In this document: positions 1 through 64,000 of the stretch, piece after piece
Layout: each line of letters begins with the position of its first letter
Position numbering within the stretch: position 1 is the stretch's first letter
Source of the DNA: a virus
Taxonomy: Duplodnaviria > Caudoviricetes
DNA: 64,000 nt
Direction: 5' to 3' (one strand)
IMG/VR virus record: IMGVR_UViG_3300047576_000027
Location: 1 to 64,000 of that record
The notes under the pieces: model-generated
What the model was told of the DNA's origin: nothing
Seen by the model: the letters and a program-made list of their open reading frames with translations, nothing else
Database searches by the model: none
Translations under genes and position numbers: made by a program

Positions 1-895
1 GCCGTTCCTCGCGTTGCTCTCTCATCCCAACTGCGGGGATCGCGAAGAGCATCCCTTCACGCAGATTCTCCGACTCAATAATATGCTCAACTTCTTCAAG
101 CTCTGCCAGCACAAACGGCCGAATCCGCCCGTCCGCGTCAATGATGTCGTCGAATCCGAGGTCAGACGGCATTCGTGCCGCCCGTGCCCACGAGCAAATG
201 AAACGGTAAAACGGTTCTTGAGCGTGGCCCTTAAATCGCCATTCGATCACCTTGCCGTGCATGCGCCCGGATGCGGAGTTGTTCAGATCGTTCTTAAAGA
301 AACGATTGAGCATGTCCATGTGGCCAAGATACCCGAGAGCTTCACTGATGGTGCCAAGCTCAAAGAAGTCGTTGGGGGCCGGGGTAGCTGTTGCCATTAG
401 CCGGTACGGCATCCGGCGGATAAACTCCGTAACGTCGTTTCGCGTCACGCCCTGAGCGTTTTTCAACACCGACGCCTCATCTCCGATAAAGGACTCAAAG
501 TCATTCGGATCAAAGTGCTTCAGTTGCTCGTAGTTGCTCACTACGATTTTCGCGGTTGACGGGAACTTTCCGCCCTTTGAACGCATTGCTTCGATCCCGA
601 ACTTTTCGCCCTCGGCCACAGTCTGAGCCGAAACGGCATTCGGGGTCATTAATAAGGTGCGCTTGTTAGTTTTCCTGGCTATGTTTTGTGCGAAGCATAG
701 TTCCAGGAGAGTTTTCCCTGTGCCGCAGTCAGTCAGATCAGCACTCCGCGCATTCCGGCAATTGAACTCGTTCAGAAACTTCTGAAAGTCAAACATGCAG
801 TCGGGAGTGTAGAGCGGCGCAAATCCCCCCCCATCCCCGAATTGAGATTTGGTCACGATAAACGACTGGTAGCGGTGAGTGGCTTCGGTTGTCAC
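1..895 (-). CDS. SNF2-like (SF2) phage helicase, runs off the window's left edge
   Basis: Not in the ORF track. My translation from GTG 895 gives MTTEATHRYQSF...DCGTGKT (Walker A)...VVSNYEQL...FIGDEAS (Walker B)...MATATPAPND (motif III)...EWRFKGHAQEPF. The start overlaps the upstream stop (GTGA). Confidence 0.85.
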   Translation of the reverse strand, partial: MTTEATHRYQSFIVTKSQFGDGGGFAPLYTPDCMFDFQKFLNEFNCRNARSADLTDCGTGKTLLELCFAQNIARKTNKRTLLMTPNAVSAQTVAEGEKFGIEAMRSKGGKFPSTAKIVVSNYEQLKHFDPNDFESFIGDEASVLKNAQGVTRNDVTEFIRRMPYRLMATATPAPNDFFELGTISEALGYLGHMDMLNRFFKNDLNNSASGRMHGKVIEWRFKGHAQEPFYRFICSWARAARMPSDLGFDDIIDADGRIRPFVLAELEEVEHIIESENLREGMLFAIPAVGMREQREER

Positions 896-1203
896 TGTTC
901 CTCCACCGTAAGCCGAACGGCTCCGCACACGTAACACTGCACCCGACGGATGCCCTGATTGTTCCGGCCCTTCCGGGTCCATTTCCCGATGCAGTTTTCA
1001 CGCCGGTGCTTGAGTTCCGGGATCGGAAGAATCGGGCCGGTAGGGCGACCGACCATGCCGCCCAGAACGACAGGATGTTTGGGTCTGGCGGGCGGTTGCC
1101 CTGCCGACAGAATGATCCTGCCTGGAGATGTCCCGAAGAATCTCGGGTCCGGATCGGGCAACTGGATGTCGGGGATGTCTAAGAGTTGGCGGTAGTTAAG
1201 CAT
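892..1203 (-). CDS. Hypothetical protein with C-terminal CxxC
   Basis: ORF MLNYRQ...QCYVCG, coupled to the helicase start. Confidence 0.5.
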   Translation of the reverse strand: MLNYRQLLDIPDIQLPDPDPRFFGTSPGRIILSAGQPPARPKHPVVLGGMVGRPTGPILPIPELKHRRENCIGKWTRKGRNNQGIRRVQCYVCGAVRLTVEEQ

Positions 1204-1216
1204 GGTTAAGGAATGG

Positions 1217-1348
1217 TCAAGAATGGTCCGCACGGTCAGCGCCGGTAGCGCAACCACAGATCACGAGAGATGCAGTGACGGAGACGAGTTTGCCAATCTC
1301 TGCCACGGACGGCTTCAGGGACCTGGAACCGGCTATCAAAAGCCTCAT
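1217..1348 (-). pseudogene. Truncated YspA/SLOG-family (DUF2493-like) fragment
   Basis: MRLLIAGSRSL...VICGCATGADR matches the SLOG N-terminus (IAGSR...GxAxGAD) but stops after 43 aa. Confidence 0.6.
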
Positions 1349-1415
1349 TTCACCCTCCACCCGTACAGCAGCAGCATGAACCCGTAAACGCCTGTGAGAA
1401 TTTCGATGATGGGGA

Positions 1416-1843
1416 TCAAACATCCCTCCGACACATCGGTATATCGCCAGCATCTGAACTACGCTCAGATTTCTCATCGCGCAACATTTCTGCGCGCCAC
1501 TGGTCCCGTACCCAGTGACGCGGGCAATAAGTGCCTGAGTCAAACAAGCACTTGGGACGGTCCACGGCCGCCCCACACCCTGAACATATTGGCTCCGGAT
1601 GCCGCGCAATCACTTCCGGCCTAATTTCAAGTCCGCCCACGATGGTCATCTTCCCTCCCTGCACTTCCCGCAAGCACTCACGTTGACTAGTCCGTGCGGG
1701 CATCTGTTCAGGCCGTCTGCGCCGTACATCTCATGGCGGCACTCGCGGCACTCACCGCCCGATACATGCTGTCCGCCGATCCAGCCGGAAGAAATACGGA
1801 TGCCGTGGGCGCAGATAGCGGGGAGGGGAAGGGAGTTGGTCAC
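1416..1843 (-). CDS. Two small Cys-rich hypothetical proteins (1646-1843, 1416-1649)
   Basis: Overlapping start/stop codons, CxxC motifs. Confidence 0.5.
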
Positions 1844-2163
1844 TTGGCACCCCCGGTCAGCAACAGATCCAGCTTTTCATGAAGGCCACGCACGGCATCC
1901 CGATCACGTTCCATCTGGCGGTTCTGACTCATCATGATGAGCGGCCCCTGAAACGTGCTGACGATGGTATAGACGAGGTTGAGGCAGATGTACGGGTATG
2001 GATCGAAAACGCCGAATACCCAGTACATCGCACCATTCAGGACGATCCACGCAGTAGTACAAATGGTGAAGACTACAATAAAGGTCCACGATCCGAAGAA
2101 CTCGGTTGCGGCATCGGCGGCGCGTTGCGCCCGACTCAGGCTCGGCCCTTTTTCACTTGCCAT
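1840..2163 (-). CDS. DUF1003-family membrane protein
   Basis: ADAATEFFGSWTFI...FDPYPYICLNL...QGPLIMMSQNRQ...D signature, two TM segments. Confidence 0.85.
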   Translation of the reverse strand: MASEKGPSLSRAQRAADAATEFFGSWTFIVVFTICTTAWIVLNGAMYWVFGVFDPYPYICLNLVYTIVSTFQGPLIMMSQNRQMERDRDAVRGLHEKLDLLLTGGAK

Positions 2164-2170
2164 GAAAAAG

Positions 2171-2216
2171 ATTCTGTCAGAAAACGGTTGACGTGTCAAT
2201 AAAATTATTCTAGTAT
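2171..2216. promoter_or_regulatory. Back-to-back divergent sigma70-type promoters
   Basis: + strand: TTGACG(2188)-17-TAGTAT, 6 nt before ATG 2223. - strand: TTGACA(2199-2194)-17-CAGAAT, 7 nt before ATG 2163. The -35 boxes abut as the near-palindrome TTGACGTGTCAA. Confidence 0.75.
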
Positions 2217-2222
2217 TTTTAC

Positions 2223-2399
2223 ATGGCAGAAAAACCCAGCACCGAAGCGGTGAAGCCGGTAATTTTTTCGCTTCACCACGGAGCAGAGGCAGAGCGCGCC
2301 CGCCAGTTGCTGAAGACGAAATGTTCCCGTCTCGGGATTCGGATGCAGGATGGCGTACTTGCTGCCGTATTGCAGTGGGTGAAGGCGGCGACACGATGA
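2223..2399 (+). CDS. Small ribbon-helix-helix-like DNA-binding protein
   Basis: My translation MAEKPSTEAVKPVIFSL...RARQLLKTKCSRLGIRMQDGVLAAVLQWV (58 aa) has a beta-helix-helix pattern. It is the first gene after the promoter and its stop overlaps the next ATG. Confidence 0.55.
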   Translation: MAEKPSTEAVKPVIFSLHHGAEAERARQLLKTKCSRLGIRMQDGVLAAVLQWVKAATR

Positions 2400-2548
2400 C
2401 CGAACAACAGCAAATAGAGCAGCTCACCAGTGAAATTGAGCGACTGAACTGTTTCAATGGCAAGCATCACTCCGGCATACCGGAAGATTTCAGAAACAGT
2501 ATGTCAGTTGCATTGGCTGCGTGGGATGAAATCAGGCGGACACTATGA
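2396..2548 (+). CDS. Hypothetical protein
   Basis: MTEQQQIEQL..., ATGA overlaps at both ends. Confidence 0.55.
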   Translation: MTEQQQIEQLTSEIERLNCFNGKHHSGIPEDFRNSMSVALAAWDEIRRTL

Positions 2549-3744
2549 CCCAATCCGAACGCGAAGCCTTCGTAAAATCCCTATCGACCGGCATTGGCGG
2601 CAGTTCCATCGCGTCACTGTTGCAACCATACATCCCGGTGGAGTACGGGTGTCAAAGAAAACTTTGGTACAGGCTGTCCGGAGTTGAGCCAAACTACCCG
2701 GAACTGGAGACTGAACCAATGGCATTGGGGACGATCCTTGAAGCGCCGGTAGCGACTGCGTACTCAAACCTCACAGGCCGAAAGCTGGAAGAAGTCGGGT
2801 TGAAGAAACACGTCGAACACGAATCGCTCCAAGTCCATATCGACCGGCTGATCCATCCCGTAGTTGGAGATTCGCACGACACGCAGGGCGTCTACGAGGG
2901 CAAGGCAGTCGGGGATGAGATGTTCCGTAAGGTGAGTGACACTGGCTTACCTGCGGATTACCTCTTGCAGGGTCAGCACGGGGTTCTTTGCCACGATCTT
3001 TCCTGGGGAGCCTTCGCGGTCGGCCGACGAAGCCAGTTCGCGCCTTACTACCTCATACAGGTCATGGCGAAGATCGATGGCCGTACCCCGCCGCCATTGA
3101 AAGAACCAAGGCCGATCTACTTCGAGTTTGAACGCGACAAGGGTATCTGTGACGCGATTCTCCGGGTCGGCCCTGAATTTTGGCTGACACTCAAGGACGA
3201 ATCGAAGATTCCGGATCGTTTGGAGCCGGATGACCACCGCTGCGAGGGGTGCGGGTGGAGACTCCAGTGCCAGGGCGCCGCCCTGCTTGAATCCGTCTCC
3301 CCCGAAGATAACCCCAAAAAACCGCCACTGATGGATGGACTCGGCCCGCTCATCGCTGAGCTCCGCGAACGCCACGTTGCCGTACTTAAGGCCATTGAGG
3401 ACGAAGAAGAAACCGAACAGGTCATCAAGATGATGCTGAGGGATAAGCAGGCCGTATCCGTCATGGTGCCCGATGAAGACGGCGAACTCAAACGCAAGAA
3501 TCTGATCTACCGGATCAGGCAGGGTACGCGGAGACTCAAGGGCGAGCGGATCGCGCCGTCGTATACTTTGTTGCGGAATCTGGCGATTGAGAATAAATGG
3601 CCGGGGGCGGAGTTGACACCCGCGCTTGAGGGGTGCTACGAGGCGGGGATGCCGTCACGACCGTTGCTCACGGCGTATGTGTTGCCGAAGAAGAAAAAGA
3701 AGGTTGTGGGGGAGTTGGATTCTGTTACAGAGGAAGAAGGGTGA
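2545..3744 (+). CDS. YqaJ-like viral recombinase / lambda-exonuclease-family nuclease
   Basis: GIGGSSIA, KLWY, MALGTILEA, HIDRLI, YEGK, LPADYLLQGQH motifs. Confidence 0.85.
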   Translation: MTQSEREAFVKSLSTGIGGSSIASLLQPYIPVEYGCQRKLWYRLSGVEPNYPELETEPMALGTILEAPVATAYSNLTGRKLEEVGLKKHVEHESLQVHIDRLIHPVVGDSHDTQGVYEGKAVGDEMFRKVSDTGLPADYLLQGQHGVLCHDLSWGAFAVGRRSQFAPYYLIQVMAKIDGRTPPPLKEPRPIYFEFERDKGICDAILRVGPEFWLTLKDESKIPDRLEPDDHRCEGCGWRLQCQGAALLESVSPEDNPKKPPLMDGLGPLIAELRERHVAVLKAIEDEEETEQVIKMMLRDKQAVSVMVPDEDGELKRKNLIYRIRQGTRRLKGERIAPSYTLLRNLAIENKWPGAELTPALEGCYEAGMPSRPLLTAYVLPKKKKKVVGELDSVTEEEG

Positions 3745-3751
3745 CACCTAA

Positions 3752-4642
3752 ATGGCATTACGAAAGACGCGAAGCGGGCTGCATATCCCGGCGTTTGTTC
3801 CCAATGGAGAACTGATAATGATCAACACACAAACGCCAACTACACGATGGGTTACAGTGACGCCAGAAATGGCGATGAAGTGGCTCGACGAAACGAACAC
3901 AAAAAACCGCCCGGTGCGGGAAACATGGGTAGCGCGGCTTGCTGCCGACATGAAAGCCGGCAGGTGGCGCGGGCAGAACGGCGAAGCAATCCGCTTTGAC
4001 ACCAGCGGAAGACTGGTAGACGGCCAGCATCGGCTATGGGCCTGCACCCAGTCTGGAATGCCGTTTGATACTTTGCTCATTACTGGTGTGGATGAGGAGG
4101 ACTACGGCACGATTGGCATCGGGCGCCCGAAGTCGTTCGGTGACTTTCTTGGGCCCGTCCACGGCGAAAAAAACGTGTATCTACTGGCATCAATGGTCCG
4201 CTTGGTGTACCGTTGGCAGCATGGGAATCTGGACAGTAAGGGCAACGTTGACCCAACGATTGCGGAATTGGAAATCACGCTTCGGGATCACCCGGGAATC
4301 AGGGAGAGTGCCAACCGTGTAGCCTCAATGGCGCAGTTGAAACGAATTCTTACATCGTCATTCGCGGGACTGATTCACTATGCTGGATACCTTGAAGGGA
4401 AGACTGCAATGGTTGAGTCTTTCCTTGAGCGACTTGGCTCAGGACTTGGATTGATGGATGATGATCCCGTATACCATCTCCGCAAGTTCCTCTTAAGTCA
4501 ACGCGGTATACGCCCCGGTTACCGTCGTCCCACACAGGTATACATCCTTGCGCTGGCAATCAAGGCATGGACGGCAAGCAAAGAAGAAAAGCGCATCAAG
4601 GCTTTACAGTTCCGTACCGGCGATGCATTCCCGCAATTATGA
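3752..4642 (+). CDS. ParB/Srx-fold phage protein
   Basis: VTPEMAMKWL..NRPV...MKAGRW...IRFD..GRLVDGQHRLWA; alternative start at 3818. Confidence 0.75.
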   Translation: MALRKTRSGLHIPAFVPNGELIMINTQTPTTRWVTVTPEMAMKWLDETNTKNRPVRETWVARLAADMKAGRWRGQNGEAIRFDTSGRLVDGQHRLWACTQSGMPFDTLLITGVDEEDYGTIGIGRPKSFGDFLGPVHGEKNVYLLASMVRLVYRWQHGNLDSKGNVDPTIAELEITLRDHPGIRESANRVASMAQLKRILTSSFAGLIHYAGYLEGKTAMVESFLERLGSGLGLMDDDPVYHLRKFLLSQRGIRPGYRRPTQVYILALAIKAWTASKEEKRIKALQFRTGDAFPQL

Positions 4643-5550
4643 CCCCCTTCAGTGAACTTCTGGAAGACCATCTTTCCACTTGGGGGCCGCATTGTGGAGC
4701 GCCGCTCGAAGTGTACAAAGGTCACCTTCGGACTCTGTTGACCGCCCATGCGGATTTCCTGAAACGCCCCGTTGCTCCGTTTCTCCTCTCTCTGACGCAC
4801 CCAATTGTTTTCATCGATGTGGAGTCAATCGGGGTCGATCCCGAAACCGCCCGTATCATCGAATTCGCGGCTTGCGTTCTACATCCCGATCACGCCCGCA
4901 AATACTTCTGTCAGCGATTCAACCCGGAGATGCCGATTCCTAAAGAATCCACGGAGATTCACGGTATATCTGACGCTGATGTTAAGGACTGCCCGCCGTT
5001 TCGGGATCACGCCGTAAAGATTCATCGGGCAATGCAGCAGCGCGATATTGGCGGATACAATCTCAGGCGGCTGGACCTGCCGGTCATTGATGCGGAGTTC
5101 CGGCGGTCGGGGTTGAAGTTGGACGTTACTGGCATCAATATTATCGATGCGTTCGGCATCTACCAGAAAAAAGACCCGCGCAAGCTGGAGAACGCCGTCG
5201 CAAAGTATTGTGGCCGCTCTCACGAGAATGCGCACGGGGCCGCTGCTGACGCGGAGGCGTCGCTCGATGTGTGGCTCGGGCAGATGGGGATGCATGAGGA
5301 TTTGCGCGGAATGGGGCTGGACGAGCAGGCGCAGTTCTGCTTGCAGGGTGACAATCAACCGGCTGACCTCGCCGGGAAGCTGTATTTGAAAGACGGCGAG
5401 ATGTACTACGCATTCGGAAAAGCCAAAGACAAGTGCGTTGCCGACGATCCGGGCTTCGGCATGTGGATGTTGAGGCAGAACAGCCCTCCGTTCCCCGGCT
5501 CTACCTGTGAGGTACTCACGGCTGAGTTCAAGCGGTTGGGGTTGATGTGA
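4639..5550 (+). CDS. DEDDh 3'-5' exonuclease (DnaQ/epsilon-like)
   Basis: FIDVES (ExoI), GYNLRRLDLP (ExoII), AHGAAADA (ExoIII), C-terminal FGK motif; ATG 4639 overlaps the upstream TGA. Confidence 0.9.
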   Translation: MTPFSELLEDHLSTWGPHCGAPLEVYKGHLRTLLTAHADFLKRPVAPFLLSLTHPIVFIDVESIGVDPETARIIEFAACVLHPDHARKYFCQRFNPEMPIPKESTEIHGISDADVKDCPPFRDHAVKIHRAMQQRDIGGYNLRRLDLPVIDAEFRRSGLKLDVTGINIIDAFGIYQKKDPRKLENAVAKYCGRSHENAHGAAADAEASLDVWLGQMGMHEDLRGMGLDEQAQFCLQGDNQPADLAGKLYLKDGEMYYAFGKAKDKCVADDPGFGMWMLRQNSPPFPGSTCEVLTAEFKRLGLM

Positions 5551-5553
5551 GCG

Positions 5554-5965
5554 ATGCGCCGACCCCCGCGTGCTCTCGCCGCCGACCCGAAGTGGTGCTC
5601 CATTCGCGGATTCCGGATCAGTGAGATAATCGTCAGTTCCAGTCATCCGCTGTTCGGCACGATTGACCATCTGGTTCCACGGTCGGCCGGGGGTAAGGAC
5701 GTGAAGGAAAACAGGTTTCCGGCTCACTTGTTTTGCAATAACCAGAAGGGTTCGCACACAAAACTTGACTAGGGTAGAGGTATGCGCTCTGCAAACACAG
5801 GTTATGATTTATCTTCGACGGTCGGGCATGGGGAAACACGCAACTGACGAATGCCTCCGCGCCGCACGGGAGCGAATTAAATTTGACGTCCCGACAAAAG
5901 GCCAGCGAAGGAAATATTCAGAGGCTTCGCCGTCGCCCGATGGGAATCCGAAGGTGGGGCGGTAA
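5554..5965 (+). pseudogene. HNH endonuclease, apparently split by a +1 frameshift near 5760
   Basis: TIDHLVPRSAGG..ENRFPAHLFCNNQKG. The first Zn motif is degenerate (CSIR). Removing one A from the A4 run joins it to ORF 5765-5965. Confidence 0.55.
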
Positions 5966-5973
5966 AATAATTG

Positions 5974-6003
5974 TTGACACAGGTGCAACATATGGTGCAT
6001 GAT
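5974..6003 (+). promoter_or_regulatory. Sigma70-type promoter
   Basis: TTGACA-18-CATGAT, 7 nt before GTG 6011; inverted TGCA-N8-TGCA lies inside (possible operator). Confidence 0.65.
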
Positions 6004-6010
6004 TAATTTC

Positions 6011-6163
6011 GTGGAGAAAACAGTTCAGGTCCGGATAAAAGAAAGCCTGAGGGATCGGGCGAAGGCTGAAGCGGCGCTCAGGCATATGACGCTGGAAGAT
6101 TACGTCTGTATGGCTCTTCATAAGTTTCTTCCTGAACCCCGTACGTCTCCGAGGAAAAAGTAA
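6011..6163 (+). CDS. Ribbon-helix-helix (Arc/HicB-like) regulator
   Basis: My translation MEKTVQVRIKESLRDRAKAEAALRHMTLEDYVCMAL (50 aa); TAA abuts the next ATG. Confidence 0.7.
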   Translation: MEKTVQVRIKESLRDRAKAEAALRHMTLEDYVCMALHKFLPEPRTSPRKK

Positions 6164-7324
6164 ATGTGCAAATTCGCCAGTTTCGTAATCACAAAGGACC
6201 GTGAGTTCTGGTCTGACAAATCAGACTCACACACGCATATCATCGCGGAAAACGATCTGCATGAGGATGGCCCGCGAGGACCGAATATTATCCGCGTGGA
6301 GATATCACCCAACGCGACGATAAAGAAGTGGCCAAGCCTGAAAGCATGGGACTACAAAGTCGATCAGGATTTATTGCCCGAATGGCATAATCCTGAGACG
6401 ACGGAAAAGCGTGCGAGGGCGGCACTGGCCCGAAGAGAGAAATCGGGGTTTACTACCGTGTACGCGAGCGGCTGCACCGCCCTGACCGAACTGAAGGCGG
6501 AGAAGGCGGGTTACGTGGACGCGAGCGGCTGCACCGCCCTGACCGAACTGAAGGCGGAGAAGGCGACTACCGTGGACGCGAGCGGCTGCACCGCCCTGAC
6601 CGAACTGAAGGCGGACAGCGCGACTACCGTGGACGCGAGCGGCTGCACCGCCCTGACCGAACTGAAGGCGGAGAAGGCGGGTTACGTGGACGCGAGCGGC
6701 TGCACCGCCCTGACCGAACTGAAGGCGGACAGCGCGACTACCGTGTACGCGAGCGGCTGCACCGCCCTGACCGAACTGAAGGCGGAGAAGGCGACTACCG
6801 TGGACGCGAGCGGCTGCACCGCCCTGACCGAACTGAAGGCGGACAGCGCGACTACCGTGGACGCGAGCGGCTGCACCGCCCTGACCGAACTGAAGGCGGA
6901 GAAGGCGGGTTACGTGGACGCGAGCGGCTGCACCGCCCTGACCGAACTGAAGGCGGACAGCGCGACTACCGTGTACGCGAGCGGCTGCACCGCCCTGACC
7001 GAACTGAAGGCGGAGAAGGCGGGTTACGTGGACGCGAGGGGCTGCACCGCCCTGACCGAACTGAAGGCGGAGAAGGCGGGTTACGTGGACGCGAGCGGCT
7101 GCACCGCCCTGACCGAACTGAAGGCGGACAGCGCGACTACCGTGTACGCGAGCGGCTGCACCGCCCTGACCGAACTGAAGGCGGAGAAGGCGGGTTACGT
7201 GGACGCGAGGGGCTGCACCGCCCTGACCGAACTGAAGGCGGAGAAGGCGGGTTACGTGGACGCGAGGGGAGTTCCGAAGGATTGCAAAATCACAGCGCGA
7301 AAAGGCGCGCAGATACTGAGATAA
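6164..7324 (+). CDS. Phage protein with an N-terminal MCxFxS..DSH domain and a 19-aa LRR-like solenoid
   Basis: 96-aa N-domain followed by 14 repeats of (TT/GY)V(D/Y)A(S/R)GCTALTELKA(EK/DS)A. Confidence 0.85.
   Translation: MCKFASFVITKDREFWSDKSDSHTHIIAENDLHEDGPRGPNIIRVEISPNATIKKWPSLKAWDYKVDQDLLPEWHNPETTEKRARAALARREKSGFTTVYASGCTALTELKAEKAGYVDASGCTALTELKAEKATTVDASGCTALTELKADSATTVDASGCTALTELKAEKAGYVDASGCTALTELKADSATTVYASGCTALTELKAEKATTVDASGCTALTELKADSATTVDASGCTALTELKAEKAGYVDASGCTALTELKADSATTVYASGCTALTELKAEKAGYVDARGCTALTELKAEKAGYVDASGCTALTELKADSATTVYASGCTALTELKAEKAGYVDARGCTALTELKAEKAGYVDARGVPKDCKITARKGAQILR
6452..7270 (+). repeat. 57-bp coding tandem repeat, 14 full copies plus a partial copy
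   Basis: Unit gcgagcggctgcaccgccctgaccgaactgaaggcggagaaggcgggttacgtggac with four biallelic sites. Confidence 0.97.
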
Positions 7325-7328
7325 ATTC

Positions 7329-8780
7329 ATGTCCACCCAACTAACCACCCAACTAACCAAACCCGACTTCGGACGCCTCTACGGCATCACGTTCAGTCCC
7401 GAAACCAAACAGCCAATCGTCCGCACTCCGCGAGTCCTGAAAGTCGGCATCGGAGTCCCGAAGGGCCGCGCAATCAGTGTGTTCCTGTTCAACGGCACAT
7501 GGCATATTCGTCACGGCGTATGGGAGAAGAATCCGGGCGGTAAAGACAAACTCGTGATGAAAACGGTGTTTCGGGGCGGCCAGAATGGCCAGCAGAACAC
7601 AAAAGAAGCCGCAGAAGTCTGGCACAATGCGCATAAGAACGAAGCGGCGGTCAGCAACCGGCCCCAGAAAGTCCCGTACTTTACTTTTACGCGCCGCACC
7701 ATCGTGGAAGGGTCAGATGGCAAGCCGGTTGAGGTATTCGAGCCGGACTTCGACGCTATCGAGGCGCATGGCGACCTTCCCAAGCGCCTGCCTGTTGTTC
7801 TCACGAGCGACAACCCGCTGTATCAGGAAGACGCCTACTGGTCCGCAACGGAGTTGAAGTGCCACGGAGACGGCATCACTGCGGAGCGTGCCATTACGAT
7901 GGGATCAAAAGAAAATCCGGGATGGGAAGAAGCGAAAAAATCCGGACAGAAGATGTTCTTGTTTTCACCGTGCCGTTTGGGCGGATGCCCCTTCTCCGGT
8001 AAAGAGTGCAAGCGTCATTCGACCATTAATATCCAACTGGCATACGCGCTCCGCATCGGCGCGACGGCCTACTTCAGCAGCACCGGCGATGTCACGGCGA
8101 ACATGCTGTTTTCCTCGTTCACGGAGATCAAGGTGGCGGCCGAAAAGCGCGACCTCTCTATCGTGGGGATTCCGATGGATTTGGTACTCGGGAGCTTCCG
8201 GGCGAACCACGAAGGAAAACCATCCGTGCAGCCGTGCGTATCCCTGGAGTTGCGGGCGGCGGGGATGAAGCGACTCAATCAGATTCTGGTTGAGAACTCG
8301 TGGGTTCCGTCGAAGTTGGGCGAGACGCAGCAGGTCATCGCTGCCCCTGTCAGCGCAGAGATTTACGATGCATCTCCGGAGACGCTGGCCCCCGGAATCG
8401 CGGCGGAATTTACGGACGCGGAGTTTGATGATGATGTGCCGGCAGAGGAAGAGAATAGGCAGTCCACGGGTGCGGCTACGGCATCTGCGGCCAAAATTAC
8501 CGAGATCGGGGAAAAACTGAAGAGTGCAACCGCAACGGCCCCCGAGAAAGAGAAATCCCCCTGGCGATCCCGCCCCGAAATGGTGGCGGCGATCATGACG
8601 GAGAAGGAACGGCTTGGCTTTGAGTTGTGGGGAAAGATTCTCAGTGCTGCTGGTGTCACTCCCGCCGAACTGGGAACGGGGAAGGAAACCGATCCGAAGT
8701 TCGCGGCGGCTTATCGGGAGATGAAGGCGGCGGAGAAGCCGAAGGCTACTGGCGTCGTGGCGGAAGGGTCGCCGTTTTAG
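7329..8780 (+). CDS. Gp3-like / recombination-directionality-factor-like protein (probable annealing partner of YqaJ)
   Basis: KVGIG..PQKVPYF..LKCHGDG..C.CP..CK Zn cluster..GIPMDLVL; acidic linker; C-terminal ...SPF. Confidence 0.6.
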   Translation: MSTQLTTQLTKPDFGRLYGITFSPETKQPIVRTPRVLKVGIGVPKGRAISVFLFNGTWHIRHGVWEKNPGGKDKLVMKTVFRGGQNGQQNTKEAAEVWHNAHKNEAAVSNRPQKVPYFTFTRRTIVEGSDGKPVEVFEPDFDAIEAHGDLPKRLPVVLTSDNPLYQEDAYWSATELKCHGDGITAERAITMGSKENPGWEEAKKSGQKMFLFSPCRLGGCPFSGKECKRHSTINIQLAYALRIGATAYFSSTGDVTANMLFSSFTEIKVAAEKRDLSIVGIPMDLVLGSFRANHEGKPSVQPCVSLELRAAGMKRLNQILVENSWVPSKLGETQQVIAAPVSAEIYDASPETLAPGIAAEFTDAEFDDDVPAEEENRQSTGAATASAAKITEIGEKLKSATATAPEKEKSPWRSRPEMVAAIMTEKERLGFELWGKILSAAGVTPAELGTGKETDPKFAAAYREMKAAEKPKATGVVAEGSPF

Positions 8781-8999
8781 GGTTCACTAGAAGGCGATGT
8801 TGACGGCCCTGCATCTGGTTTCCTCTTTTCCCAGCCAGGGCGTCCATTGCTGGAACTGGACAACGCTGGCATACCGTTGGGTGAAATGTATGCCAAAATT
8901 TTACTGGAAAGGAGGATATGGGATGACACGCTGTCACAGCACAACTCTGGGATATAGATTGAAGAACTGACGGCCGGGCGGCACCGGTCAAGGAAGTAA

Positions 9000-9232
9000 G
9001 GGCGGCTGAAGATGAGTAGGCCGCCCGTCATGATATTTTACAGGTTCCCGTCCGCTAATCCAGCATCGCCGCTCGCGGTGTAGCGCAAATACAATTAAGG
9101 GCGGCGGTGAGCGGGCGGGGGAAGCAATAGTGGCGGATTAGATACCCGCCTCGTAAAGTTCGCCGCCCGCTGGTGAGACCGGGCGGTATTCGGAACCCCG
9201 TTTTTAATCCCGTGTCGGGCGCGGGGTTCCGG
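9000..9232 (+). ncRNA. Putative structured intergenic RNA
   Basis: Several GC-rich stems with G-U pairs in a long intergenic gap (see findings). Confidence 0.45.
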
Positions 9233-9295
9233 TGTTAGTTTTGAAAGGAAATTATGACCATCGCTCAAGGCCGTGAATGCGGAGGAGGTGACAGA

Positions 9296-9511
9296 ATGAA
9301 AGAATGCGCAGGAACAATTGGACGCTTGTTTGGGCATAAATTCGAGACTCTGGAGGTGTCATCGCAACCGCCGGAAGATTTGTCCCCCGTGTTTCGACTG
9401 ATCCAGGATACACGTATAATCTGGGATTCGGAGGGCATCGTGGAAGCGATTGATTCGCTGTCCACCAAGCGAATGATCATCAAGTGCGTCCGTTGTGGGG
9501 AGATTGCGTGA
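9296..9511 (+). CDS. Small phage protein (C...LFGHK...CxRC)
   Basis: GGAGGTG SD before MKECAG; the motif pattern resembles DUF1660-like prophage proteins. Confidence 0.55.
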   Translation: MKECAGTIGRLFGHKFETLEVSSQPPEDLSPVFRLIQDTRIIWDSEGIVEAIDSLSTKRMIIKCVRCGEIA

Positions 9512-10485
9512 CAACAACAGCCGAAATCTTCAACATCAAAAACCCCGAGCATCGGGCTTTTATCCCTGATGGAACATTCATGCTTGCCTATCGGGGTAGT
9601 ATCGCTCACAACATGTACGTTCCCGGCTTTGACCCTAAATCGATTGATGATGTGGACCTGATGGGTGTGGTGATCGGTTCACCAGAGAATTACTTCGGCC
9701 TGCGGGAATGGGGCCAGCGAGGCACGAAAGAAGTAAAACAGCATCAGTACGATTGCGTATTTTACGAAATCCGCAAGATGTTCTCATTGCTGCTTCAGGG
9801 CAATCCCAACGTCCTAAGTATGTTGTGGCTGAGGCCGGAAGATTACCTGTTCAGGACTTCGGCGGCAGACGTAATGATCCGGCATCGGGATCTATTCGCC
9901 GGCAAGCACGTTTACAATGCCTTTGCGGGTTATGCTCATCAGCAGTTGTCAAAGATGGAGACGCGCGAACCGGCTGAAATCCGTGATTATCTGGCACTCA
10001 CTTACGAGGCTAAATTTCGCGGTATTCATCCCAATGAAAAGGGCAATCGAATCGAGTACCCGGACGATTATGATCTTGCATCCGGTGAGGCACGCAATGC
10101 CTCCGCGCATACCGATGACGTGCTCATCACTCACCTTCGTCACTACATGAAGAAAGGCGAGAATCTGGGGTATTTGGGCGACAAACGCAAGCATCTGGTA
10201 TTGGATCACGGTTACGATGCCAAGAACGCCGCGCATTGCATCCGCTTGCTTCGGATGGCCGCTGAATATCTGCGAACCGGCGAATTGATCGTGTTCCGCC
10301 CCGATGCGGCGGAACTTCTTGATATCAAACTGGGAAGATGGAGCCTTGAGCGTATCAAAGCCCATGCGGATGAACTATTCACCGGAATGCGGAGTGCGAG
10401 AGACGCATCCCCCTTGCCCGATGAGCCAGATCGGGACGGAGCGGAAAAACTGCTTGTGAAAATACTACGGGAGAATATTGCATGA
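9508..10485 (+). CDS. Pol-beta superfamily nucleotidyltransferase (RlaP/YcgL/T4 NrdC.11-like)
   Basis: RGSIAH..DDVDLMGV, YEIRK..LLLQGNPNVL, FAGYA..QL, GYDAKNAAHCIRLL, LLDIK.G; GTG start overlaps the upstream TGA. Confidence 0.85.
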   Translation: MTTTAEIFNIKNPEHRAFIPDGTFMLAYRGSIAHNMYVPGFDPKSIDDVDLMGVVIGSPENYFGLREWGQRGTKEVKQHQYDCVFYEIRKMFSLLLQGNPNVLSMLWLRPEDYLFRTSAADVMIRHRDLFAGKHVYNAFAGYAHQQLSKMETREPAEIRDYLALTYEAKFRGIHPNEKGNRIEYPDDYDLASGEARNASAHTDDVLITHLRHYMKKGENLGYLGDKRKHLVLDHGYDAKNAAHCIRLLRMAAEYLRTGELIVFRPDAAELLDIKLGRWSLERIKAHADELFTGMRSARDASPLPDEPDRDGAEKLLVKILRENIA

Positions 10486-11655
10486 CCCCCTCTGACACCA
10501 TCCGCGCCCACGGAGTAAGTGTGAGCCTTGATCCGATGGAAGAGCTCCTGAAGATCGAAAAGCACCGCCTGATCCAGTCCCACGAAGAACAGGTAGCCGA
10601 ACTGAATGCCCACGCTTCCGAACTCGGCAATAAGATCCGGGAGTTGAACGCTCAAATCGAGAGGCAGGCGCTATGGAAGACGTGGGCGAAGCTGGGCCTG
10701 GTGGCTTTGGGGATGGCTTTCCTTTATTTCGCGGTGAGGGATTTGGGGTGCTAAATAACGCCAGAGAGTACGTGTGCGTGACCGTATCCATAGGAGCATT
10801 GATCTTTTGCCTGGCCGCCACTTATCATTCGCCAATGGACCAGGGAGAGGCCGCAATGGCAGTCGTTATAATGGTAGACCCGCTGGGGGACGGGAATATC
10901 CCGGTTGCAGATATAATGGTCAAGCTAAAAGAAGCTGCGCTACGGGATCGAGAGCGGATTTATGATGCCGAGCAACGCGGCTACGAGAGAGGCTTATGAG
11001 AGACCTCTGTTCCTCTGCTAAACAAGGCCGCGTCTGCATAGACGATCTGTGCAGAGCGTGTCCCGATAACACGCTCTGCGGGTTCGATCAGTCGGAATAT
11101 GATGAATTGACGCGGGGGTATGATGACGATGAGCCCGACTATTGCCTGTCGTGTGGGGAATCGCCGTGTCTTTGTGTGCGGTCATGGCCTGTGCGGATGA
11201 GATGCAGAGACAGCAAGGGATGACTGGAAGTTCCGGGCTGCCCGCGACTCACGTGCCAAGCACAAAACGAAGTTGCAACAGGCACAATGATTGCGATGAA
11301 GCGGATAAAGACTACAAAGCGCGGACGGGCGAGCGCTGGAGTACGACCGATTTTCATTGCCACGATGAAGATTGCGAGGACTGCTTTGGCAATTGAAACC
11401 ATCTACGGATTCTTCCCCGGCGGCGATCCGCGCGAGTTCTCACCGGATCACGAGAGCAGTACGGACGAGGAACGTGCACGCCACAAGGCCGACTGTGAGG
11501 CATGGGATCGGGGCGAGAGGCCAACCGTGCCGGTTAGCGGATGGGTGAGCGAGAGTGTCCATGTGACGCGGAGCGCGTACGGGCTGGGAACGTATACGGT
11601 GGATTGGGATGACGAATATGACGACGATGACGACGGAGAACTCGTTGCGGTATGA
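10482..11655 (+). CDS. Five small translationally coupled hypothetical ORFs (two membrane-associated, two Cys-rich, one acidic)
   Basis: ORFs ending at 10754, 10999, 11223, 11396 and 11655 with tight or overlapping junctions. Confidence 0.5.
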
Positions 11656-13145
11656 TCCTCCGCGACTATCAGACCGAAGCCATCGAGGCTACCCGGCATA
11701 AAATTGTCTTCGAGAAGAAGAAGCGCATTATCATTCATTCCGGCACCGGCACCGGCAAGACCGTCATTGGTTCTGAGATCACAAAGTCTGCCGTCGCAAG
11801 GGGCACTGGCGTGTTGTGGCTGGCCCACCGCAAGGAACTGATTAACCAGGGGTACAACAAACTCCTTGAAAACGGGATCGAGTCCAATGTCATCATGGCG
11901 TCTGATCCTCGCCGGAAACCGTGGCTTACCGTATCCATCGCCAGCGTGCCAACGCTGGTAAAGAGGAAAATCAAGCCGCGTGCCGACCTCATCATCGTTG
12001 ACGAGTGCCACCGTGCGCCTGCCGACTCGTATCAGAAGATTCTGGAATGCTATCCCGATGCCGTCGTACTGGGACTGACCGCAACGCCGTGCCGTGCAAA
12101 CAATTCAAAGGGGCTGGGGGATATGTTCGAGGACATGGTATCGTGTCCGTCCGTTGGGGATATGATGCGCCGAATCAACCCCGAAACCGGAACCCCGTAC
12201 CTTGTGCCGGTAACGGTGTATGAACCATATATTCCGAAAACGAAGAAAATAAAGGTCGGGGCGAGCGGTGATTACGAGACGACCGCGCTTTCCCAAATCT
12301 ACAGCAATCCGACTATTGTTGGCTCCATTGTCGATAACTGGCTGAAGTACGGGGCAGGCCGGAGAACGATATTATTCGCGGCGGGGATCGAGGACAGCAA
12401 GGGGTTTGTCGGGAAGTTCAAAGAGAAAGGTGTCCGTGCTGAACACCTTGACGGTACGACGGACCCTGAACTGAGAGATGCTATTCTGCGCAGGCTGGAA
12501 ACCCACGAGACGGAAATTGTGTCTAATGTCGGAGTATTGACCGAGGGATTCGATTCCCCGCCTACTTCGTGTATTATTCTTGCGCGGCCAACAAAGTCAG
12601 TCGGACTTTTTCTCCAGATGTGCGGACGCGCATTGCGCCCGTATAAGGGTAAGTCTGACTGCCTCATTCTGGACCACGCCGGTTGCCACTTTGAGCACGG
12701 CGATGTGGACGAGGATCGCGAATGGGACCTGAATGCCGGGGTGAAGCGGAAAGTTATCGCGGATGATGCCGATACGTCACCGGGCATCGTAACGTGCAGG
12801 CGGTGTGCCCGAAGGTTCCGTTACGGCCCGAAGAAGTGCCCCTCGTGCGGACACGAGAACCCGGTCAAATCGCGCACGGTTCGGGTGGTTGAAGGTGAGA
12901 TGCGCAAGCGGGAAAAGGGCGACGAAACAGAAAAGCGTAAATCCCCCGCACAACTCAGAAATGAGAAAAAATTGAAATCCCGGTACATCGAACTGTTCAA
13001 AATAGCGACTACGACGAAGAAGCGTGACGGGACACCATACAAGCCTGGTTACGCTTCGATACAGTTCCATGCAGAAACAAACTGGTGGCCGCGCAAAGAG
13101 TGGAAAGAAGAGGCGCAACGGATGATCACAGCAGGTGTGGTGTGA
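11652..13145 (+). CDS. DEAD/DEAH-box SF2 helicase (RadD/IRC3-like) with Zn ribbon
   Basis: LRDYQ, TGTGKT, DECH, LTATP, VLTEGFD, QMCGRALR, CRRC..CPSCG. Confidence 0.92.
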   Translation: MILRDYQTEAIEATRHKIVFEKKKRIIIHSGTGTGKTVIGSEITKSAVARGTGVLWLAHRKELINQGYNKLLENGIESNVIMASDPRRKPWLTVSIASVPTLVKRKIKPRADLIIVDECHRAPADSYQKILECYPDAVVLGLTATPCRANNSKGLGDMFEDMVSCPSVGDMMRRINPETGTPYLVPVTVYEPYIPKTKKIKVGASGDYETTALSQIYSNPTIVGSIVDNWLKYGAGRRTILFAAGIEDSKGFVGKFKEKGVRAEHLDGTTDPELRDAILRRLETHETEIVSNVGVLTEGFDSPPTSCIILARPTKSVGLFLQMCGRALRPYKGKSDCLILDHAGCHFEHGDVDEDREWDLNAGVKRKVIADDADTSPGIVTCRRCARRFRYGPKKCPSCGHENPVKSRTVRVVEGEMRKREKGDETEKRKSPAQLRNEKKLKSRYIELFKIATTTKKRDGTPYKPGYASIQFHAETNWWPRKEWKEEAQRMITAGVV

Positions 13146-13579
13146 GAGCCAAGACTCCGGCATCGGCACTCACCGATAATTTCGTTGACGCATTGGGCAA
13201 GCTCTATCCAACAACCCTGATGAACTGGGACACGAAGTTTAACGGGAAAGCCGTCCCGTGGACCTACGTTAAGCAGGCCATGTCCGCGCTGGACCGTGGC
13301 GATATCCAAACAGCGCGTGTATGTCTGATGCGACCGATCACCAATGGCCTGGTCGGGGGGCCGGATATCACTGGAGTGATCGGCCATGCGCCGGGGGCGA
13401 CGGTGGCTCCGGGTACTCTCTGTGGATGGGAAGTCAAAGCCGGAAATGATCAGCAGCGGGATGATCAGATTATCTGTGAGCGAAATTTGAAGCGCCATGG
13501 GGCGATTTATATTCTGGTGGAGTCCGTGGAGCAGGGGATTGGGGATACTAAGAAGTTTGCCGGACCTGGAGAGAAATAG
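13142..13579 (+). CDS. VRR-NUC-like PD-(D/E)XK nuclease
   Basis: GGPDITG...WEVKAG..Q..DQ...GAIYILVES, directly downstream of the helicase. Confidence 0.75.
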   Translation: MRAKTPASALTDNFVDALGKLYPTTLMNWDTKFNGKAVPWTYVKQAMSALDRGDIQTARVCLMRPITNGLVGGPDITGVIGHAPGATVAPGTLCGWEVKAGNDQQRDDQIICERNLKRHGAIYILVESVEQGIGDTKKFAGPGEK

Positions 13580-13855
13580 ATGCGCCAATACACAGAAGAA
13601 GCCCGAACGCGATGGTGGGAACTCCACGCCCGCTACGGTCTTGACGGACCCACCATCGCCAAGCGGTGTGGGGCTGTCAGTTCGACGGTTTCGGCGTATT
13701 TGACAGAGATGCGCAGGCAAAAGGGACTACCGACTCCGAATCGGGATCGTGGGAGCGTTTCCACTGAGCACATACGTGGCGGTGCGGATTTATTCAGGCA
13801 AGCGGTCAAAGCGGCGGCGATCGAGAATATTGCGAAGAAGGCGGGGACGATATGA
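13580..13855 (+). CDS. HTH DNA-binding protein
   Basis: GLDGPTIAKRCGAVSSTVSAYL. Confidence 0.65.
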   Translation: MRQYTEEARTRWWELHARYGLDGPTIAKRCGAVSSTVSAYLTEMRRQKGLPTPNRDRGSVSTEHIRGGADLFRQAVKAAAIENIAKKAGTI

Positions 13856-14606
13856 GTAATCCTGAATACGATCGCGTGCTGGCCCTGCTTCCGAAACTGA
13901 CGAAGTTTCAGCAGAACACGTTTTCGCGGATTTGCATTAATGACGATTCAAATCTTCATAGAAACACGGTTCGCACACTTCAAAAACTTGGCCTGATCGA
14001 TTACGGGCTGGTTAGCGGGGTGTGGCGGGCGGCAGTGTCATCCACGGCCGCGCATATGGCGTGGGCGAAGTGGTGTGGTGATCAGATGGAGGCAATCAAT
14101 GACGATTCATCAGCATGAACTGGAGGTCAGAACCGAAAGCGATATGGTGATTCTTGAACCGCCGCCAGTTCACTCAGTTCGCGGATTTTCAGTTTATTTG
14201 ACGCCGCAACAGGCCATGAAGCTCGGCCACAAATTGATCGGGGCCGGAACGCGGGCACTCCCGCCAACTACGAAGATGGGGAAGGAATAAATGGAGATAG
14301 CTTTTGAGATAGAGAGCGCACTGGATCAGGCAACACTTGAATCCATGCTCAGGAAGCATCCGTGGCCGTTTGTCACCAAATACGACACGAGCCACGAATC
14401 ACTCGCAGAAGTCGAGTCGCGTTACAGGAACCCGTTCCGCGATGCCTGACTACACCGAAGAAATCACCGAATACAGCCGAAAGCGAATCTACCTGATGCT
14501 CCCCGGCATTAAAAGTTGGGACTGGGTGATTGACAGACTCAGGGCCGGACGGGATGTTGTGCTGATTCAGCCGGGTCGGTATCCGTGGAGACGCCGAGGG
14601 CTTTGA
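13852..14606 (+). CDS. Four small hypothetical ORFs
   Basis: 13852-14118, ~14099-14290, ~14291-14449, ~14442-14606, tightly coupled. Confidence 0.45.
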
Positions 14607-14961
14607 GGGCGGCGAGGGCCACTGCCATTTCTTCGGTGTCGGAAATGGCGTATCCCTCGTTTATCGTTATCGCGTGCTCATCTTCGACTGGCCGCCAGAT
14701 GCATGCAGAAATCTGCTTGTCTGACTGCCGACACTGGAGTACGTAAAACCAACCCAATTCCCGCATCCGCTCGCGAAGTTGCTTGGACCAGACGGCGTAA
14801 CTGGAATACTCCAGGGGAACCCACTTATCCCCATCCCAGTCCCAGCGCCAACAACCACTGGCGTGCATGGGCCGCGCGTGCTGATAATCGGTCGGGCTGG
14901 GAACTCCCATGACCTTCTCCGCAATCAGCGCGTCTATCCTGCGGGCTTCTGTGGTTGGCAT
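14539..14961 (-). CDS. Phage ABA-sandwich (BC1872-like) protein
   Basis: RRIDALIAEKVMG...YSS...AVALAALKALG. Confidence 0.7.
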   Translation of the reverse strand: MPTTEARRIDALIAEKVMGVPSPTDYQHARPMHASGCWRWDWDGDKWVPLEYSSYAVWSKQLRERMRELGWFYVLQCRQSDKQISACIWRPVEDEHAITINEGYAISDTEEMAVALAALKALGVSTDTDPAESAQHPVRP

Positions 14962-14969
14962 TTTATCTG

Positions 14970-15039
14970 ATTGTAGCAATATATGTATCGGGAGATTGTC
15001 AAAATATTGTTGACATCCTGCATTCCACTGAACGATACT
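14970..15039. promoter_or_regulatory. Divergent promoters
   Basis: + strand: TTGACA(15010)-18-GATACT. - strand: extended -10 TGcTACAAT, 8 nt before ATG 14961. AT-rich. Confidence 0.6.
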
Positions 15040-15050
15040 GAGGCTTCGAG

Positions 15051-15251
15051 ATGGACGACAGTTTTCCGCCAGCAATCGACAACCGGATAAAATTCATTGG
15101 CACCAGCAGTCTTCGGTTGCATACCGTTGAATCGCTTCGGGATTTGGGCGATCTGATACTCGTGATCCAGGACGGGAGCGGGAACCGGCTGGCGGTTCTG
15201 ACTGGTTACGACACGTTTATGGCATTACAGGCGCGGGCGATGGGGAAATGA
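15051..15251 (+). CDS. Phd/YefM-like small regulator
   Basis: IKFIGTSSLR...ILVI..GNRLAVL.GYDTF..LQ pattern; first gene of its operon. Confidence 0.45.
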   Translation: MDDSFPPAIDNRIKFIGTSSLRLHTVESLRDLGDLILVIQDGSGNRLAVLTGYDTFMALQARAMGK

Positions 15252-15676
15252 TAGAACTGATTTCGATTCTGGCATTCTGGATTGTTATCTCTGCGTTAGT
15301 CCTCTGGTGGGTATTCCGAAAGCCGAAACCGAAGCGGCTAATTGCCAAGCCGATAGTCACGTTCGGGCAACCCTACACGTCACACCAGCACCCGGTTTCA
15401 GGATACGTTTATGCGCCAACCACGACCGTAGATGTCATCCAAGTCGATTCGGGATTCACGGACGGAATGGTGATCGGCATGGCAACGCAGGTTGTGAGTG
15501 ATGCCGCGACAGCGCAGCAATGCGAAACTCCCGCTTTTCACAGTTTCGGAAAGGGCGATAGTGACGGAGGCGGCGCATCTTCAAATTGGGGTGCGCCATC
15601 GTCATCCGATACGTGTTCGTCGGATTCGTCAAGCTACGATAGCGGTTCCAATTGTGACAGCGTGTCGGGGTTCTGA
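15248..15676 (+). CDS. Membrane-anchored protein with Gly/Ser/Asp-rich tail
   Basis: N-terminal TM; tail FGKGDSDGGGASSNW..SSDSSS. Confidence 0.65.
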   Translation: MIELISILAFWIVISALVLWWVFRKPKPKRLIAKPIVTFGQPYTSHQHPVSGYVYAPTTTVDVIQVDSGFTDGMVIGMATQVVSDAATAQQCETPAFHSFGKGDSDGGGASSNWGAPSSSDTCSSDSSSYDSGSNCDSVSGF

Positions 15677-16324
15677 ATGCGCCTCGCCCTACTCTTCTTC
15701 CCCGCCCTGCTGGCAGCGCAACACCTGGCGGAGCCAGTCCCAGCCGTCTCAACCGCCGCCACAGTTCCCGTAGACATCATCATCAACTGGCCCCCGCTGA
15801 AACTGGTCGAGCAAAAATACGGCAGACTCCCCCAGTGGGCAAAGTTCGCGGAAGTAGTTGGATGCAACCGGGGAGACTCGAATATCACCTACACCGTGGG
15901 AGACATGATCGCAGCGATACGGACAGCAGCGGGGATACAGGTATTCAGTCCGCAGGACGCGCTTTCGCTGGTGGGGAATTCGCAGTCAACATCCCGAAAG
16001 AACATCATTACCGGCTGGCTGAAAGCCGGCGCCTCATCAGTTGTTGACGCAAAGGCTATCGGCCTGATCGGGGCGGGTGTCGGGACCGGAGCCGGGATCG
16101 TGGTCGGTGCGGAGTTCATCAACATCATCTTGCCGAACGTCCAGGCGAATCTGACGCTGAAGCAGTTGATAGCGTACCAGGCGGACGGCATCCCCGTCAT
16201 GATGCAGATGCAGGCCGGGAGATGCGCGGGGCCGTATTCGGTTCTTTCGGCGGTTCCAGCTGTGCCCACGAGTCCGACTGCGCCACCCCATACTTATTCA
16301 ATTAACGTTCCAAAGGACAGGTAA
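15677..16324 (+). CDS. Secreted hypothetical protein
   Basis: Signal peptide MRLALLFFPALLAA-Q; glycine-zipper-like segment; two Cys. Confidence 0.65.
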   Translation: MRLALLFFPALLAAQHLAEPVPAVSTAATVPVDIIINWPPLKLVEQKYGRLPQWAKFAEVVGCNRGDSNITYTVGDMIAAIRTAAGIQVFSPQDALSLVGNSQSTSRKNIITGWLKAGASSVVDAKAIGLIGAGVGTGAGIVVGAEFINIILPNVQANLTLKQLIAYQADGIPVMMQMQAGRCAGPYSVLSAVPAVPTSPTAPPHTYSINVPKDR

Positions 16325-16328
16325 AATC

Positions 16329-17005
16329 ATGCAGTGGAAAGAATTTCTTTTGAATCTCGGGATATCCACCGTCACGGCCGCAATGGAGGCACTGATTGTC
16401 ACTACCGGCATCGGGCCTCAGTTTAAGGTCGCCTGCCAGAATGCCCTTGTCGCGTTAGCGGCCGTGGCCACGGCGGCGGAAACTCCGAATCAGTAAAAAC
16501 GTTACGGCCGCTGGTGTTGGTACTGCGGGCGAGTTATGAGCACAATAAATCACACGAAAGCACCGTGGACGGTAGACCCGGAAAATCCGCTGATAGTGAA
16601 CGCTTTGTCCGGGCCGTGCGAAATGGAGATCTGCGAAGTATACGGGACGGACCCGATTGAGATGGCCTATGCGGATGCCCATCTGATCGCGGCCGCGCCA
16701 GACCTCTTGTTTGCGCTGAAAGCTGTATTCGCGTGCTCATCCGGTGATCCGGCCAATACGCAGTCCCATGCCGCTATATACCGAGCCTGCCGCGCGGCAA
16801 TCGACAAGGCTGAGGGACGGTCATGACCTGGGACGAGATTAAGCAACACATCGTAAAGAGGCTGGGACTTGGAATAGTCACGCCAGAACTGGACCGCAGG
16901 TTTGAGCGATTCGCCGCACTCGCCGCGTGTTTGGGCGGCGAGCCGGCAGTCCGCGCACTCGCGACCGCCGTTGTCGCGCAGTGGGAACGGGATGGGCGGC
17001 CGTAG
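16329..17005 (+). CDS. Three small hypothetical ORFs (16329-16496 hydrophobic, 16536-16826, 16823-17005)
   Basis: 16536 has the common phage pattern HT..PW...ADAHLIAAAPDLL.AL...AAIDKAEG. Confidence 0.55.
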
Positions 17006-17010
17006 TTTTA

Positions 17011-17709
17011 ATGAGCCACCCCTTCATCATCTGGTGCCGCCAGCGAACAGGTTCAATATCCCTGTTCTACTCACTTTGTTCGGTGTCTGAGCATTCACCG
17101 GCGGAGATTGAACCGTTTGATTTTGGCAACGTTGGCGACCGGCAGTTTTCCTATGTCGGAAAGCGATTAACTCCGAGTGATCGGGATCGGGAACTTCGGG
17201 CAATTTGTGACGGTCGGATTCTGATAAAGCACTGTTACGAGAATCTTTCGGCAGAGTTCAATCATGCGCTGGCTGAAATTTCAACCCGCGCCGGATACAG
17301 ACATGTTCACCTTCGCCGGAAGGACGAGGTGGCTCGCCTCATTTCGAAGGGCGTAGCGGAGCAGCACGGAACCTGGGGCGCGCATCCGTGGACGCGCGCA
17401 TTGTACGACGAGTGGAGGGCAAAGCGATTGCAATTACCACCGCTGGACATCCCGAGGCTGAGAGAGTATCACGAGCGCTCGGAGTCGAGATGGAACGCAC
17501 TGGCGGGGTTGCTGCGACCCCATGAGGTAACTTTCGAGGAACTGTTCAGCGCGCCTGCGACGGTACTGCCGAGACTGGCGGCTTACATTGGAGTTCCCGA
17601 TACGCTGGTTCCGGTGATGCGAAAAAACCTGGGTACCGGGCAGCGTACCTGGACGATCTGGGATTTGATTCCGAATGTGGAAGAGTTGAGGATCGCAATT
17701 ACCCGATGA
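17011..17709 (+). CDS. Stf0-like sulfotransferase
   Basis: FIIWCRQRTGSISL (5'-PSB loop), EPF, HLRRKDEVARLIS (3'-PB), VTFEEL. Confidence 0.7.
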   Translation: MSHPFIIWCRQRTGSISLFYSLCSVSEHSPAEIEPFDFGNVGDRQFSYVGKRLTPSDRDRELRAICDGRILIKHCYENLSAEFNHALAEISTRAGYRHVHLRRKDEVARLISKGVAEQHGTWGAHPWTRALYDEWRAKRLQLPPLDIPRLREYHERSESRWNALAGLLRPHEVTFEELFSAPATVLPRLAAYIGVPDTLVPVMRKNLGTGQRTWTIWDLIPNVEELRIAITR

Positions 17710-18815
17710 GAACCCCCGACTTCACGAACGAAAGCACCGCCGCTCGCCGGCCTCATCATGCCGCACCTTCGCTGGCATCTGTTCGCGTGATTCTTGCAAG
17801 TGAACTCATGGGCCAGCCGCTTCCGGGGTGCTCCGACGCCGGATTAGCCGTGACCGTGAACGGGACTGCGAGGGTACTCCGCCGCGCCGGGGTCCATGCC
17901 GAAGCGTGGAAGGTGACCGGGGCCGATCAGCTCATGGAGCGGCTGGAAGCAGACAGTTGGCGTGCGGCGCGACCGATAACGCACGTCGTTATCAACAACC
18001 CCCGATTCATTCCGCCGCAAAAGTTCGCGGAAATGGCAGGCAAGCACGCAGATACGGAATTTGTTCAGCTAAACCATTCCGGGCTTGCTTATCTCAGTAT
18101 TGATGATCGCGGGGTACGCAATATCAAGCGCGTGATGGAGATGGAAACAGCCATGCATAACGTGCGCGTGGCAGGCAACAATAAACGATTTACCAAATGG
18201 CTGAACGGAAACTTCGGGTCCGATCATGTCCTCCTGCCGAACCTGTACGATATTGAAACTTTCCGCAACCCGGTCGTAGCGCGCCGGGATTACGATCCGC
18301 TTCGGGTTGGCAGTTTCGGTGCTGGCAGGCCGTGGAAGAATCAACTGGTTGCTGCGGAAGCCGCCCTCACGATGGCCCGACGCCTGGGTGTTCAACTTGA
18401 ACTACACGTGAACACCGGCCACTGGGACACAGATGGCAAGCACAATGAGGCCCGCAAGGAACTTTTTGAGGAATTGCCGGGCTCGCGCATTGTCGAAGTG
18501 AAGTGGGATGCGTGGCCGAAATTCCGGCGCACGGTCGGGTCAATGGACCTGCTGATGTCCCCCTCGTTCGATGAGACGTTCTGCGTGGTATGTGCCGATG
18601 GCATTGCCGAAGGGGTTCCAAGCGTGGTTACGGGCGCGATGGAATGGGCACCGCGTACATGGTGGGCAGATGAACCGTGGGACCAGGCGAGCGTTGCCCA
18701 CGTCGGCATGGCGCTGCTGCACAATCGCGTCGGGGCGATCCACGACGGGCGGCAGGAACTGGCTGATTACGTGGAAACCGGAACCCGTAAGTGGATTGAT
18801 TACCTGTGCGGGTGA
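17706..18815 (+). CDS. GT-B (GT4-like) glycosyltransferase
   Basis: FGAGRPWKNQ...MDLLMSPSFDETFCVVCADGIAEGVPSVV. Confidence 0.85.
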   Translation: MRTPDFTNESTAARRPHHAAPSLASVRVILASELMGQPLPGCSDAGLAVTVNGTARVLRRAGVHAEAWKVTGADQLMERLEADSWRAARPITHVVINNPRFIPPQKFAEMAGKHADTEFVQLNHSGLAYLSIDDRGVRNIKRVMEMETAMHNVRVAGNNKRFTKWLNGNFGSDHVLLPNLYDIETFRNPVVARRDYDPLRVGSFGAGRPWKNQLVAAEAALTMARRLGVQLELHVNTGHWDTDGKHNEARKELFEELPGSRIVEVKWDAWPKFRRTVGSMDLLMSPSFDETFCVVCADGIAEGVPSVVTGAMEWAPRTWWADEPWDQASVAHVGMALLHNRVGAIHDGRQELADYVETGTRKWIDYLCG

Positions 18816-19054
18816 AATGCCAGCCATAAAGATCAGGCTCAACACGGAAAAATCAGATGACCGTCCGTGGTGCATCATCGCTGACGGTGAGGAATATTTG
18901 GCCGATCAGATCGTGGCGCATGTTCCGTCATGGAGCAGCCGGGATGAAGTGTCGCCGGGAAAATTCAGGTGGCATATGAACTATGACGGCTATTTGAGAT
19001 GGGATTCAGATCACGCCGTGGCGTGGATATTTCCGTAAGGATTAACCAAGTTAT

Positions 19055-19138
19055 GGAGGGGAATAAAGCTCGCGCGGGTAAAATTTCCGTGAGTGCTCAC
19101 GCTGGGTGCGTTGAGAACGGCCCGGTAACCCTCCACCA
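19055..19138 (+). ncRNA. Atypical tRNA-like RNA ending in ACCA
   Basis: GGAGGG/CCCTCC terminal stem + A + CCA; two internal hairpins; followed by a T-run. Confidence 0.45.
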
Positions 19139-19165
19139 GTTCTTTTTAATCAAGAGGTCTCATTA

Positions 19166-19396
19166 ATGGCAACAACACCGAAAGTTCAACCCCCCTTCTA
19201 CTCCTGCATTCAGGTGCTCTCCTACAATGCGGACGGCACCCTCTCGCACTGGTACTACGGCGACCGCCGCGCAACGCTGGCGGAAGCCCAGGCCGATTAC
19301 GCGGCGGCGCTGAAAACGGAAACGGCCGAGCATCTGACCGAGCAGTTTCAGGTTGTCGAGTTTCAGATGACGCTGATTCCGGCGCCGAAGGCGTAG
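19166..19396 (+). CDS. Hypothetical protein
   Basis: GAGGT SD; clean ORF. Confidence 0.55.
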   Translation: MATTPKVQPPFYSCIQVLSYNADGTLSHWYYGDRRATLAEAQADYAAALKTETAEHLTEQFQVVEFQMTLIPAPKA

Positions 19397-19402
19397 GGGT
19401 GT

Positions 19403-19483
19403 ATGCGGTATTTTATCGATACGGAGTTCATCGAGAGCGGTCCCGGCAAGCCGATTCAGTTAACTCGTTCAATTAGCACGTAG
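19403..19483 (+). pseudogene. Remnant of a DEDD exoribonuclease (Rv2179c-like)
   Basis: MRYFIDTEFIESG..PIQL followed by a stop after 26 aa. Confidence 0.6.
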
Positions 19484-19485
19484 GC

Positions 19486-19518
19486 GCGGGTGGAATCCAG
19501 AAGGATCGCCCGCATTTT
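19486..19518 (+). terminator. Putative intrinsic terminator
   Basis: GCGGGTGG-AATCC-AGAA-GGAT-CGCCCGC hairpin followed by ATTTT. Confidence 0.4.
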
Positions 19519-19536
19519 AGGAAAGGAGAAAACTTA

Positions 19537-19869
19537 ATGGAAGAAAACGAAGAAGAGACTCAACCGACACCGATTGACCCATCGCCGGGAGTGCGGCCCG
19601 TGGTGTTCCTGGTGACGGTCGCAATGCTTGTCGCGGCTCTGGTTGCGGAGCCGTATCTAGTCTCCATGACGAAGCCAAAGCAGTCTGATGCCTGCGTGGC
19701 ATCTGAGGCCCTGCAAAAGGTCCAGTTGGCAAACCAGAAGGAGCAATTGGAGGCCAACAATCAGCAGCAGCAACGGGCGTACGCGCTCCAGTTTAAAGTT
19801 GCGCAACTCTGCGCCGACAAGGGCGGCACTCCGCAGTTCAGCGGATTCAATGTGACCTGTCAGAAGTAA
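19537..19869 (+). CDS. N-terminal TM + coiled-coil protein (possibly spanin-like)
   Basis: AGGAG SD; TM; Q-rich coiled coil; Cys near the C-terminus; close to the endolysin. Confidence 0.5.
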   Translation: MEENEEETQPTPIDPSPGVRPVVFLVTVAMLVAALVAEPYLVSMTKPKQSDACVASEALQKVQLANQKEQLEANNQQQQRAYALQFKVAQLCADKGGTPQFSGFNVTCQK

Positions 19870-19899
19870 GCACCGGAAATTTGAGGTAACCTAAACGAT

Positions 19900-20667
19900 A
19901 TGAGAACACCAACGCTTTTTCTCTTTTTCGCGTCTGCCGCCCTGTGCGCAGCGCAAACGATCACTGACGGCAACCTGAGCGTCTGTTCATCGACGAACGG
20001 CTGCGCGAGCACTGGCATGACCTTGAGCAATCTGACGTATGTCAATTCAACCACAACCATCTACGGAGTCCCCTTCGAAACCCGCAAAGACGACCACAAA
20101 GGCCCGACCATCCGGCAGGTTAAGTTATCGGCAAAGAACTGGGACGGCATCGTTCTGGCCCCTGCCGACTATATCGTGCGCGCCAAGCGGATTTCCCTCG
20201 ATTCCGGAGCGGTGGAGGAAGCTCAGATACTCCAGGCGGTCCACGACGCGCACCTGAAGGTCTACGACTTCGCCAGCGTCGATTCCTATCTGTTCCGGCA
20301 GGCGCTGAAGCAGGGCGCGAACTACCGCTGGGTGTGGGAGCCGATGCGGGAGAAGGATACAAAGTTCGTTCTCGCCGCCAACGTTCGGCAGACCGACCAC
20401 GCCGGGTACGTGGACAACCAGCAATACCAGAGCGCGATTCCGGATCACGTTTTGGCCGACGTGGAGCGGTTCATGGATTGCGCACCCGAGGACACCATCT
20501 ACCTGGTGTCGGACTACCGCGCCGTCAATCCGGACCCGTTCCTCGCCGTCACGACCGTTAAGATGCTGGCAGCCGGCCGCATCCTGATTATCGACCAGTG
20601 GGACGAGCCGGGGTTCAAAGACAAGGGCGACGAGGCTGAACGGGTAATTTTGACGGTACAGAAATAA
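19900..20667 (+). CDS. Hypothetical protein with signal peptide
   Basis: MRTPTLFLFFASAALCAA-Q; C-terminal PDPFLAV...IDQWDEP. Confidence 0.65.
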   Translation: MRTPTLFLFFASAALCAAQTITDGNLSVCSSTNGCASTGMTLSNLTYVNSTTTIYGVPFETRKDDHKGPTIRQVKLSAKNWDGIVLAPADYIVRAKRISLDSGAVEEAQILQAVHDAHLKVYDFASVDSYLFRQALKQGANYRWVWEPMREKDTKFVLAANVRQTDHAGYVDNQQYQSAIPDHVLADVERFMDCAPEDTIYLVSDYRAVNPDPFLAVTTVKMLAAGRILIIDQWDEPGFKDKGDEAERVILTVQK

Positions 20668-20674
20668 CGAAATA

Positions 20675-20808
20675 CGCGGGACAGTCCTGGTGAGATCGAA
20701 CCGGATCATGGAAAGGGCCTATTACCTGAGCCGTCGTACTGCGGGTTGGCAACGGCAGAATACATGGGCCGGAGTCGAACAGTCCGTTCAAGTCGGACCC
20801 GTGGGCCA
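20675..20808 (+). ncRNA. tRNA-like RNA with a canonical T-arm, CCA end and greatly extended anticodon arm
   Basis: GTCCG-TTCAAGT-CGGAC T-arm; CGCGG/CCGTG acceptor; GTC-CTGGTGA-GAT D-arm-like; ends GGGCCA. Confidence 0.6.
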
Positions 20809-20814
20809 AAATTA

Positions 20815-21285
20815 ATGCGCATCCTCGGCCCCAAAGGCTATGCCCTGCTAAAAAGCGACGAGTCGTTGAGACTCCGGACATACGATGACATGACCGGGGA
20901 GATTGTGGAAGCCGGGGATGACCATCCGGGAACACTGTCTATCGGATGGGGGCACACTGGCCTGGATGTATTCCCCGGCGAAACCATCACGCCTGATCAG
21001 GCCGCACAGTTGCTCAATTCGGATGTGAACGAGCGGTTGCCGCTGGTGGATCGGCTGGTAACGGCCGATGTGAATCAGAATCAGTTTGACGCGGTGTTCT
21101 GTTTTGCTTTCAACGTTGGGGTGGAGAATCTGGCGGAATCGACGTTACTGCGGAAACTGAACGCCGGGGAATATTTATGGGCGGCGGCAGAGTTCCCGCG
21201 CTGGAATCAGAGCGGCGGGCACGTTATGGGCGGGCTGGTGAAGCGGCGGGCGGACGAGGTGGCGTTGTTTAATACGGCGGTTTAG
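20815..21285 (+). CDS. Endolysin, GH24 phage lysozyme
   Basis: E-SLRLRTY-DD, SIGWGHTG, NQNQFDA, FNVG, STLLRKLNAG, GLVKRRADE. Confidence 0.93.
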   Translation: MRILGPKGYALLKSDESLRLRTYDDMTGEIVEAGDDHPGTLSIGWGHTGLDVFPGETITPDQAAQLLNSDVNERLPLVDRLVTADVNQNQFDAVFCFAFNVGVENLAESTLLRKLNAGEYLWAAAEFPRWNQSGGHVMGGLVKRRADEVALFNTAV

Positions 21286-21290
21286 CAGCG

Positions 21291-21437
21291 TCAGAACCGC
21301 CCACGCCCGAACAGAAACAGCAGAATAATCACCGCAACCAAGATGCCAATCCCGCCGCGCGGCCCCCAGGTGGAATATCCCCAGTAGCCGCCGCCACCGC
21401 CGAAAAGAAGCAAAAGAACGATTAGGAGTATAAGCAT
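21291..21437 (-). CDS. DUF3309-like small membrane protein
   Basis: My translation MLILLIVLLLLFGGGGGYWGYSTWGPRGGIGILVAVIILLFLFGRGRF. Confidence 0.7.
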   Translation of the reverse strand: MLILLIVLLLLFGGGGGYWGYSTWGPRGGIGILVAVIILLFLFGRGRF

Positions 21438-21442
21438 GATTC

Positions 21443-21980
21443 CTATTCTCCCCTATTTTCGCTCCCCTGTAGCAAACCCTTGGCGTGTTCGGATTCAGCG
21501 GTGATTTTCAGGAGCGCGTCGGATGTGGCTTTCAAAAGTGCATCTTGCACGGTTTTCATGCCGTCTGTTTTCTTTTGGATGTCGGCAATTTGATCGGCGT
21601 TCCGTCGCGCCAGTGCGTTATTCAGAAAGCCGAATATCACGGATGCGGTGCCGGGGATGACCGTTATGAGCGCGACTGAAACGAGGTCGGACATGTCACC
21701 AGTGATGAACCAGCCCGATTACACCCGAAGTGGCTGCAATGCCCCCGAGGATAACGATCAGCCATCTGAGCATCCCCAGTGATCCCTGAATCTGACCGGC
21801 GAGGTTCGCCGCCGCCTCTTTGGCACTGCTGATTTCTGCTCTCACAAAACCCATGTCAGTGCGGTACACGTCCTGGTGCCGATGCAATTCGTTACCCAAT
21901 TCCCTGACGCGCTCATCACGCACCTGAAAGGCATCACGCATCTCGTCCCGCAACTGAGTAACCCCGGCGCTGTCGGGCAT
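21443..21980 (-). CDS. Two small membrane proteins, holin candidates (21696-21980 coiled coil + C-terminal TM; 21443-21694 N-terminal TM)
   Basis: Single TM segments; near the endolysin. Confidence 0.5.
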
Positions 21981-22059
21981 TGATTTATATTGACATAAAG
22001 CATTTAGGCTTATCTATTTATAGCAAATTTTCTGTTGTTGGAACGTAACAACGGAGGCT

Positions 22060-22464
22060 TTATTTCTTTACTGGAAGGAGGGGGTTCTCCCATCCACGAT
22101 CCATCCTGCGGATAACGGTTTCCCTCGCCAGTCCGTATTCTTGCGCCCATTCCATCGCCAGTTTTGTAACGCCATCTACTGTGAGCATCCGGTTGTCATG
22201 CCGGTTGCGACACTGTTCACTTCTTGTCGCCACCCATCGAACATTTCCCGGCTCATAATTCCCGTCGTTATTTTTCCTGTCAAGAGTATGCTTTAAACTC
22301 GGGCGCGGCCCCATGTCGGCAAGGAAATTCAGGAACGCATACCATCGCTGGCATACGATAATGCCCCGACCGCCGTAGCGCGGGTAAGATTGATCCTTTG
22401 GGTTTCGGCACCGGGACAACATCATCCGCCAGCAACAGTACTCAGGCATTCGGGTAACTCTCAT
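22060..22464 (-). CDS. HNH homing-endonuclease-like protein
   Basis: W..MLSRC.NP....YPRYGGRGI.VC.RW..F..F.ADMGPRP...TLDR.NNDGNYEPGNVRW. Confidence 0.88.
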   Translation of the reverse strand: MRVTRMPEYCCWRMMLSRCRNPKDQSYPRYGGRGIIVCQRWYAFLNFLADMGPRPSLKHTLDRKNNDGNYEPGNVRWVATRSEQCRNRHDNRMLTVDGVTKLAMEWAQEYGLARETVIRRMDRGWENPLLPVKK

Positions 22465-22473
22465 TCTTGTTCT

Positions 22474-22524
22474 ATTATTGCAAACCAAAAAACCTTGACA
22501 ACATAATCTCTTTTGCGGTAAATT
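22474..22524. promoter_or_regulatory. Divergent promoters
   Basis: + strand: TTGACA(22495)-18-TAAATT, 7 nt before ATG 22532. - strand: TTGTCA...AATAAT before the HNH start. Confidence 0.6.
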
Positions 22525-23192
22525 TATCGGTATGGAAGTGACAGACGAGAGACTGAAAGAACTGGAATACGACTTCGCGTATCGAAACTGGCAGGCAGGA
22601 ACGTCAAGCAATGCTGCGGAGTTAATTGCTGAAATCCGCCGCCTGCGGGCCGAGCCGGTGCGGGCCGAGCGGGATCGCCTGCGGGAGGTGCTGGAGAAAG
22701 CTCCACACGCCCATGACTGCAATAGTCACTTGCCCGATCTATCCGATCTATCGAAAGCTGATGAGAGGGAATGGGAGATTTTATCCTGCTTAGATGACGA
22801 GGGACTGACCGACTTCGGGAGGTACAGAAAAAAAGCCTTGGCTGAGGTATTCGCTGGCACCGTAAAGAAGCCTTGCGACTGCTGGAAGCGCGCCGCGCTC
22901 TCCGCTCCGGTCGCAGCGCGGCCTATCTCAAATATTATTGATACTGACTCTGGAACCGTAGAATTGGTTATCCATGATCCATTTGGTTATCCAATCCAGG
23001 CAGAGCCAGCAGCACAGGAGGAGAAGTAACCCGAATGCCAGGACCATGTAAAGTCTGTATTGAAAAGGCAGAAGAGATTCGGGACGCGTTGTGGCAGATC
23101 GGCATCAGTCGTGCCACTGCTCCGGTTGATGGGGTAAAATCTGCGGTCGCGGAAATCCTCAAATTGCGAGAGACCGCAGCGCCCGCACAGAA

Positions 23193-23346
23193 CATCGACG
23201 ACGATTACGTGGCGTGGATGCGGTTCGCTCACCGCACGGACAATCAGCAGCCGTATCTGCAAATCTGCGACTCCGACGCCGAGGGCGCGTTCAAGGTCTA
23301 TCGGCATCCGCTGCCCGGCGCAGCACCAGCGGAGAAGTGGGAGTAC
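23193..23346 (+). repeat. ~154-bp direct repeat, copy 1 (copy 2 at 28200-28353)
   Basis: Both encode IDDDYVAWMRF...WEY; 6 mismatches counted, 5 synonymous. Confidence 0.95.
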
Positions 23347-23695
23347 AGGGCCGCGGGTAAACACGATCAATCTGATCCGTGCGAATACCGTTATGCGTAT
23401 GAAGATGCACGGCTTTACATGAAGTACGATAGGGTCGAGCGCCGCACCAAAGCTACTGCAACTGCCCCGGCAGGCGAGTGGCAGAGCATTCCATGCGGGT
23501 TGAAGTCCGCCGATGAGGAGAACCGATGAAAGTCCTTAAAGTAGCTCAGGTGAAGCGGCGACCCGCCCGAAAGAAAGTAATCGTAGAGGGTGGTACGGCT
23601 CAGGTTTGCCAGAAATGCCTGGTGAAGTGGGCGCATCAATGGTCCGGAGTTTTGAAAGTTTGCAATATGTGCCACAGGAGACTAAGGGAGAGCCA

Positions 23696-23893
23696 GTGAG
23701 AATCGGCGAACTTCTCTATGCCTGGCGTACCCATCGCGACCTGACCCTCGCGGAAATGGGCGCACGCCTTGAGATCCCGGTGCCAACGCTGCAAGCTCTT
23801 GAAAAGGGCCGACTCCCGGACGGCAAAACGATGGTCAAGATTTTCGCGTGGCTGTTTGCGCCGGTTGAGGCGAAGGGGAGGATTACGGAGTGA
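23696..23893 (+). CDS. XRE-family HTH regulator
   Basis: IGELLYAWR..RDLTLAEMGARLEIPVPTLQALEKGRLPD. Confidence 0.85.
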   Translation: MRIGELLYAWRTHRDLTLAEMGARLEIPVPTLQALEKGRLPDGKTMVKIFAWLFAPVEAKGRITE

Positions 23894-25731
23894 GACTTAA
23901 CCTGGATTGCGCGTCGTGTCAGCCATGAAACTGTTAAACGATCTTAAGTTTGCCCTGTTCGCATTTCGCATGTATCGAAGCTGCGGGCGCGCCGGATGCA
24001 TACACGGGACATTCAAGGCCCACACAGCAGGAGAAGCCAAGATTCTGATTGCAACCGGTGAGCGCGAGATACCCTGGGTTAATGAAACGGCTATACAAGC
24101 GCTTGCCGATAGCCTAGCGGTGCGGCAGCAAAAAGCATGGGCAGTTGTGATTAAAACGGAGACGGAGGCTAATGATTAGGCACATCTGCACCGCCGCTCT
24201 GGCACTGGTTCTGGGAGCGTGCGGGACAAAGAAGGGGCCAGTTGGATGGGAGATCGTCAAACCTCACAACGTCCCGGTGAAGGACTTCTGCAATTTTGTT
24301 CTTCCGGACGGGGACTACAGATGCACGCCGGTTGCTGCTCCCGCGTACCGGTTGCGGGTCTACTACGATGACGGCAGTGCCGCGAAGGAGCTTTGCGCGG
24401 ATGGTTCAAGAATGTGGCCGTCTCGTCAAAACGGCGACCTTACATGGCAATGCTATTACGAGGACGCGCCGCAACCACAGATAGTACGGGATGCGGCCGG
24501 TATGCCGTGTGCCTGGTTCTACAGCACGTCGGGGCCGATCCGGCTGTGCGAACCGAAGGAGGATATCAAATGAGAAAAACTCTCTGCACCGTCGTTATCT
24601 TCGTGCTGCTGGTCGGAGTGATGGTCGGTCTGGTGATTGCTTTGGCTACGGTTCACGTTCCGGGTAAAGCTGTACTGTGGTTGAGTGCGAGTGATATTGA
24701 CAACGTTAATTCCACGCCGTTTGATCATCTATTGGACGTGTGGATTGTTATCAATGTGGTTATTCCGATTTTATCGGCCTCTCTTTTGTTTTGCTGTTTT
24801 GGTATTTTTTGGATACTAGCGGCACATTTGTGCTCCGCTCTCCGAAAGGACCGGCGATGACTGTGCGACTCCTTGCCGTATCCATCTTGGGGATGCTGCT
24901 TGCCGCAGAGGTCATGTTCAGGGTTGATCAGTTGGAGCGGAAACTCAACGATCTCAGCGAGTATGTCACGCGGGTCGATCAAGGATGCGTGAAGCGATGA
25001 GGCTTACACGTATTCGCATTGCGTTGTTCTCTCTGCTGGCCTTGGTCGGGTGCAGGAAGCCACCAGAGAGCTTGGCGTTCGGTGGCGACGATGGCACCGT
25101 ATCATCGGCCGAAATATCACCGTGCCCCTACATCCGTGACGGCGTGACGGTGTTTCCATCAGATAAGTTCGGCACAGAGGGATGCCGCGTTGTGGCAAAA
25201 GAGATAGTCATACCAGCGGAACGTGCCCAAGCTTGGTACCAAATCTGCTGCGGAACGGTTTGGATTTCTGGACGCCCGTCTGATTTCGTATACGTTGGCA
25301 TCCCGGTTATCCCCGAAGGCAAGACGGGGCCGATTCCAGACTGGGGAGATTACAATCCCCGGCTTCCATTCAATCCTTGGCTTCCATACCGGGGAGGAAA
25401 GCCGTGAGCGAATTCCTGACTGGATTAGCGTTCACTGTAATTTACTGTCTCGGAGTGGTGTTTTGCTTCAACTGGAGAGACCGCCGGAAAGCACGCCGGA
25501 AGGCACTTGCCTACCGCGTTGCGCTATACGCGCTGCGGGATTACTGGGAAGGAAAGCAATGATCGACTTGACTGATCTCATTTTTGTGGGTTTAGGCGGT
25601 CTGATCTTGGGCTACGTGATTGGCGTGAATATTGTTTTTTGGTCGATAAATTCTGGCCGCGAATCTATTGATTTTTTGGAGCGTGCGATAAAGCAGACTG
25701 AATGGCGCAAAAGCAGGCCGAAAGGAAAGCA

Positions 25732-26016
25732 ATGAGCGAACTGGATATAGCCGCAATTAGAGCGCGGCACAAAGCATTATTCCCGACTGAGTGGAGAGTA
25801 TGCTCACAGGTTAATTCTGCCGACGCCAAGACCGAGTGCTATGTAAAATTCACGAATGGCTACGTAGCGTTCATGAGGCCAGAGGAAGCAGAGTTTTTAG
25901 TGTCCGCCCATCAGGACATCCCAGCCCTGTGTGACGAGCTTCAGACTGCACGGGATAGGATCGCAGTGCTTGAGGAAGATTGGGAGAATCACATGAAAGC
26001 GTGTGGTGATTTATGA
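25732..26016 (+). CDS. Ead/Ea22-like protein
   Basis: LDIAAIRAR...AEFLVSAHQDIPALCDEL. Confidence 0.65.
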   Translation: MSELDIAAIRARHKALFPTEWRVCSQVNSADAKTECYVKFTNGYVAFMRPEEAEFLVSAHQDIPALCDELQTARDRIAVLEEDWENHMKACGDL

Positions 26017-26406
26017 GTGTGGATATAGACGCGATTAGAGAGCGGCACGAAAAGAGCACGCCGGGAACTGAAGGCCGGGGGGGGGAATGCCGGGTGGTAC
26101 ACAGGAGAGCCTGACTACTTAGAAATAGTGGTGCCGATTTATCGCGATGGTCCGAATAGTGTTGAATCACTGGGGGGCATGTATATTCTGGCCGATGCGG
26201 AATTTGTCGCCGCTGCCCATCAGGACGTCCCGGCCCTGTGCGATGAGCTTGAGGTCACAGAGGGACTTGTGCGGGAACTGGCCGAGATACTCTCCGACTC
26301 AATCTGCCATATCTGTGATAACCGTTTAGGATACGAACCGGGCCACACATGCTGCGCAGAACAGCGCCAGTTGCTTGCCCGTGTACCGGAGAGGTTGAGG
26401 AAATGA
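26013..26406 (+). pseudogene. Second Ead/Ea22-like paralog, frameshifted at a G9 tract (26077-26085)
   Basis: MSVDIDAIRERHEKSTPG joins ...DAEFVAAAHQDVPALCDEL only if the tract is G8. Confidence 0.65.
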
Positions 26407-26674
26407 AACTGGCCGAAATCGCCTCCAGAATCCAAGCGCACTTGAAACGTTTTGAAGCCGATCCAGTGATTAATAAAGTGCCAGCAGGGAGAATGACCCA
26501 TCCGTATTACCTGGTTAACGTATGGGCTGCCGGAGCGTACGTACAGATACGCTACGTGGGTTTTCAGGGAAACTACTCTCTCCGAAAGCAGGAGGCCAAA
26601 GAATATTTAGACTGGCTGGATACCGGGAACGTGGGGAAACATTTTTCCATGCAGAGGCCGAAGGAGTGACACCG

Positions 26675-27670
26675 ATGACAGACGAGAGACTTAGCTATTT
26701 GCTGGCATACGTCCGATCCACTAACGGGGTGAACATGACGGATGCTTCAATGGCGCTGGATGAAATCGAGATGGAAATCCGTAGCCTGCGGGCCGAGCCG
26801 GTGCGCGCGGAGCGGGATAAGTTTCTTGACGCGCTTGAATGCTCTAACGCAGCAGCAAAGAGGCGCGGCGCGGAACTGGATGAGGTACGCGCAGAGAGAG
26901 ACCGGCTTGCGATGCACTTACGTGACATTGCTCCTCAAAAGTATCCGGTGTTGGTGGTCTGCGCTCTGATAATCCGAAACTGGCAAGTGCTGATGGAGCG
27001 GCACGCCCCGGATGGGATAAACAGCGACGAGTTCAAATGGGATATCCCAGGTGGGAAGGTCGAGTGCGGCGAATCGCCCGAGGATGCCGTTGTGCGTGAG
27101 ATTCTGGAGGAAACGGGCTTAGAAATTCGGGTTATACGGATGGTCCCGACCCTTCGTACTTCCGTCTGGCAGAACAGCAAGGGAATGCGCCACTGGATAT
27201 TGGCGGCGTATGTTTGCGAGATCGTCTCCGGCGAGCCACTATTGAACGATGACCTCCAGTGGATTGATGAGGCTGACATCCAAAGACTTGCCCATCCGAC
27301 CGATGCACAATTGATTGCAGAGGCTTTCAAACCAGATCCGGTACGCGCGGAATTGGAGAGAGTGCGGTCGGTGCTTAAGCAGGCCGAAAGGAAAGCAATG
27401 AGCGAACTGGATATAGCCGCAATCAGAGAGCGGCACGCAAAGAGGGCAGCAGTGAGCCGCAAGCAATTCACCAAAACCGGAAATCGTAGAGCACCATCCG
27501 TAGCAACTGCCGAATCGCTGGCGATGGAGTGGTGGCGTGCGGATGGTCTGTATATCGACCCGGATACAGAAGAGGTTGACTGGTACGACAAGCGCCGGGA
27601 ACTCGCGGAGATGGCTTTCATCGCTGGCTACAAAAAGGCCCTCGAAAGCAGAAAGGGCGGCAGATTGTAG
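26675..27670 (+). CDS. Mosaic protein containing a MutT-like Nudix hydrolase domain
   Basis: Nudix box PGGKVECGESPEDAVVREILEETGL flanked by PVRAE modules. Confidence 0.85.
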   Translation: MTDERLSYLLAYVRSTNGVNMTDASMALDEIEMEIRSLRAEPVRAERDKFLDALECSNAAAKRRGAELDEVRAERDRLAMHLRDIAPQKYPVLVVCALIIRNWQVLMERHAPDGINSDEFKWDIPGGKVECGESPEDAVVREILEETGLEIRVIRMVPTLRTSVWQNSKGMRHWILAAYVCEIVSGEPLLNDDLQWIDEADIQRLAHPTDAQLIAEAFKPDPVRAELERVRSVLKQAERKAMSELDIAAIRERHAKRAAVSRKQFTKTGNRRAPSVATAESLAMEWWRADGLYIDPDTEEVDWYDKRRELAEMAFIAGYKKALESRKGGRL

Positions 27671-27687
27671 CGAAGGAAGTAACCCGA

Positions 27688-27786
27688 ATGAAAACTCGTC
27701 TCTGGATTTGTCTTTGTGGTATGTGGAACAGACAGCAATCGGTCAACTGTGTCGCGTGTGGTTTAAAGAAGGACTGCTTCAGATGA
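27688..27786 (+). CDS. RanBP2-type zinc-finger microprotein
   Basis: My translation MKTRLWICLCGMWNRQQSVNCVACGLKKDCFR; follows the shared GTAACCCGAATG start cassette. Confidence 0.5.
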   Translation: MKTRLWICLCGMWNRQQSVNCVACGLKKDCFR

Positions 27787-28493
27787 GATTATTGAAATGG
27801 ATAGGACCGGTCGCGTTTCCGACCTTGTATTCGTACCTCGGGTACAGGTGGGCCTGTGCGGTGATGCAGCGAAATTTCCCGGCCATGCGCGATACATATG
27901 CTCCTCGAAAATATCGCGACTGGAAGAGCAGCGAACTTAATCCAAAAACACAGGAGGAGAAGTAACCAGAATGCCAATCGAGACGCTGGATGACATCATC
28001 GAGGAGATAGCCGATAGAAAAGGGGTGTACGGGGTTTGTCCTGATCCAACTGGTACATGCTCCGTGCATAAAAATAATCTGTGCCGGTGCTGTTGGACGG
28101 CGGGTTTGCGCGGGCGTATCGAAGCCGCTATAGAAATAGAGCGCAAGTTGTCCACAACTCCCAGCGCCGCACCAGCAGGGAAGAGGTAACCCGAATGCCC
28201 ATCGACGACGATTACGTAGCGTGGATGCGGTTCGCTCACCGCACGGACAATCAGCAGCCGTATCTGCAAATCTGCGACTCTGACGCCGAGGGCGCGTTCA
28301 AGGTCTATCGGCATCCACTACCCGGCGCTGCACCAGCGGAGGAGTGGGAGTACCGGCCGACGTGGGGATGCCTGCTACACGGTAAGGCTTACGCAACCAT
28401 CACCGATCTTGAGTGTGATGCGGAATTGAAGGGATGGACTGGTTACCAAATGCAGCGCCGCACCCCGGCAGGCGAGTGGCAGATGATCAAATA

Positions 28494-28811
28494 ATGCCTA
28501 CCCTCCCGAGCCGCAAGGCGATGCAGCGCAAGAAAATGTTGAAATCTCTCAGGAGGCGAGATGGGGATAATTGCTGGATCTGTGGAGGGGAGATGTCCTT
28601 CTCGAATCCACGAATACTGCCCTTGTCCGCTACGTTTGAGCACGTGATACCGGGATCGCTAGGTGGCAGCGACAGAATGGAAAACTTAAAATTGACTCAT
28701 GGCATTTGCAATCGAAAGCGCGGTAGCGGACCGGAATGGCAGAAGTTTCGAGTAAAGCAGATGCTGGACAGGTGGCACGATGATGGTGGCTCTGTAGTCG
28801 GTTGTATATGA
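28494..28811 (+). CDS. HNH endonuclease
   Basis: RDGDNCWICG..ATFEHVIP.SLGG....NLKLTH.ICNRKRG. Confidence 0.88.
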   Translation: MPTLPSRKAMQRKKMLKSLRRRDGDNCWICGGEMSFSNPRILPLSATFEHVIPGSLGGSDRMENLKLTHGICNRKRGSGPEWQKFRVKQMLDRWHDDGGSVVGCI

Positions 28812-29348
28812 GCAGGCGAGTGGCAGAGGATGCCGGAATGAAAACGGGCTGCTGGTTTTTAGTTGGCATCATTTTGGGATTCGGGTCAGATCAGCCTGCG
28901 GAAGCAAAGCAGCGGTGGTCAAAGGTTCTGTGACTACTGAGCCACGCCAGTAGCAGAGGATTACGGAATGAAATTGAGTTACTTTTACTTGAGCGAATGT
29001 GGTCAGTACATCTGCCGGAAGCGCAACAGCGGCGGTTTATATGAGGCATGGACGCGCGACGGTGCTCGGCATTGGCGAGACGACAACCGCATAAAAACGT
29101 GGAAGCAATCAGCCATTCCGATGCATCCGATGGACTTCGCAGTTGGTGGATATTCAGCTGAACAAACAGGACAGAAAAAGGGATCGTTTACCCTGAACCT
29201 GCTTCACTGCGACGTCACTAAATTCGTTGAGCCGTTCAGAGGGAACACGATCATCGAGTCGCTGGATGTTGTATTCCGCCGAAAAATTCCGGCTCAAAAT
29301 ATTCCTCATTGGCTAAAAGATAGCGCTACCGAGCCACGCCCGTAGTCC

Positions 29349-29816
29349 ATGACACACGAGGAACTACGCAAGACTGCCGTAAAGTGGCTGACGAATACAA
29401 GGCGGTGTTCCGTCGTCTTGTCTGAGATTGTAACAGGAGCCAATGAAACGCCTGATGCAATCGGGTGGCATCGTGGTGGCGCGTTCTCGATTCTCGTTGA
29501 GTGCAAAATCAGCCGGTCAGATTTCTTCCGTAACGATCAAAAATGGTGCTCTCGGGCAGGCAAACTTACTGGAAGTCAGCGGTATTTCATGGTCCCAGAA
29601 GACTTGGTAAGCGAATCGGACATGGGGAAATTTCCGGAATATGGCTTGCTGTCAGTGGGCGCGCATCGCATTTGCGTTTTGGTCGAAGCACCATACCGTG
29701 AGCCAGATATGAGGAACGAGGTGATTATGCTCGTTTCTGCCCTTCGCCGCGTGCGAACGCGGGAGTTTCTGACAATTAATGTCATCGAAGATTGTGATGC
29801 CGAGCCACGCCCGTAG
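29349..29816 (+). CDS. MmcB-like PD-(D/E)XK nuclease
   Basis: E.PDAIGW...ILVECKISRSDF...RYFMVP. Confidence 0.75.
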   Translation: MTHEELRKTAVKWLTNTRRCSVVLSEIVTGANETPDAIGWHRGGAFSILVECKISRSDFFRNDQKWCSRAGKLTGSQRYFMVPEDLVSESDMGKFPEYGLLSVGAHRICVLVEAPYREPDMRNEVIMLVSALRRVRTREFLTINVIEDCDAEPRP

Positions 29817-29824
29817 CCATTGCA

Positions 29825-32800
29825 TCAGTGAATAACCGCTCCCGACCCTATAATCGTCCCCGCGCCGGCTACAGCCCCCCCAACACCGGCAGAAGCCGCA
29901 GCGAGGGTGTAGGCGCCGGAAGCGGGGATGATTCCGTAGATCGAGCCTGAAGCGTCCACAGCCACATTGGTCATGCCACTGACTGCGCCGCCTGGTCCCG
30001 TCAACGTGTAATTGAAACCGCTTATCGCTGTCGGCGTGATGCCTGCGATGAGGATCTGGCCCGCAACTGTGCTCGTCAAACTTGCCGTGGTGTGCGTGGC
30101 CCCTGAGAGCGGGAACGAGACGATCCACGGGCTTGTGCCGCTTGCCTGCCAGCCGGTATGGTTCCCGTCAATTGTCCCAAGCGCCGTGATCGTGGGCAGC
30201 GTCGCGCTGGTGCCAGTGAAAGGCATGTGAACGACTGCCGTGTAACTCTGGGTGTTCGTCGCGTCAAGAGCTCCCGTCCCCGGTCCCCAGTTCAGCAAGA
30301 AGAACCCGAAACTGGTTCCTGATGTAATGTAAACCGGTTGCGGCGTAAGGATTTGGGACAACAGGCCGGTGTTAACTCCAATCGTGTTGGTGCTCGTCAC
30401 TGTGTTTCCGCTCCGTGACGTGTTGGGCGTCTGCGGGTAGTACAGGTACTCGGTTTTCGTCTCGCCGGTTGAGGTCAAATAATCTCGCATTACGATGACA
30501 AAATCCTGCGGATAGGCTGGATTTTTGAAATGGACTAAATGGGTCAGCGCATGAACGACGTTCGCCCCCGAGAGAAATGTTGCCGTCGTGTCGGCCATCC
30601 CGTACGCATGGTTGTTGTCGCCGGTCGCTCGCGGTATCGCGCAGTTCACGACATCCGTGGCGTTTACATTCGATCCGGCAGTCCCGGCAATATCGAGAAA
30701 GTTGGCGTACGGTATCCCGTCGTTGAAGGCAGACGTAGCAGGGTTCGTCAGGTCGCTGGGCAGTCCGGAACCGCCGCTTCCACTGGCGGCGTTTTCTGTG
30801 AGCAGCCAATTCCCCCGAAAAATCCGGTAACTTCCGAACGGCCCCGGCTGACCGCAGTTAACCTGGTGGTCGCAGGATTCGTACGACTGCCCTTGTAAAC
30901 TGACCCAGGTATCGGTTGCGCTGTCAAAGCCGGTGCGGGAAATCATGACATCAGCCTGGGTTCCCGATGATCCGGCATCGGTCACATTCCACGGGAAGGT
31001 CGTGGTGCTGCCGGACAGTGGCGTTTGCGTGAACGCCTGATCCGTGAAGATGAACAGCCATGCCTGCGCCGTGTTGTTCGCGGCTTCCATAACGGCGTTG
31101 GTGAAGCCCAAATTTGTTCCGGGCGTGTTTCCGAAGCCAGTCCCCGGTGCGGCCCACCGATTGTACAACCAGTAGTTTGCATACTGGCCTATCGTGGTCC
31201 CGCTATACCAGTTCGCCAGTTGAGCGAAGCCCTGAAGATTACCCGGCAGGAGTGGAGCCCCGGCAACGCCCGTCTGTCCCCATTGCACCGTAGCTGCCGC
31301 CGAACTGGGAAATGCTGTTACGTAGTGGTATTCCAGCATTCGCTGTGCCCACATGAGAGGACTGCCGAGAAGATTCGGCGGAGATGCGACCGAGTTCTGA
31401 ATCGCCATCGCGTAACCAGCCGGGTACTGAGAAGTGCGCTGAATCCCGTACCCGGAACCGGACTGATGGTAGCCAGTCCAGTATGCTTCGAAATAGGCGA
31501 ACTGCAAAGCGTACCATGAGTTATAAGAATCGGTTACTTCTGGTCCCGAGCGAGCCGATTCATTGGGATCGTCATCGAGCATGGAGAGGAGGATTTCAAT
31601 CACGCCGAACTGGGACGAGTAGTTTAGGTTCTCGGTTCTGTCCAGGCCATCCAACCCGCCGTTCGGAGGATACAGAGTTGATCCGCCACCGTTGTATGTA
31701 AGCGCCTGCGTAATCCACGGCGTATGCTTAATCGCCCACACAACGCCGCACGCGCCTGTCTGGAAGGTTTGCGCGTAGGCGTACAGGTTCTGGTAGCCGG
31801 TGATGTTCCAACTTGAGAATGATCCCGATCCGCTCGTGGCTGTCACCGTCACCGTCATAGACGTGCCGGTATAGCCGTTCGCGGGTATGGTCCCGGTCAT
31901 GAAAATGGCCGAGTTAGAGGCGTCCGTTATTTGTACCGGAGCGCCTTGCTGATAGGGAAGACCTGCCGGGACCGTGAACGTCACATTGCCGGTTCCTATG
32001 GTCATGCTCGTGCTGCTTGTCGTTGGCGTGCCGAATACCTGCACCGTCCCCGCCGCGCCCGATAGCCCAAAGGCGTGCTCCGAATCTATCACGGTTTGGA
32101 TCGATGCGACCAACCGGGACTCGGTGGGCATCATGGTCACCCAATCACCGTCGTTTACAGACGTGCCGAAGACGGCCGATTTTGTGGTGATGTACGGCGC
32201 GTAATAAGTGACCACCAGCGCCGGGTTAGCCGAGAGGTAGTTGCCGGTTGGCAACCCGAGATTTCCAACAGAGAATTGAGTTGAGGAATCTATAGAAGTT
32301 ATCGGGTAAGTGTTGTTGCCGAGGCCGGAACTTGCACCGCCAAACATGTTCACCTGGAGTCCTACCTGAAAGCCGGTGGTCGTCATCCCGGAGATGGTTA
32401 CCTGAATCCTGTTTGGATTGCCCGACAGAACAGCGAGGTTCGCCACCGTCCCGCCCGCGACTGTAAAGGTCGGATTGGAGACGTAGGCCGTCGTTGGTTG
32501 CGTCGTTTCGTTGGTGCAGGATGCCCCGGATGAGCCGCCGATGCCGCCGTACGCTGAGACATCGTTCAGCATCTTGTTCGCGAAATTAGTCCGCTCCGTG
32601 CTGTTTAACTGCGACCAGACCAGTTCATAGGCCATGATCCACTGAGGCATCCAGTAATTCACGCCCCAGTCTGCCAGCCCTGTACCTGGTCCGTTGCCCA
32701 TACAATAACCAAGGGCATCCGGCCCCGTCTCGATACAGACGAGCGCCATTGTCTTTTCGATGTTGTCGATCAGGTACTTTGCGGCTGTGAGGCTGGCCGT

Positions 32801-33109
32801 CTGCGTGTTGTCGCAGTACCAGTTGACGGCAAAGTCGAGCGCCACCGTCCCGTCTGAACTGTTGACCAGGCTCTGCTGAGTCGTGTACGAGCCGATATTG
32901 TTGCTGACGGAGTTCTGCACGGCCACCCATGCCGGGTTGGTGCTGACTCCCTTTGGGCAGGTTCCGGCGCTGTATCCGATCCGCGAGAGGATCGAACTGT
33001 TGAGCATCACTCGCGGGTGCGCCTGAACCGTGTAGCTAGTGCCGTTCAGGCTGACGGTGATCGCACTCAGGGACGGGGCGAGCGCGAGGAAGAGAAGCAA
33101 CTTTTTCAA
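29825..33109 (-). CDS. Large secreted protein, heparinase II/III- or alginate-lyase-like, with an inserted tail-fibre-type module
   Basis: Signal peptide MKKLLLFLALAPSLSA; HPRVML; alpha-helical N-part; ISRTGFD..D..V...DHQ..G.Y.I; insert TSSTSMTIGTG.VTFTV...SWNI. Confidence 0.6.
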   Translation of the reverse strand: MKKLLLFLALAPSLSAITVSLNGTSYTVQAHPRVMLNSSILSRIGYSAGTCPKGVSTNPAWVAVQNSVSNNIGSYTTQQSLVNSSDGTVALDFAVNWYCDNTQTASLTAAKYLIDNIEKTMALVCIETGPDALGYCMGNGPGTGLADWGVNYWMPQWIMAYELVWSQLNSTERTNFANKMLNDVSAYGGIGGSSGASCTNETTQPTTAYVSNPTFTVAGGTVANLAVLSGNPNRIQVTISGMTTTGFQVGLQVNMFGGASSGLGNNTYPITSIDSSTQFSVGNLGLPTGNYLSANPALVVTYYAPYITTKSAVFGTSVNDGDWVTMMPTESRLVASIQTVIDSEHAFGLSGAAGTVQVFGTPTTSSTSMTIGTGNVTFTVPAGLPYQQGAPVQITDASNSAIFMTGTIPANGYTGTSMTVTVTATSGSGSFSSWNITGYQNLYAYAQTFQTGACGVVWAIKHTPWITQALTYNGGGSTLYPPNGGLDGLDRTENLNYSSQFGVIEILLSMLDDDPNESARSGPEVTDSYNSWYALQFAYFEAYWTGYHQSGSGYGIQRTSQYPAGYAMAIQNSVASPPNLLGSPLMWAQRMLEYHYVTAFPSSAAATVQWGQTGVAGAPLLPGNLQGFAQLANWYSGTTIGQYANYWLYNRWAAPGTGFGNTPGTNLGFTNAVMEAANNTAQAWLFIFTDQAFTQTPLSGSTTTFPWNVTDAGSSGTQADVMISRTGFDSATDTWVSLQGQSYESCDHQVNCGQPGPFGSYRIFRGNWLLTENAASGSGGSGLPSDLTNPATSAFNDGIPYANFLDIAGTAGSNVNATDVVNCAIPRATGDNNHAYGMADTTATFLSGANVVHALTHLVHFKNPAYPQDFVIVMRDYLTSTGETKTEYLYYPQTPNTSRSGNTVTSTNTIGVNTGLLSQILTPQPVYITSGTSFGFFLLNWGPGTGALDATNTQSYTAVVHMPFTGTSATLPTITALGTIDGNHTGWQASGTSPWIVSFPLSGATHTTASLTSTVAGQILIAGITPTAISGFNYTLTGPGGAVSGMTNVAVDASGSIYGIIPASGAYTLAAASAGVGGAVAGAGTIIGSGAVIH

Positions 33110-34539
33110 TAGATCACCACCCCGGAACCAATAATCACTCCCGAGCCGACACTCGCGCCGCCGATTGACAGTCCCAAAGCCCCTATATTCGGCGGGTTGG
33201 AAGTGCTAACCCCCGCTATGTAAAGTCCTGCCGCGAGAGCGGGCGAGCCGGGTTGCAGATAAAAGTTTCCAGTTGACGGGCTTACCAGCAGAGGATTGGA
33301 TTCCACCGAATGAGAGCACCCGGTCGAGCCACAGTTTCCGGTCGCAGTTTCCCACGCTGAGTACGTGGAGTAGTATGTTCCGACTCCCCACTCAATGAAA
33401 TTGCTGGCCTGTACGCCGAAGGCATTGTACGTATAAACGTTCCCCGATCCGTCCGCGCCAGGATTCTCGCAACCGTTAGCAACGAGAAGTTGATTATTTG
33501 TATTTGCCTCGCTGATATTGTTTTTAATCAGATTGCTTTCGCAACCACCCGCCGTACTTCCCCCGTTCGGGCCTAGCACCTGTATTCCCGATCCACCGTT
33601 CCCCCATACCGTGTTGTTATAGATTTGATTCCCCGTCATCGAAGTTGCGCCATCTGCATAAGCGACGATTCCGCCTGCCCCGTTTCCATAGCTTATGTTG
33701 TAGTACGAAAGGGCATAGTTGTCTGCGTCAATTGCAATTCCAAAAACGTTGTTGTTGTAGATTGTGTTGAATCTGGTAGTGAACCCGTTGCCGACCGTAT
33801 CTGCCCAAATACCAGACCCGGTTGTGCTTACCTGCCCATTTCCGTTTGAAGCAGAAGTACTGTACTGAACGACCACATTTGTCGATGAAGATCCGGGGTG
33901 TATTTTGATTCCGGCAGCAAAAGCATCATTGCTTGTCGTGACATTGCCAATGGCTGTTGAATGCGTTACGAGTAAATTTGTGGCCTGATAGAACGCCAAG
34001 CCGCTTTCCTGATTCGAAGTCGCAGTATAGCCATTGACAATTACATTGGTGGTTGCGTCACAGCGAAGCCCCTCACCATTGTTGAGAGTTGTGATCCCGT
34101 TAAGGAACGTTACTCCGGTGCCTCCTAGAGAATAGATCCCCTTAGAAGTGGCTGCTGTCGTCTCCAGGCCGATAAAGGAAAGATATGACTGGCCGTTATT
34201 GTAAATCGCATAGATTCTAGTGCCGGACCCGGTTATGACAGGCATCGCACCAGACCCATACGATCCGAATGTGATCGGGTTACCGGATGAGCCACTGGAG
34301 GGGGGGATAAGCTCCTCTGCCCATGTGTCTCCAGACTGAAACAGTATCGAGTCTCCGGGACTAAAGGACTGCGCGTTAACGTGGGCTATAGTCTGCCATG
34401 CAGAGACTGTGCCGGTACAGTTAACTGCCGTCGCGGTCCCCGGATTTGAATCACTACCGGCAGAGGAATCTACACAGTAGGTCGTCGCGGAGAGTCTTAC
34501 TGATAACAGGATGGTTGCAATAATAGCCTGTCTCATCAT
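33106..34539 (-). CDS. Secreted right-handed beta-helix (pectin-lyase-like) protein
   Basis: Signal peptide; TTYCVDSSAGSDSNPGT..WQTI..VN...FSPGD.I.F..G; Asn-rich coils; F.LQPGSPA..AG..PNIGA. Confidence 0.85.
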   Translation of the reverse strand: MMRQAIIATILLSVRLSATTYCVDSSAGSDSNPGTATAVNCTGTVSAWQTIAHVNAQSFSPGDSILFQSGDTWAEELIPPSSGSSGNPITFGSYGSGAMPVITGSGTRIYAIYNNGQSYLSFIGLETTAATSKGIYSLGGTGVTFLNGITTLNNGEGLRCDATTNVIVNGYTATSNQESGLAFYQATNLLVTHSTAIGNVTTSNDAFAAGIKIHPGSSSTNVVVQYSTSASNGNGQVSTTGSGIWADTVGNGFTTRFNTIYNNNVFGIAIDADNYALSYYNISYGNGAGGIVAYADGATSMTGNQIYNNTVWGNGGSGIQVLGPNGGSTAGGCESNLIKNNISEANTNNQLLVANGCENPGADGSGNVYTYNAFGVQASNFIEWGVGTYYSTYSAWETATGNCGSTGCSHSVESNPLLVSPSTGNFYLQPGSPALAAGLYIAGVSTSNPPNIGALGLSIGGASVGSGVIIGSGVVIY

Positions 34540-36266
34540 TGCTGATTCTCCAGGTACACGATGATCTCTACGCTTCCTGCAGTGAACGTGCTGACATTGG
34601 CTCCTACGTTCGTCAGATTGATCTGGATCACCCCCTTGTCAGCAACTTGCGCCTGTGGGGAGTAGTAAGCCTGCGCTGTAGTGGTCGAGGTGAGATCAAC
34701 ATAGTTTCCGGTGCCTGTATAGGTTGTGGCGCTTCCTAGAGAATTGCCAATTGTGGCGTGTGCCGAAGTTAACCCGGAAGCCGCAAAGGCTGTATCGACC
34801 CGGACGGTTATATGGCTTACGACCTGCTTCGGGAAAAGATTCTCAAGAGTCAACGTCTGTGTCAGGCCCGCAGTTGTAAAAGCAAAATACGGGACCGTCA
34901 TCTTGTACGCAAAGGGCTGGCGCATCGCATAGGCGATTCCGTTAGCTACGGTATATGATTCCGCAAGTTGCCCTGCCGTCGTCCAATGGGTTCCAATCCC
35001 GTCGCCCTGATACACATAAGTGGCGTTGGTGTTCGTTCCATACAGAGCCGGGTTGCTGTTCAGGTCGATGACGGAATCAAAACCATTGGTCCCGGCGAGG
35101 AGGTCAGACAGGACCGTTGAGCTGAGGGTCGCTGCGGCCGTTGTCTGCGCCCCGCTGTTTCTGGTTGTGTTCAGGATTGTAGGGACGATGCACTTCGCCT
35201 GTGCGTTTAAATTATGAACGCTAGTGCAGTAGTTCGTGTAAGTGGTCGCAATACTGGCAGCGGAACTGCCGTTGTAAATGTCGTTGGTTCCTCCCTCAAG
35301 AATGACGTTAATGGGACCGGTGTATCGGTTCATTATCGAGGCTACCTGCCCCGCGAAATTAGAGTACATCGTTGCCGCTGTTTCGCCACTAAGACATATG
35401 TTATAAAATGTTGAACCGCCTCCAAGAAGCTGCACCGTTGAAATGTACTCGTAACCAGCGGCCAGATTGTAATAATTCGCAGACGTTCCGTTCGTACCGT
35501 AACCGCAAGCGATGCTGTCTCCGACGAAGATGTTAACCGGTCTGTCGAATGCCAGCCCAGCGCTCTGCGGCAAATCGCCACGAGAGTAAAGGATCTGATT
35601 TGCCGCAAAGTTGTCCTGTGCGATCTGAGCAGCGGTGAGGGCAGTCGTGTATAGACGGACCATTTTAATGGTTCCGTAGAACGGGTAAGTTCCGAAAGCG
35701 CCGCCGATGTACCCCGCCGTGGTCCCGAGTGCTGAAGTGTTGCCATCTGTAATGTATCCACCGGCGGCAAGCCCGTTTATGTACAGTGTTGTCGGAGATC
35801 CAAAGACAACTGCAACTGAGGATGGCCCGACTGTCCTATCAACTGCCTCAGTCGATCCTCCTATGGATGGCGACCCCGCCTGGTATGCTGGAAGCTGAAG
35901 GCCGCTTCCAGTGATCGGATAAACCAGAGCTTCGGCGGTCGTAGAAGAGTTAGAAGCGAACCCGGAGAACGTAGGCGTATACCAGACTTCAATCGTCTGG
36001 ACACCATTCATCGATGGGATGCTCCAGAATCCCGCTCCCCCAACAAAAACAGTCCCCAACGTGTTTGTAGTAGGTGTTCCTCCACCGGACCAGGTGCCAG
36101 CGTTACTATTGCCACTCGAATCTGGCAAGGTAGTGGTGCTGGCATCTACCATATCGTAATAAGCCAACAGCCCAGAGTTTACAAATTGGGCATTCGCCGC
36201 CACCATAGTCGCAGTTTGTCCGTGTGCCGGTATCGCCAAAACGAAAAGAAGAAGTAGTTTTTTCAT
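34536..36266 (-). CDS. Secreted LamG-like + SGNH/GDSL esterase protein
   Basis: Signal peptide MKKLLLLFVLAIPAHG; GLLAYY..DSSGN..FYG.I..VRLY..ALT; FVGDSI, GGTND, D...H. Confidence 0.8.
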   Translation of the reverse strand: MKKLLLLFVLAIPAHGQTATMVAANAQFVNSGLLAYYDMVDASTTTLPDSSGNSNAGTWSGGGTPTTNTLGTVFVGGAGFWSIPSMNGVQTIEVWYTPTFSGFASNSSTTAEALVYPITGSGLQLPAYQAGSPSIGGSTEAVDRTVGPSSVAVVFGSPTTLYINGLAAGGYITDGNTSALGTTAGYIGGAFGTYPFYGTIKMVRLYTTALTAAQIAQDNFAANQILYSRGDLPQSAGLAFDRPVNIFVGDSIACGYGTNGTSANYYNLAAGYEYISTVQLLGGGSTFYNICLSGETAATMYSNFAGQVASIMNRYTGPINVILEGGTNDIYNGSSAASIATTYTNYCTSVHNLNAQAKCIVPTILNTTRNSGAQTTAAATLSSTVLSDLLAGTNGFDSVIDLNSNPALYGTNTNATYVYQGDGIGTHWTTAGQLAESYTVANGIAYAMRQPFAYKMTVPYFAFTTAGLTQTLTLENLFPKQVVSHITVRVDTAFAASGLTSAHATIGNSLGSATTYTGTGNYVDLTSTTTAQAYYSPQAQVADKGVIQINLTNVGANVSTFTAGSVEIIVYLENQQ

Positions 36267-39031
36267 TGTCCTATCACCAGAATTTCACAACTTTCCGCTG
36301 TCATTGAAGCATTCGAGGGCAAAGTCAGCGTCGTAGTACTCGGCGACGGCGGCGGGAAAGATGTGCAGCCGGTTCCGTAAGTCATCAGTGGCACCTGAGC
36401 AAACGGAGTCAGGAAAGCGAACGTCCCTGCCGATCCTGTTTGCGCATAACCGTTGAGAGCGCACGTCACCATCTTCTGTACGCCGTTGAGGCCCATTGAG
36501 CACTGCGCGGTGCCGGATGTGCCGGTGAAGTTAGAGATGAAGGGCATTGGATTGACGCTTGCCGCGCTTGTCGTATACGTGCTCGGTATATCCGTGCTCG
36601 TGGTGCGGACGTAAGGCCCGCACGTTGACCCCAGTTCCAATTGAGCACCCGACATGTAGATCGTCTGGCCAGTAGTTCCGGTCAGTACCTGCCAGCCGCG
36701 TGATCCGTCGCTTAACTGCCCCGTGTAGCAGTACCATGTTGGGGTAGTCGTGAGCGTGTGAGTTTGCCCGTGAGTATCGTCTATGCCGATAGACAGGGAC
36801 TCGCCGCCGACCGCGCCGCGCGCCCGAATAGAAGCTGAGTACGTAAGTCCCGATGTCACTGGCAGAGAATATTCCAGCCAACCCGTGCAGGTGCTACTGG
36901 TGAGAAACTTGAGCGACGTGTAGGTGCCCCAGATGTCCTGGTAGTCTGTGGAATTTGCCGTGTAAGTGCAGGGAGTTCCTGAGAAGTACCCGTACGGAAA
37001 CCACGGGTCAAAATTAAGAGTTCCGGGATCAAACTGGGAGTACGTCAGAAGATTGCTCATGTATCCCTGCCCATATGATCCGTTGGGGGTAACGATTTGT
37101 CCCTGGCTGTTGACAACGAACTGATTCGATAACCCGGCATTGAGCGTGCTTGCCTGAAGCAGATTTATATCCAGCGTCCCCGTGCAGTTGTTCACGCCGG
37201 TGACCGTGTTCTCTATGCAGGAGTTCACTGACGGCGTGCTCACCGTCGTGGCGAACGACTCCCGAATTTTGCTGGACACCACGGCACCGAGGGAGTTTGT
37301 TTCGCCGTCCCCGACGTAGTTTTGTTCCATTGTGCTGGTGTAAAGTTCGACGCCTGCCGTGGACTGCGCAAAGTAGGTTCCGTACGTTGCGGAATTGAAG
37401 TGAACGTCCTTGATATCGATGTCGGCAACTGCCGTTCCGCTTGGCCCGTCGAAATTGATGACCCGGAATCCGCCTTCCTGTGCGACGTTATCGACTTCGG
37501 TCCTGTTGTGCCCGGTGTTGCCGCTCGTGCCCTTGTTCCTGAACGTGATGCCCGTGCCGGCTGATCCGGTGCTCATGTAGCCGTTCAGGTAGTGGTGCTC
37601 CCCATAACTGGAACTTGTCGAAGCGTCAACGATGAGGACGTGACTGGTCGTGGTCATGCTGAAATCGTTGAAATGGAAGCCGTCAACCCAAATGTCAAGG
37701 TTGCTCTCCGCAACTGATGGCAGACCGCCGCCGACGCCGAGATCGTCGTAGCCGGACGTGTACCAGGCGTAGAGAGCGCCGCCGCCGTTGTTGAGATAAA
37801 CACTCGGGTTTTCCCAGTGATCTTCTTCAGAGGCAATCGAGTAAATGGCGGCCACTGAAGCGGTTCCCTCAAAGCTGCAATTCCGGAAGTTGTACTTGCC
37901 CGCGAAACTCGTCGGAGAAGCTGTCGGCCTGCCGAGCAGCAAAATCACCTTCGGATAAATCACCGAAGAAGTTATGGTGGACTCGAAATTCATCTGGTCG
38001 ATATCGACCGTGTAGGCACCGACGAAAGTGAACGCCGCCGGTTGACTACCACCAGTTTGCGGTTCGTAGTCCAGATAGCATCCTGAGCCGTGGCCACGGA
38101 TGTTCATCTTGTTCAGGGCACCAAAATTTACCGGCGAGTGAACCACGTACACGCCTGCGGAAACAGTGCAGGGGAAGTAAAGAGTCTGGCCCTCGGTCAA
38201 AGCGGCAATCGCATCGGCTATGGGGGTATCGTTATTCGTACTCCCGTCCGAGATCGCCCCGAAGTCCTCAACGCTTACGAGTTGTCTCTCCTTCGCCTGA
38301 ACTCCCTGCGGAACCGCCCCGGACCCTGCCGCCGTGAACTTGCCCAGCGGGTAAGTGCCGGTGCTGTCCAGTGTGTTGAGCACTCCAGAGACGTTGCAAA
38401 TGAACTCCGCGCCGGCCGGAACCGTACCCGTACAGGTGCCGTTCGTGAGGCCGAAGATTCCACTCGTACCGCCGAACCACGCGAGTGCTGGAGGTGTTGC
38501 ACCAGTTGCGATAGAGGTTGCCGAGAATGGCTCCGTGGTCGAGACGGCAGTGCCGTTATCGGTGATGCTGGATGCGATTGCGCTGCCTGCGGAATTACCC
38601 TTGAGGACGCTGGCGGTACTGGCTACATTTGCCCCATTGCCAGACAGACAAAAGACACTGCCGATGTATGAGAAGAGGTACGTGGTCCCGGCCACAAGTC
38701 CGCCAGAACCAACGGGCGTGCTGCAATTCGACTGGTCAAGCTGGACGGGACCGAGTCCCGCTACGTTCAGGGTTGAAGTTCCCGTATTCGTGTTGTTGGG
38801 GACGAATGAAACGATCAGGCCGGTCAAAGTCGTCACGGTCGGTGTCGGTGTCGGGCAAGTGTAGGTTGTAGTGCTGGCACCCGCAGAAGAACAAGCGGTG
38901 TTGTTGCCTGATCCAGGAGGGCCAGGCGTTCCCCCGCTGCCCCCCGGCGGGTTAATGATGACCTGTCCAAACGCCAAAGAAGCGAATATCAGCCCGAATG
39001 CGACCTTTCTTGCTCCCACGTTTATTTCCAC
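36263..39031 (-). CDS. Tailspike-like beta-helix protein with signal peptide
   Basis: Signal peptide ..RKVAFGLIFASLAFG-Q; NTGTSTLNVAGLGP; FTAAGSGAVPQGVQAKERQLVSVEDFGAISDG..ND (tailspike neck / Pectate_lyase_3 start); CBM-like YMSGAQLELG. Confidence 0.8.
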   Translation of the reverse strand: MEINVGARKVAFGLIFASLAFGQVIINPPGGSGGTPGPPGSGNNTACSSAGASTTTYTCPTPTPTVTTLTGLIVSFVPNNTNTGTSTLNVAGLGPVQLDQSNCSTPVGSGGLVAGTTYLFSYIGSVFCLSGNGANVASTASVLKGNSAGSAIASSITDNGTAVSTTEPFSATSIATGATPPALAWFGGTSGIFGLTNGTCTGTVPAGAEFICNVSGVLNTLDSTGTYPLGKFTAAGSGAVPQGVQAKERQLVSVEDFGAISDGSTNNDTPIADAIAALTEGQTLYFPCTVSAGVYVVHSPVNFGALNKMNIRGHGSGCYLDYEPQTGGSQPAAFTFVGAYTVDIDQMNFESTITSSVIYPKVILLLGRPTASPTSFAGKYNFRNCSFEGTASVAAIYSIASEEDHWENPSVYLNNGGGALYAWYTSGYDDLGVGGGLPSVAESNLDIWVDGFHFNDFSMTTTSHVLIVDASTSSSYGEHHYLNGYMSTGSAGTGITFRNKGTSGNTGHNRTEVDNVAQEGGFRVINFDGPSGTAVADIDIKDVHFNSATYGTYFAQSTAGVELYTSTMEQNYVGDGETNSLGAVVSSKIRESFATTVSTPSVNSCIENTVTGVNNCTGTLDINLLQASTLNAGLSNQFVVNSQGQIVTPNGSYGQGYMSNLLTYSQFDPGTLNFDPWFPYGYFSGTPCTYTANSTDYQDIWGTYTSLKFLTSSTCTGWLEYSLPVTSGLTYSASIRARGAVGGESLSIGIDDTHGQTHTLTTTPTWYCYTGQLSDGSRGWQVLTGTTGQTIYMSGAQLELGSTCGPYVRTTSTDIPSTYTTSAASVNPMPFISNFTGTSGTAQCSMGLNGVQKMVTCALNGYAQTGSAGTFAFLTPFAQVPLMTYGTGCTSFPPPSPSTTTLTLPSNASMTAESCEILVIGQ

Positions 39032-39411
39032 GTGAACGACACCCCGTCTCCGCTGTTTGTGGCGTCAATGTAAATCTGCCCGAGGTTCCACGACTGCGCA
39101 TTCCCAATCGGATTGCAGGCGTAGGAAGCTCCCGGCTGCCCTGCGGTGAGGGGTGGCCCGAGTGGCGTCCCTTTCTTGTTTGCCGCTGATACCCCGCTGT
39201 CGAAGCCGATCCATATCGTTCCCGAATTTGTAGAGTTCGCGGTGATCGTGCATACCGTTGCCATCGTCGGCGGATTGGTGACGTAAAGTTGAACCGGAAC
39301 GCCAGACGTGGTAACGGTGGTCGATCCCTGGTGAACAGCCTGAGCGAAAAGGGAGGCAACGAAAAGGGCCAAAACGCAGAAGGATCGGGCGCGATACATG
39401 GCACGGTACAT
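39022..39411 (-). CDS. Small secreted beta-sandwich protein
   Basis: Signal peptide ..FCVLALFVASLFA-Q; NSGTIWIG, GTPL, NLGQIYID..GDGVSF. Confidence 0.7.
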   Translation of the reverse strand: MYRAMYRARSFCVLALFVASLFAQAVHQGSTTVTTSGVPVQLYVTNPPTMATVCTITANSTNSGTIWIGFDSGVSAANKKGTPLGPPLTAGQPGASYACNPIGNAQSWNLGQIYIDATNSGDGVSFTWK

Positions 39412-39417
39412 GAATGT

Positions 39418-39480
39418 ATTGTATATCGTTGAAACTAAACGATAATTAAACTTGTAATCGGGAATTGAAACTGTTAAAAT
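39418..39480. promoter_or_regulatory. Divergent promoter region with possible operator
   Basis: - strand: TACAAT 6 nt before ATG 39411. + strand: TTGTAA-17-TAAAAT. Inverted TATCGTT/AACGATA and direct TTGAAACT x2. Confidence 0.6.
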
Positions 39481-39509
39481 TTTTGATGTGAGTACATCAG
39501 CATAACTCT

Positions 39510-39725
39510 ATGGGAACAAAGCGCGGCCTGGTGACTGACCAGCCTGCTGTCCGGCAATGGTTAATGGAGAATCGCGGAGTTTTGTCGCGTATATCCAGAA
39601 GTGTCGAGCCGCCTGTGAGTCCGCAGTTTGTTCGGCTGGTGGCTTACGGGATTGGGTCGGTTCGGGCGGACCACCCGGTGCGAAGAGAGTTGCTGGCGGC
39701 CGGGTGGCCGGGGGTGTTGCCTTAA
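39510..39725 (+). CDS. Small HTH-like protein
   Basis: GVLSRISR....VSPQFVRLVAYG; heads the + operon. Confidence 0.5.
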   Translation: MGTKRGLVTDQPAVRQWLMENRGVLSRISRSVEPPVSPQFVRLVAYGIGSVRADHPVRRELLAAGWPGVLP

Positions 39726-40238
39726 ATGAGCGATGAATCGAAATCGTCAATTGCGTGGGTTTGTGGCATCTTTTGCGCCTTGTTTTCTGCCTTTTTAGTG
39801 ACAACTGGAAGCGTTCCCGGGTGCGTAGCTTTTGGGCTTTTTTCACTTGGTTTTTTCCTGCAATCGGCAGCGTATACGATCAAGGGGAGAGACTAAATGA
39901 TCGAAATTGGCCCTCAACTGAAAGAACTGAGAGGTAAGGAAATGAAGAAGGAAACGACCGTCATTACTGGTAGAATTTTCAGAGTCTTTTTTGAGAACAT
40001 CTACCGGCCAAACCCTCAGGAAACGCCTGATTCAATTCTCTCCTGCGTGGTGATAGCGGATACTACCGAAGATGCCATTCGTAAAGTTCATGATGCTTTT
40101 CCGGGAGAAGAAATTAACAGCGTCAACCTTGACACGGATTATCAATGGGAGGAGCAGGGCAAGAGGCCACGGGGAAAGACGGTCATTTTCTGATGACCGT
40201 CATCAAGTTGTCCATTCTCGACCGGCTCCGGTGACCCC

Positions 40239-41423
40239 ATGCGCCCCCTGAAATTCCGAAAACTGTCCACACCGCTGCTTATAATCGGGGACAACCCGGC
40301 TTTCCTGGGCGGACTCTCGCGGATCGGCAGGGATATCGCCACGCTGGCCTGTACGATGCCGGAGTTCAGGATTGGCTATCTCGGGCGAGGATGCGGAAAC
40401 ACGCGACGGTTCCCGTTCGTTACCTACAACTTTCCGGAAGGCGACAACTGGGGAGAGAATCGGATTGAAGGCGTCTGGAAGGATTTCTCGAACGGGGTTG
40501 ATGGTGTCATCCTCACGACCGACGATCTGTCCCGGCGCGGATGGTTCGCGAACCCCCCAATGTACGGCACGCTGGCGAATTTTTTAGGCGAGGGCCGGTC
40601 ATTTCAGAAGTGGGCGTACACGCCCCTTGATTCATGCGGTCCAAACGGGTCAACGCTTGGAGTAGAAACCAGAATGACGGCGATGGGGTATGACCGCATT
40701 CTGACCCCTTCGGAGTGGGGGCGGGACGTTCTGATTCGGAGCGGCAGGCCGGATGCGGACTGGCTGCCTCATGGCCTGTTTATGGATGTATTTGCCATTG
40801 ACCCCAAGCCCCACGAAAAGATCGGATGGAATCCCGATGATGTCCATGTTGGGTTCGTCGCCAGCAATCAGGCACGTAAGGACTTCCCGGTCGCATTTGA
40901 GACGGCAGCACATCTGAAAGAGAAGTACGGGAACAGGTTCCATCTGTGGGTGCATACAGACACTCCCGTAAGATACTGGAACATTTATGCCCTCGCCGCT
41001 GATTATGGCGTTAACAGTTGCCTGATTCTCACCACGGACATGAATGATGCGGAACTGGCACTGAGGTATGCGGCCTGTGATTGTACAATTTTGCCGAGTG
41101 CAGGCGAGGGGTTCGGATACACCATCGCGGAGTCACTCGCCTGCGGAACCGCCTGCGTAGTGACAGATTATGCCGCCGGCCAGGAAATTGTCGAAGAGTC
41201 CTGCCGGGTCAAGCCGGTCACATTCCGGGTAGACACAATCTATAACGTCCAGCGTGCCGTGTTGTCAGGCTGGGGGTTCGCCGCCGCCGCTTACGGCCAG
41301 ATTGAGGAAAAACGAAAGGACCGCGAGTATCGGTCAGAGCAGTTACGGGAGAGCGTGGCGCACCTCCGTTGGGAGCGGTTGAAGTATCCGTGGATGAAGT
41401 GGCTGAGGCAGGGACTGAAATGA
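40239..41423 (+). CDS. GT4 glycosyltransferase
   Basis: GGLSR, LPHG, VGFVASNQARKDFP, YAACD..ILPSAGEGFGYTIAESLACG..VVTDY. Confidence 0.9.
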   Translation: MRPLKFRKLSTPLLIIGDNPAFLGGLSRIGRDIATLACTMPEFRIGYLGRGCGNTRRFPFVTYNFPEGDNWGENRIEGVWKDFSNGVDGVILTTDDLSRRGWFANPPMYGTLANFLGEGRSFQKWAYTPLDSCGPNGSTLGVETRMTAMGYDRILTPSEWGRDVLIRSGRPDADWLPHGLFMDVFAIDPKPHEKIGWNPDDVHVGFVASNQARKDFPVAFETAAHLKEKYGNRFHLWVHTDTPVRYWNIYALAADYGVNSCLILTTDMNDAELALRYAACDCTILPSAGEGFGYTIAESLACGTACVVTDYAAGQEIVEESCRVKPVTFRVDTIYNVQRAVLSGWGFAAAAYGQIEEKRKDREYRSEQLRESVAHLRWERLKYPWMKWLRQGLK

Positions 41424-42871
41424 GTTGCACAAAACCGAGGTTTTTCTATCCTGATCTCCCATGCTTGCTCCCCGATGGCCATATTGGGCCTTGCCACGTC
41501 CCAGGTAATACACCGAGTGCTGTTGTTGCCAGTCCCGAGCCCGTTCCATATGACGGTAATGCAGAAACTCACGGCCATACTGGTCCAGAATACGCACGCG
41601 TCGCGCTTCCTTCCAGCGTCCAGTTAGACCACCTGGAAGAAATCTGCGCCCTCTACGACAAGGCTTTTGGCGACTACCCGGAGCATGCCCATGAAGGAGA
41701 TTACGTCTTTCGGTTTATAAAAGCAGTCGTAGCGGCAGAGTCTGTCGGAGAAATTGACTACGCTGATCCGGATGCCACGATGAACATCATGCGGTCGATT
41801 GCCAACAGTCTGTTCTATGAATAACAATTCCACTCACATCATCCGCCACTACGCCGCGAAATTCGGACCCGACAAGCGTCCGTCCATCAGCCAGCTTTAC
41901 AGGTCCAATGATCAGATGGTCATCGGTATCCGTGAAGGCGTGAAAGTCGCATGGGGCGAAGACCCCAAAGCACAACAGGGCCGCGCTTTCGCCAGCGAAG
42001 AAGCGGCACTGAAGTTTTTAAGGCGAATCGCGGACCTCGATCAGGGTGTCCGCAAAGGGCACGTCTGCAAAGCCTGCGGATTCGCCCCGGCGGAACTCAT
42101 GGTGTGCCCGGAGAATAACGACGGGGCACACCGGATCGACCACGATCCTTCGGCGCGGATTGAAGAGATTGACGGGGAGTCGCGGGTGGCGAGGTTGAAT
42201 TGAAATGTGGTGGCCGAATAAAATTCCAGAAGCTCGAATATCGGCATCTTCACAGCCGGAATATCGTCCTCCCGATTTTAGGGATTTAATAAGGCAGTTC
42301 GGGACGCGGAATGACATCAATCGGTTGATGGCGATCTTTGTCATCACTGGTGAATCAATTCCTGGATTCAGCATCTCGGAGAGTCAGGTAATTTGTGATT
42401 GCTATTTCGTCTCAGCGTGCGGTGCGCTTGCACTCGTTGGTGACCTTTGGAAAGACAAATTCAGGCCAGTCAAGTGACTATCGAGATTGTCCGGATCACA
42501 ATGGGTGACCGTCGTGAAGCGTAAGTGGATTTCCGAAGATGAGATGCGCGCATTTATGCGTATTGCCGTGGAGCGGGAATGGGGGGACTGAACCGTATCG
42601 CGGTTACGAATTCAAAGGGATTGGATGGTGGTCGGTGGATTGTTCTTTTCGCGCTTATGCCTACATGCATAACTCTCCGCTCCACCCGTGCGACATGATG
42701 TATGTCGATTGTGTCGTGGATGACTGGACGGATTATAGACATTATGGTGAAGCAGTCGCGGCGAATACCGTAGCGAGCCTAAAGCGGCTGATCGACAAGG
42801 CCCACGACGATCCCACGAGTTTCAAGCCGACGAAGCTGGCCTCGTCACATATGGTCGAGTATGCGGATTGA
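41420..42871 (+). CDS. Four hypothetical ORFs inside the glyco operon
   Basis: 41420-41824, 41817-42203, 42205-42477, 42539-42871. Confidence 0.5.
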
Positions 42872-43586
42872 ACCCTGCTCCGTCATCTGCGCAGGCAAAG
42901 GCCCCTGGCTTCCCGGTCGCGGACGCCTGCGCTTAATCCACAACGAAGACAACCGCATGACGCCGTGTCAGGCTTACCAGAAGGCACTCAATCAGACCAA
43001 GGCGGAGGTGCTGGTGATGATTCATGAGGACGTGACGATCAGAGATCCGCATTGGTTGGCGATGATCCACGATCTGTTCGTGCCGATCTTTGACACTGGT
43101 GACCCCCGAGAGCCTAACCCGATAGTCGCGGCCGGGCTGGGGGGTGGAACGTCGCTGGGACGTCCTGATCTGTACCGGAAACCATTCAATATCTGGAACC
43201 TGGCACGCGGGGGATATGCGAGTAATCAGTCCGATGCCGAGGTTCACGGTGAGCGTTTTACTGGCGTAAAACGAGTTGCAGTGCTGGATGCTTTCGTCAT
43301 GGCGGTGCGGGTTGAGTGGTTGCGGCGGCGGGGCGGCTGGCCAGTAGATAATCTGACCTTTCACTGCCTGGACCTTTGGCTGGCCTGTGAGGTTGCGCGG
43401 GATGATAAGGAGATTTGGATGTACGGAGCGGATTGCACGCACCACGGCGGCGGGGTGAGCGTGACGGATAAATATAAAGATGCCGGGTGGCTACAGGGAG
43501 GAACGCTTTCGGAGGATCATTTGGCTCCGCACCGGTGGTTGGCGAATGTGTACCGCGACGTTTTGCCGATTGAGGTAAAGCGATGA
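42861..43586 (+). CDS. GT-A (GT2-like) glycosyltransferase
   Basis: AYQKAL...LVMIHEDV, VAVLDAFVMA, FHCLDL.LA, H.GG. Confidence 0.75.
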   Translation: MRIEPCSVICAGKGPWLPGRGRLRLIHNEDNRMTPCQAYQKALNQTKAEVLVMIHEDVTIRDPHWLAMIHDLFVPIFDTGDPREPNPIVAAGLGGGTSLGRPDLYRKPFNIWNLARGGYASNQSDAEVHGERFTGVKRVAVLDAFVMAVRVEWLRRRGGWPVDNLTFHCLDLWLACEVARDDKEIWMYGADCTHHGGGVSVTDKYKDAGWLQGGTLSEDHLAPHRWLANVYRDVLPIEVKR

Positions 43587-44329
43587 CTAATATCGTAATC
43601 GTCAGCCGCGGCCGGATAAATCTGCTTCGCCAAACCATTGAGTCCCTGTCCAAAAACACGGACAAGAATACATTCACGCTAACCATAGTTTCCGACGAGG
43701 GCGCGGATGGCGACTTTCGATGTACCAGATACTTGCAGTCGCTGAACCGCAAGCACGTCTCGATCCTGGAGGTCCAGAATTCCGGTCATGTGCTGGCGCA
43801 ATTGAAAAACCTCGGGGCTTATTATTCTGAGCAGAGATTCGGGCGCGCGGACTGGTTGTATTTGAGTGACTCGGACGTTTACTTTCTTCCCGGATGGATG
43901 GACCAGTTGACCACTTTAGCCGTCCACAGCGAATGGGACGGATTTAAGTTGTGGGGCGGCCAAGTTCATCCATTTCATCATCCTCAGGAGGGCGGATCAT
44001 GGTGTCTGGCTCTACGATGCAGGTATGCCGCCGCGCAACAGCTGCACGATCTCACTATGTATGATTATTCCGTCCTCGACGGCCCCTCGTGGCTGATGCG
44101 ATGGTCAACGTGGGACTCAATTGGCCCGCTATCGCGTACCTGCGCCCTTGGCGCCTGCCAGTCCGAAGACGCCGAATGGTGTTCGCGGCTTGTTGCTTCC
44201 GGCGGCCGCATCGGCGTAATTCAGCCTCATGTAGTGATTCACACCGGCCTAGCTAATTCAAATGGCGATCCCGCCCCCGGCTTTGCCGAACGTCGCGCGC
44301 TGATACCCCCCGGAGTACTTGCAGAATGA
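43583..44329 (+). CDS. GT2 glycosyltransferase
   Basis: IVIVSRGR..LL.QTIESL, IVSD, KNLG, LSDSDVYFLPGW, SEDAEW..R. Confidence 0.85.
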   Translation: MTNIVIVSRGRINLLRQTIESLSKNTDKNTFTLTIVSDEGADGDFRCTRYLQSLNRKHVSILEVQNSGHVLAQLKNLGAYYSEQRFGRADWLYLSDSDVYFLPGWMDQLTTLAVHSEWDGFKLWGGQVHPFHHPQEGGSWCLALRCRYAAAQQLHDLTMYDYSVLDGPSWLMRWSTWDSIGPLSRTCALGACQSEDAEWCSRLVASGGRIGVIQPHVVIHTGLANSNGDPAPGFAERRALIPPGVLAE

Positions 44330-44880
44330 CCTTTGGCTCCGTAATGCAGTTCACCCGAAAAATATCCAGTCCGACCGCATTTGAAGACGAGGAATGCATG
44401 GCATACTACCATCTGCTGTGTTCGCTGGCGAGCGGGTCATCGATTCTGGAAATCGGACTTCAGTTCGGGCGATCATCGTCCATCGCATTGCAGGTTGCGG
44501 CGCATAACGACCTGGAGTACTACGGGGTGGACCCGTTTACCGATCCGCCGGAAGCGAAAGATGCGTGGGTCGCAATGGCTGGGTCTGTCAGCGACTGGCG
44601 ATCCGTGTCGTATACGAAATCTGCCGATGTGAATCCTAACTGGTGGCCCCAGTCCATCGGTCTCGCCCTGATCGACGGTGATCATTCCGCAACTGGCGTG
44701 CGAACAGACTGCAATCTCGTTATGCCGCGCATCACACCTCGCGGGTACATATGCTTCCACGACTACGGCCGGGATTCGCTACCGGATGTTTTCGCAACCG
44801 TGAATGAGATGATGATCGGGACGCCGTTCTGGCACGTCGCTACGGTCGGAACTTTGGGGATTTGGCAGAGGAATGCTTAG
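44326..44880 (+). CDS. Class I SAM methyltransferase (Methyltransf_24-like)
   Basis: ILEIGLQFGRSS, YGVDPF, LIDGDHS...V..D, ICFHDY. Confidence 0.88.
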   Translation: MTFGSVMQFTRKISSPTAFEDEECMAYYHLLCSLASGSSILEIGLQFGRSSSIALQVAAHNDLEYYGVDPFTDPPEAKDAWVAMAGSVSDWRSVSYTKSADVNPNWWPQSIGLALIDGDHSATGVRTDCNLVMPRITPRGYICFHDYGRDSLPDVFATVNEMMIGTPFWHVATVGTLGIWQRNA

Positions 44881-45499
44881 ACTGAATTGCGGATCCGGGC
44901 AAAGACGCTTCGGGTTTCCGCGTCTTCGCGTAACGGAAGAACACCCGTGCGAACTTTGCAGAGAAACAAAAGCGTGGCATCGCGAGCCGGTGAGTCGGCC
45001 AGCTTTCCCCCATCGCTACGTCCCCGGTGGCCCCAATGCCTGGGTGAACGTTGACATCAACCCGCGATGGAAGCCGGATATCGTGGCAGACTGCGCGTCC
45101 ATGCCGATGTTCGCGGACGGAAGTGCGGAATTGATTGTGGCGCATCATCAGGCAGAGCATATGCCCCTGGACGGGTCAAAGACATTTTTTACTGAATGCC
45201 ACCGGATACTCGCACCGGATGCGTCACTCCTGATTTTCGTTCCCGATCTAACGGCACTCGTAAAGGCATGGTCTGAGAGCCGCATCAGCGACTACATTTT
45301 CTGCGTTAATCTTCACGGTGCATTTATGGGTGCTGATGCTGACATTCATAAATGGTCATTCACCGCCAGGACGCTCAAAGAACATCTGTTGAAGTCTGCC
45401 CCGTGGTCAGAGGTTAAGCCTTTCGACTGGCGGAAGATTCCGGGGGCAGACATCGCGGGTCCGGATTTTTGGATTCTGGCTATCGAAGCGGTGAAGTGA
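44873..45499 (+). CDS. Class I SAM methyltransferase (Methyltransf_11-like)
   Basis: LRLNCGSG, WVNVD, PDIVAD...PMFADGS, EH, ECHRIL.P, VPD, H...F; ~40-aa insertion after motif I. Confidence 0.85.
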   Translation: MLRLNCGSGQRRFGFPRLRVTEEHPCELCRETKAWHREPVSRPAFPHRYVPGGPNAWVNVDINPRWKPDIVADCASMPMFADGSAELIVAHHQAEHMPLDGSKTFFTECHRILAPDASLLIFVPDLTALVKAWSESRISDYIFCVNLHGAFMGADADIHKWSFTARTLKEHLLKSAPWSEVKPFDWRKIPGADIAGPDFWILAIEAVK

Positions 45500-45567
45500 T
45501 CACAGCCGGAAACGGTGTGGCTCAAGGATGTGGATTCGCAAGCGGTTGATTGCCGACCTGGGGAGTA

Positions 45568-46199
45568 TCACTCGCACTGAATGGTGTTCTGGTTGAACTT
45601 CTTCTTTTCACACGCCTTCGCACCATCTTCGTAGGCTTTGTTCAATTCAGCCGCCGCGGAGTCATACTGGGCTTTGGCGATAAAGTAGTTGCGCTGCGCA
45701 ATGGCGATGGACGTTCGTATCTTATCCGGAATCACCGGCAACGCTTCTTTGGTTTCCTGAGCGAACAAAAGAGAACCGAGGAAAAGAAGGCAGAGTATGC
45801 GCATTATTTCATTACCAGCCCAGCGGCTTTCCGCGTCGACGTCGCTACGAGATCCTCAACCGTGAAAGATGTATTCGTGACCGGGCCACCGAGGTTAACC
45901 AGCACGCCCGTGTAGCCTTCCGGGTTATCCAGCCTGCCCGTCACTCCGGAAATGGTTCTGACGGTTCCGTCCGCAAGCGTGCCGGTTACAGAATACGCAT
46001 ATCCAAGGACGGCCGAATTCTGCGTTCCGATCAGGAGAATATATTGCTCATTGCCGGGGACGAAGCCGTTGCAAAGTCCTTGGGGGGGCACTGCTGACTC
46101 ACACAGTTGCCACGGACCAGCGGCTATAAGGACCATATCGGAATTTTGGGAGATCGCGGGACTTGCAGCGATAAAAAGAAGGGAGACAATGGTTTTCAT
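45568..46199 (-). CDS. Two small secreted proteins downstream of the tail fibre (45804-46199; 45568-45804 coiled coil, chaperone-like)
   Basis: Signal peptides MKTIVSLLFIAASPAIS-Q and MRILCLLFLGSLLFA-Q; each mature part has two Cys. Confidence 0.65.
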
Positions 46200-46206
46200 G
46201 AATTAA

Positions 46207-46235
46207 AACCTATTCTTTTTCGCGATGCATGTCAA
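46207..46235 (-). promoter_or_regulatory. Sigma70-type promoter
   Basis: TTGACA-17-TAGGTT, 7 nt before ATG 46199. Confidence 0.55.
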
Positions 46236-46252
46236 GGGTAATCTGAGTCTTT

Positions 46253-48496
46253 TTACGGGCAAATATTAACCACGCTGGAGTTGTTTATCAGGGAACCGGT
46301 GGGTAACCCCGAGCAAGACGTGGGGAGCGATCCCATCTGAACTTTCCCGACTGTATGCAATGCGTTCCCCGTACTTGTGTTCTGCCCGTATACCGCATCG
46401 CCCGTACTGGAAGAGAGTCCGCTCAGGCCGTTGCCAGTACCAGTCTGGACCACAGCAAACCCCGATCCTGCCGTTGCGAGCGTAACCGCGATGCCTGCAT
46501 TGGCCGAGAGCGCAATACCAGATCCGGATTGCTGGATGTTGATTCCCTCCGTGGAATTATTGACCGTCACGGTTTCAAGTCCCGTTATTTGAGTTGCGCC
46601 CGTTATGTTGGTGGCCCCCGCAACAAGACTGCCATTTATCGTTACGCCAGACTGGAACGTCGCCCCGCCAGCGCTGTTAAGGTTGGCCGTACCGCTGGGA
46701 CCAAACGTGAGCGGGCCGCCGACCAGATTTGCAGATTCGGTATACAGGTTATTGAAATAGTGGGATGCGTCCCCCAAGGTTGTGTTGGCCGTCACTGGAG
46801 TGATCTCGCTGGCACCGCTGCCGGTCAGGGTAATATTCGGCCCAAACGTCGGACTATCCAACGGCCCGACATTTTGCAGATGGGTTCCGGAAAGCGTTCC
46901 TGATACAGATAATGCCGCCAGCGATGTGGCCCCAGGGGTAACGGTGAGACTCGTGAACGTTGGCGTGTTGCCGCCAGTGACAACACACGCCCATGCGGTC
47001 CCGTTAAATACGCGCAGGCACGACAGCGAATCATCCCAGTACAACATGCCCTGCACCAGTCCCTCGCCCCAACTCAGAGGGTTTGTGACGTAGGCAATCG
47101 TAGATGTGATATTCCCGCAACACCAGCCGACGAACGCCCCGCTGATGTGGTTGCTGACAGGGGCGACCGTCAATGGAACGGTGAGACTGCCGATGGTGTA
47201 AGATCCGGCTACGGTAACACTTTCCGGAGAACTGTCCTCAAACGTTATCTGTACGCCGGGGGCAAGGCCGCCAGCGTTATTAACCAGCATGGACGTACTC
47301 ACGCCCCCGGTGAGCGCGCCGGTAATTTTCGCACTTGCGGGAGGTCCCGCTGAATGCCCGACGTCTACGTGACCACCGAGGTAAGCATCGGCACCAATAG
47401 TTCCCGTCGTCGTTATGGTGCCAGCCGGATAAAGAACACCGCCGACGTAACTGTTCGATGTGATCCCGCCATAGTTGGTGATGGCATCGTAGTATTTGCT
47501 GTCGGTCGCGTACCCCCCGCGAAAGAAGGCATAGCCGTTTGAATTGAATCCGTAAATGGACTCTACAGGGAGAGGCTTCGTGCATCCGGATTGCCCCTCA
47601 TCCTGCCAGGTAAGTCCGCCATCGCTCGTTGTTCCGCCAGAATCGTTAAACGTCGGGATGGCAGCCCCGGAGAGTCCTGTTCCGGTCGCCTGCTGTATGT
47701 GGCCGGCCGGGTCAACAATTTGAAACTGGATCGGATAAATAGTCGATGCGGCCCAGTTCGGAGACATCACGGGAGACGTACCGGACCATAGCACGGTGTC
47801 AGTCGGGCCAAAAGTCCCGATTGGCTGAGTCACAATGTTGTGCCCGAGCGTGTCATAACAAATATCAGCGGGCAGAGCCGGATTCGGATTATACAGCGTG
47901 GGTGGAATCACCAGCACGTCTTCAAACGACGGAGTTGTCGGATCGAACGCGGTCAGTGCTCCCCATGTAATCGGACTCGGTATGCCGCCTCCACTGGCTT
48001 TCACGTCGTACGGCCCGTTATCGGGATAGAAATACCAATAGCCTGTGGGACTGGCCGTGAATGGGTTCGTCAGGATGGTTCCGTTATTATCAGAAAAGAT
48101 CGCCGCTGGGGCGTTCACTGGCATGGAGTAGGAAACGTCCGTCTGGACGCCCGCGCTGGCGGTGATATTGAGCGTCGTGGGCGACGTGACGGAAGATATA
48201 GTGTAGGGTGTTCCGGAGATTGTGATCTGAAGATTGGACCATTCTCCGCTGGTGTTGAATGTGCCGCTGCTGGTTAAGGTAACGGTCGTGCCAGATGTCG
48301 AGACCGTGCCGGTTAAGCCGCCAGCGTAAAACACCGAGAGACTGCAAGAGGGGTAGCTCTGCTGCACCTTTGTCACCGACTGCACTCCGGACGTCACCAC
48401 CACCTGGCCACCCTGTGTACAGTAGCCTGAAACGCGGGCACGGGCGAAAAGAGACGGGGCGAGAATCAAAAACAGCAAGGCTACGCGCTTCAGCAT
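46253..48496 (-). CDS. Tail-fibre-like protein with signal peptide
   Basis: Signal peptide MLKRVALLFLILAPSLFA; AIFSDNNG..TNPFTA..TGYWYFY.DNGPYDV (fibre N-terminal attachment-type motif); WAASTIY..DGGLTW module; GMLYWDD..LRVFNGTAW; end LPTSCSGLPTG.L.NNS.VV.ICP. Confidence 0.75.
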   Translation of the reverse strand: MLKRVALLFLILAPSLFARARVSGYCTQGGQVVVTSGVQSVTKVQQSYPSCSLSVFYAGGLTGTVSTSGTTVTLTSSGTFNTSGEWSNLQITISGTPYTISSVTSPTTLNITASAGVQTDVSYSMPVNAPAAIFSDNNGTILTNPFTASPTGYWYFYPDNGPYDVKASGGGIPSPITWGALTAFDPTTPSFEDVLVIPPTLYNPNPALPADICYDTLGHNIVTQPIGTFGPTDTVLWSGTSPVMSPNWAASTIYPIQFQIVDPAGHIQQATGTGLSGAAIPTFNDSGGTTSDGGLTWQDEGQSGCTKPLPVESIYGFNSNGYAFFRGGYATDSKYYDAITNYGGITSNSYVGGVLYPAGTITTTGTIGADAYLGGHVDVGHSAGPPASAKITGALTGGVSTSMLVNNAGGLAPGVQITFEDSSPESVTVAGSYTIGSLTVPLTVAPVSNHISGAFVGWCCGNITSTIAYVTNPLSWGEGLVQGMLYWDDSLSCLRVFNGTAWACVVTGGNTPTFTSLTVTPGATSLAALSVSGTLSGTHLQNVGPLDSPTFGPNITLTGSGASEITPVTANTTLGDASHYFNNLYTESANLVGGPLTFGPSGTANLNSAGGATFQSGVTINGSLVAGATNITGATQITGLETVTVNNSTEGINIQQSGSGIALSANAGIAVTLATAGSGFAVVQTGTGNGLSGLSSSTGDAVYGQNTSTGNALHTVGKVQMGSLPTSCSGLPTGSLINNSSVVNICP

Positions 48497-48498
48497 AC

Positions 48499-48527
48499 TT
48501 GCATTTTATGATACGCGCGGGTATGCT
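48499..48527. promoter_or_regulatory. Overlapping divergent promoters
   Basis: + strand: TTGCAT-17-TATGCT. - strand: TAAAAT 6 nt before ATG 48496. Confidence 0.6.
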
Positions 48528-48680
48528 CAGAAAAGCACATGGATTCTAAACTTGTAAAACCACTAAAGAGACCCCCGCGAAAGATCATCGATCTGATCGC
48601 CATGAAGGTTTCCGAATGGGCCGGGACGGCTGATGGCGATGTAACGGATACCGAGTTTCGGGATGACGGGGTGACTCCTG

Positions 48681-49394
48681 ATGCCTGAATCCGTGCCGGT
48701 CGTAATCGTCACTCGGAACAACCTGCATCTCACAAAACGCACGCTGAAATCCGTGCTGGAGCAGGACGTCCCGGTGGAAGTCCTCGTCGTAGAGAATGAC
48801 TCCAGCGACGGAACTGCGCAGTACCTGGCGACCAAGCATATTACCGTCATCCACACCCAGGAGCAGTGGGCGTTGGCGAAGTGCTGGAATGTGGCGTTGC
48901 AGTGTTTGTGGAAGGCGGGGTGGAAACGGGCACTGGTTCTAAACAACGACTGCGAAGTCGCCCCCTGTACCGCAAGAGTTCTCTCGGCAATGAACTGGCC
49001 GTTTGTAACCTGCGTCAGCGTTAATTCGGAGGAGCAATTCAACCGCGAACCGGAAATTGATTTAGACAGACTTAGGGCTACTGCGCGACCCCATCCGGAT
49101 TACAGTTGCTGGATGATCCGCAAAGAGGTCACAGACAAAAACATCTGGTTTAACGAGGAATGCTTTCCCGGATATTGTGAGGATTCATACCATCATAAAT
49201 CTCTTCACGATACTGGAATAACGGCCCGATGCATTGATTTGGCGTTCCTGCACCACGGAGCATCCACACTCAAACACGCCACCCCCCGCGAAGCCCGTAT
49301 CATCCGCGAGGGTGCCGACCGGAACCGGCAGAGGTTTAAGGCAAAATACGGATGCTTGCCCGGTACGCCTGCCTATGAGGCGCTATTCGCGTGA
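48681..49394 (+). CDS. GT2 glycosyltransferase
   Basis: VVIVTRN..LT...L.SVL.Q, VVENDSSDGT, WN.AL, VLNND, FNEE.FPGYCED, H.GAST. Confidence 0.9.
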   Translation: MPESVPVVIVTRNNLHLTKRTLKSVLEQDVPVEVLVVENDSSDGTAQYLATKHITVIHTQEQWALAKCWNVALQCLWKAGWKRALVLNNDCEVAPCTARVLSAMNWPFVTCVSVNSEEQFNREPEIDLDRLRATARPHPDYSCWMIRKEVTDKNIWFNEECFPGYCEDSYHHKSLHDTGITARCIDLAFLHHGASTLKHATPREARIIREGADRNRQRFKAKYGCLPGTPAYEALFA

Positions 49395-49673
49395 TAAGCC
49401 TGATTCTGAACGTCCTTGCCATCTCACCCGAACTGCTGTGGCGAGACTACAGATTTATCGGCTGCTTCCGTGATGCCTTCTGGTTTCACGCTTTCAGGAA
49501 CGCATCGGCGGATCTGCGGCTATACGAGACTTTGAATATTAGTGGGATTGACAAGAGGGGAGAAATATACGCTGACACCATTTGTTCGCTTTCCGGCTCC
49601 GAGTTTCACCGTTCTTCCACCGCTCAAGCATCGGGTGTATCCTTCGGTTGTCGTTCCGAGGGAGAAAAGGCCG

Positions 49674-50330
49674 ATGACGGCAGCTATCGGATTCAAATAC
49701 CGGGATGGTATCGTGCTATGCGCTGACACGCTGTTGAGTGGCTCCATCGTCAGTCGGCACGCCAGTAAGATCGGCGGGTTCCGTTTCTCAGACGGCGTAG
49801 TTGTGTTTGCCATCGCGGGGCATACCGATATGGCGGAAGCCGCCATTCAGCAATGTGAGGAGCCATTGTGCGATTACAGGGGAACTCCACGAAAAAGAGC
49901 GAAGATAGCACAACACATACGAGAGACCCTGAAGCATGAATATGAGGATTTCATTATTAAAAACAATTACGAGGGCACCGCGAGGGACTACGCGATAATT
50001 GCGGCGATCTACTCTGAAGTTGACGGCATCGGGCTATACGCTACACACGGCCCCCAGATGAAGCGTTCCAGGGGATGTGAATTTATCGGGTCAGGAGAAA
50101 CCCATGCAATGCTCGCTATGGAGCGATTCGGCGGATACGATGGGGCAAAGAACTCAAACCTCGCACGAGCTTCATTGATAGCCACATATGCGTTGGGAAG
50201 CGCGAAGCGATATCAGCAGGATGCCGTAGGCGGAAAATCCGTCATAATTCATCTTGAATCCTCGGGGATGGTAAGTACTGCCCACGGATGCAACGATTCA
50301 TTGATCGAGAAGTACGCATGTGCGCGGTAA
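49674..50330 (+). CDS. Proteasome-beta/HslV-like Ntn hydrolase
   Basis: M-TAAIGFKYRDGIVLCAD...SKI...AIAG...FIGSG...VGG; possible Pro/Arg-rich propeptide in frame from 49542. Confidence 0.7.
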   Translation: MTAAIGFKYRDGIVLCADTLLSGSIVSRHASKIGGFRFSDGVVVFAIAGHTDMAEAAIQQCEEPLCDYRGTPRKRAKIAQHIRETLKHEYEDFIIKNNYEGTARDYAIIAAIYSEVDGIGLYATHGPQMKRSRGCEFIGSGETHAMLAMERFGGYDGAKNSNLARASLIATYALGSAKRYQQDAVGGKSVIIHLESSGMVSTAHGCNDSLIEKYACAR

Positions 50331-51340
50331 CCAGGGAACTGCTAGTGCCGGTCGGGGAGCTTCGCTATATCCGCGTGGGATGCCAGCACTGCAATACAAA
50401 GGTGACAGTGGATCTTCACGAGGTCAGCAGTTTTGCTGTAGGCGTAACTGAGAGATGTCCTGGCTGTAAAAAGAATTATGATTTAAGTATTCCATCGGCA
50501 ATTGGAATGTTTCGGGACGCCTGCAAGACTTCAGCCGGGGTTCTCCAGTTGATGGATTTCATGGTTTCACCACCAGAGTAAATACTTATTTTGCCGCCAG
50601 CCACTCGTTGATAAACTTTGCTACTGACCCACTACCCGAGACTCTAACTCTCCCCTCACCGGCAACCTCCGCCGCGAATCCAGAAAATCGTACAACTGCT
50701 TGATCTGGCCGGCGTTTAACTGGCTGAACGAGCCGACTCCAAATACAGACTTCGCTGCCATACTCAACTGCGAATGCCCCGACTTTCCGGCTGGTGATCC
50801 TGGTAGCGCAAGTTCTTGAGCGCGGGCATGGATCATGCGGTTAAGTTCAAATTTGTCGGCTGGCTTGAGGGGGGGCATGGGACTACCTGTCCAGTCTATC
50901 AATTATCGCCTGGACTTCGGCAGCTTTCAGTTGGGAAAACCATTCCGGCATGGGAATTTCCTGCGCCCCGATCCCCGGTAACCATCTCTCTCCTTCCTTG
51001 ATGAATACCACGCAGGGGCATGACGGCTCCCCGCATTCGTGATAATCAAATTGGTGCATTCCGAACGCATGCCCACATGCATCACAAAACTCTAAAAACG
51101 TTTCCGCACATATGGGGGTACTTAAGGGTGGAAGAGATTCATCGTAGGCGGTGTTTAGGTACTGCGTCACGGTATGCTCCGTATCGGTTGATCTTTAATC
51201 AGGTCGCAAGCGGACTTGTCTCCAGTACGGCAGGCTAAAATGACAGCGCACTTCGCAATACTACAGATCGCCATAACAAATGCAAATAAAGCCATTGCAA
51301 CGATGATTGGTGCGTTGTATTTCAGTTCCTTTTTTGTCAT
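50318..51340. CDS. Small hypotheticals: + Zn ribbon 50318-50581; - strand ORFs 50621-50902, 50883-51170, 51167-51340
   Basis: CxxC pairs; coupled junctions. Confidence 0.45.
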
Positions 51341-51354
51341 TCAATCTTCTCGTA

Positions 51355-53298
51355 TTATTTCTGTACTGGCCTGATGTTTCCACTTTTTTGTCGCGCAGCG
51401 ATCTTGTCTTTTAGCATCGTCAAGCTTCCCTTTTCTCCTGGCTGAAGGCGCGGATTGTCAATCAAGCCAGCATATTTTTTTGGTACGGGATTACCCTTAG
51501 CCTTTCCGTACGCACGAGCGTCTTCAAGAAGTTGATCCAGTTCATCACCGCCTTTATCGCTCATTTTTTGTATGTCATCAGCGGTAAGGTGAGGTTTTTT
51601 CTCTGCCAGATACTGATCGAGATTATTAACTTTATTTAGCGCATCGCGATTCACTACACTGCCAGTACCGTGTTCAAGATCGGCGAGTTTGCCGGTAGAT
51701 TCGGGGATGCCCGCTGGTGAATTGATCGGGATGGCCTGAATGGTAACGGGTGATCCGGGGGCCGCCGCAGCTTTATAGGGAGTTATCGGGACGATGCCTT
51801 TGCCAGTGGCCGGTGCGCCATCTGGGATGGCCACGTGAAAATCAGTCGCTCCAGCCTGTTTCGCCGCTGCCAGCCTCCGTGATCCGCTGGTGAGGTTAAC
51901 GTTTCCGGTCTTGGGGTCATAGTGTCCGAATGACGCCGGGGCTTCACTGCCGGACTTCAACATATCGGCATAACGGGAAATATCCGCCGCTTTGGATGCA
52001 TCGCCTGAGATGTCCTCATGCCCCACGACTTTGGAGAGCGGGACGCGGTAGACCGGGATGCCGGGTCCGACGCCACCTCCAACACCTTCGAGTGCATCCC
52101 GCGCATCCGTTTGCCTGATGAGGTTGAATGGCGGTGCCGCAGAAGGCGTTACGGGTTGCTTGCCCGCTTTAACCGGAGTCTTGGGAGTCAGCCAGTCCGG
52201 CAACGTGACTTTAGTAAGATCCTCAGGCGAGGGGACGGTGACCGGCCTGGCCGGGTTGACTCCCTCGGGCAGAGAGATTGGGTTGATCGGTGTTGGCGAC
52301 GGCGTTACGGGATTGAATCCAGGCGGGAGACCGACGCCGAAAGAGCCACTCGGGGTACTCGAAGTCTTCACGGACGGCAACGAGAGTCCCGGATATCGCT
52401 CTGCCTGTAATCGCGCCGCGAACTGATCGGGAGATTCTCCCGCGAATGCGCGGGGCGATGTAGATTCCGGCAGGGATGTGAGATTCGCCGACATTGGGGA
52501 TGTGGGCGGTGGCGCGCTGTACTGATTAACGTCTGGCCTTGCTGTAGACGCTGAATACCCGGAATAATCGGGAGTCTGCCGGTTCAGGAAATCCTGGTGG
52601 AAGTCGTAGTCCCTGATGGCCTTTTTTACTTCTCCGCTGGTGGCTTTTGCGCCTTTCGCGATACCCTCACCTAACTGCTTCACTCCTTCGTAAACCGGCC
52701 TTCCTAATGCCACCGCAGCGGGCAGTTTCATTTCATGGGGAAGGACATAATCCAGTGCTGCCCCGCCAACTAATTTGCCGCTTCCGATGGCAACATCTCT
52801 GCCTCCAGCCTTGATTCCACTTCCTATCGCTGACGGGATTGAGCCAGCAACCGCACCGGCTTTTGTACCCGGAAGCGCACCGATGCCCTCTCCCAATCCA
52901 TACATCGCGCCCAGATTTACAGCATCCCCCAGTCCCTCACCGATATCGCCGCGCGTGAATGGTTCAGGCTTGACCTTGCCGTTCATGACATCCACCTGAT
53001 GCTGTGCCACTGCCATGCTTTGATCGGAAAACGGGGATTCAAAAGCCGAAGAAACCATCCCTGGCCAGTTCATCGGATTCAGCGGGGAGTTTGTGGTAAC
53101 GGTTTTCTTGAAGGTGTCCCAGATGCCAGGAGAGGAAGTGATCGGCGGCGGGTTCGCCGTGACATCCGCAAAATCGTCATACTGCCCTGGAAACTTTGCC
53201 TTGATTGCCCGTCCCAGCGTTGCCGGGTCCATATCGTCGTATGCGCCGGGACGCTGTTGTTTCTTCGCGTTTCCCAAGTCAACGACGGTCTGTGGCAT
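51355..53298 (-). CDS. Putative ejection (internal virion) protein with a ParB-like domain
   Basis: P22 gp16-equivalent position; LGRAIKAKFPGQYDD N-motif; Gly/Ala hydrophobic segments; VPLSKV...LTSGSRRLAAAKQAG. Confidence 0.6.
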   Translation of the reverse strand: MPQTVVDLGNAKKQQRPGAYDDMDPATLGRAIKAKFPGQYDDFADVTANPPPITSSPGIWDTFKKTVTTNSPLNPMNWPGMVSSAFESPFSDQSMAVAQHQVDVMNGKVKPEPFTRGDIGEGLGDAVNLGAMYGLGEGIGALPGTKAGAVAGSIPSAIGSGIKAGGRDVAIGSGKLVGGAALDYVLPHEMKLPAAVALGRPVYEGVKQLGEGIAKGAKATSGEVKKAIRDYDFHQDFLNRQTPDYSGYSASTARPDVNQYSAPPPTSPMSANLTSLPESTSPRAFAGESPDQFAARLQAERYPGLSLPSVKTSSTPSGSFGVGLPPGFNPVTPSPTPINPISLPEGVNPARPVTVPSPEDLTKVTLPDWLTPKTPVKAGKQPVTPSAAPPFNLIRQTDARDALEGVGGGVGPGIPVYRVPLSKVVGHEDISGDASKAADISRYADMLKSGSEAPASFGHYDPKTGNVNLTSGSRRLAAAKQAGATDFHVAIPDGAPATGKGIVPITPYKAAAAPGSPVTIQAIPINSPAGIPESTGKLADLEHGTGSVVNRDALNKVNNLDQYLAEKKPHLTADDIQKMSDKGGDELDQLLEDARAYGKAKGNPVPKKYAGLIDNPRLQPGEKGSLTMLKDKIAARQKSGNIRPVQK

Positions 53299-53302
53299 GG
53301 CT

Positions 53303-55381
53303 TTATTTTACAAACTGACGCAATCCGTCCGGATCGGCCTTGGTTCCGGGGAGTGTCTGAATTCCCCCGTTCGCCTGTTTCGTCAACCCCTGATCCAGTT
53401 TTGAATACCCCTCCATCCATTTCGTAGCTTCGCCCAGTTTCGCCCGAAGTGTCTGCGGGTCTTTTGCGTCAAGGGCTTTCTCCCAGTGTTCAACCATCGT
53501 TGGCGACGAGCCGCCGCGCAGTCCGCCATGGGCCATTGAGACAGCGGTAGACAGGAATCCAAGTTCAGAGGACAGTTTTGCAAATACCTGAGTCTTTGTC
53601 GGGTCTTTCCCGAGTTTATTCGTAAGGAAATCGTTCCAGCGGGTTGCCACAACACCGAGATCGCCATCCTTGTCAGCTTTGTCAATAATGCCGTTGATGT
53701 CCTTCATATGATCGAGGATCAGACGTGCGTTGTTCGCGCGATCGCGCATCGAGGTTGTAATATTGGCGGGGTCGAGGCCAAGTTGCGCCATGCGGGTTTC
53801 GATCTGATATTTATCGCGTGCGTTCGTGGCTGATTTCGCTAAAGTCGTATCGCCATTTGCAATCTGCTTGACAATGCTATCCAGTCGGCTGGACGAATCA
53901 AATGGGGCAATCGTACTTGACGGTAATGCGCCAGTCGCGGGGTGAAGTGCGGGAGTTCCGGGCGCAGCGGGAATTGGCGTCTCCCCTGCTTTAGCCGGGA
54001 CACCTGGAGCAGCGAGTGGAACAGGTCTGGTAAGAGTAGAAGATTTATTCACTCCCTCGGGAGACGTGACACTGGTATGTTCTGTCTCGTGGCCCATCAT
54101 GGACGGATTGATTCCCGGCGCCGTCACGGGTGTCCCGTGCCCGAACGGATTGAACAGGATTTCATGCCCGTCGCCATCTATCCCGCCATTCGCCATTCGG
54201 GTTAGTGTCGAAACTGGCATCGCCGGTGCTCCGCCAGCGGTCAGATCACCGGGAAGTCGCGCCACGTTTGTAAGACCGTTCGGGCCAGCGACGGTTTGAA
54301 CGGGTCCAATAGACGGGGAGTAGTACAACAGTCCGCTAATAAGGTCGCGATGCTCCCGAACGTACGGAAATTTTTTCGCGTCAATCGTCTGCCCATGAAT
54401 ATCTACGCGATCCGCGTCGGACAACGATGATGCCGGGATATCTCCAGGAGTATTGACCGGGCGCAACATTGAACCGACCTGAATTGGTTGTAGTCCGCCT
54501 GCTTCAGCTTCGTATTGCGCCTTGACAATCGAAGGAAGAGAATCCCAGTACGGACTTTTCTTCATTTGCGCTATTTGATATTGCTTATAGGCCAGCGTCG
54601 TCTGTTGTGTCTCCTGCGCCTGCCGAAGAGCTTCCTGATGGGACAATCTCTGCTGCATGACTTGCAACAGGGCCGGGCGGTTTGCCGGTGCGGCCCATCG
54701 GGGATCACTCATCGTCTCCCGCACAATCTGGGCTGGATCTTCGGGAACGGGAAGGTTAGGGATAGTCGCTACGGTTGGTGTCGTCGGCTGTACGCTCGGC
54801 AACAACGGTGCCGCCGCTGTCCCGCCGCCCCTCAACCCGTTCTGAATCGCGGCGATAGCGGGAGACGCCGTGACGGGTGGCGCTGGTTCTTTGATACCAC
54901 CTTCCACATTCGTAACGGGATTCCCGGCTGGTTGCGCTGCAACTGGGGGTGCTGGCGGCTGTTCTGCCGCTATTGCGGGTAACCCGATCATGCTGGTGAA
55001 TCCGGTCGGGTTAATACTGCCCTGATCGGGAGGCGGTGGCACGGGTTGCCCCGGCGTCACGCCCGGAGCGGCACCCGGTTGCGGCGGGGGTGTCTGTGGC
55101 GGGGGGCCGATAACGCTGTGAAGCGCCTGTTCGTCTTGGATTCTCTTCTGAACGGTAGACTGGAAATCTGCCGCGATCTTTCCTATCGGCTTACCTGCGA
55201 TCAAATCGGACTGGTGCCTCAGGAGTGCCGTGCGGGTCTGTGGATCGGTTTCGGTCTGCGCCGCCTGCCCGATCATATCCGCGAAATGGTCACGCCGCGC
55301 TTCCAGTTGTGCGCGTACCTGCGCGCCATACTGTTGCGCCGCCTGCCCCATGCCGCCGATCAGATTTGCGAAGCCTGCCAT
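53303..55381 (-). CDS. Putative ejection protein (P22 gp20-like position)
   Basis: MAGFANLIGGMGQ; Q/A/P-rich helical sequence; C-terminal DPDGLR. Confidence 0.6.
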   Translation of the reverse strand: MAGFANLIGGMGQAAQQYGAQVRAQLEARRDHFADMIGQAAQTETDPQTRTALLRHQSDLIAGKPIGKIAADFQSTVQKRIQDEQALHSVIGPPPQTPPPQPGAAPGVTPGQPVPPPPDQGSINPTGFTSMIGLPAIAAEQPPAPPVAAQPAGNPVTNVEGGIKEPAPPVTASPAIAAIQNGLRGGGTAAAPLLPSVQPTTPTVATIPNLPVPEDPAQIVRETMSDPRWAAPANRPALLQVMQQRLSHQEALRQAQETQQTTLAYKQYQIAQMKKSPYWDSLPSIVKAQYEAEAGGLQPIQVGSMLRPVNTPGDIPASSLSDADRVDIHGQTIDAKKFPYVREHRDLISGLLYYSPSIGPVQTVAGPNGLTNVARLPGDLTAGGAPAMPVSTLTRMANGGIDGDGHEILFNPFGHGTPVTAPGINPSMMGHETEHTSVTSPEGVNKSSTLTRPVPLAAPGVPAKAGETPIPAAPGTPALHPATGALPSSTIAPFDSSSRLDSIVKQIANGDTTLAKSATNARDKYQIETRMAQLGLDPANITTSMRDRANNARLILDHMKDINGIIDKADKDGDLGVVATRWNDFLTNKLGKDPTKTQVFAKLSSELGFLSTAVSMAHGGLRGGSSPTMVEHWEKALDAKDPQTLRAKLGEATKWMEGYSKLDQGLTKQANGGIQTLPGTKADPDGLRQFVK

Positions 55382-55584
55382 TAGGTATCCCTATCCCAGT
55401 CAAAGTTGACAGGAGATTTTACGGCAATTTCCAGGTATGGAGTACCATCTTTCAGCTTGCACAGAATCAGGCAGTTTGGATCACTCACGAAGGCTCCCTG
55501 TGTGGTCGCCTCAGTGACAATGATACTCACTTGAATATCCGAATCATATTCACCGAGAGACTGGATTAACTGTGAAATCTTCAT
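55381..55584 (-). CDS. Small hypothetical protein inserted between ejection genes
   Basis: MKISQLIQSL..YD.D..V; GGAGG SD. Confidence 0.5.
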   Translation of the reverse strand: MKISQLIQSLGEYDSDIQVSIIVTEATTQGAFVSDPNCLILCKLKDGTPYLEIAVKSPVNFDWDRDT

Positions 55585-55625
55585 AGGCTGCTGCCCCTCC
55601 GGAACTCTTGAATATCTGGCATTTT

Positions 55626-56273
55626 TTATGTTCCACCCAGAGCCATCTGCGGATTAGATGGCGATGGGCTAAAGAGACCCGCAAGGGACCCCAGCGCACT
55701 CGTTCCGCCAGTCAGTGGAGCAGTCAATAACCCGAACAGCCCGCTACCGAGTCCCGCATAAGTTTGCAGCATCTGCTGTTGCTGTTGCGCCAATGCCTGA
55801 CTCAAACTGGCGTTCGTTGATGACCCGGTATTGAGCGCCGAATTCCCCACATTGAACAAGTTCGTCCCGACACCTTCTTGCGCAATTCCGATCTGCGGCA
55901 GCGTTGTCGCGGCGGTCGTACGTGCAGAATTGAAAAGATTCTGAACCCCCGCAGCAGGCGAAAGTTGGGCATTGAACAGACTTGCCGACCTGCCGCCGCC
56001 ACGAGGCTGTAATGCCGATGCGGACTGAATTGCATTCTGATCAGTTGCGCGGGTCTGGTTGATAGAGGGCGCAAGTAACGCAGCAGTGTTGGCGGAATTG
56101 CCGCCTAAGACGGTGCTTAGAAAGTTGGTCCCCTGGGTGACATTTCCCTGTCCGGCATTCAGGAGATTCGTTCCGGCAGCGTTGGCGGCGTTGGAGTTGG
56201 AGATCGCCTCGCCGGTAATGGCATTGGCCTGATTGTTACTGTTCTTTTGCGCCTGGCTCGGTCCAAAGCTCAC
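55626..56273 (-). CDS. Putative ejection/pilot protein (P22 gp7-like)
   Basis: A/N/Q/G-rich, RGGG, C-terminal glycine-zipper GLGSGLFG..LGSLAGLF. Confidence 0.65.
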   Translation of the reverse strand: MSFGPSQAQKNSNNQANAITGEAISNSNAANAAGTNLLNAGQGNVTQGTNFLSTVLGGNSANTAALLAPSINQTRATDQNAIQSASALQPRGGGRSASLFNAQLSPAAGVQNLFNSARTTAATTLPQIGIAQEGVGTNLFNVGNSALNTGSSTNASLSQALAQQQQQMLQTYAGLGSGLFGLLTAPLTGGTSALGSLAGLFSPSPSNPQMALGGT

Positions 56274-56770
56274 TGAATCCCCCCTTCGGCAACCATATCA
56301 TCCAACACGGAAGGCTCAAGCACGGAAGGTTCCACTGGCAGCAATTCCACGGGCGGTAACTGTCTCGGCCCAATCTGCTTCGACATTACGCACCACGGCT
56401 CCGCCACCATCCCCCGAGACTCCGCGAGTGCCGCCATACGTCCCGGCTTCACAAAAGCATACGTCCAGACCGGCCCGCACTTGGCGTACAGAATCTCTTC
56501 CATCCGGCGCATCAGCCGCCCGAATAGATGTGAATAGCCTTTCTCGATTTTCGTTGGCTCAACGTGCAGTTTCAGTTGCGCGAAACAGTATCCGACGATC
56601 TTCCCGTCCAGGATCACGCCGAAAGCGGTTGCCGTTTTTAAGTCCGGCAGATTCGCCCCTTCAGCCCGGAAGTCCGGCTCCAGCGTCTGGATTTCTTCGG
56701 GAGTCAGTTCGCGGATTTCCGGTTCATCCGTGGGCAGCACTGGTTTCGGGATTTTGATCGGCTCGATCAT
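56270..56770 (-). CDS. GNAT-fold protein (P22 gp14 / T7 gp13-like position)
   Basis: FGVILDGKIVGY...HVEP..I...RLM..ME...LAESRGM. Confidence 0.55.
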   Translation of the reverse strand: MIEPIKIPKPVLPTDEPEIRELTPEEIQTLEPDFRAEGANLPDLKTATAFGVILDGKIVGYCFAQLKLHVEPTKIEKGYSHLFGRLMRRMEEILYAKCGPVWTYAFVKPGRMAALAESRGMVAEPWCVMSKQIGPRQLPPVELLPVEPSVLEPSVLDDMVAEGGIQ

Positions 56771-56864
56771 GAGAGTGTCTTGGTGCTAATTATAGCGTTT
56801 TTACTATCAACCTCCACGTCAGCCTCCGAGGTGGATACCACCGGCTCTCAGTCGGCGAGTCGCT

Positions 56865-57800
56865 TTACTGCCTGAAAAACGCCCGCCTGATGAGGTTTGG
56901 CGGCAACGCCCCCGTGGAACTGCCAGAAACACTTGCACTCCCGCTCAGTGTCACCGGGTGCGTATGTGGCTCTGCGGGTACGGTCGCGCCAGTACCCGAC
57001 ATGACCGTTTGAGTCCCGCTGTCATTGCCGGTACTCCCGCTGACCAGTGCGCTTCCGGATGCCGTCACCGTGCCGTTCGTCGCGGCATTCAACCCGCTGT
57101 TTGCAGCTCCGTATTCAAGAAACACCCCGGTAGGCGATACTCCGGAAATGTTCGGCAGCATGACGCTCCCGATAGTGCCGTCCGATTTCAGGTAATTGTG
57201 CGCTGCGCCATCGTAAAGCGCCCATCCAGTGCCGGGATCTACCTCAAACGGGACCGGACCCATCCCGCTACCGGATTCTCCCGGTCCCCATTGCCATCCC
57301 GATCCGGTCCATCGCAGGACATGCAAATAATCGGTAACGCTCACCAGGAGTCCCGCGTGGACCGCAGAAAGTGATCCTGCGAGAGCGGTGAGTTGGGACT
57401 GGGTACGGTACAGGGTTCCGTCCATGTATGCCCACGAGAACGTGGCTCCCGCCGTGTAACGGAAAAGCACTCCGGAGTCGCCAGTGGTCGGCGCAAACTC
57501 AATTACAAGTCCATCCTGAGCATAAGGTGCTCCCGTTGTGGGATTGTTGTTCGGAACGGTCGCGAGGGCTGGAACGAATGCGTACTGGGGGCCTGATGCC
57601 GTCCCGCTTGCGCCCTCTATCGAGTCGGCAGTGATGTTTTGGACTATGGTGGTTGTGGTAGTGGTCGAGGTGGCCGCCGCCGCCGCGGCGAGAGCGTTAT
57701 TAGCTGCGCTGATGGCGGCATTTGTCCTGTCGTACAGGTCTGAGATATTCGCCTGATAAGGGCCTCCGGGAATGGTCAGTCTGGCGGGAGGGAGGGGCAT
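56865..57800 (-). CDS. Tail needle/short fibre with tail-collar-like domain (no signal peptide)
   Basis: N-terminal helical segment; PGTGWALYDG...LPN..G.FL..G; HTH; LPP C-terminal motif. Confidence 0.6.
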   Translation of the reverse strand: MPLPPARLTIPGGPYQANISDLYDRTNAAISAANNALAAAAAATSTTTTTTIVQNITADSIEGASGTASGPQYAFVPALATVPNNNPTTGAPYAQDGLVIEFAPTTGDSGVLFRYTAGATFSWAYMDGTLYRTQSQLTALAGSLSAVHAGLLVSVTDYLHVLRWTGSGWQWGPGESGSGMGPVPFEVDPGTGWALYDGAAHNYLKSDGTIGSVMLPNISGVSPTGVFLEYGAANSGLNAATNGTVTASGSALVSGSTGNDSGTQTVMSGTGATVPAEPHTHPVTLSGSASVSGSSTGALPPNLIRRAFFRQ

Positions 57801-57808
57801 GGCGGTGG

Positions 57809-60800
57809 TTAGGTCTTAAAAACTGCAAGTGAAATATAACTATCTTCCACCCATTGTTTTGTCTCTATCGTGAAGTCATCAGTAAACAGGGCGAAGTTCA
57901 CACCGCCACCGTCCAGCATGTACGCTGCGGACAGAAATTTAATTGCCTGTGGGAGCATTTGTTCCTGGATCATGAACTGGCCGCCAGTTGAGGGTATAGT
58001 AACCACGAAAGACACTCCGTTTTGCTGCTGAATGGTGAAGGTAACAGGAGCGGTACTTATAAGTCCAGCGTATAATCTTTTGTGTGTTTTCCATCCCGGA
58101 AAGGCTAATGAAATGAACTGCGTCAGTACTCTTGTACTCAGAAAAGGCTGAATGTAAAAAGCAGGCTCAACGGCATATATACGTGGTCCGTCAGGACCGC
58201 CGCTCCAACTGAGTTTGATGGATATATTCCGGTACAAAGCCAGTTCTCCCGGCACCGAGGAAATATTCACGATATTTTGCTGTCGCGCCGCGACGGAAGT
58301 GACGTTGACAACAGGCGAGTTAATTGAATTGTTGTTATAAAACTGAGCAGTCGCGATAACTCCCGCCTGATCTGAATCCACTATCCAGTCAGTAGGTAAC
58401 TTTTGTGTTCTTTCATCCCCCCCATCCAAAGAAGGAATCTGCAACAAAGAATTTATCGTCGCCCCATTGTCCGTATCGCCGCCGACCTGGTACAGATTCC
58501 CCAATGTCCGCGATAACTGGATAATCTGCATATTATTCGGTGAGTTTACCAGCCCCTCAACCAGATACTCGTACGACATCGGATCGTTGAATGAATGCGG
58601 AAACCATCGTTTCTTCGGGATCTCGAAGCGGAACGTGACCTGATTGCCCTCGGTGTCCAGATACAAAAAACTAATCTCGTTATCAAGACACGACAACCGC
58701 ATAAACGAAGTCTGCGTCATGTCCACCGGATAGAGGCCGTTCGTCACCGCTGCGGGTTGTCCTTCGTGAGGAAACAGCGGGTAAAGTTTTGGATCGGTGA
58801 CATTTTCCCCCGCCCTGATCGGTCCAGCGATAAATCCCGTCGCGCCCGATGGCATACGCCCCATCTGGCCCCCGGCAGATTCCCCATTTGCACCAGAACC
58901 CGGAAGGCGACGGGAGCCGGACGAATTGGTACGGCGACTGACCCTCCAGCGCCTGGATAAAAGAATAGCGGACGAGAAAGGTGTTTAGTCGTGATCCGGC
59001 AAACACCAAACCGTTCCATACTTCGCCGGTCACCAGCGGTTCACTGGGTCCGGAAAGTTCGATGGTATTCTGGTCGCTCACACCATCGAGATTGGCGGTA
59101 TTTGTGAAATAGAGCGTCCCCGCATTTACCAGGTCTCCCAACCCGAATGCCACAGGGGCAAAGGGGCCTTCCAGTGGCCCGAATACAATCGGCAACGGCT
59201 GGTTGGCGAGCGTAGGCGACTCGATGGAATAAGCGGCATTTGTCAGTACGCCAGCGTCTGACTGGATCTCAAGGTACGCGGGTGAATGCGGTTGCCCGCG
59301 TGTCAAATAAGCTACACCATTCAGCAGTATGATGGAATTCTGCAATAGATTGACATTGAACGTCGTACCGCTCACCCAGATGACCGAAGTGCCCACCACG
59401 TTCACCACGCCCGTCCATGCCAGTCCGAGAGTCGGCCACGGCTGAAGTTGGGTCAGATCGGGCGATGGGTTGGTGGCTATGGTTTCATCGGCCAGCCCGT
59501 CCGTGAACGAGTTCGGACTGGCGTTGTTGTTCTGCACCGACCCGACATAAACGAATTCGGTGAGTGTTCCGCCCTCGCGGTAGATGTCCGAATAATCGAC
59601 TCCGCCTGCTGTGGTTGTTGCCGGGGTGGCTACTATCGACTCCCGAAGCGGATCAAGCGAATATCGGGTTGTCGGCCCCGGAACTGAGAGTGCCCCGGTT
59701 GAGGAATCGCGGAAAACTGAATCGTAGAAGTACCCCGATGGCGCATTCGGCTGGATTACCGGCCCGTACGTACCGAAGAAATACCACCAGTCAAATCCCC
59801 AGTTGCAGACCCCCGTGGAGACGATTGTTATCCCGACCGCCTGAACGGCGGAAAAATCAAGGGCCAGATTGCCTCCGTTTTGAATCCCCTGCGAGATCGG
59901 AATGACGATTTCGCCCCAGACCCCGGCACTGTTCTGTCCAAATGAACCGAGATCCTTCTGCGTTAGATTCCATTGCCAGAAGTTGCCCGTGAACGGTGTT
60001 CCGCCCGTTGCTGTCGCGGGGTCAATATCAATCAACAGCGTAAGCGTAGCGACGGTGAGAGGAGTTTCAAGAAACAGCGAGATATGCAGGTAATCGTTCG
60101 CGGGGTCGATGGTCCGGCCGTTTGCGTTCAGGCAATTGACCGGCGACCCGAACTTGATCCGGGCCGTGCCCGTCCCCGCCGCCGATCCCGAGTATGCGAT
60201 GAAATTGAACAGCGATGTTATGGTTTCCGTGGTGGCGTGTGCCAGTGCCGTGTAACAGTACCAGGAAAGCAACCCCGTCACGACTGATCCGGCACCGGCG
60301 GCGAAGGTGTGGACTGTTGAGCATCGCACCGAATAGGCGGTGCCGTCCGGTGAAAGAACGACGGAGAGAACGCGAATCACGTCTGTATGTGTTCCGTCTG
60401 CAATCTGAATAAGGGAGTTCCTGTCCAGACCGCCCGGCAAGCCGTTCAGCACCAGAGAACACAACCCGGTCGATCCTGAGTCGTACTGGATAGCCTGCAC
60501 ATAGGAGGTCGCGATGGGGGTGTGAATCTCGCGAATCGTAACCGTTTCCTGGTTCCCGCCGCCTGAGTTGAGGACGATATTCATCCTCGCCCCGGTCCAG
60601 TTTGTTACGCCCGCAGACGGATTGATACATGCCCATCCCGCCGTACCTGAGTTGTAAAGGATATTCGCGATGGTGAATGCCCCGCCGTTGGTACGATCCT
60701 CGCCACCAGTGATACTCACGAAAGGGAGGGAAACGGTCCAGCCTACCGCCGAATTACCAGTCTCGACGGCGACGGATGCCGGGATGCCGAAATCGATGTT

Positions 60801-61265
60801 CGGGGCAGCATTCGGCGGGGTTACCCCGATTGCCCTCAGCGTCCCGTCCGCGCGGACTTTTACCTGCTTGTCCTGGTCGTAAACATACATCCACGATTCG
60901 GGTGAATTGTTGGGACGAAACGGGATCAGAGATAAAGGATTACCGGAGTAGCCAGAATCGATCTCGGCCAGAGCGGTTTCCTGGCCCTCCCACAGTTGAG
61001 TGCCGTTGCCGACAATGTAGGTGTAACCGGATGATACAAGGGATTCGTCCGGGTCGTTCAGTCGGCGGATTGAGTGCAGGAGTTTCGGGCCTCCGACGCC
61101 GGCTCCGAAAACCGAATAACCTGGCCGACCGTCGATTCGGCCTTCAGAGATGACTCTTGTGTTGAAAAGGTAGGGGAATGAACCTGGCGGCATCCGGTCT
61201 ACCGGATGCACGAGGTCTATGCCGGAACAATCCATCCGGACCGGCAGTCTTTGAACTTCGGGCAA
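57809..61265 (-). CDS. Tail nozzle (P22 gp10 / T7 gp12-like), split by a +1 frameshift at 58807-58811
   Basis: GID...DRMPPG....L.N.R...GRI..RPG N-terminus. ...GRDGIYRW runs into off-frame text, while ORF 57809-58864 continues GENVTDPKL. Confidence 0.65.
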
Positions 61266-61444
61266 ATTTCAGTTTAGCGGATTGTCCGTCAGCAGTTTTT
61301 ACCCAACCCTCTTCATCATCCGCTCCAACTCCATCACCTGAATATCCTGGCTCTCCATCAGCGTCAGATGCAGGAACAGATTCGCGTCCTGGTCGCGTTC
61401 GGCCAGTTCTTTGAACTTCATGAGCGTGATCCACCATGTAGCGG

Positions 61445-61618
61445 TCACTTCACCCTCCACTTATGGGAACGACGGGGACTGATGACTGTCAATCGCCCAC
61501 AAGAGACGCATGTGACACAGTAGTTTTCAGGGGGCCATACCCAGACGTGCGTGTACCCACAATGACAGCATCGGAGCATTCCGTAGGCCCACTTCTCATC
61601 GTGGTGACGATGGGTCAC
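61445..61618 (-). CDS. Small Zn-ribbon protein
   Basis: CCHCG..CVSCG; GTG overlaps the upstream TGA. Confidence 0.45.
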   Translation of the reverse strand: MTHRHHDEKWAYGMLRCCHCGYTHVWVWPPENYCVTCVSCGRLTVISPRRSHKWRVK

Positions 61619-62949
61619 TTCACCCCCGCCATCGGCCTGATATCCGGTCGCATCCCTTCTTCGCGCTGCCACTGGCCGAAAAGCGGTTCAAAGTATTTTA
61701 TCTTCGCGGCGTTTACGCCCTTCCGCGTCGAAACGGCACGCATGAAGTTATCGTACAGTTCCATCGTGGCCTTGAGTTCCGTACCGCCGCACTTAACGAG
61801 CAGATAATTACAGCAATAATCGATAACGTCCTGAAGGTTTTCTTCCCCGATCTGAAGGTATTGATTTGCAGTCGGCAACGGTGCCGGGGTCACCACGTCG
61901 GCACCAATGGAATAGGGTTGATCGACCGCGCCAGGGTTAATGACAGCGAAGTCGTAGAGGATACCAGCCATCTGCGGAATCCCGATCTGGTTGCGCCAAA
62001 ACGGGCACCCGGCATCGATGGCGGCCAGAGAATCGATCAGCAACGGATTTCCGTTACAGGTGAGCCGAATGATGGAACGGGCATCGCGGGCGAAAGCTAC
62101 CGCCTGCTTGTAGCGCTGGGATGCATATTGGGCACGGAGGGGATCTACGATCTGATTCCCGCCGGTCAGAATTTCCTCCATCGCCGCATATTTGATGGCG
62201 TAACACCATTCGTCCGGCACACCGATCAATGATGCGGGATTGGTAATATCAATCAGCAACGAATCGACCGTCACCGCTTCCAGTGTCCCGGCATTGAGCG
62301 GCGGGGGATACATCTGCAATACGAGCGGTGCAAGTTCGGCTTCCGAGTACGCCAGCGGCGCGCCGGGATCGACTTCCCATGCCTCGCTGGAATGGTCGAA
62401 CATCCATACGTCGTCGCGCCATAGATTCGACCATGCGCCGCCCGAATCCTGCCACGAGACACGGTGAACGAATACCGATGACTGGTCGAAACTCACGAGG
62501 CCGTTGGGTGGGGATACCGGTTCAAAATCGAAATGGACAGCGTTCGGGAAGTGTACGTCCAGGATGAATCTGTTCCGGGCACGCTGGATCGCTCCAGGGA
62601 TTGCAGATATCGGGACTTGCCCCGATGCATTCGCACCCGAGATGCCACTCGCCGGTTCGAGAAGGTGGTATTGAATCTCAGTTGTGAGTTGAGAGAGCGT
62701 CGTGGTCCGCGAGCGCAGAAGCGGGAGTTTTTGGCTCAGGTCGTAGAATGGACTGCGATCAGTCGGGCGAGCGTTAAAGGACCCTCTTTGACGCCAGAAA
62801 CTTGTGAGCGAACCAAAGACGCGGAGAGCCTCGTAGATTGCGTATGTGATTTCCGGTACAGTCCAAAAAACGGCGCTAGAATCATCGAGTAAAGAGGATA
62901 TCTGCGATATCAACTGCGTCAGCGTGATCTGACTGTAGCCGCTCGGCAC
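61615..62949 (-). CDS. Head-tail adaptor (P22 gp4 / T7 gp11-like, apparently duplicated domain)
   Basis: TL.QLISQI..LLDD....FWT..EI..AI.EAL; L.MYPPP; .PDEW..AIKYAA; second TL.QL..EIQ start. Confidence 0.65.
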   Translation of the reverse strand: MPSGYSQITLTQLISQISSLLDDSSAVFWTVPEITYAIYEALRVFGSLTSFWRQRGSFNARPTDRSPFYDLSQKLPLLRSRTTTLSQLTTEIQYHLLEPASGISGANASGQVPISAIPGAIQRARNRFILDVHFPNAVHFDFEPVSPPNGLVSFDQSSVFVHRVSWQDSGGAWSNLWRDDVWMFDHSSEAWEVDPGAPLAYSEAELAPLVLQMYPPPLNAGTLEAVTVDSLLIDITNPASLIGVPDEWCYAIKYAAMEEILTGGNQIVDPLRAQYASQRYKQAVAFARDARSIIRLTCNGNPLLIDSLAAIDAGCPFWRNQIGIPQMAGILYDFAVINPGAVDQPYSIGADVVTPAPLPTANQYLQIGEENLQDVIDYCCNYLLVKCGGTELKATMELYDNFMRAVSTRKGVNAAKIKYFEPLFGQWQREEGMRPDIRPMAGVK

Positions 62950-63050
62950 TATGGACTTAGGTTACCGCAGTTTACAGGAGCCCATCCCCATCACCTCAAG
63001 AGCCATCCGGAGATTGTCCAGTGCTTCACAGGTGACTCCGGGCATCGTCA

Positions 63051-63242
63051 CTACTTCTTCGTATACCCGTTCTTCGGAGCAGGGGAATCCATCGTCGCTC
63101 CCGGCTTCTCCTGGGCGCGACCCAGTTTTGAACTGTCGGGGTAAACCTTCACCGGCATCTCGCGGTCGCCGGCGGATGCGCTGGTGTTCGGAACGGGTGA
63201 ATCCATTGAATTGCTTTTTCCGGGGGCTGTTTCGGTCATATT
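63051..63242 (-). CDS. Small low-complexity protein
   Basis: AGGAG SD; MTETAPGK.., MDSP repeated twice. Confidence 0.45.
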   Translation of the reverse strand, partial: NMTETAPGKSNSMDSPVPNTSASAGDREMPVKVYPDSSKLGRAQEKPGATMDSPAPKNGYTKK

Positions 63243-63273
63243 GAGTTCTCCTGTTTTAGAGTTTAGCGCAATG

Positions 63274-64000
63274 TCAATTACAGAACCACCCTGTATAGCC
63301 GTAAACATAAGTGCAATCCACGCTGCCCAATGCAGGTACGGTGGCATTGAGAACCGTCAACGGAGAAAAGGTCGTATTGATAAACGTGATCCTCCTTTGA
63401 TCCCAGCCGCGCGCTATAGAGGTTAAAGCCGTGCTGCCCGTAAGTCCGATAACTGCCGGATCGAGTGGGCCGGGGTCGAACGATGCGGCACTGGCCATAG
63501 TGGGAACGGTTGGTGCTCCGACATTATTTGCATAGACCCTATACGGGGTGGTTGACGAGTCCGTGAGGGGGCCGTTCGCATTTCCGCTGAGTTGGTTGCC
63601 GGTAACCGACCAGTTTGACACTCCAGAACCAATCGCAATACCGTAAGACTGAGTCGTTCCAACGTCGTAATAAGAACCGTTGAACTGACCACCGGTTATG
63701 TTCAAGCTCGTGACATTCCCTGCTGCGTACAGGCCATCGTACACGCCAATGCTGGCTATGCTGTTGCCAAGCGACCAAGCCCCGTTAATGGTGATGTTTG
63801 TACCTCCCAGGATGTCAAACCCGTGGTGGCCGTTTATCACCGACTTATAGTCGGTAAATTTTATCTGCGAAATCGTCCCCGTGCTGCCAATGTAAACCCC
63901 GTCCTGCGTGGCGCAAGCCGACGCTGAATTCGCGAATATCCAATCGTTAACTATCCCCCCTGGCGGCGGGTTGATTACAAGCCCCTGCCCCGGATTGCAG
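63274..64000 (-). CDS. C-terminal part of another beta-helix tailspike-like protein (start beyond the window)
   Basis: Open frame to the window edge; N/G/I-rich coils, TQSYGI.I, GN.L.GN; C-terminal GWDQRRITFIN. Confidence 0.7.
   Translation of the reverse strand, partial: CNPGQGLVINPPPGGIVNDWIFANSASACATQDGVYIGSTGTISQIKFTDYKSVINGHHGFDILGGTNITINGAWSLGNSIASIGVYDGLYAAGNVTSLNITGGQFNGSYYDVGTTQSYGIAIGSGVSNWSVTGNQLSGNANGPLTDSSTTPYRVYANNVGAPTVPTMASAASFDPGPLDPAVIGLTGSTALTSIARGWDQRRITFINTTFSPLTVLNATVPALGSVDCTYVYGYTGWFCN

Follow-up and report, generated by a model that had tools for sequence, protein, structure and literature searches.

In the textbook view, tailed phages assemble wholly in the cytoplasm, and P22-type tailspikes are made there without a leader. 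The window analyzed here (64,000 nt of a 107.6-kb podovirus genome from peat soil, probably with a host from the Acidobacteriota) raises the question of whether such a phage can send its receptor-binding proteins through the Sec pathway of the host. An earlier note had described eight minus-strand genes in two modules, all starting with signal peptides, and had taken them as genes for exported, oxidatively folded virion appendages and a probable coiled-coil chaperone. The sequence of the region is not an assembly artefact, since metagenome data from peat, obtained in another study, span it almost without differences. Contigs from metatranscriptomes matched parts of genes on both strands, which does not show expression. 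No relatives of the capsid gene were found in GTDB genomes. The features considered are the following.

20746..21285, plus strand: phage lysozyme (PF00959), no export signal
29825..33109, minus strand: 1094-aa protein, predicted to be exported; polysaccharide-lyase-like by inspection only; C-terminal tag as in the 477-aa protein
33106..34539, minus strand: 477-aa right-handed beta-helix, predicted to be exported; short Gly/hydrophobic C-terminal tag
34536..36266, minus strand: 576-aa protein, predicted to be exported; lectin/LamG-like domain and SGNH/GDSL esterase
36263..39031, minus strand: 918/922-aa tailspike-like protein, predicted to be exported; leader, neck and beta-helix; 19 Cys
39022..39411, minus strand: 125-129-aa leader-bearing small beta protein, heads the cassette
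40239..45499, plus strand: glycosyltransferase/methyltransferase cluster between the modules
45568..45804, minus strand: 78-aa leader-bearing coiled coil with C-terminal Cys, candidate chaperone or spanin-like
45804..46199, minus strand: 131-aa leader-bearing small protein, 2 Cys; no family or relative found
46253..48496, minus strand: 747-aa tailspike/fibre, predicted to be exported, core gene of the clade; leader, anchor domain and fibre body
48681-49394: GT2 glycosyltransferase, in addition to the cluster
51355..57800, minus strand: needle/tip and ejection-type proteins, assigned by position; leaderless and almost free of Cys; used as internal control
57809..61265, minus strand: tail nozzle-like gene, by position and homology with Tunturi_1 gp31; no leader
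61615..62949, minus strand: SU10-type head-tail adaptor (PF24175), no leader
63274..64000 (genome 63274-65202), minus strand: leader-bearing spike gene, 3' part in the window; 10 Cys
genome 65109-67259: second leader-bearing spike gene, C-terminus matches the tail protein phrog_17312; 10 Cys

Sec leaders were called by a heuristic of our own, which demands a basic n-region, an uncharged hydrophobic core of eight residues and small residues at -3/-1. Seven of the eight minus-strand genes passed the strict form of this rule and all eight the loose form, and their coordinates, N-termini, motifs and Cys spacings agreed with the earlier description. An Arg close to the cleavage site kept the gene for the 477-aa protein from passing the strict form. 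The two additional spike genes, which lie 5' of the adaptor within the morphogenesis operon, also passed. With the loose rule, 10/10 of these genes were positive compared to 0/15 genes for head, tail, ejection and terminase proteins (Fisher p = 3e-7); the background rate among 3,275 internal pseudo-starts was 0.1%. None of the core tail and ejection genes at 51-63 kb carried a leader, as had been noted before. The nozzle gene among them is split into two overlapping frames (860 and 351 aa) and forms one piece of about 1140 aa in most relatives. Overall Cys content did not separate exported from core proteins, since the nozzle has 9 Cys; the Cys count was odd in three of the eight window genes (9, 7 and 19). 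An 11-bp motif 5' of both modules was considered as a shared late promoter; the -35 box of divergent plus-strand genes is the likelier explanation. As judged from the sequences, this lineage puts cleavable-type Sec leaders on its tailspike and on other proteins directed at the host surface, and leaves head, adaptor, nozzle, needle and ejection proteins leaderless.

The 747-aa protein is composed of the leader, a tailspike head-binding-like anchor domain (approximately residues 20-185) with a beta insertion of about 70 residues and a conserved Cys pair, and a Gly/Ser/Thr-rich fibre body. The anchor-domain family comprises 6,472 clusters at 50% identity. The five best matches of the anchor profile to PDB sequences were tailspikes or head-binding domains, all of them weak (E 0.02-0.6), and the Atlas lead was PF09008 Head_binding (score 0.87). 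The AF2 model of the domain (pLDDT 82) matched the head-binding domain of the Pam1 tailspike best (7eeq; Z 8.5, rmsd 3.4, 87 aligned), and P22 gp9N gave Z 7.2; the fold is a common transthyretin-like sandwich, for which non-phage domains tie in Z (3e8v, Z 8.4). Foldseek gave no match to the model at E<=0.001. In many relatives (L010, L068, L069, L076, L088, L090, L135) the anchor spike is encoded in the tail module beside adaptor and nozzle, and the adaptor is presumably its docking partner; the gene of the window is displaced from the adaptor by about 13 kb. The assignment to the tailspike family is thus supported by sequence, fold and gene slot. All seven long relatives have one copy of a leader-bearing anchor spike. 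The body is a PF12708 beta-helix in three relatives and fibre-like, without a Pfam match, in the window copy. The family is overwhelmingly phage-borne. An orphan anchor spike lies in a host chromosome (L151), and among 300 sampled genomes of the phylum only one, besides that already known, contained the domain.

A comparison of 83 related anchor-spike copies, 60 of which carry a leader, revealed that the Cys pair was present in 58/60 leader-bearing but in 0/23 leaderless copies. Of 41 conserved columns, 39 are common to the two classes; the remaining two hold the Cys pair. Both classes often occupy the slot between adaptor and nozzle, and some phages carry one copy of each (L081, L139). On the tree the leader/Cys state changes four times, and once by well-supported branches; since this only weakly forces more than one origin, a Fisher p-value for the association overstates the independence of the copies. 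The hydrophobic core was found in 133/133 full-length representatives, a net positive n-region in 125 and A or G at -1 in 115. Small residues form a strong pattern at -3/-1, Pro is frequent at -4 and the cores are short and Leu-rich, as is typical of signal peptidase I substrates. Identity was 33% in the leader and 56% in the domain, and the predicted +1 position coincides with the start Met of the leaderless forms. The number of Cys was even in 96/118 (p = 3e-12). These comparative data support the export and oxidative folding suggested in the earlier note: the spikes are very probably exported by the host Sec/signal peptidase I pathway to the periplasm, where disulfides would form, and leader cleavage would restore the N-terminus of the leaderless relatives.

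The 922-aa protein has a fibre-like neck, a beta-helix that shares 32-46% local identity with phage tailspikes lacking a leader, and a putative carbohydrate-binding C-terminal part. The true start is probably a GTG four codons into the frame (918 aa); single-sequence AlphaFold gave no usable fold (pLDDT 32). The 576-aa protein matched PF13472 (SGNH/GDSL esterase) at 45 bits with a curated cut-off of 32.9 and is a candidate polysaccharide deacetylase. Besides the window gene, five relatives of the 125-129-aa protein have a leader (2-4 Cys) and four do not (three with 1 Cys, one with 4); the protein is a candidate hub or base for the spikes. The 78-aa coiled coil belongs to a small leader-bearing family, usually encoded directly after the anchor-spike gene, with a paralogue at 19537-19869 (plus strand); Pfam and PHROG gave no relevant match. 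Pfam, PHROG and PDB sequence searches were also blank at useful thresholds for the 1094-, 922-, 747-, 131- and 129-aa proteins.

Virion-appendage motifs were recovered for the 747- and 922-aa proteins and not for the 477- and 1094-aa proteins. The view of all eight genes as appendage genes is not supported: the closest relatives of the latter two proteins are secreted by cells. In Acidobacteriota cells, for instance Terracidiphilus and Sulfotelmatobacter, the secreted proteins commonly include members of the 477-aa family. The closest relative of the 1094-aa protein, P0157, is encoded in a cellular exopolysaccharide (Wzy/Wzx/GT) locus (L162), beside a gene whose exported, fibre-like product is related to the fibres of the phage cassettes, so that this locus pairs an exported fibre with a tagged enzyme. 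A search for the 1094-aa protein in 301 sampled genomes of the phylum, run without a positive control, gave no match. In both proteins an enzyme-like body follows directly after the leader, without a particle-binding N-terminal module, and by sequence they are host-type secreted enzymes and not spikes. The strict pattern of the C-terminal tag matched 3/58 non-anchor exported proteins versus 1/763 others, and with so few matches the tag is a qualitative lead only.

Cultured phages share the leaders. Tunturi_1 and Tunturi_2 are podoviruses of Acidobacteriota that form clear plaques (PP887698, PP885685; PMC11924767), and their fibre/spike cassette (gp12-14, 16 and 17) is leader-bearing, with gp12 being an anchor protein with leader and Cys pair as in the window. 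The relationship is distant: terminase, portal, capsid, adaptor and nozzle of Tunturi_1 are homologous with 22-28% identity, and the capsid protein of the window phage matches only these two phage records. No leaderless tailspike was found in Tunturi_1; the large nozzle, the needle and Tunturi_1 gp33 are leaderless candidates for adsorption. Display by a lysogen, considered in the earlier note, is disfavored for both phages by the clear plaques and the lack of an annotated integrase. The paper that describes these phages has no word on signal peptides and contains no proteomics (PMC11924767). Tunturi_3 shares the host strain and Tunturi_4 the genus; the fibres of both are leaderless and Cys-poor, and we therefore rejected the idea that the host imposes the leaders. 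In Cellulophaga phage phi18:3 (KC821620; Pachyviridae), gp085-087 are annotated as 'structural protein, experimental MS/MS proteomics' and all carry Sec leaders; MS of the virion preparation is also compatible with co-purifying vesicles or free protein. Like the spikes of the window, these are large tail/fibre-type proteins with Gln at +1, but they stem from an unrelated lineage with a Bacteroidota host, are Cys-poor (0-3) and have no shown homology to the window proteins. No significant likeness was seen between the C-terminal end of gp086 and the 716-aa spike. No literature commenting on these leaders was found.

How could an exported spike reach the particle? The lysozyme has no export signal, which suggests holin-type lysis, and this step would mix periplasm and cytoplasm. 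The P22 tailspike can join finished heads as the last step. The anchor spike would likewise bind to the tail base of finished particles as the last assembly step, once lysis has joined the compartments; we rate the chance that it reaches the virion by this route as barely better than even, with indirect support from Tunturi_1/2 and the MS annotation of phi18:3. The unanchored 922-, 576-, 477- and 1094-aa proteins might hang on the anchor spike or the 129-aa protein, or might act free on capsule and exopolysaccharide. The glycosyltransferase/methyltransferase cluster is conserved in 7/7 long relatives and was not found in Tunturi_1; it is therefore not required for leader-bearing spikes. The wider picture of a widespread group of tailed phages with a cytoplasmic particle, to which Sec-exported, disulfide-bonded spikes, fibres and tag-docked captured host polysaccharide enzymes are attached at lysis, is tentative and somewhat less probable than the attachment of the anchor spike itself.

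The proteins may instead be exported and never join the particle, stripping or masking capsule and exopolysaccharide, with the virion adsorbing through the leaderless nozzle and needle; the supposed benefit would be easier release, or a block on superinfection or on re-adsorption to debris. The cellular relatives of the 477- and 1094-aa proteins, the orphan spike in the host chromosome and the cassettes, which shift genome position and strand among relatives, speak for this, and for these two enzymes it is the somewhat likelier reading. For the locus as a whole we regard it as unlikely: the anchor domain keeps the conserved residues of leaderless virion-type orthologues, occurs once per long relative, often between adaptor and nozzle, and is rare in cells, and leader-bearing proteins of phi18:3 are annotated as structural by MS.

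Quite improbable is a virion pool of spikes that stays in the cytoplasm through an internal start, leaky export or a phage protease, with only the remainder exported. A Met is found at or close to +1 in 20/133 representatives, and 10/60 loci have an ATG in register with the leaderless start. However, 46/60 leader-bearing genes, that of the window among them, have no start codon at this position, and the 10 ATGs all lack a Shine-Dalgarno-like sequence; a dual start was rejected as a general mechanism. It is hard to see why a cytoplasmic pool would have a Cys pair that strictly accompanies the leader, and a non-exhaustive search of the genome noticed no maturation protease. Signal-arrest-release segments are known from SAR endolysins, and a hydrophobic N-terminus alone would fit an uncleaved membrane anchor as well as a leader, so that tails could be completed, or spikes released upon depolarization, at the inner membrane. 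The signal peptidase I features of the leaders and cleavage in register with the leaderless starts make this highly improbable.

If export and attachment at lysis hold, periplasmic maturation of the receptor-binding apparatus adds a stage to morphogenesis. Phages could then rely on spikes stabilized by disulfides and could take on enzymes secreted by their hosts with few alterations. Many genes for secreted carbohydrate enzymes in soil viruses, commonly assigned to auxiliary metabolism, would need another interpretation. One domain of the family alone accounts for more than 6,000 clusters, and orthologues with and without a leader occur in nature. The question can be addressed in cultured phages, namely Tunturi_1/2, with Tunturi_3 as same-host control, and phi18:3.

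In the literature searched, which included few subscription journals, no description of exported tail proteins in tailed phages was found. Unknown genes of Porphyromonas phages encode Sec substrates, and no tail part was named among them (Matrishin et al. 2023, PMC10367356). These substrates, like signal-peptide/SAR endolysins and spanins, show general secretion of the host being used by tailed phages, and act on the envelope. Cell-encoded exported fibres, namely WceF of Pantoea, reported as tailspike-like (PMC7949094), and the fibre-like protein of the exopolysaccharide locus L162 of Acidobacteriota type, have tailspike- or fibre-like bodies, but are chromosomal and not part of a virion module. 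Podovirus tailspikes with an N-terminal head-binding domain (P22 gp9, Sf6 gp14, Pam1 PDB 7EEQ, Pan3 PDB 9VYG/9VYH; PF09008) have the anchor fold and a weak sequence likeness in common with the 747-aa spike. These tailspikes and the 747-aa family both combine an anchor with an exchangeable beta-helix or fibre body, and their genes lie beside adaptor and nozzle. What sets the 747-aa family apart is a Sec leader that travels together with an extra Cys pair.

The whole virus record comprises 107,603 bases, of which the window covers the initial 64 kb. It stems from peat metagenomes, and the sequence was corroborated by a second study. Its capsid protein was common to 15 viral contigs (62-81% identity), and among phage records a related capsid protein occurred only in Tunturi_1 and Tunturi_2, which infect Tunturiibacter (Acidobacteriota). 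Relatives of the spike gene were present on contigs binned with Acidobacteriota, and we infer from these sequences that the host belongs to this phylum. The genes for the particle were assigned as follows.

Head and tail genes of the virus and basis of assignment
Outside or at the edge of the window: split terminase (homology with Tunturi_1 gp1)
Outside or at the edge of the window: portal (phrog_156)
Outside or at the edge of the window: major head protein (phrog_9953)
Outside or at the edge of the window: SU10-type head-tail adaptor (PF24175)
After the adaptor: nozzle-like gene, then needle and ejection-type genes (position and homology)

Given this gene set, the virus is a podovirus. The nozzle-like gene (window 57809-61265) was present as two overlapping frames of 860 and 351 aa, while most relatives have one piece of about 1140 aa; in the related genomes G003 and G010 it was broken at a similar point, with additional ORFs inserted. 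A head-tail region protein (L001:5208-7775, genome 67208-69775) was an 855-aa tandem duplication of a unit of about 420 aa, and the gene was single in all relatives examined. A small serine recombinase of the resolvase type (PF00239) was located at L002:6521-7192 (genome 88521-89192); no integrase was noticed in this phage genome.

The earlier note had proposed that eight minus-strand genes encode tailspikes and fibres with Sec signal peptides (leaders), and that the core tail and ejection proteins lack them. All eight genes were found in the sequence with the N-termini, motifs and Cys spacings that it quoted. By a simple three-part rule of our own, which is not a trained predictor, seven genes passed in its strict form and the 477-aa gene in its loose form. 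Of the 15 core genes, none passed (Fisher p=3e-7 for the comparison with the leader-bearing genes), and only 0.1% of internal pseudo-starts did. Two further spike genes inside the morphogenesis operon (genome 63.3-67.3 kb) also passed; the lysozyme of the genome had no export signal. Leaders were also seen on plus-strand genes at window positions 15677-16324, 19537-20667, 24172-24573 and 24985-25407, including two lipoproteins and, near the lysozyme, a paralogue of the 78-aa coiled coil, with putative spanin-like roles.

Most of the examined relatives sharing the capsid had clusters (cassettes) of large leader-bearing proteins that are rich in Gly/Ser/Thr and contain Cys; the clusters varied in position and lay on either strand. 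The constant member was the 747-aa protein (46253..48496, minus strand), here called the anchor. The note had suggested checking whether homologs keep the signal peptide: an orthologue with a leader was present in 7/7 long relatives. The C-terminal bodies differed between these seven, and three carried a PF12708 beta-helix. A profile search with the mature N-terminal 100 residues returned 6,472 clusters at 50% identity; the family was rare among cell genomes. Against PDB sequences the best five matches were Pan3 and Pam1 tailspikes or head-binding domains, all weak (E 0.02-0.6). In the Atlas, PF09008 (Head_binding) was the lead, and the nearest structures were viral clusters. The AlphaFold model (pLDDT 82) was closest to the Pam1 head-binding domain (Z 8.5), followed by P22 gp9N (Z 7.2) and Sf6 gp14N (Z 6.7), scores that were tied with those of ordinary transthyretin-like domains. 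An orphan anchor gene with a leader lay in an Acidobacteriota chromosome (L151:9920-12385), with no phage genes seen within 10 kb on each side.

The anchor family also contained leaderless forms. Among 83 non-redundant copies, cysteines occupied two fixed positions in 58/60 forms with a leader, and the pair was absent from all 23 forms without one. Leader-bearing forms had 41 conserved columns; at 39 of these the leaderless forms had the identical residue, and the two that differed were those cysteines. A quick tree gave four state changes, and since well-supported branches require just one of them, the independence of this association is limited. Both forms occurred directly between adaptor and nozzle, with a leader at L010, L068, L069, L076, L088, L090 and L135 and leaderless at L063, L073, L075, L098 and L127. 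The start of the leaderless gene overlapped the adaptor stop at L063 and lay three bases past it for P0078. In 133 full-length representatives, identity was 33% for the leader versus 56% for the anchor domain; the hydrophobic core was kept in all 133, A or G stood at -1 in 115, and the predicted +1 residue matched the start position of leaderless forms. The whole-protein Cys count was even in 96/118, and the 129-aa family showed a similar, noisier split. We read this pattern as pointing to real cleavage and oxidative folding, with the domain still serving in its original docking role. A second, hidden start was discarded as a general device, as 46/60 genes, the window gene included, have no start codon there. 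Two phages (L081 and L139) carried leader-bearing and leaderless anchor spikes in tandem.

The view that all eight genes encode appendages was not supported. The 922-aa protein has a beta-helix whose relatives include leaderless tailspikes of phages. The family of the 477-aa beta-helix is widespread among secreted cellular proteins; the nearest relative of the 1094-aa protein lay in a cellular exopolysaccharide locus, adjoining an exported, fibre-like gene related to phage cassette fibres. This locus (L162:6274-11498), with its fibre-like gene and a tagged 1165-aa relative, is the host-side equivalent of the phage cassette. The 477- and 1094-aa proteins end in a short Gly/hydrophobic repeat, shared by phage-borne and some cellular relatives, that could be a docking or sorting tag, which we treat as a lead only. 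The 576-aa protein combined a lectin-like domain with an SGNH esterase, and the 78-aa coiled coil represents a small exported family usually adjoining the anchor gene. An element with a resolvase (L161:4163-11392) carried five leader-bearing fibre/beta-helix genes, including a close 477-aa relative; no tailed-phage genes were recognised in this locus. By inspection, one relative's protein (L029:12758-13462, G001:32758-33462) had a PEP-CTERM-like tail, a host-type sorting signal.

Genes of the GT4, GT2-like (three) and methyltransferase types lie on the plus strand at window 40239-45499 and 48681-49394. Five were conserved in 7/7 long relatives and none was found in Tunturi_1; candidate substrates are a virion protein, DNA or a host surface glycan. 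An 11-bp motif (one mismatch allowed) occurred four times (window 39447-39457 and 48547-48557; genome 86277 and 88218), each time oriented like a -35 box for a nearby divergent gene; these genes are the GT operons plus a pair on the minus strand. A second glycan-related pair on the plus strand (window 16927-18815) comprised a Stf0-like sulfotransferase (weak, E 5e-4) and, after it, an ORF of 369 aa that by inspection is glycosyltransferase-like.

Tunturi_1 and Tunturi_2 are podoviruses forming clear plaques, and annotations of an integrase or recombinase were confined to Tunturi 3-5; the paper on these phages makes no mention of signal peptides (PMC11924767). In both podoviruses the anchor spike was gp12, which has the leader and the Cys pair; leaders also occurred on gp13, gp14, gp16 and gp17. 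The core proteins of Tunturi_1 had none. No leaderless tailspike was seen in Tunturi_1; the leaderless candidates there were the large nozzle, one short protein resembling a needle, and an annotated tail fibre of 124 aa. The fibres of Tunturi_3, which has the same strain as host, and of Tunturi_4 were leaderless and Cys-poor; the trait therefore belongs to the phage lineage and not to the host.

The leaders and their co-variation with Cys, the identity of the anchor, its gene slot and a lysozyme lacking an export signal are established at the sequence level. Very probably, the host Sec system would export the spikes, signal peptidase would cleave them and disulfides would form in the periplasm. 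Whether the anchor spike then attaches to finished particles, after holin lesions join the compartments, we consider an even chance. That estimate draws on the pairing of leader and cysteines, the register of cleavage, the same-host controls and the annotation of phi18:3. Spikes of P22 can be added as the last step, and holin lesions are large. The main rival is export without attachment to the virion, which we hold somewhat unlikely overall and likelier for the 477- and 1094-aa enzymes. On the side of attachment, three proteins of the Cellulophaga phage phi18:3 (gp085-087) carry a structural annotation based on MS/MS proteomics; each has a Sec leader, and gp087 matches tail and tail-fibre PHROGs. 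No other experimental result hints that proteins with leaders get into particles; phi18:3 is an unrelated phage, and co-purification is possible. A cytoplasmic sub-pool supplying the virions is less likely than export without attachment and seems improbable to us, and that the leaders are uncleaved anchors we regard as more improbable still.

The leader-bearing spikes are real, and their assembly step is possibly new. The component parts are of known kinds; it is their combination that departs from the cytoplasmic, leaderless character of tailspikes. We found no description of exported tail parts in the literature searched. The nearest case is that of Porphyromonas phages, where signal peptides occur on non-tail genes (PMC10367356).
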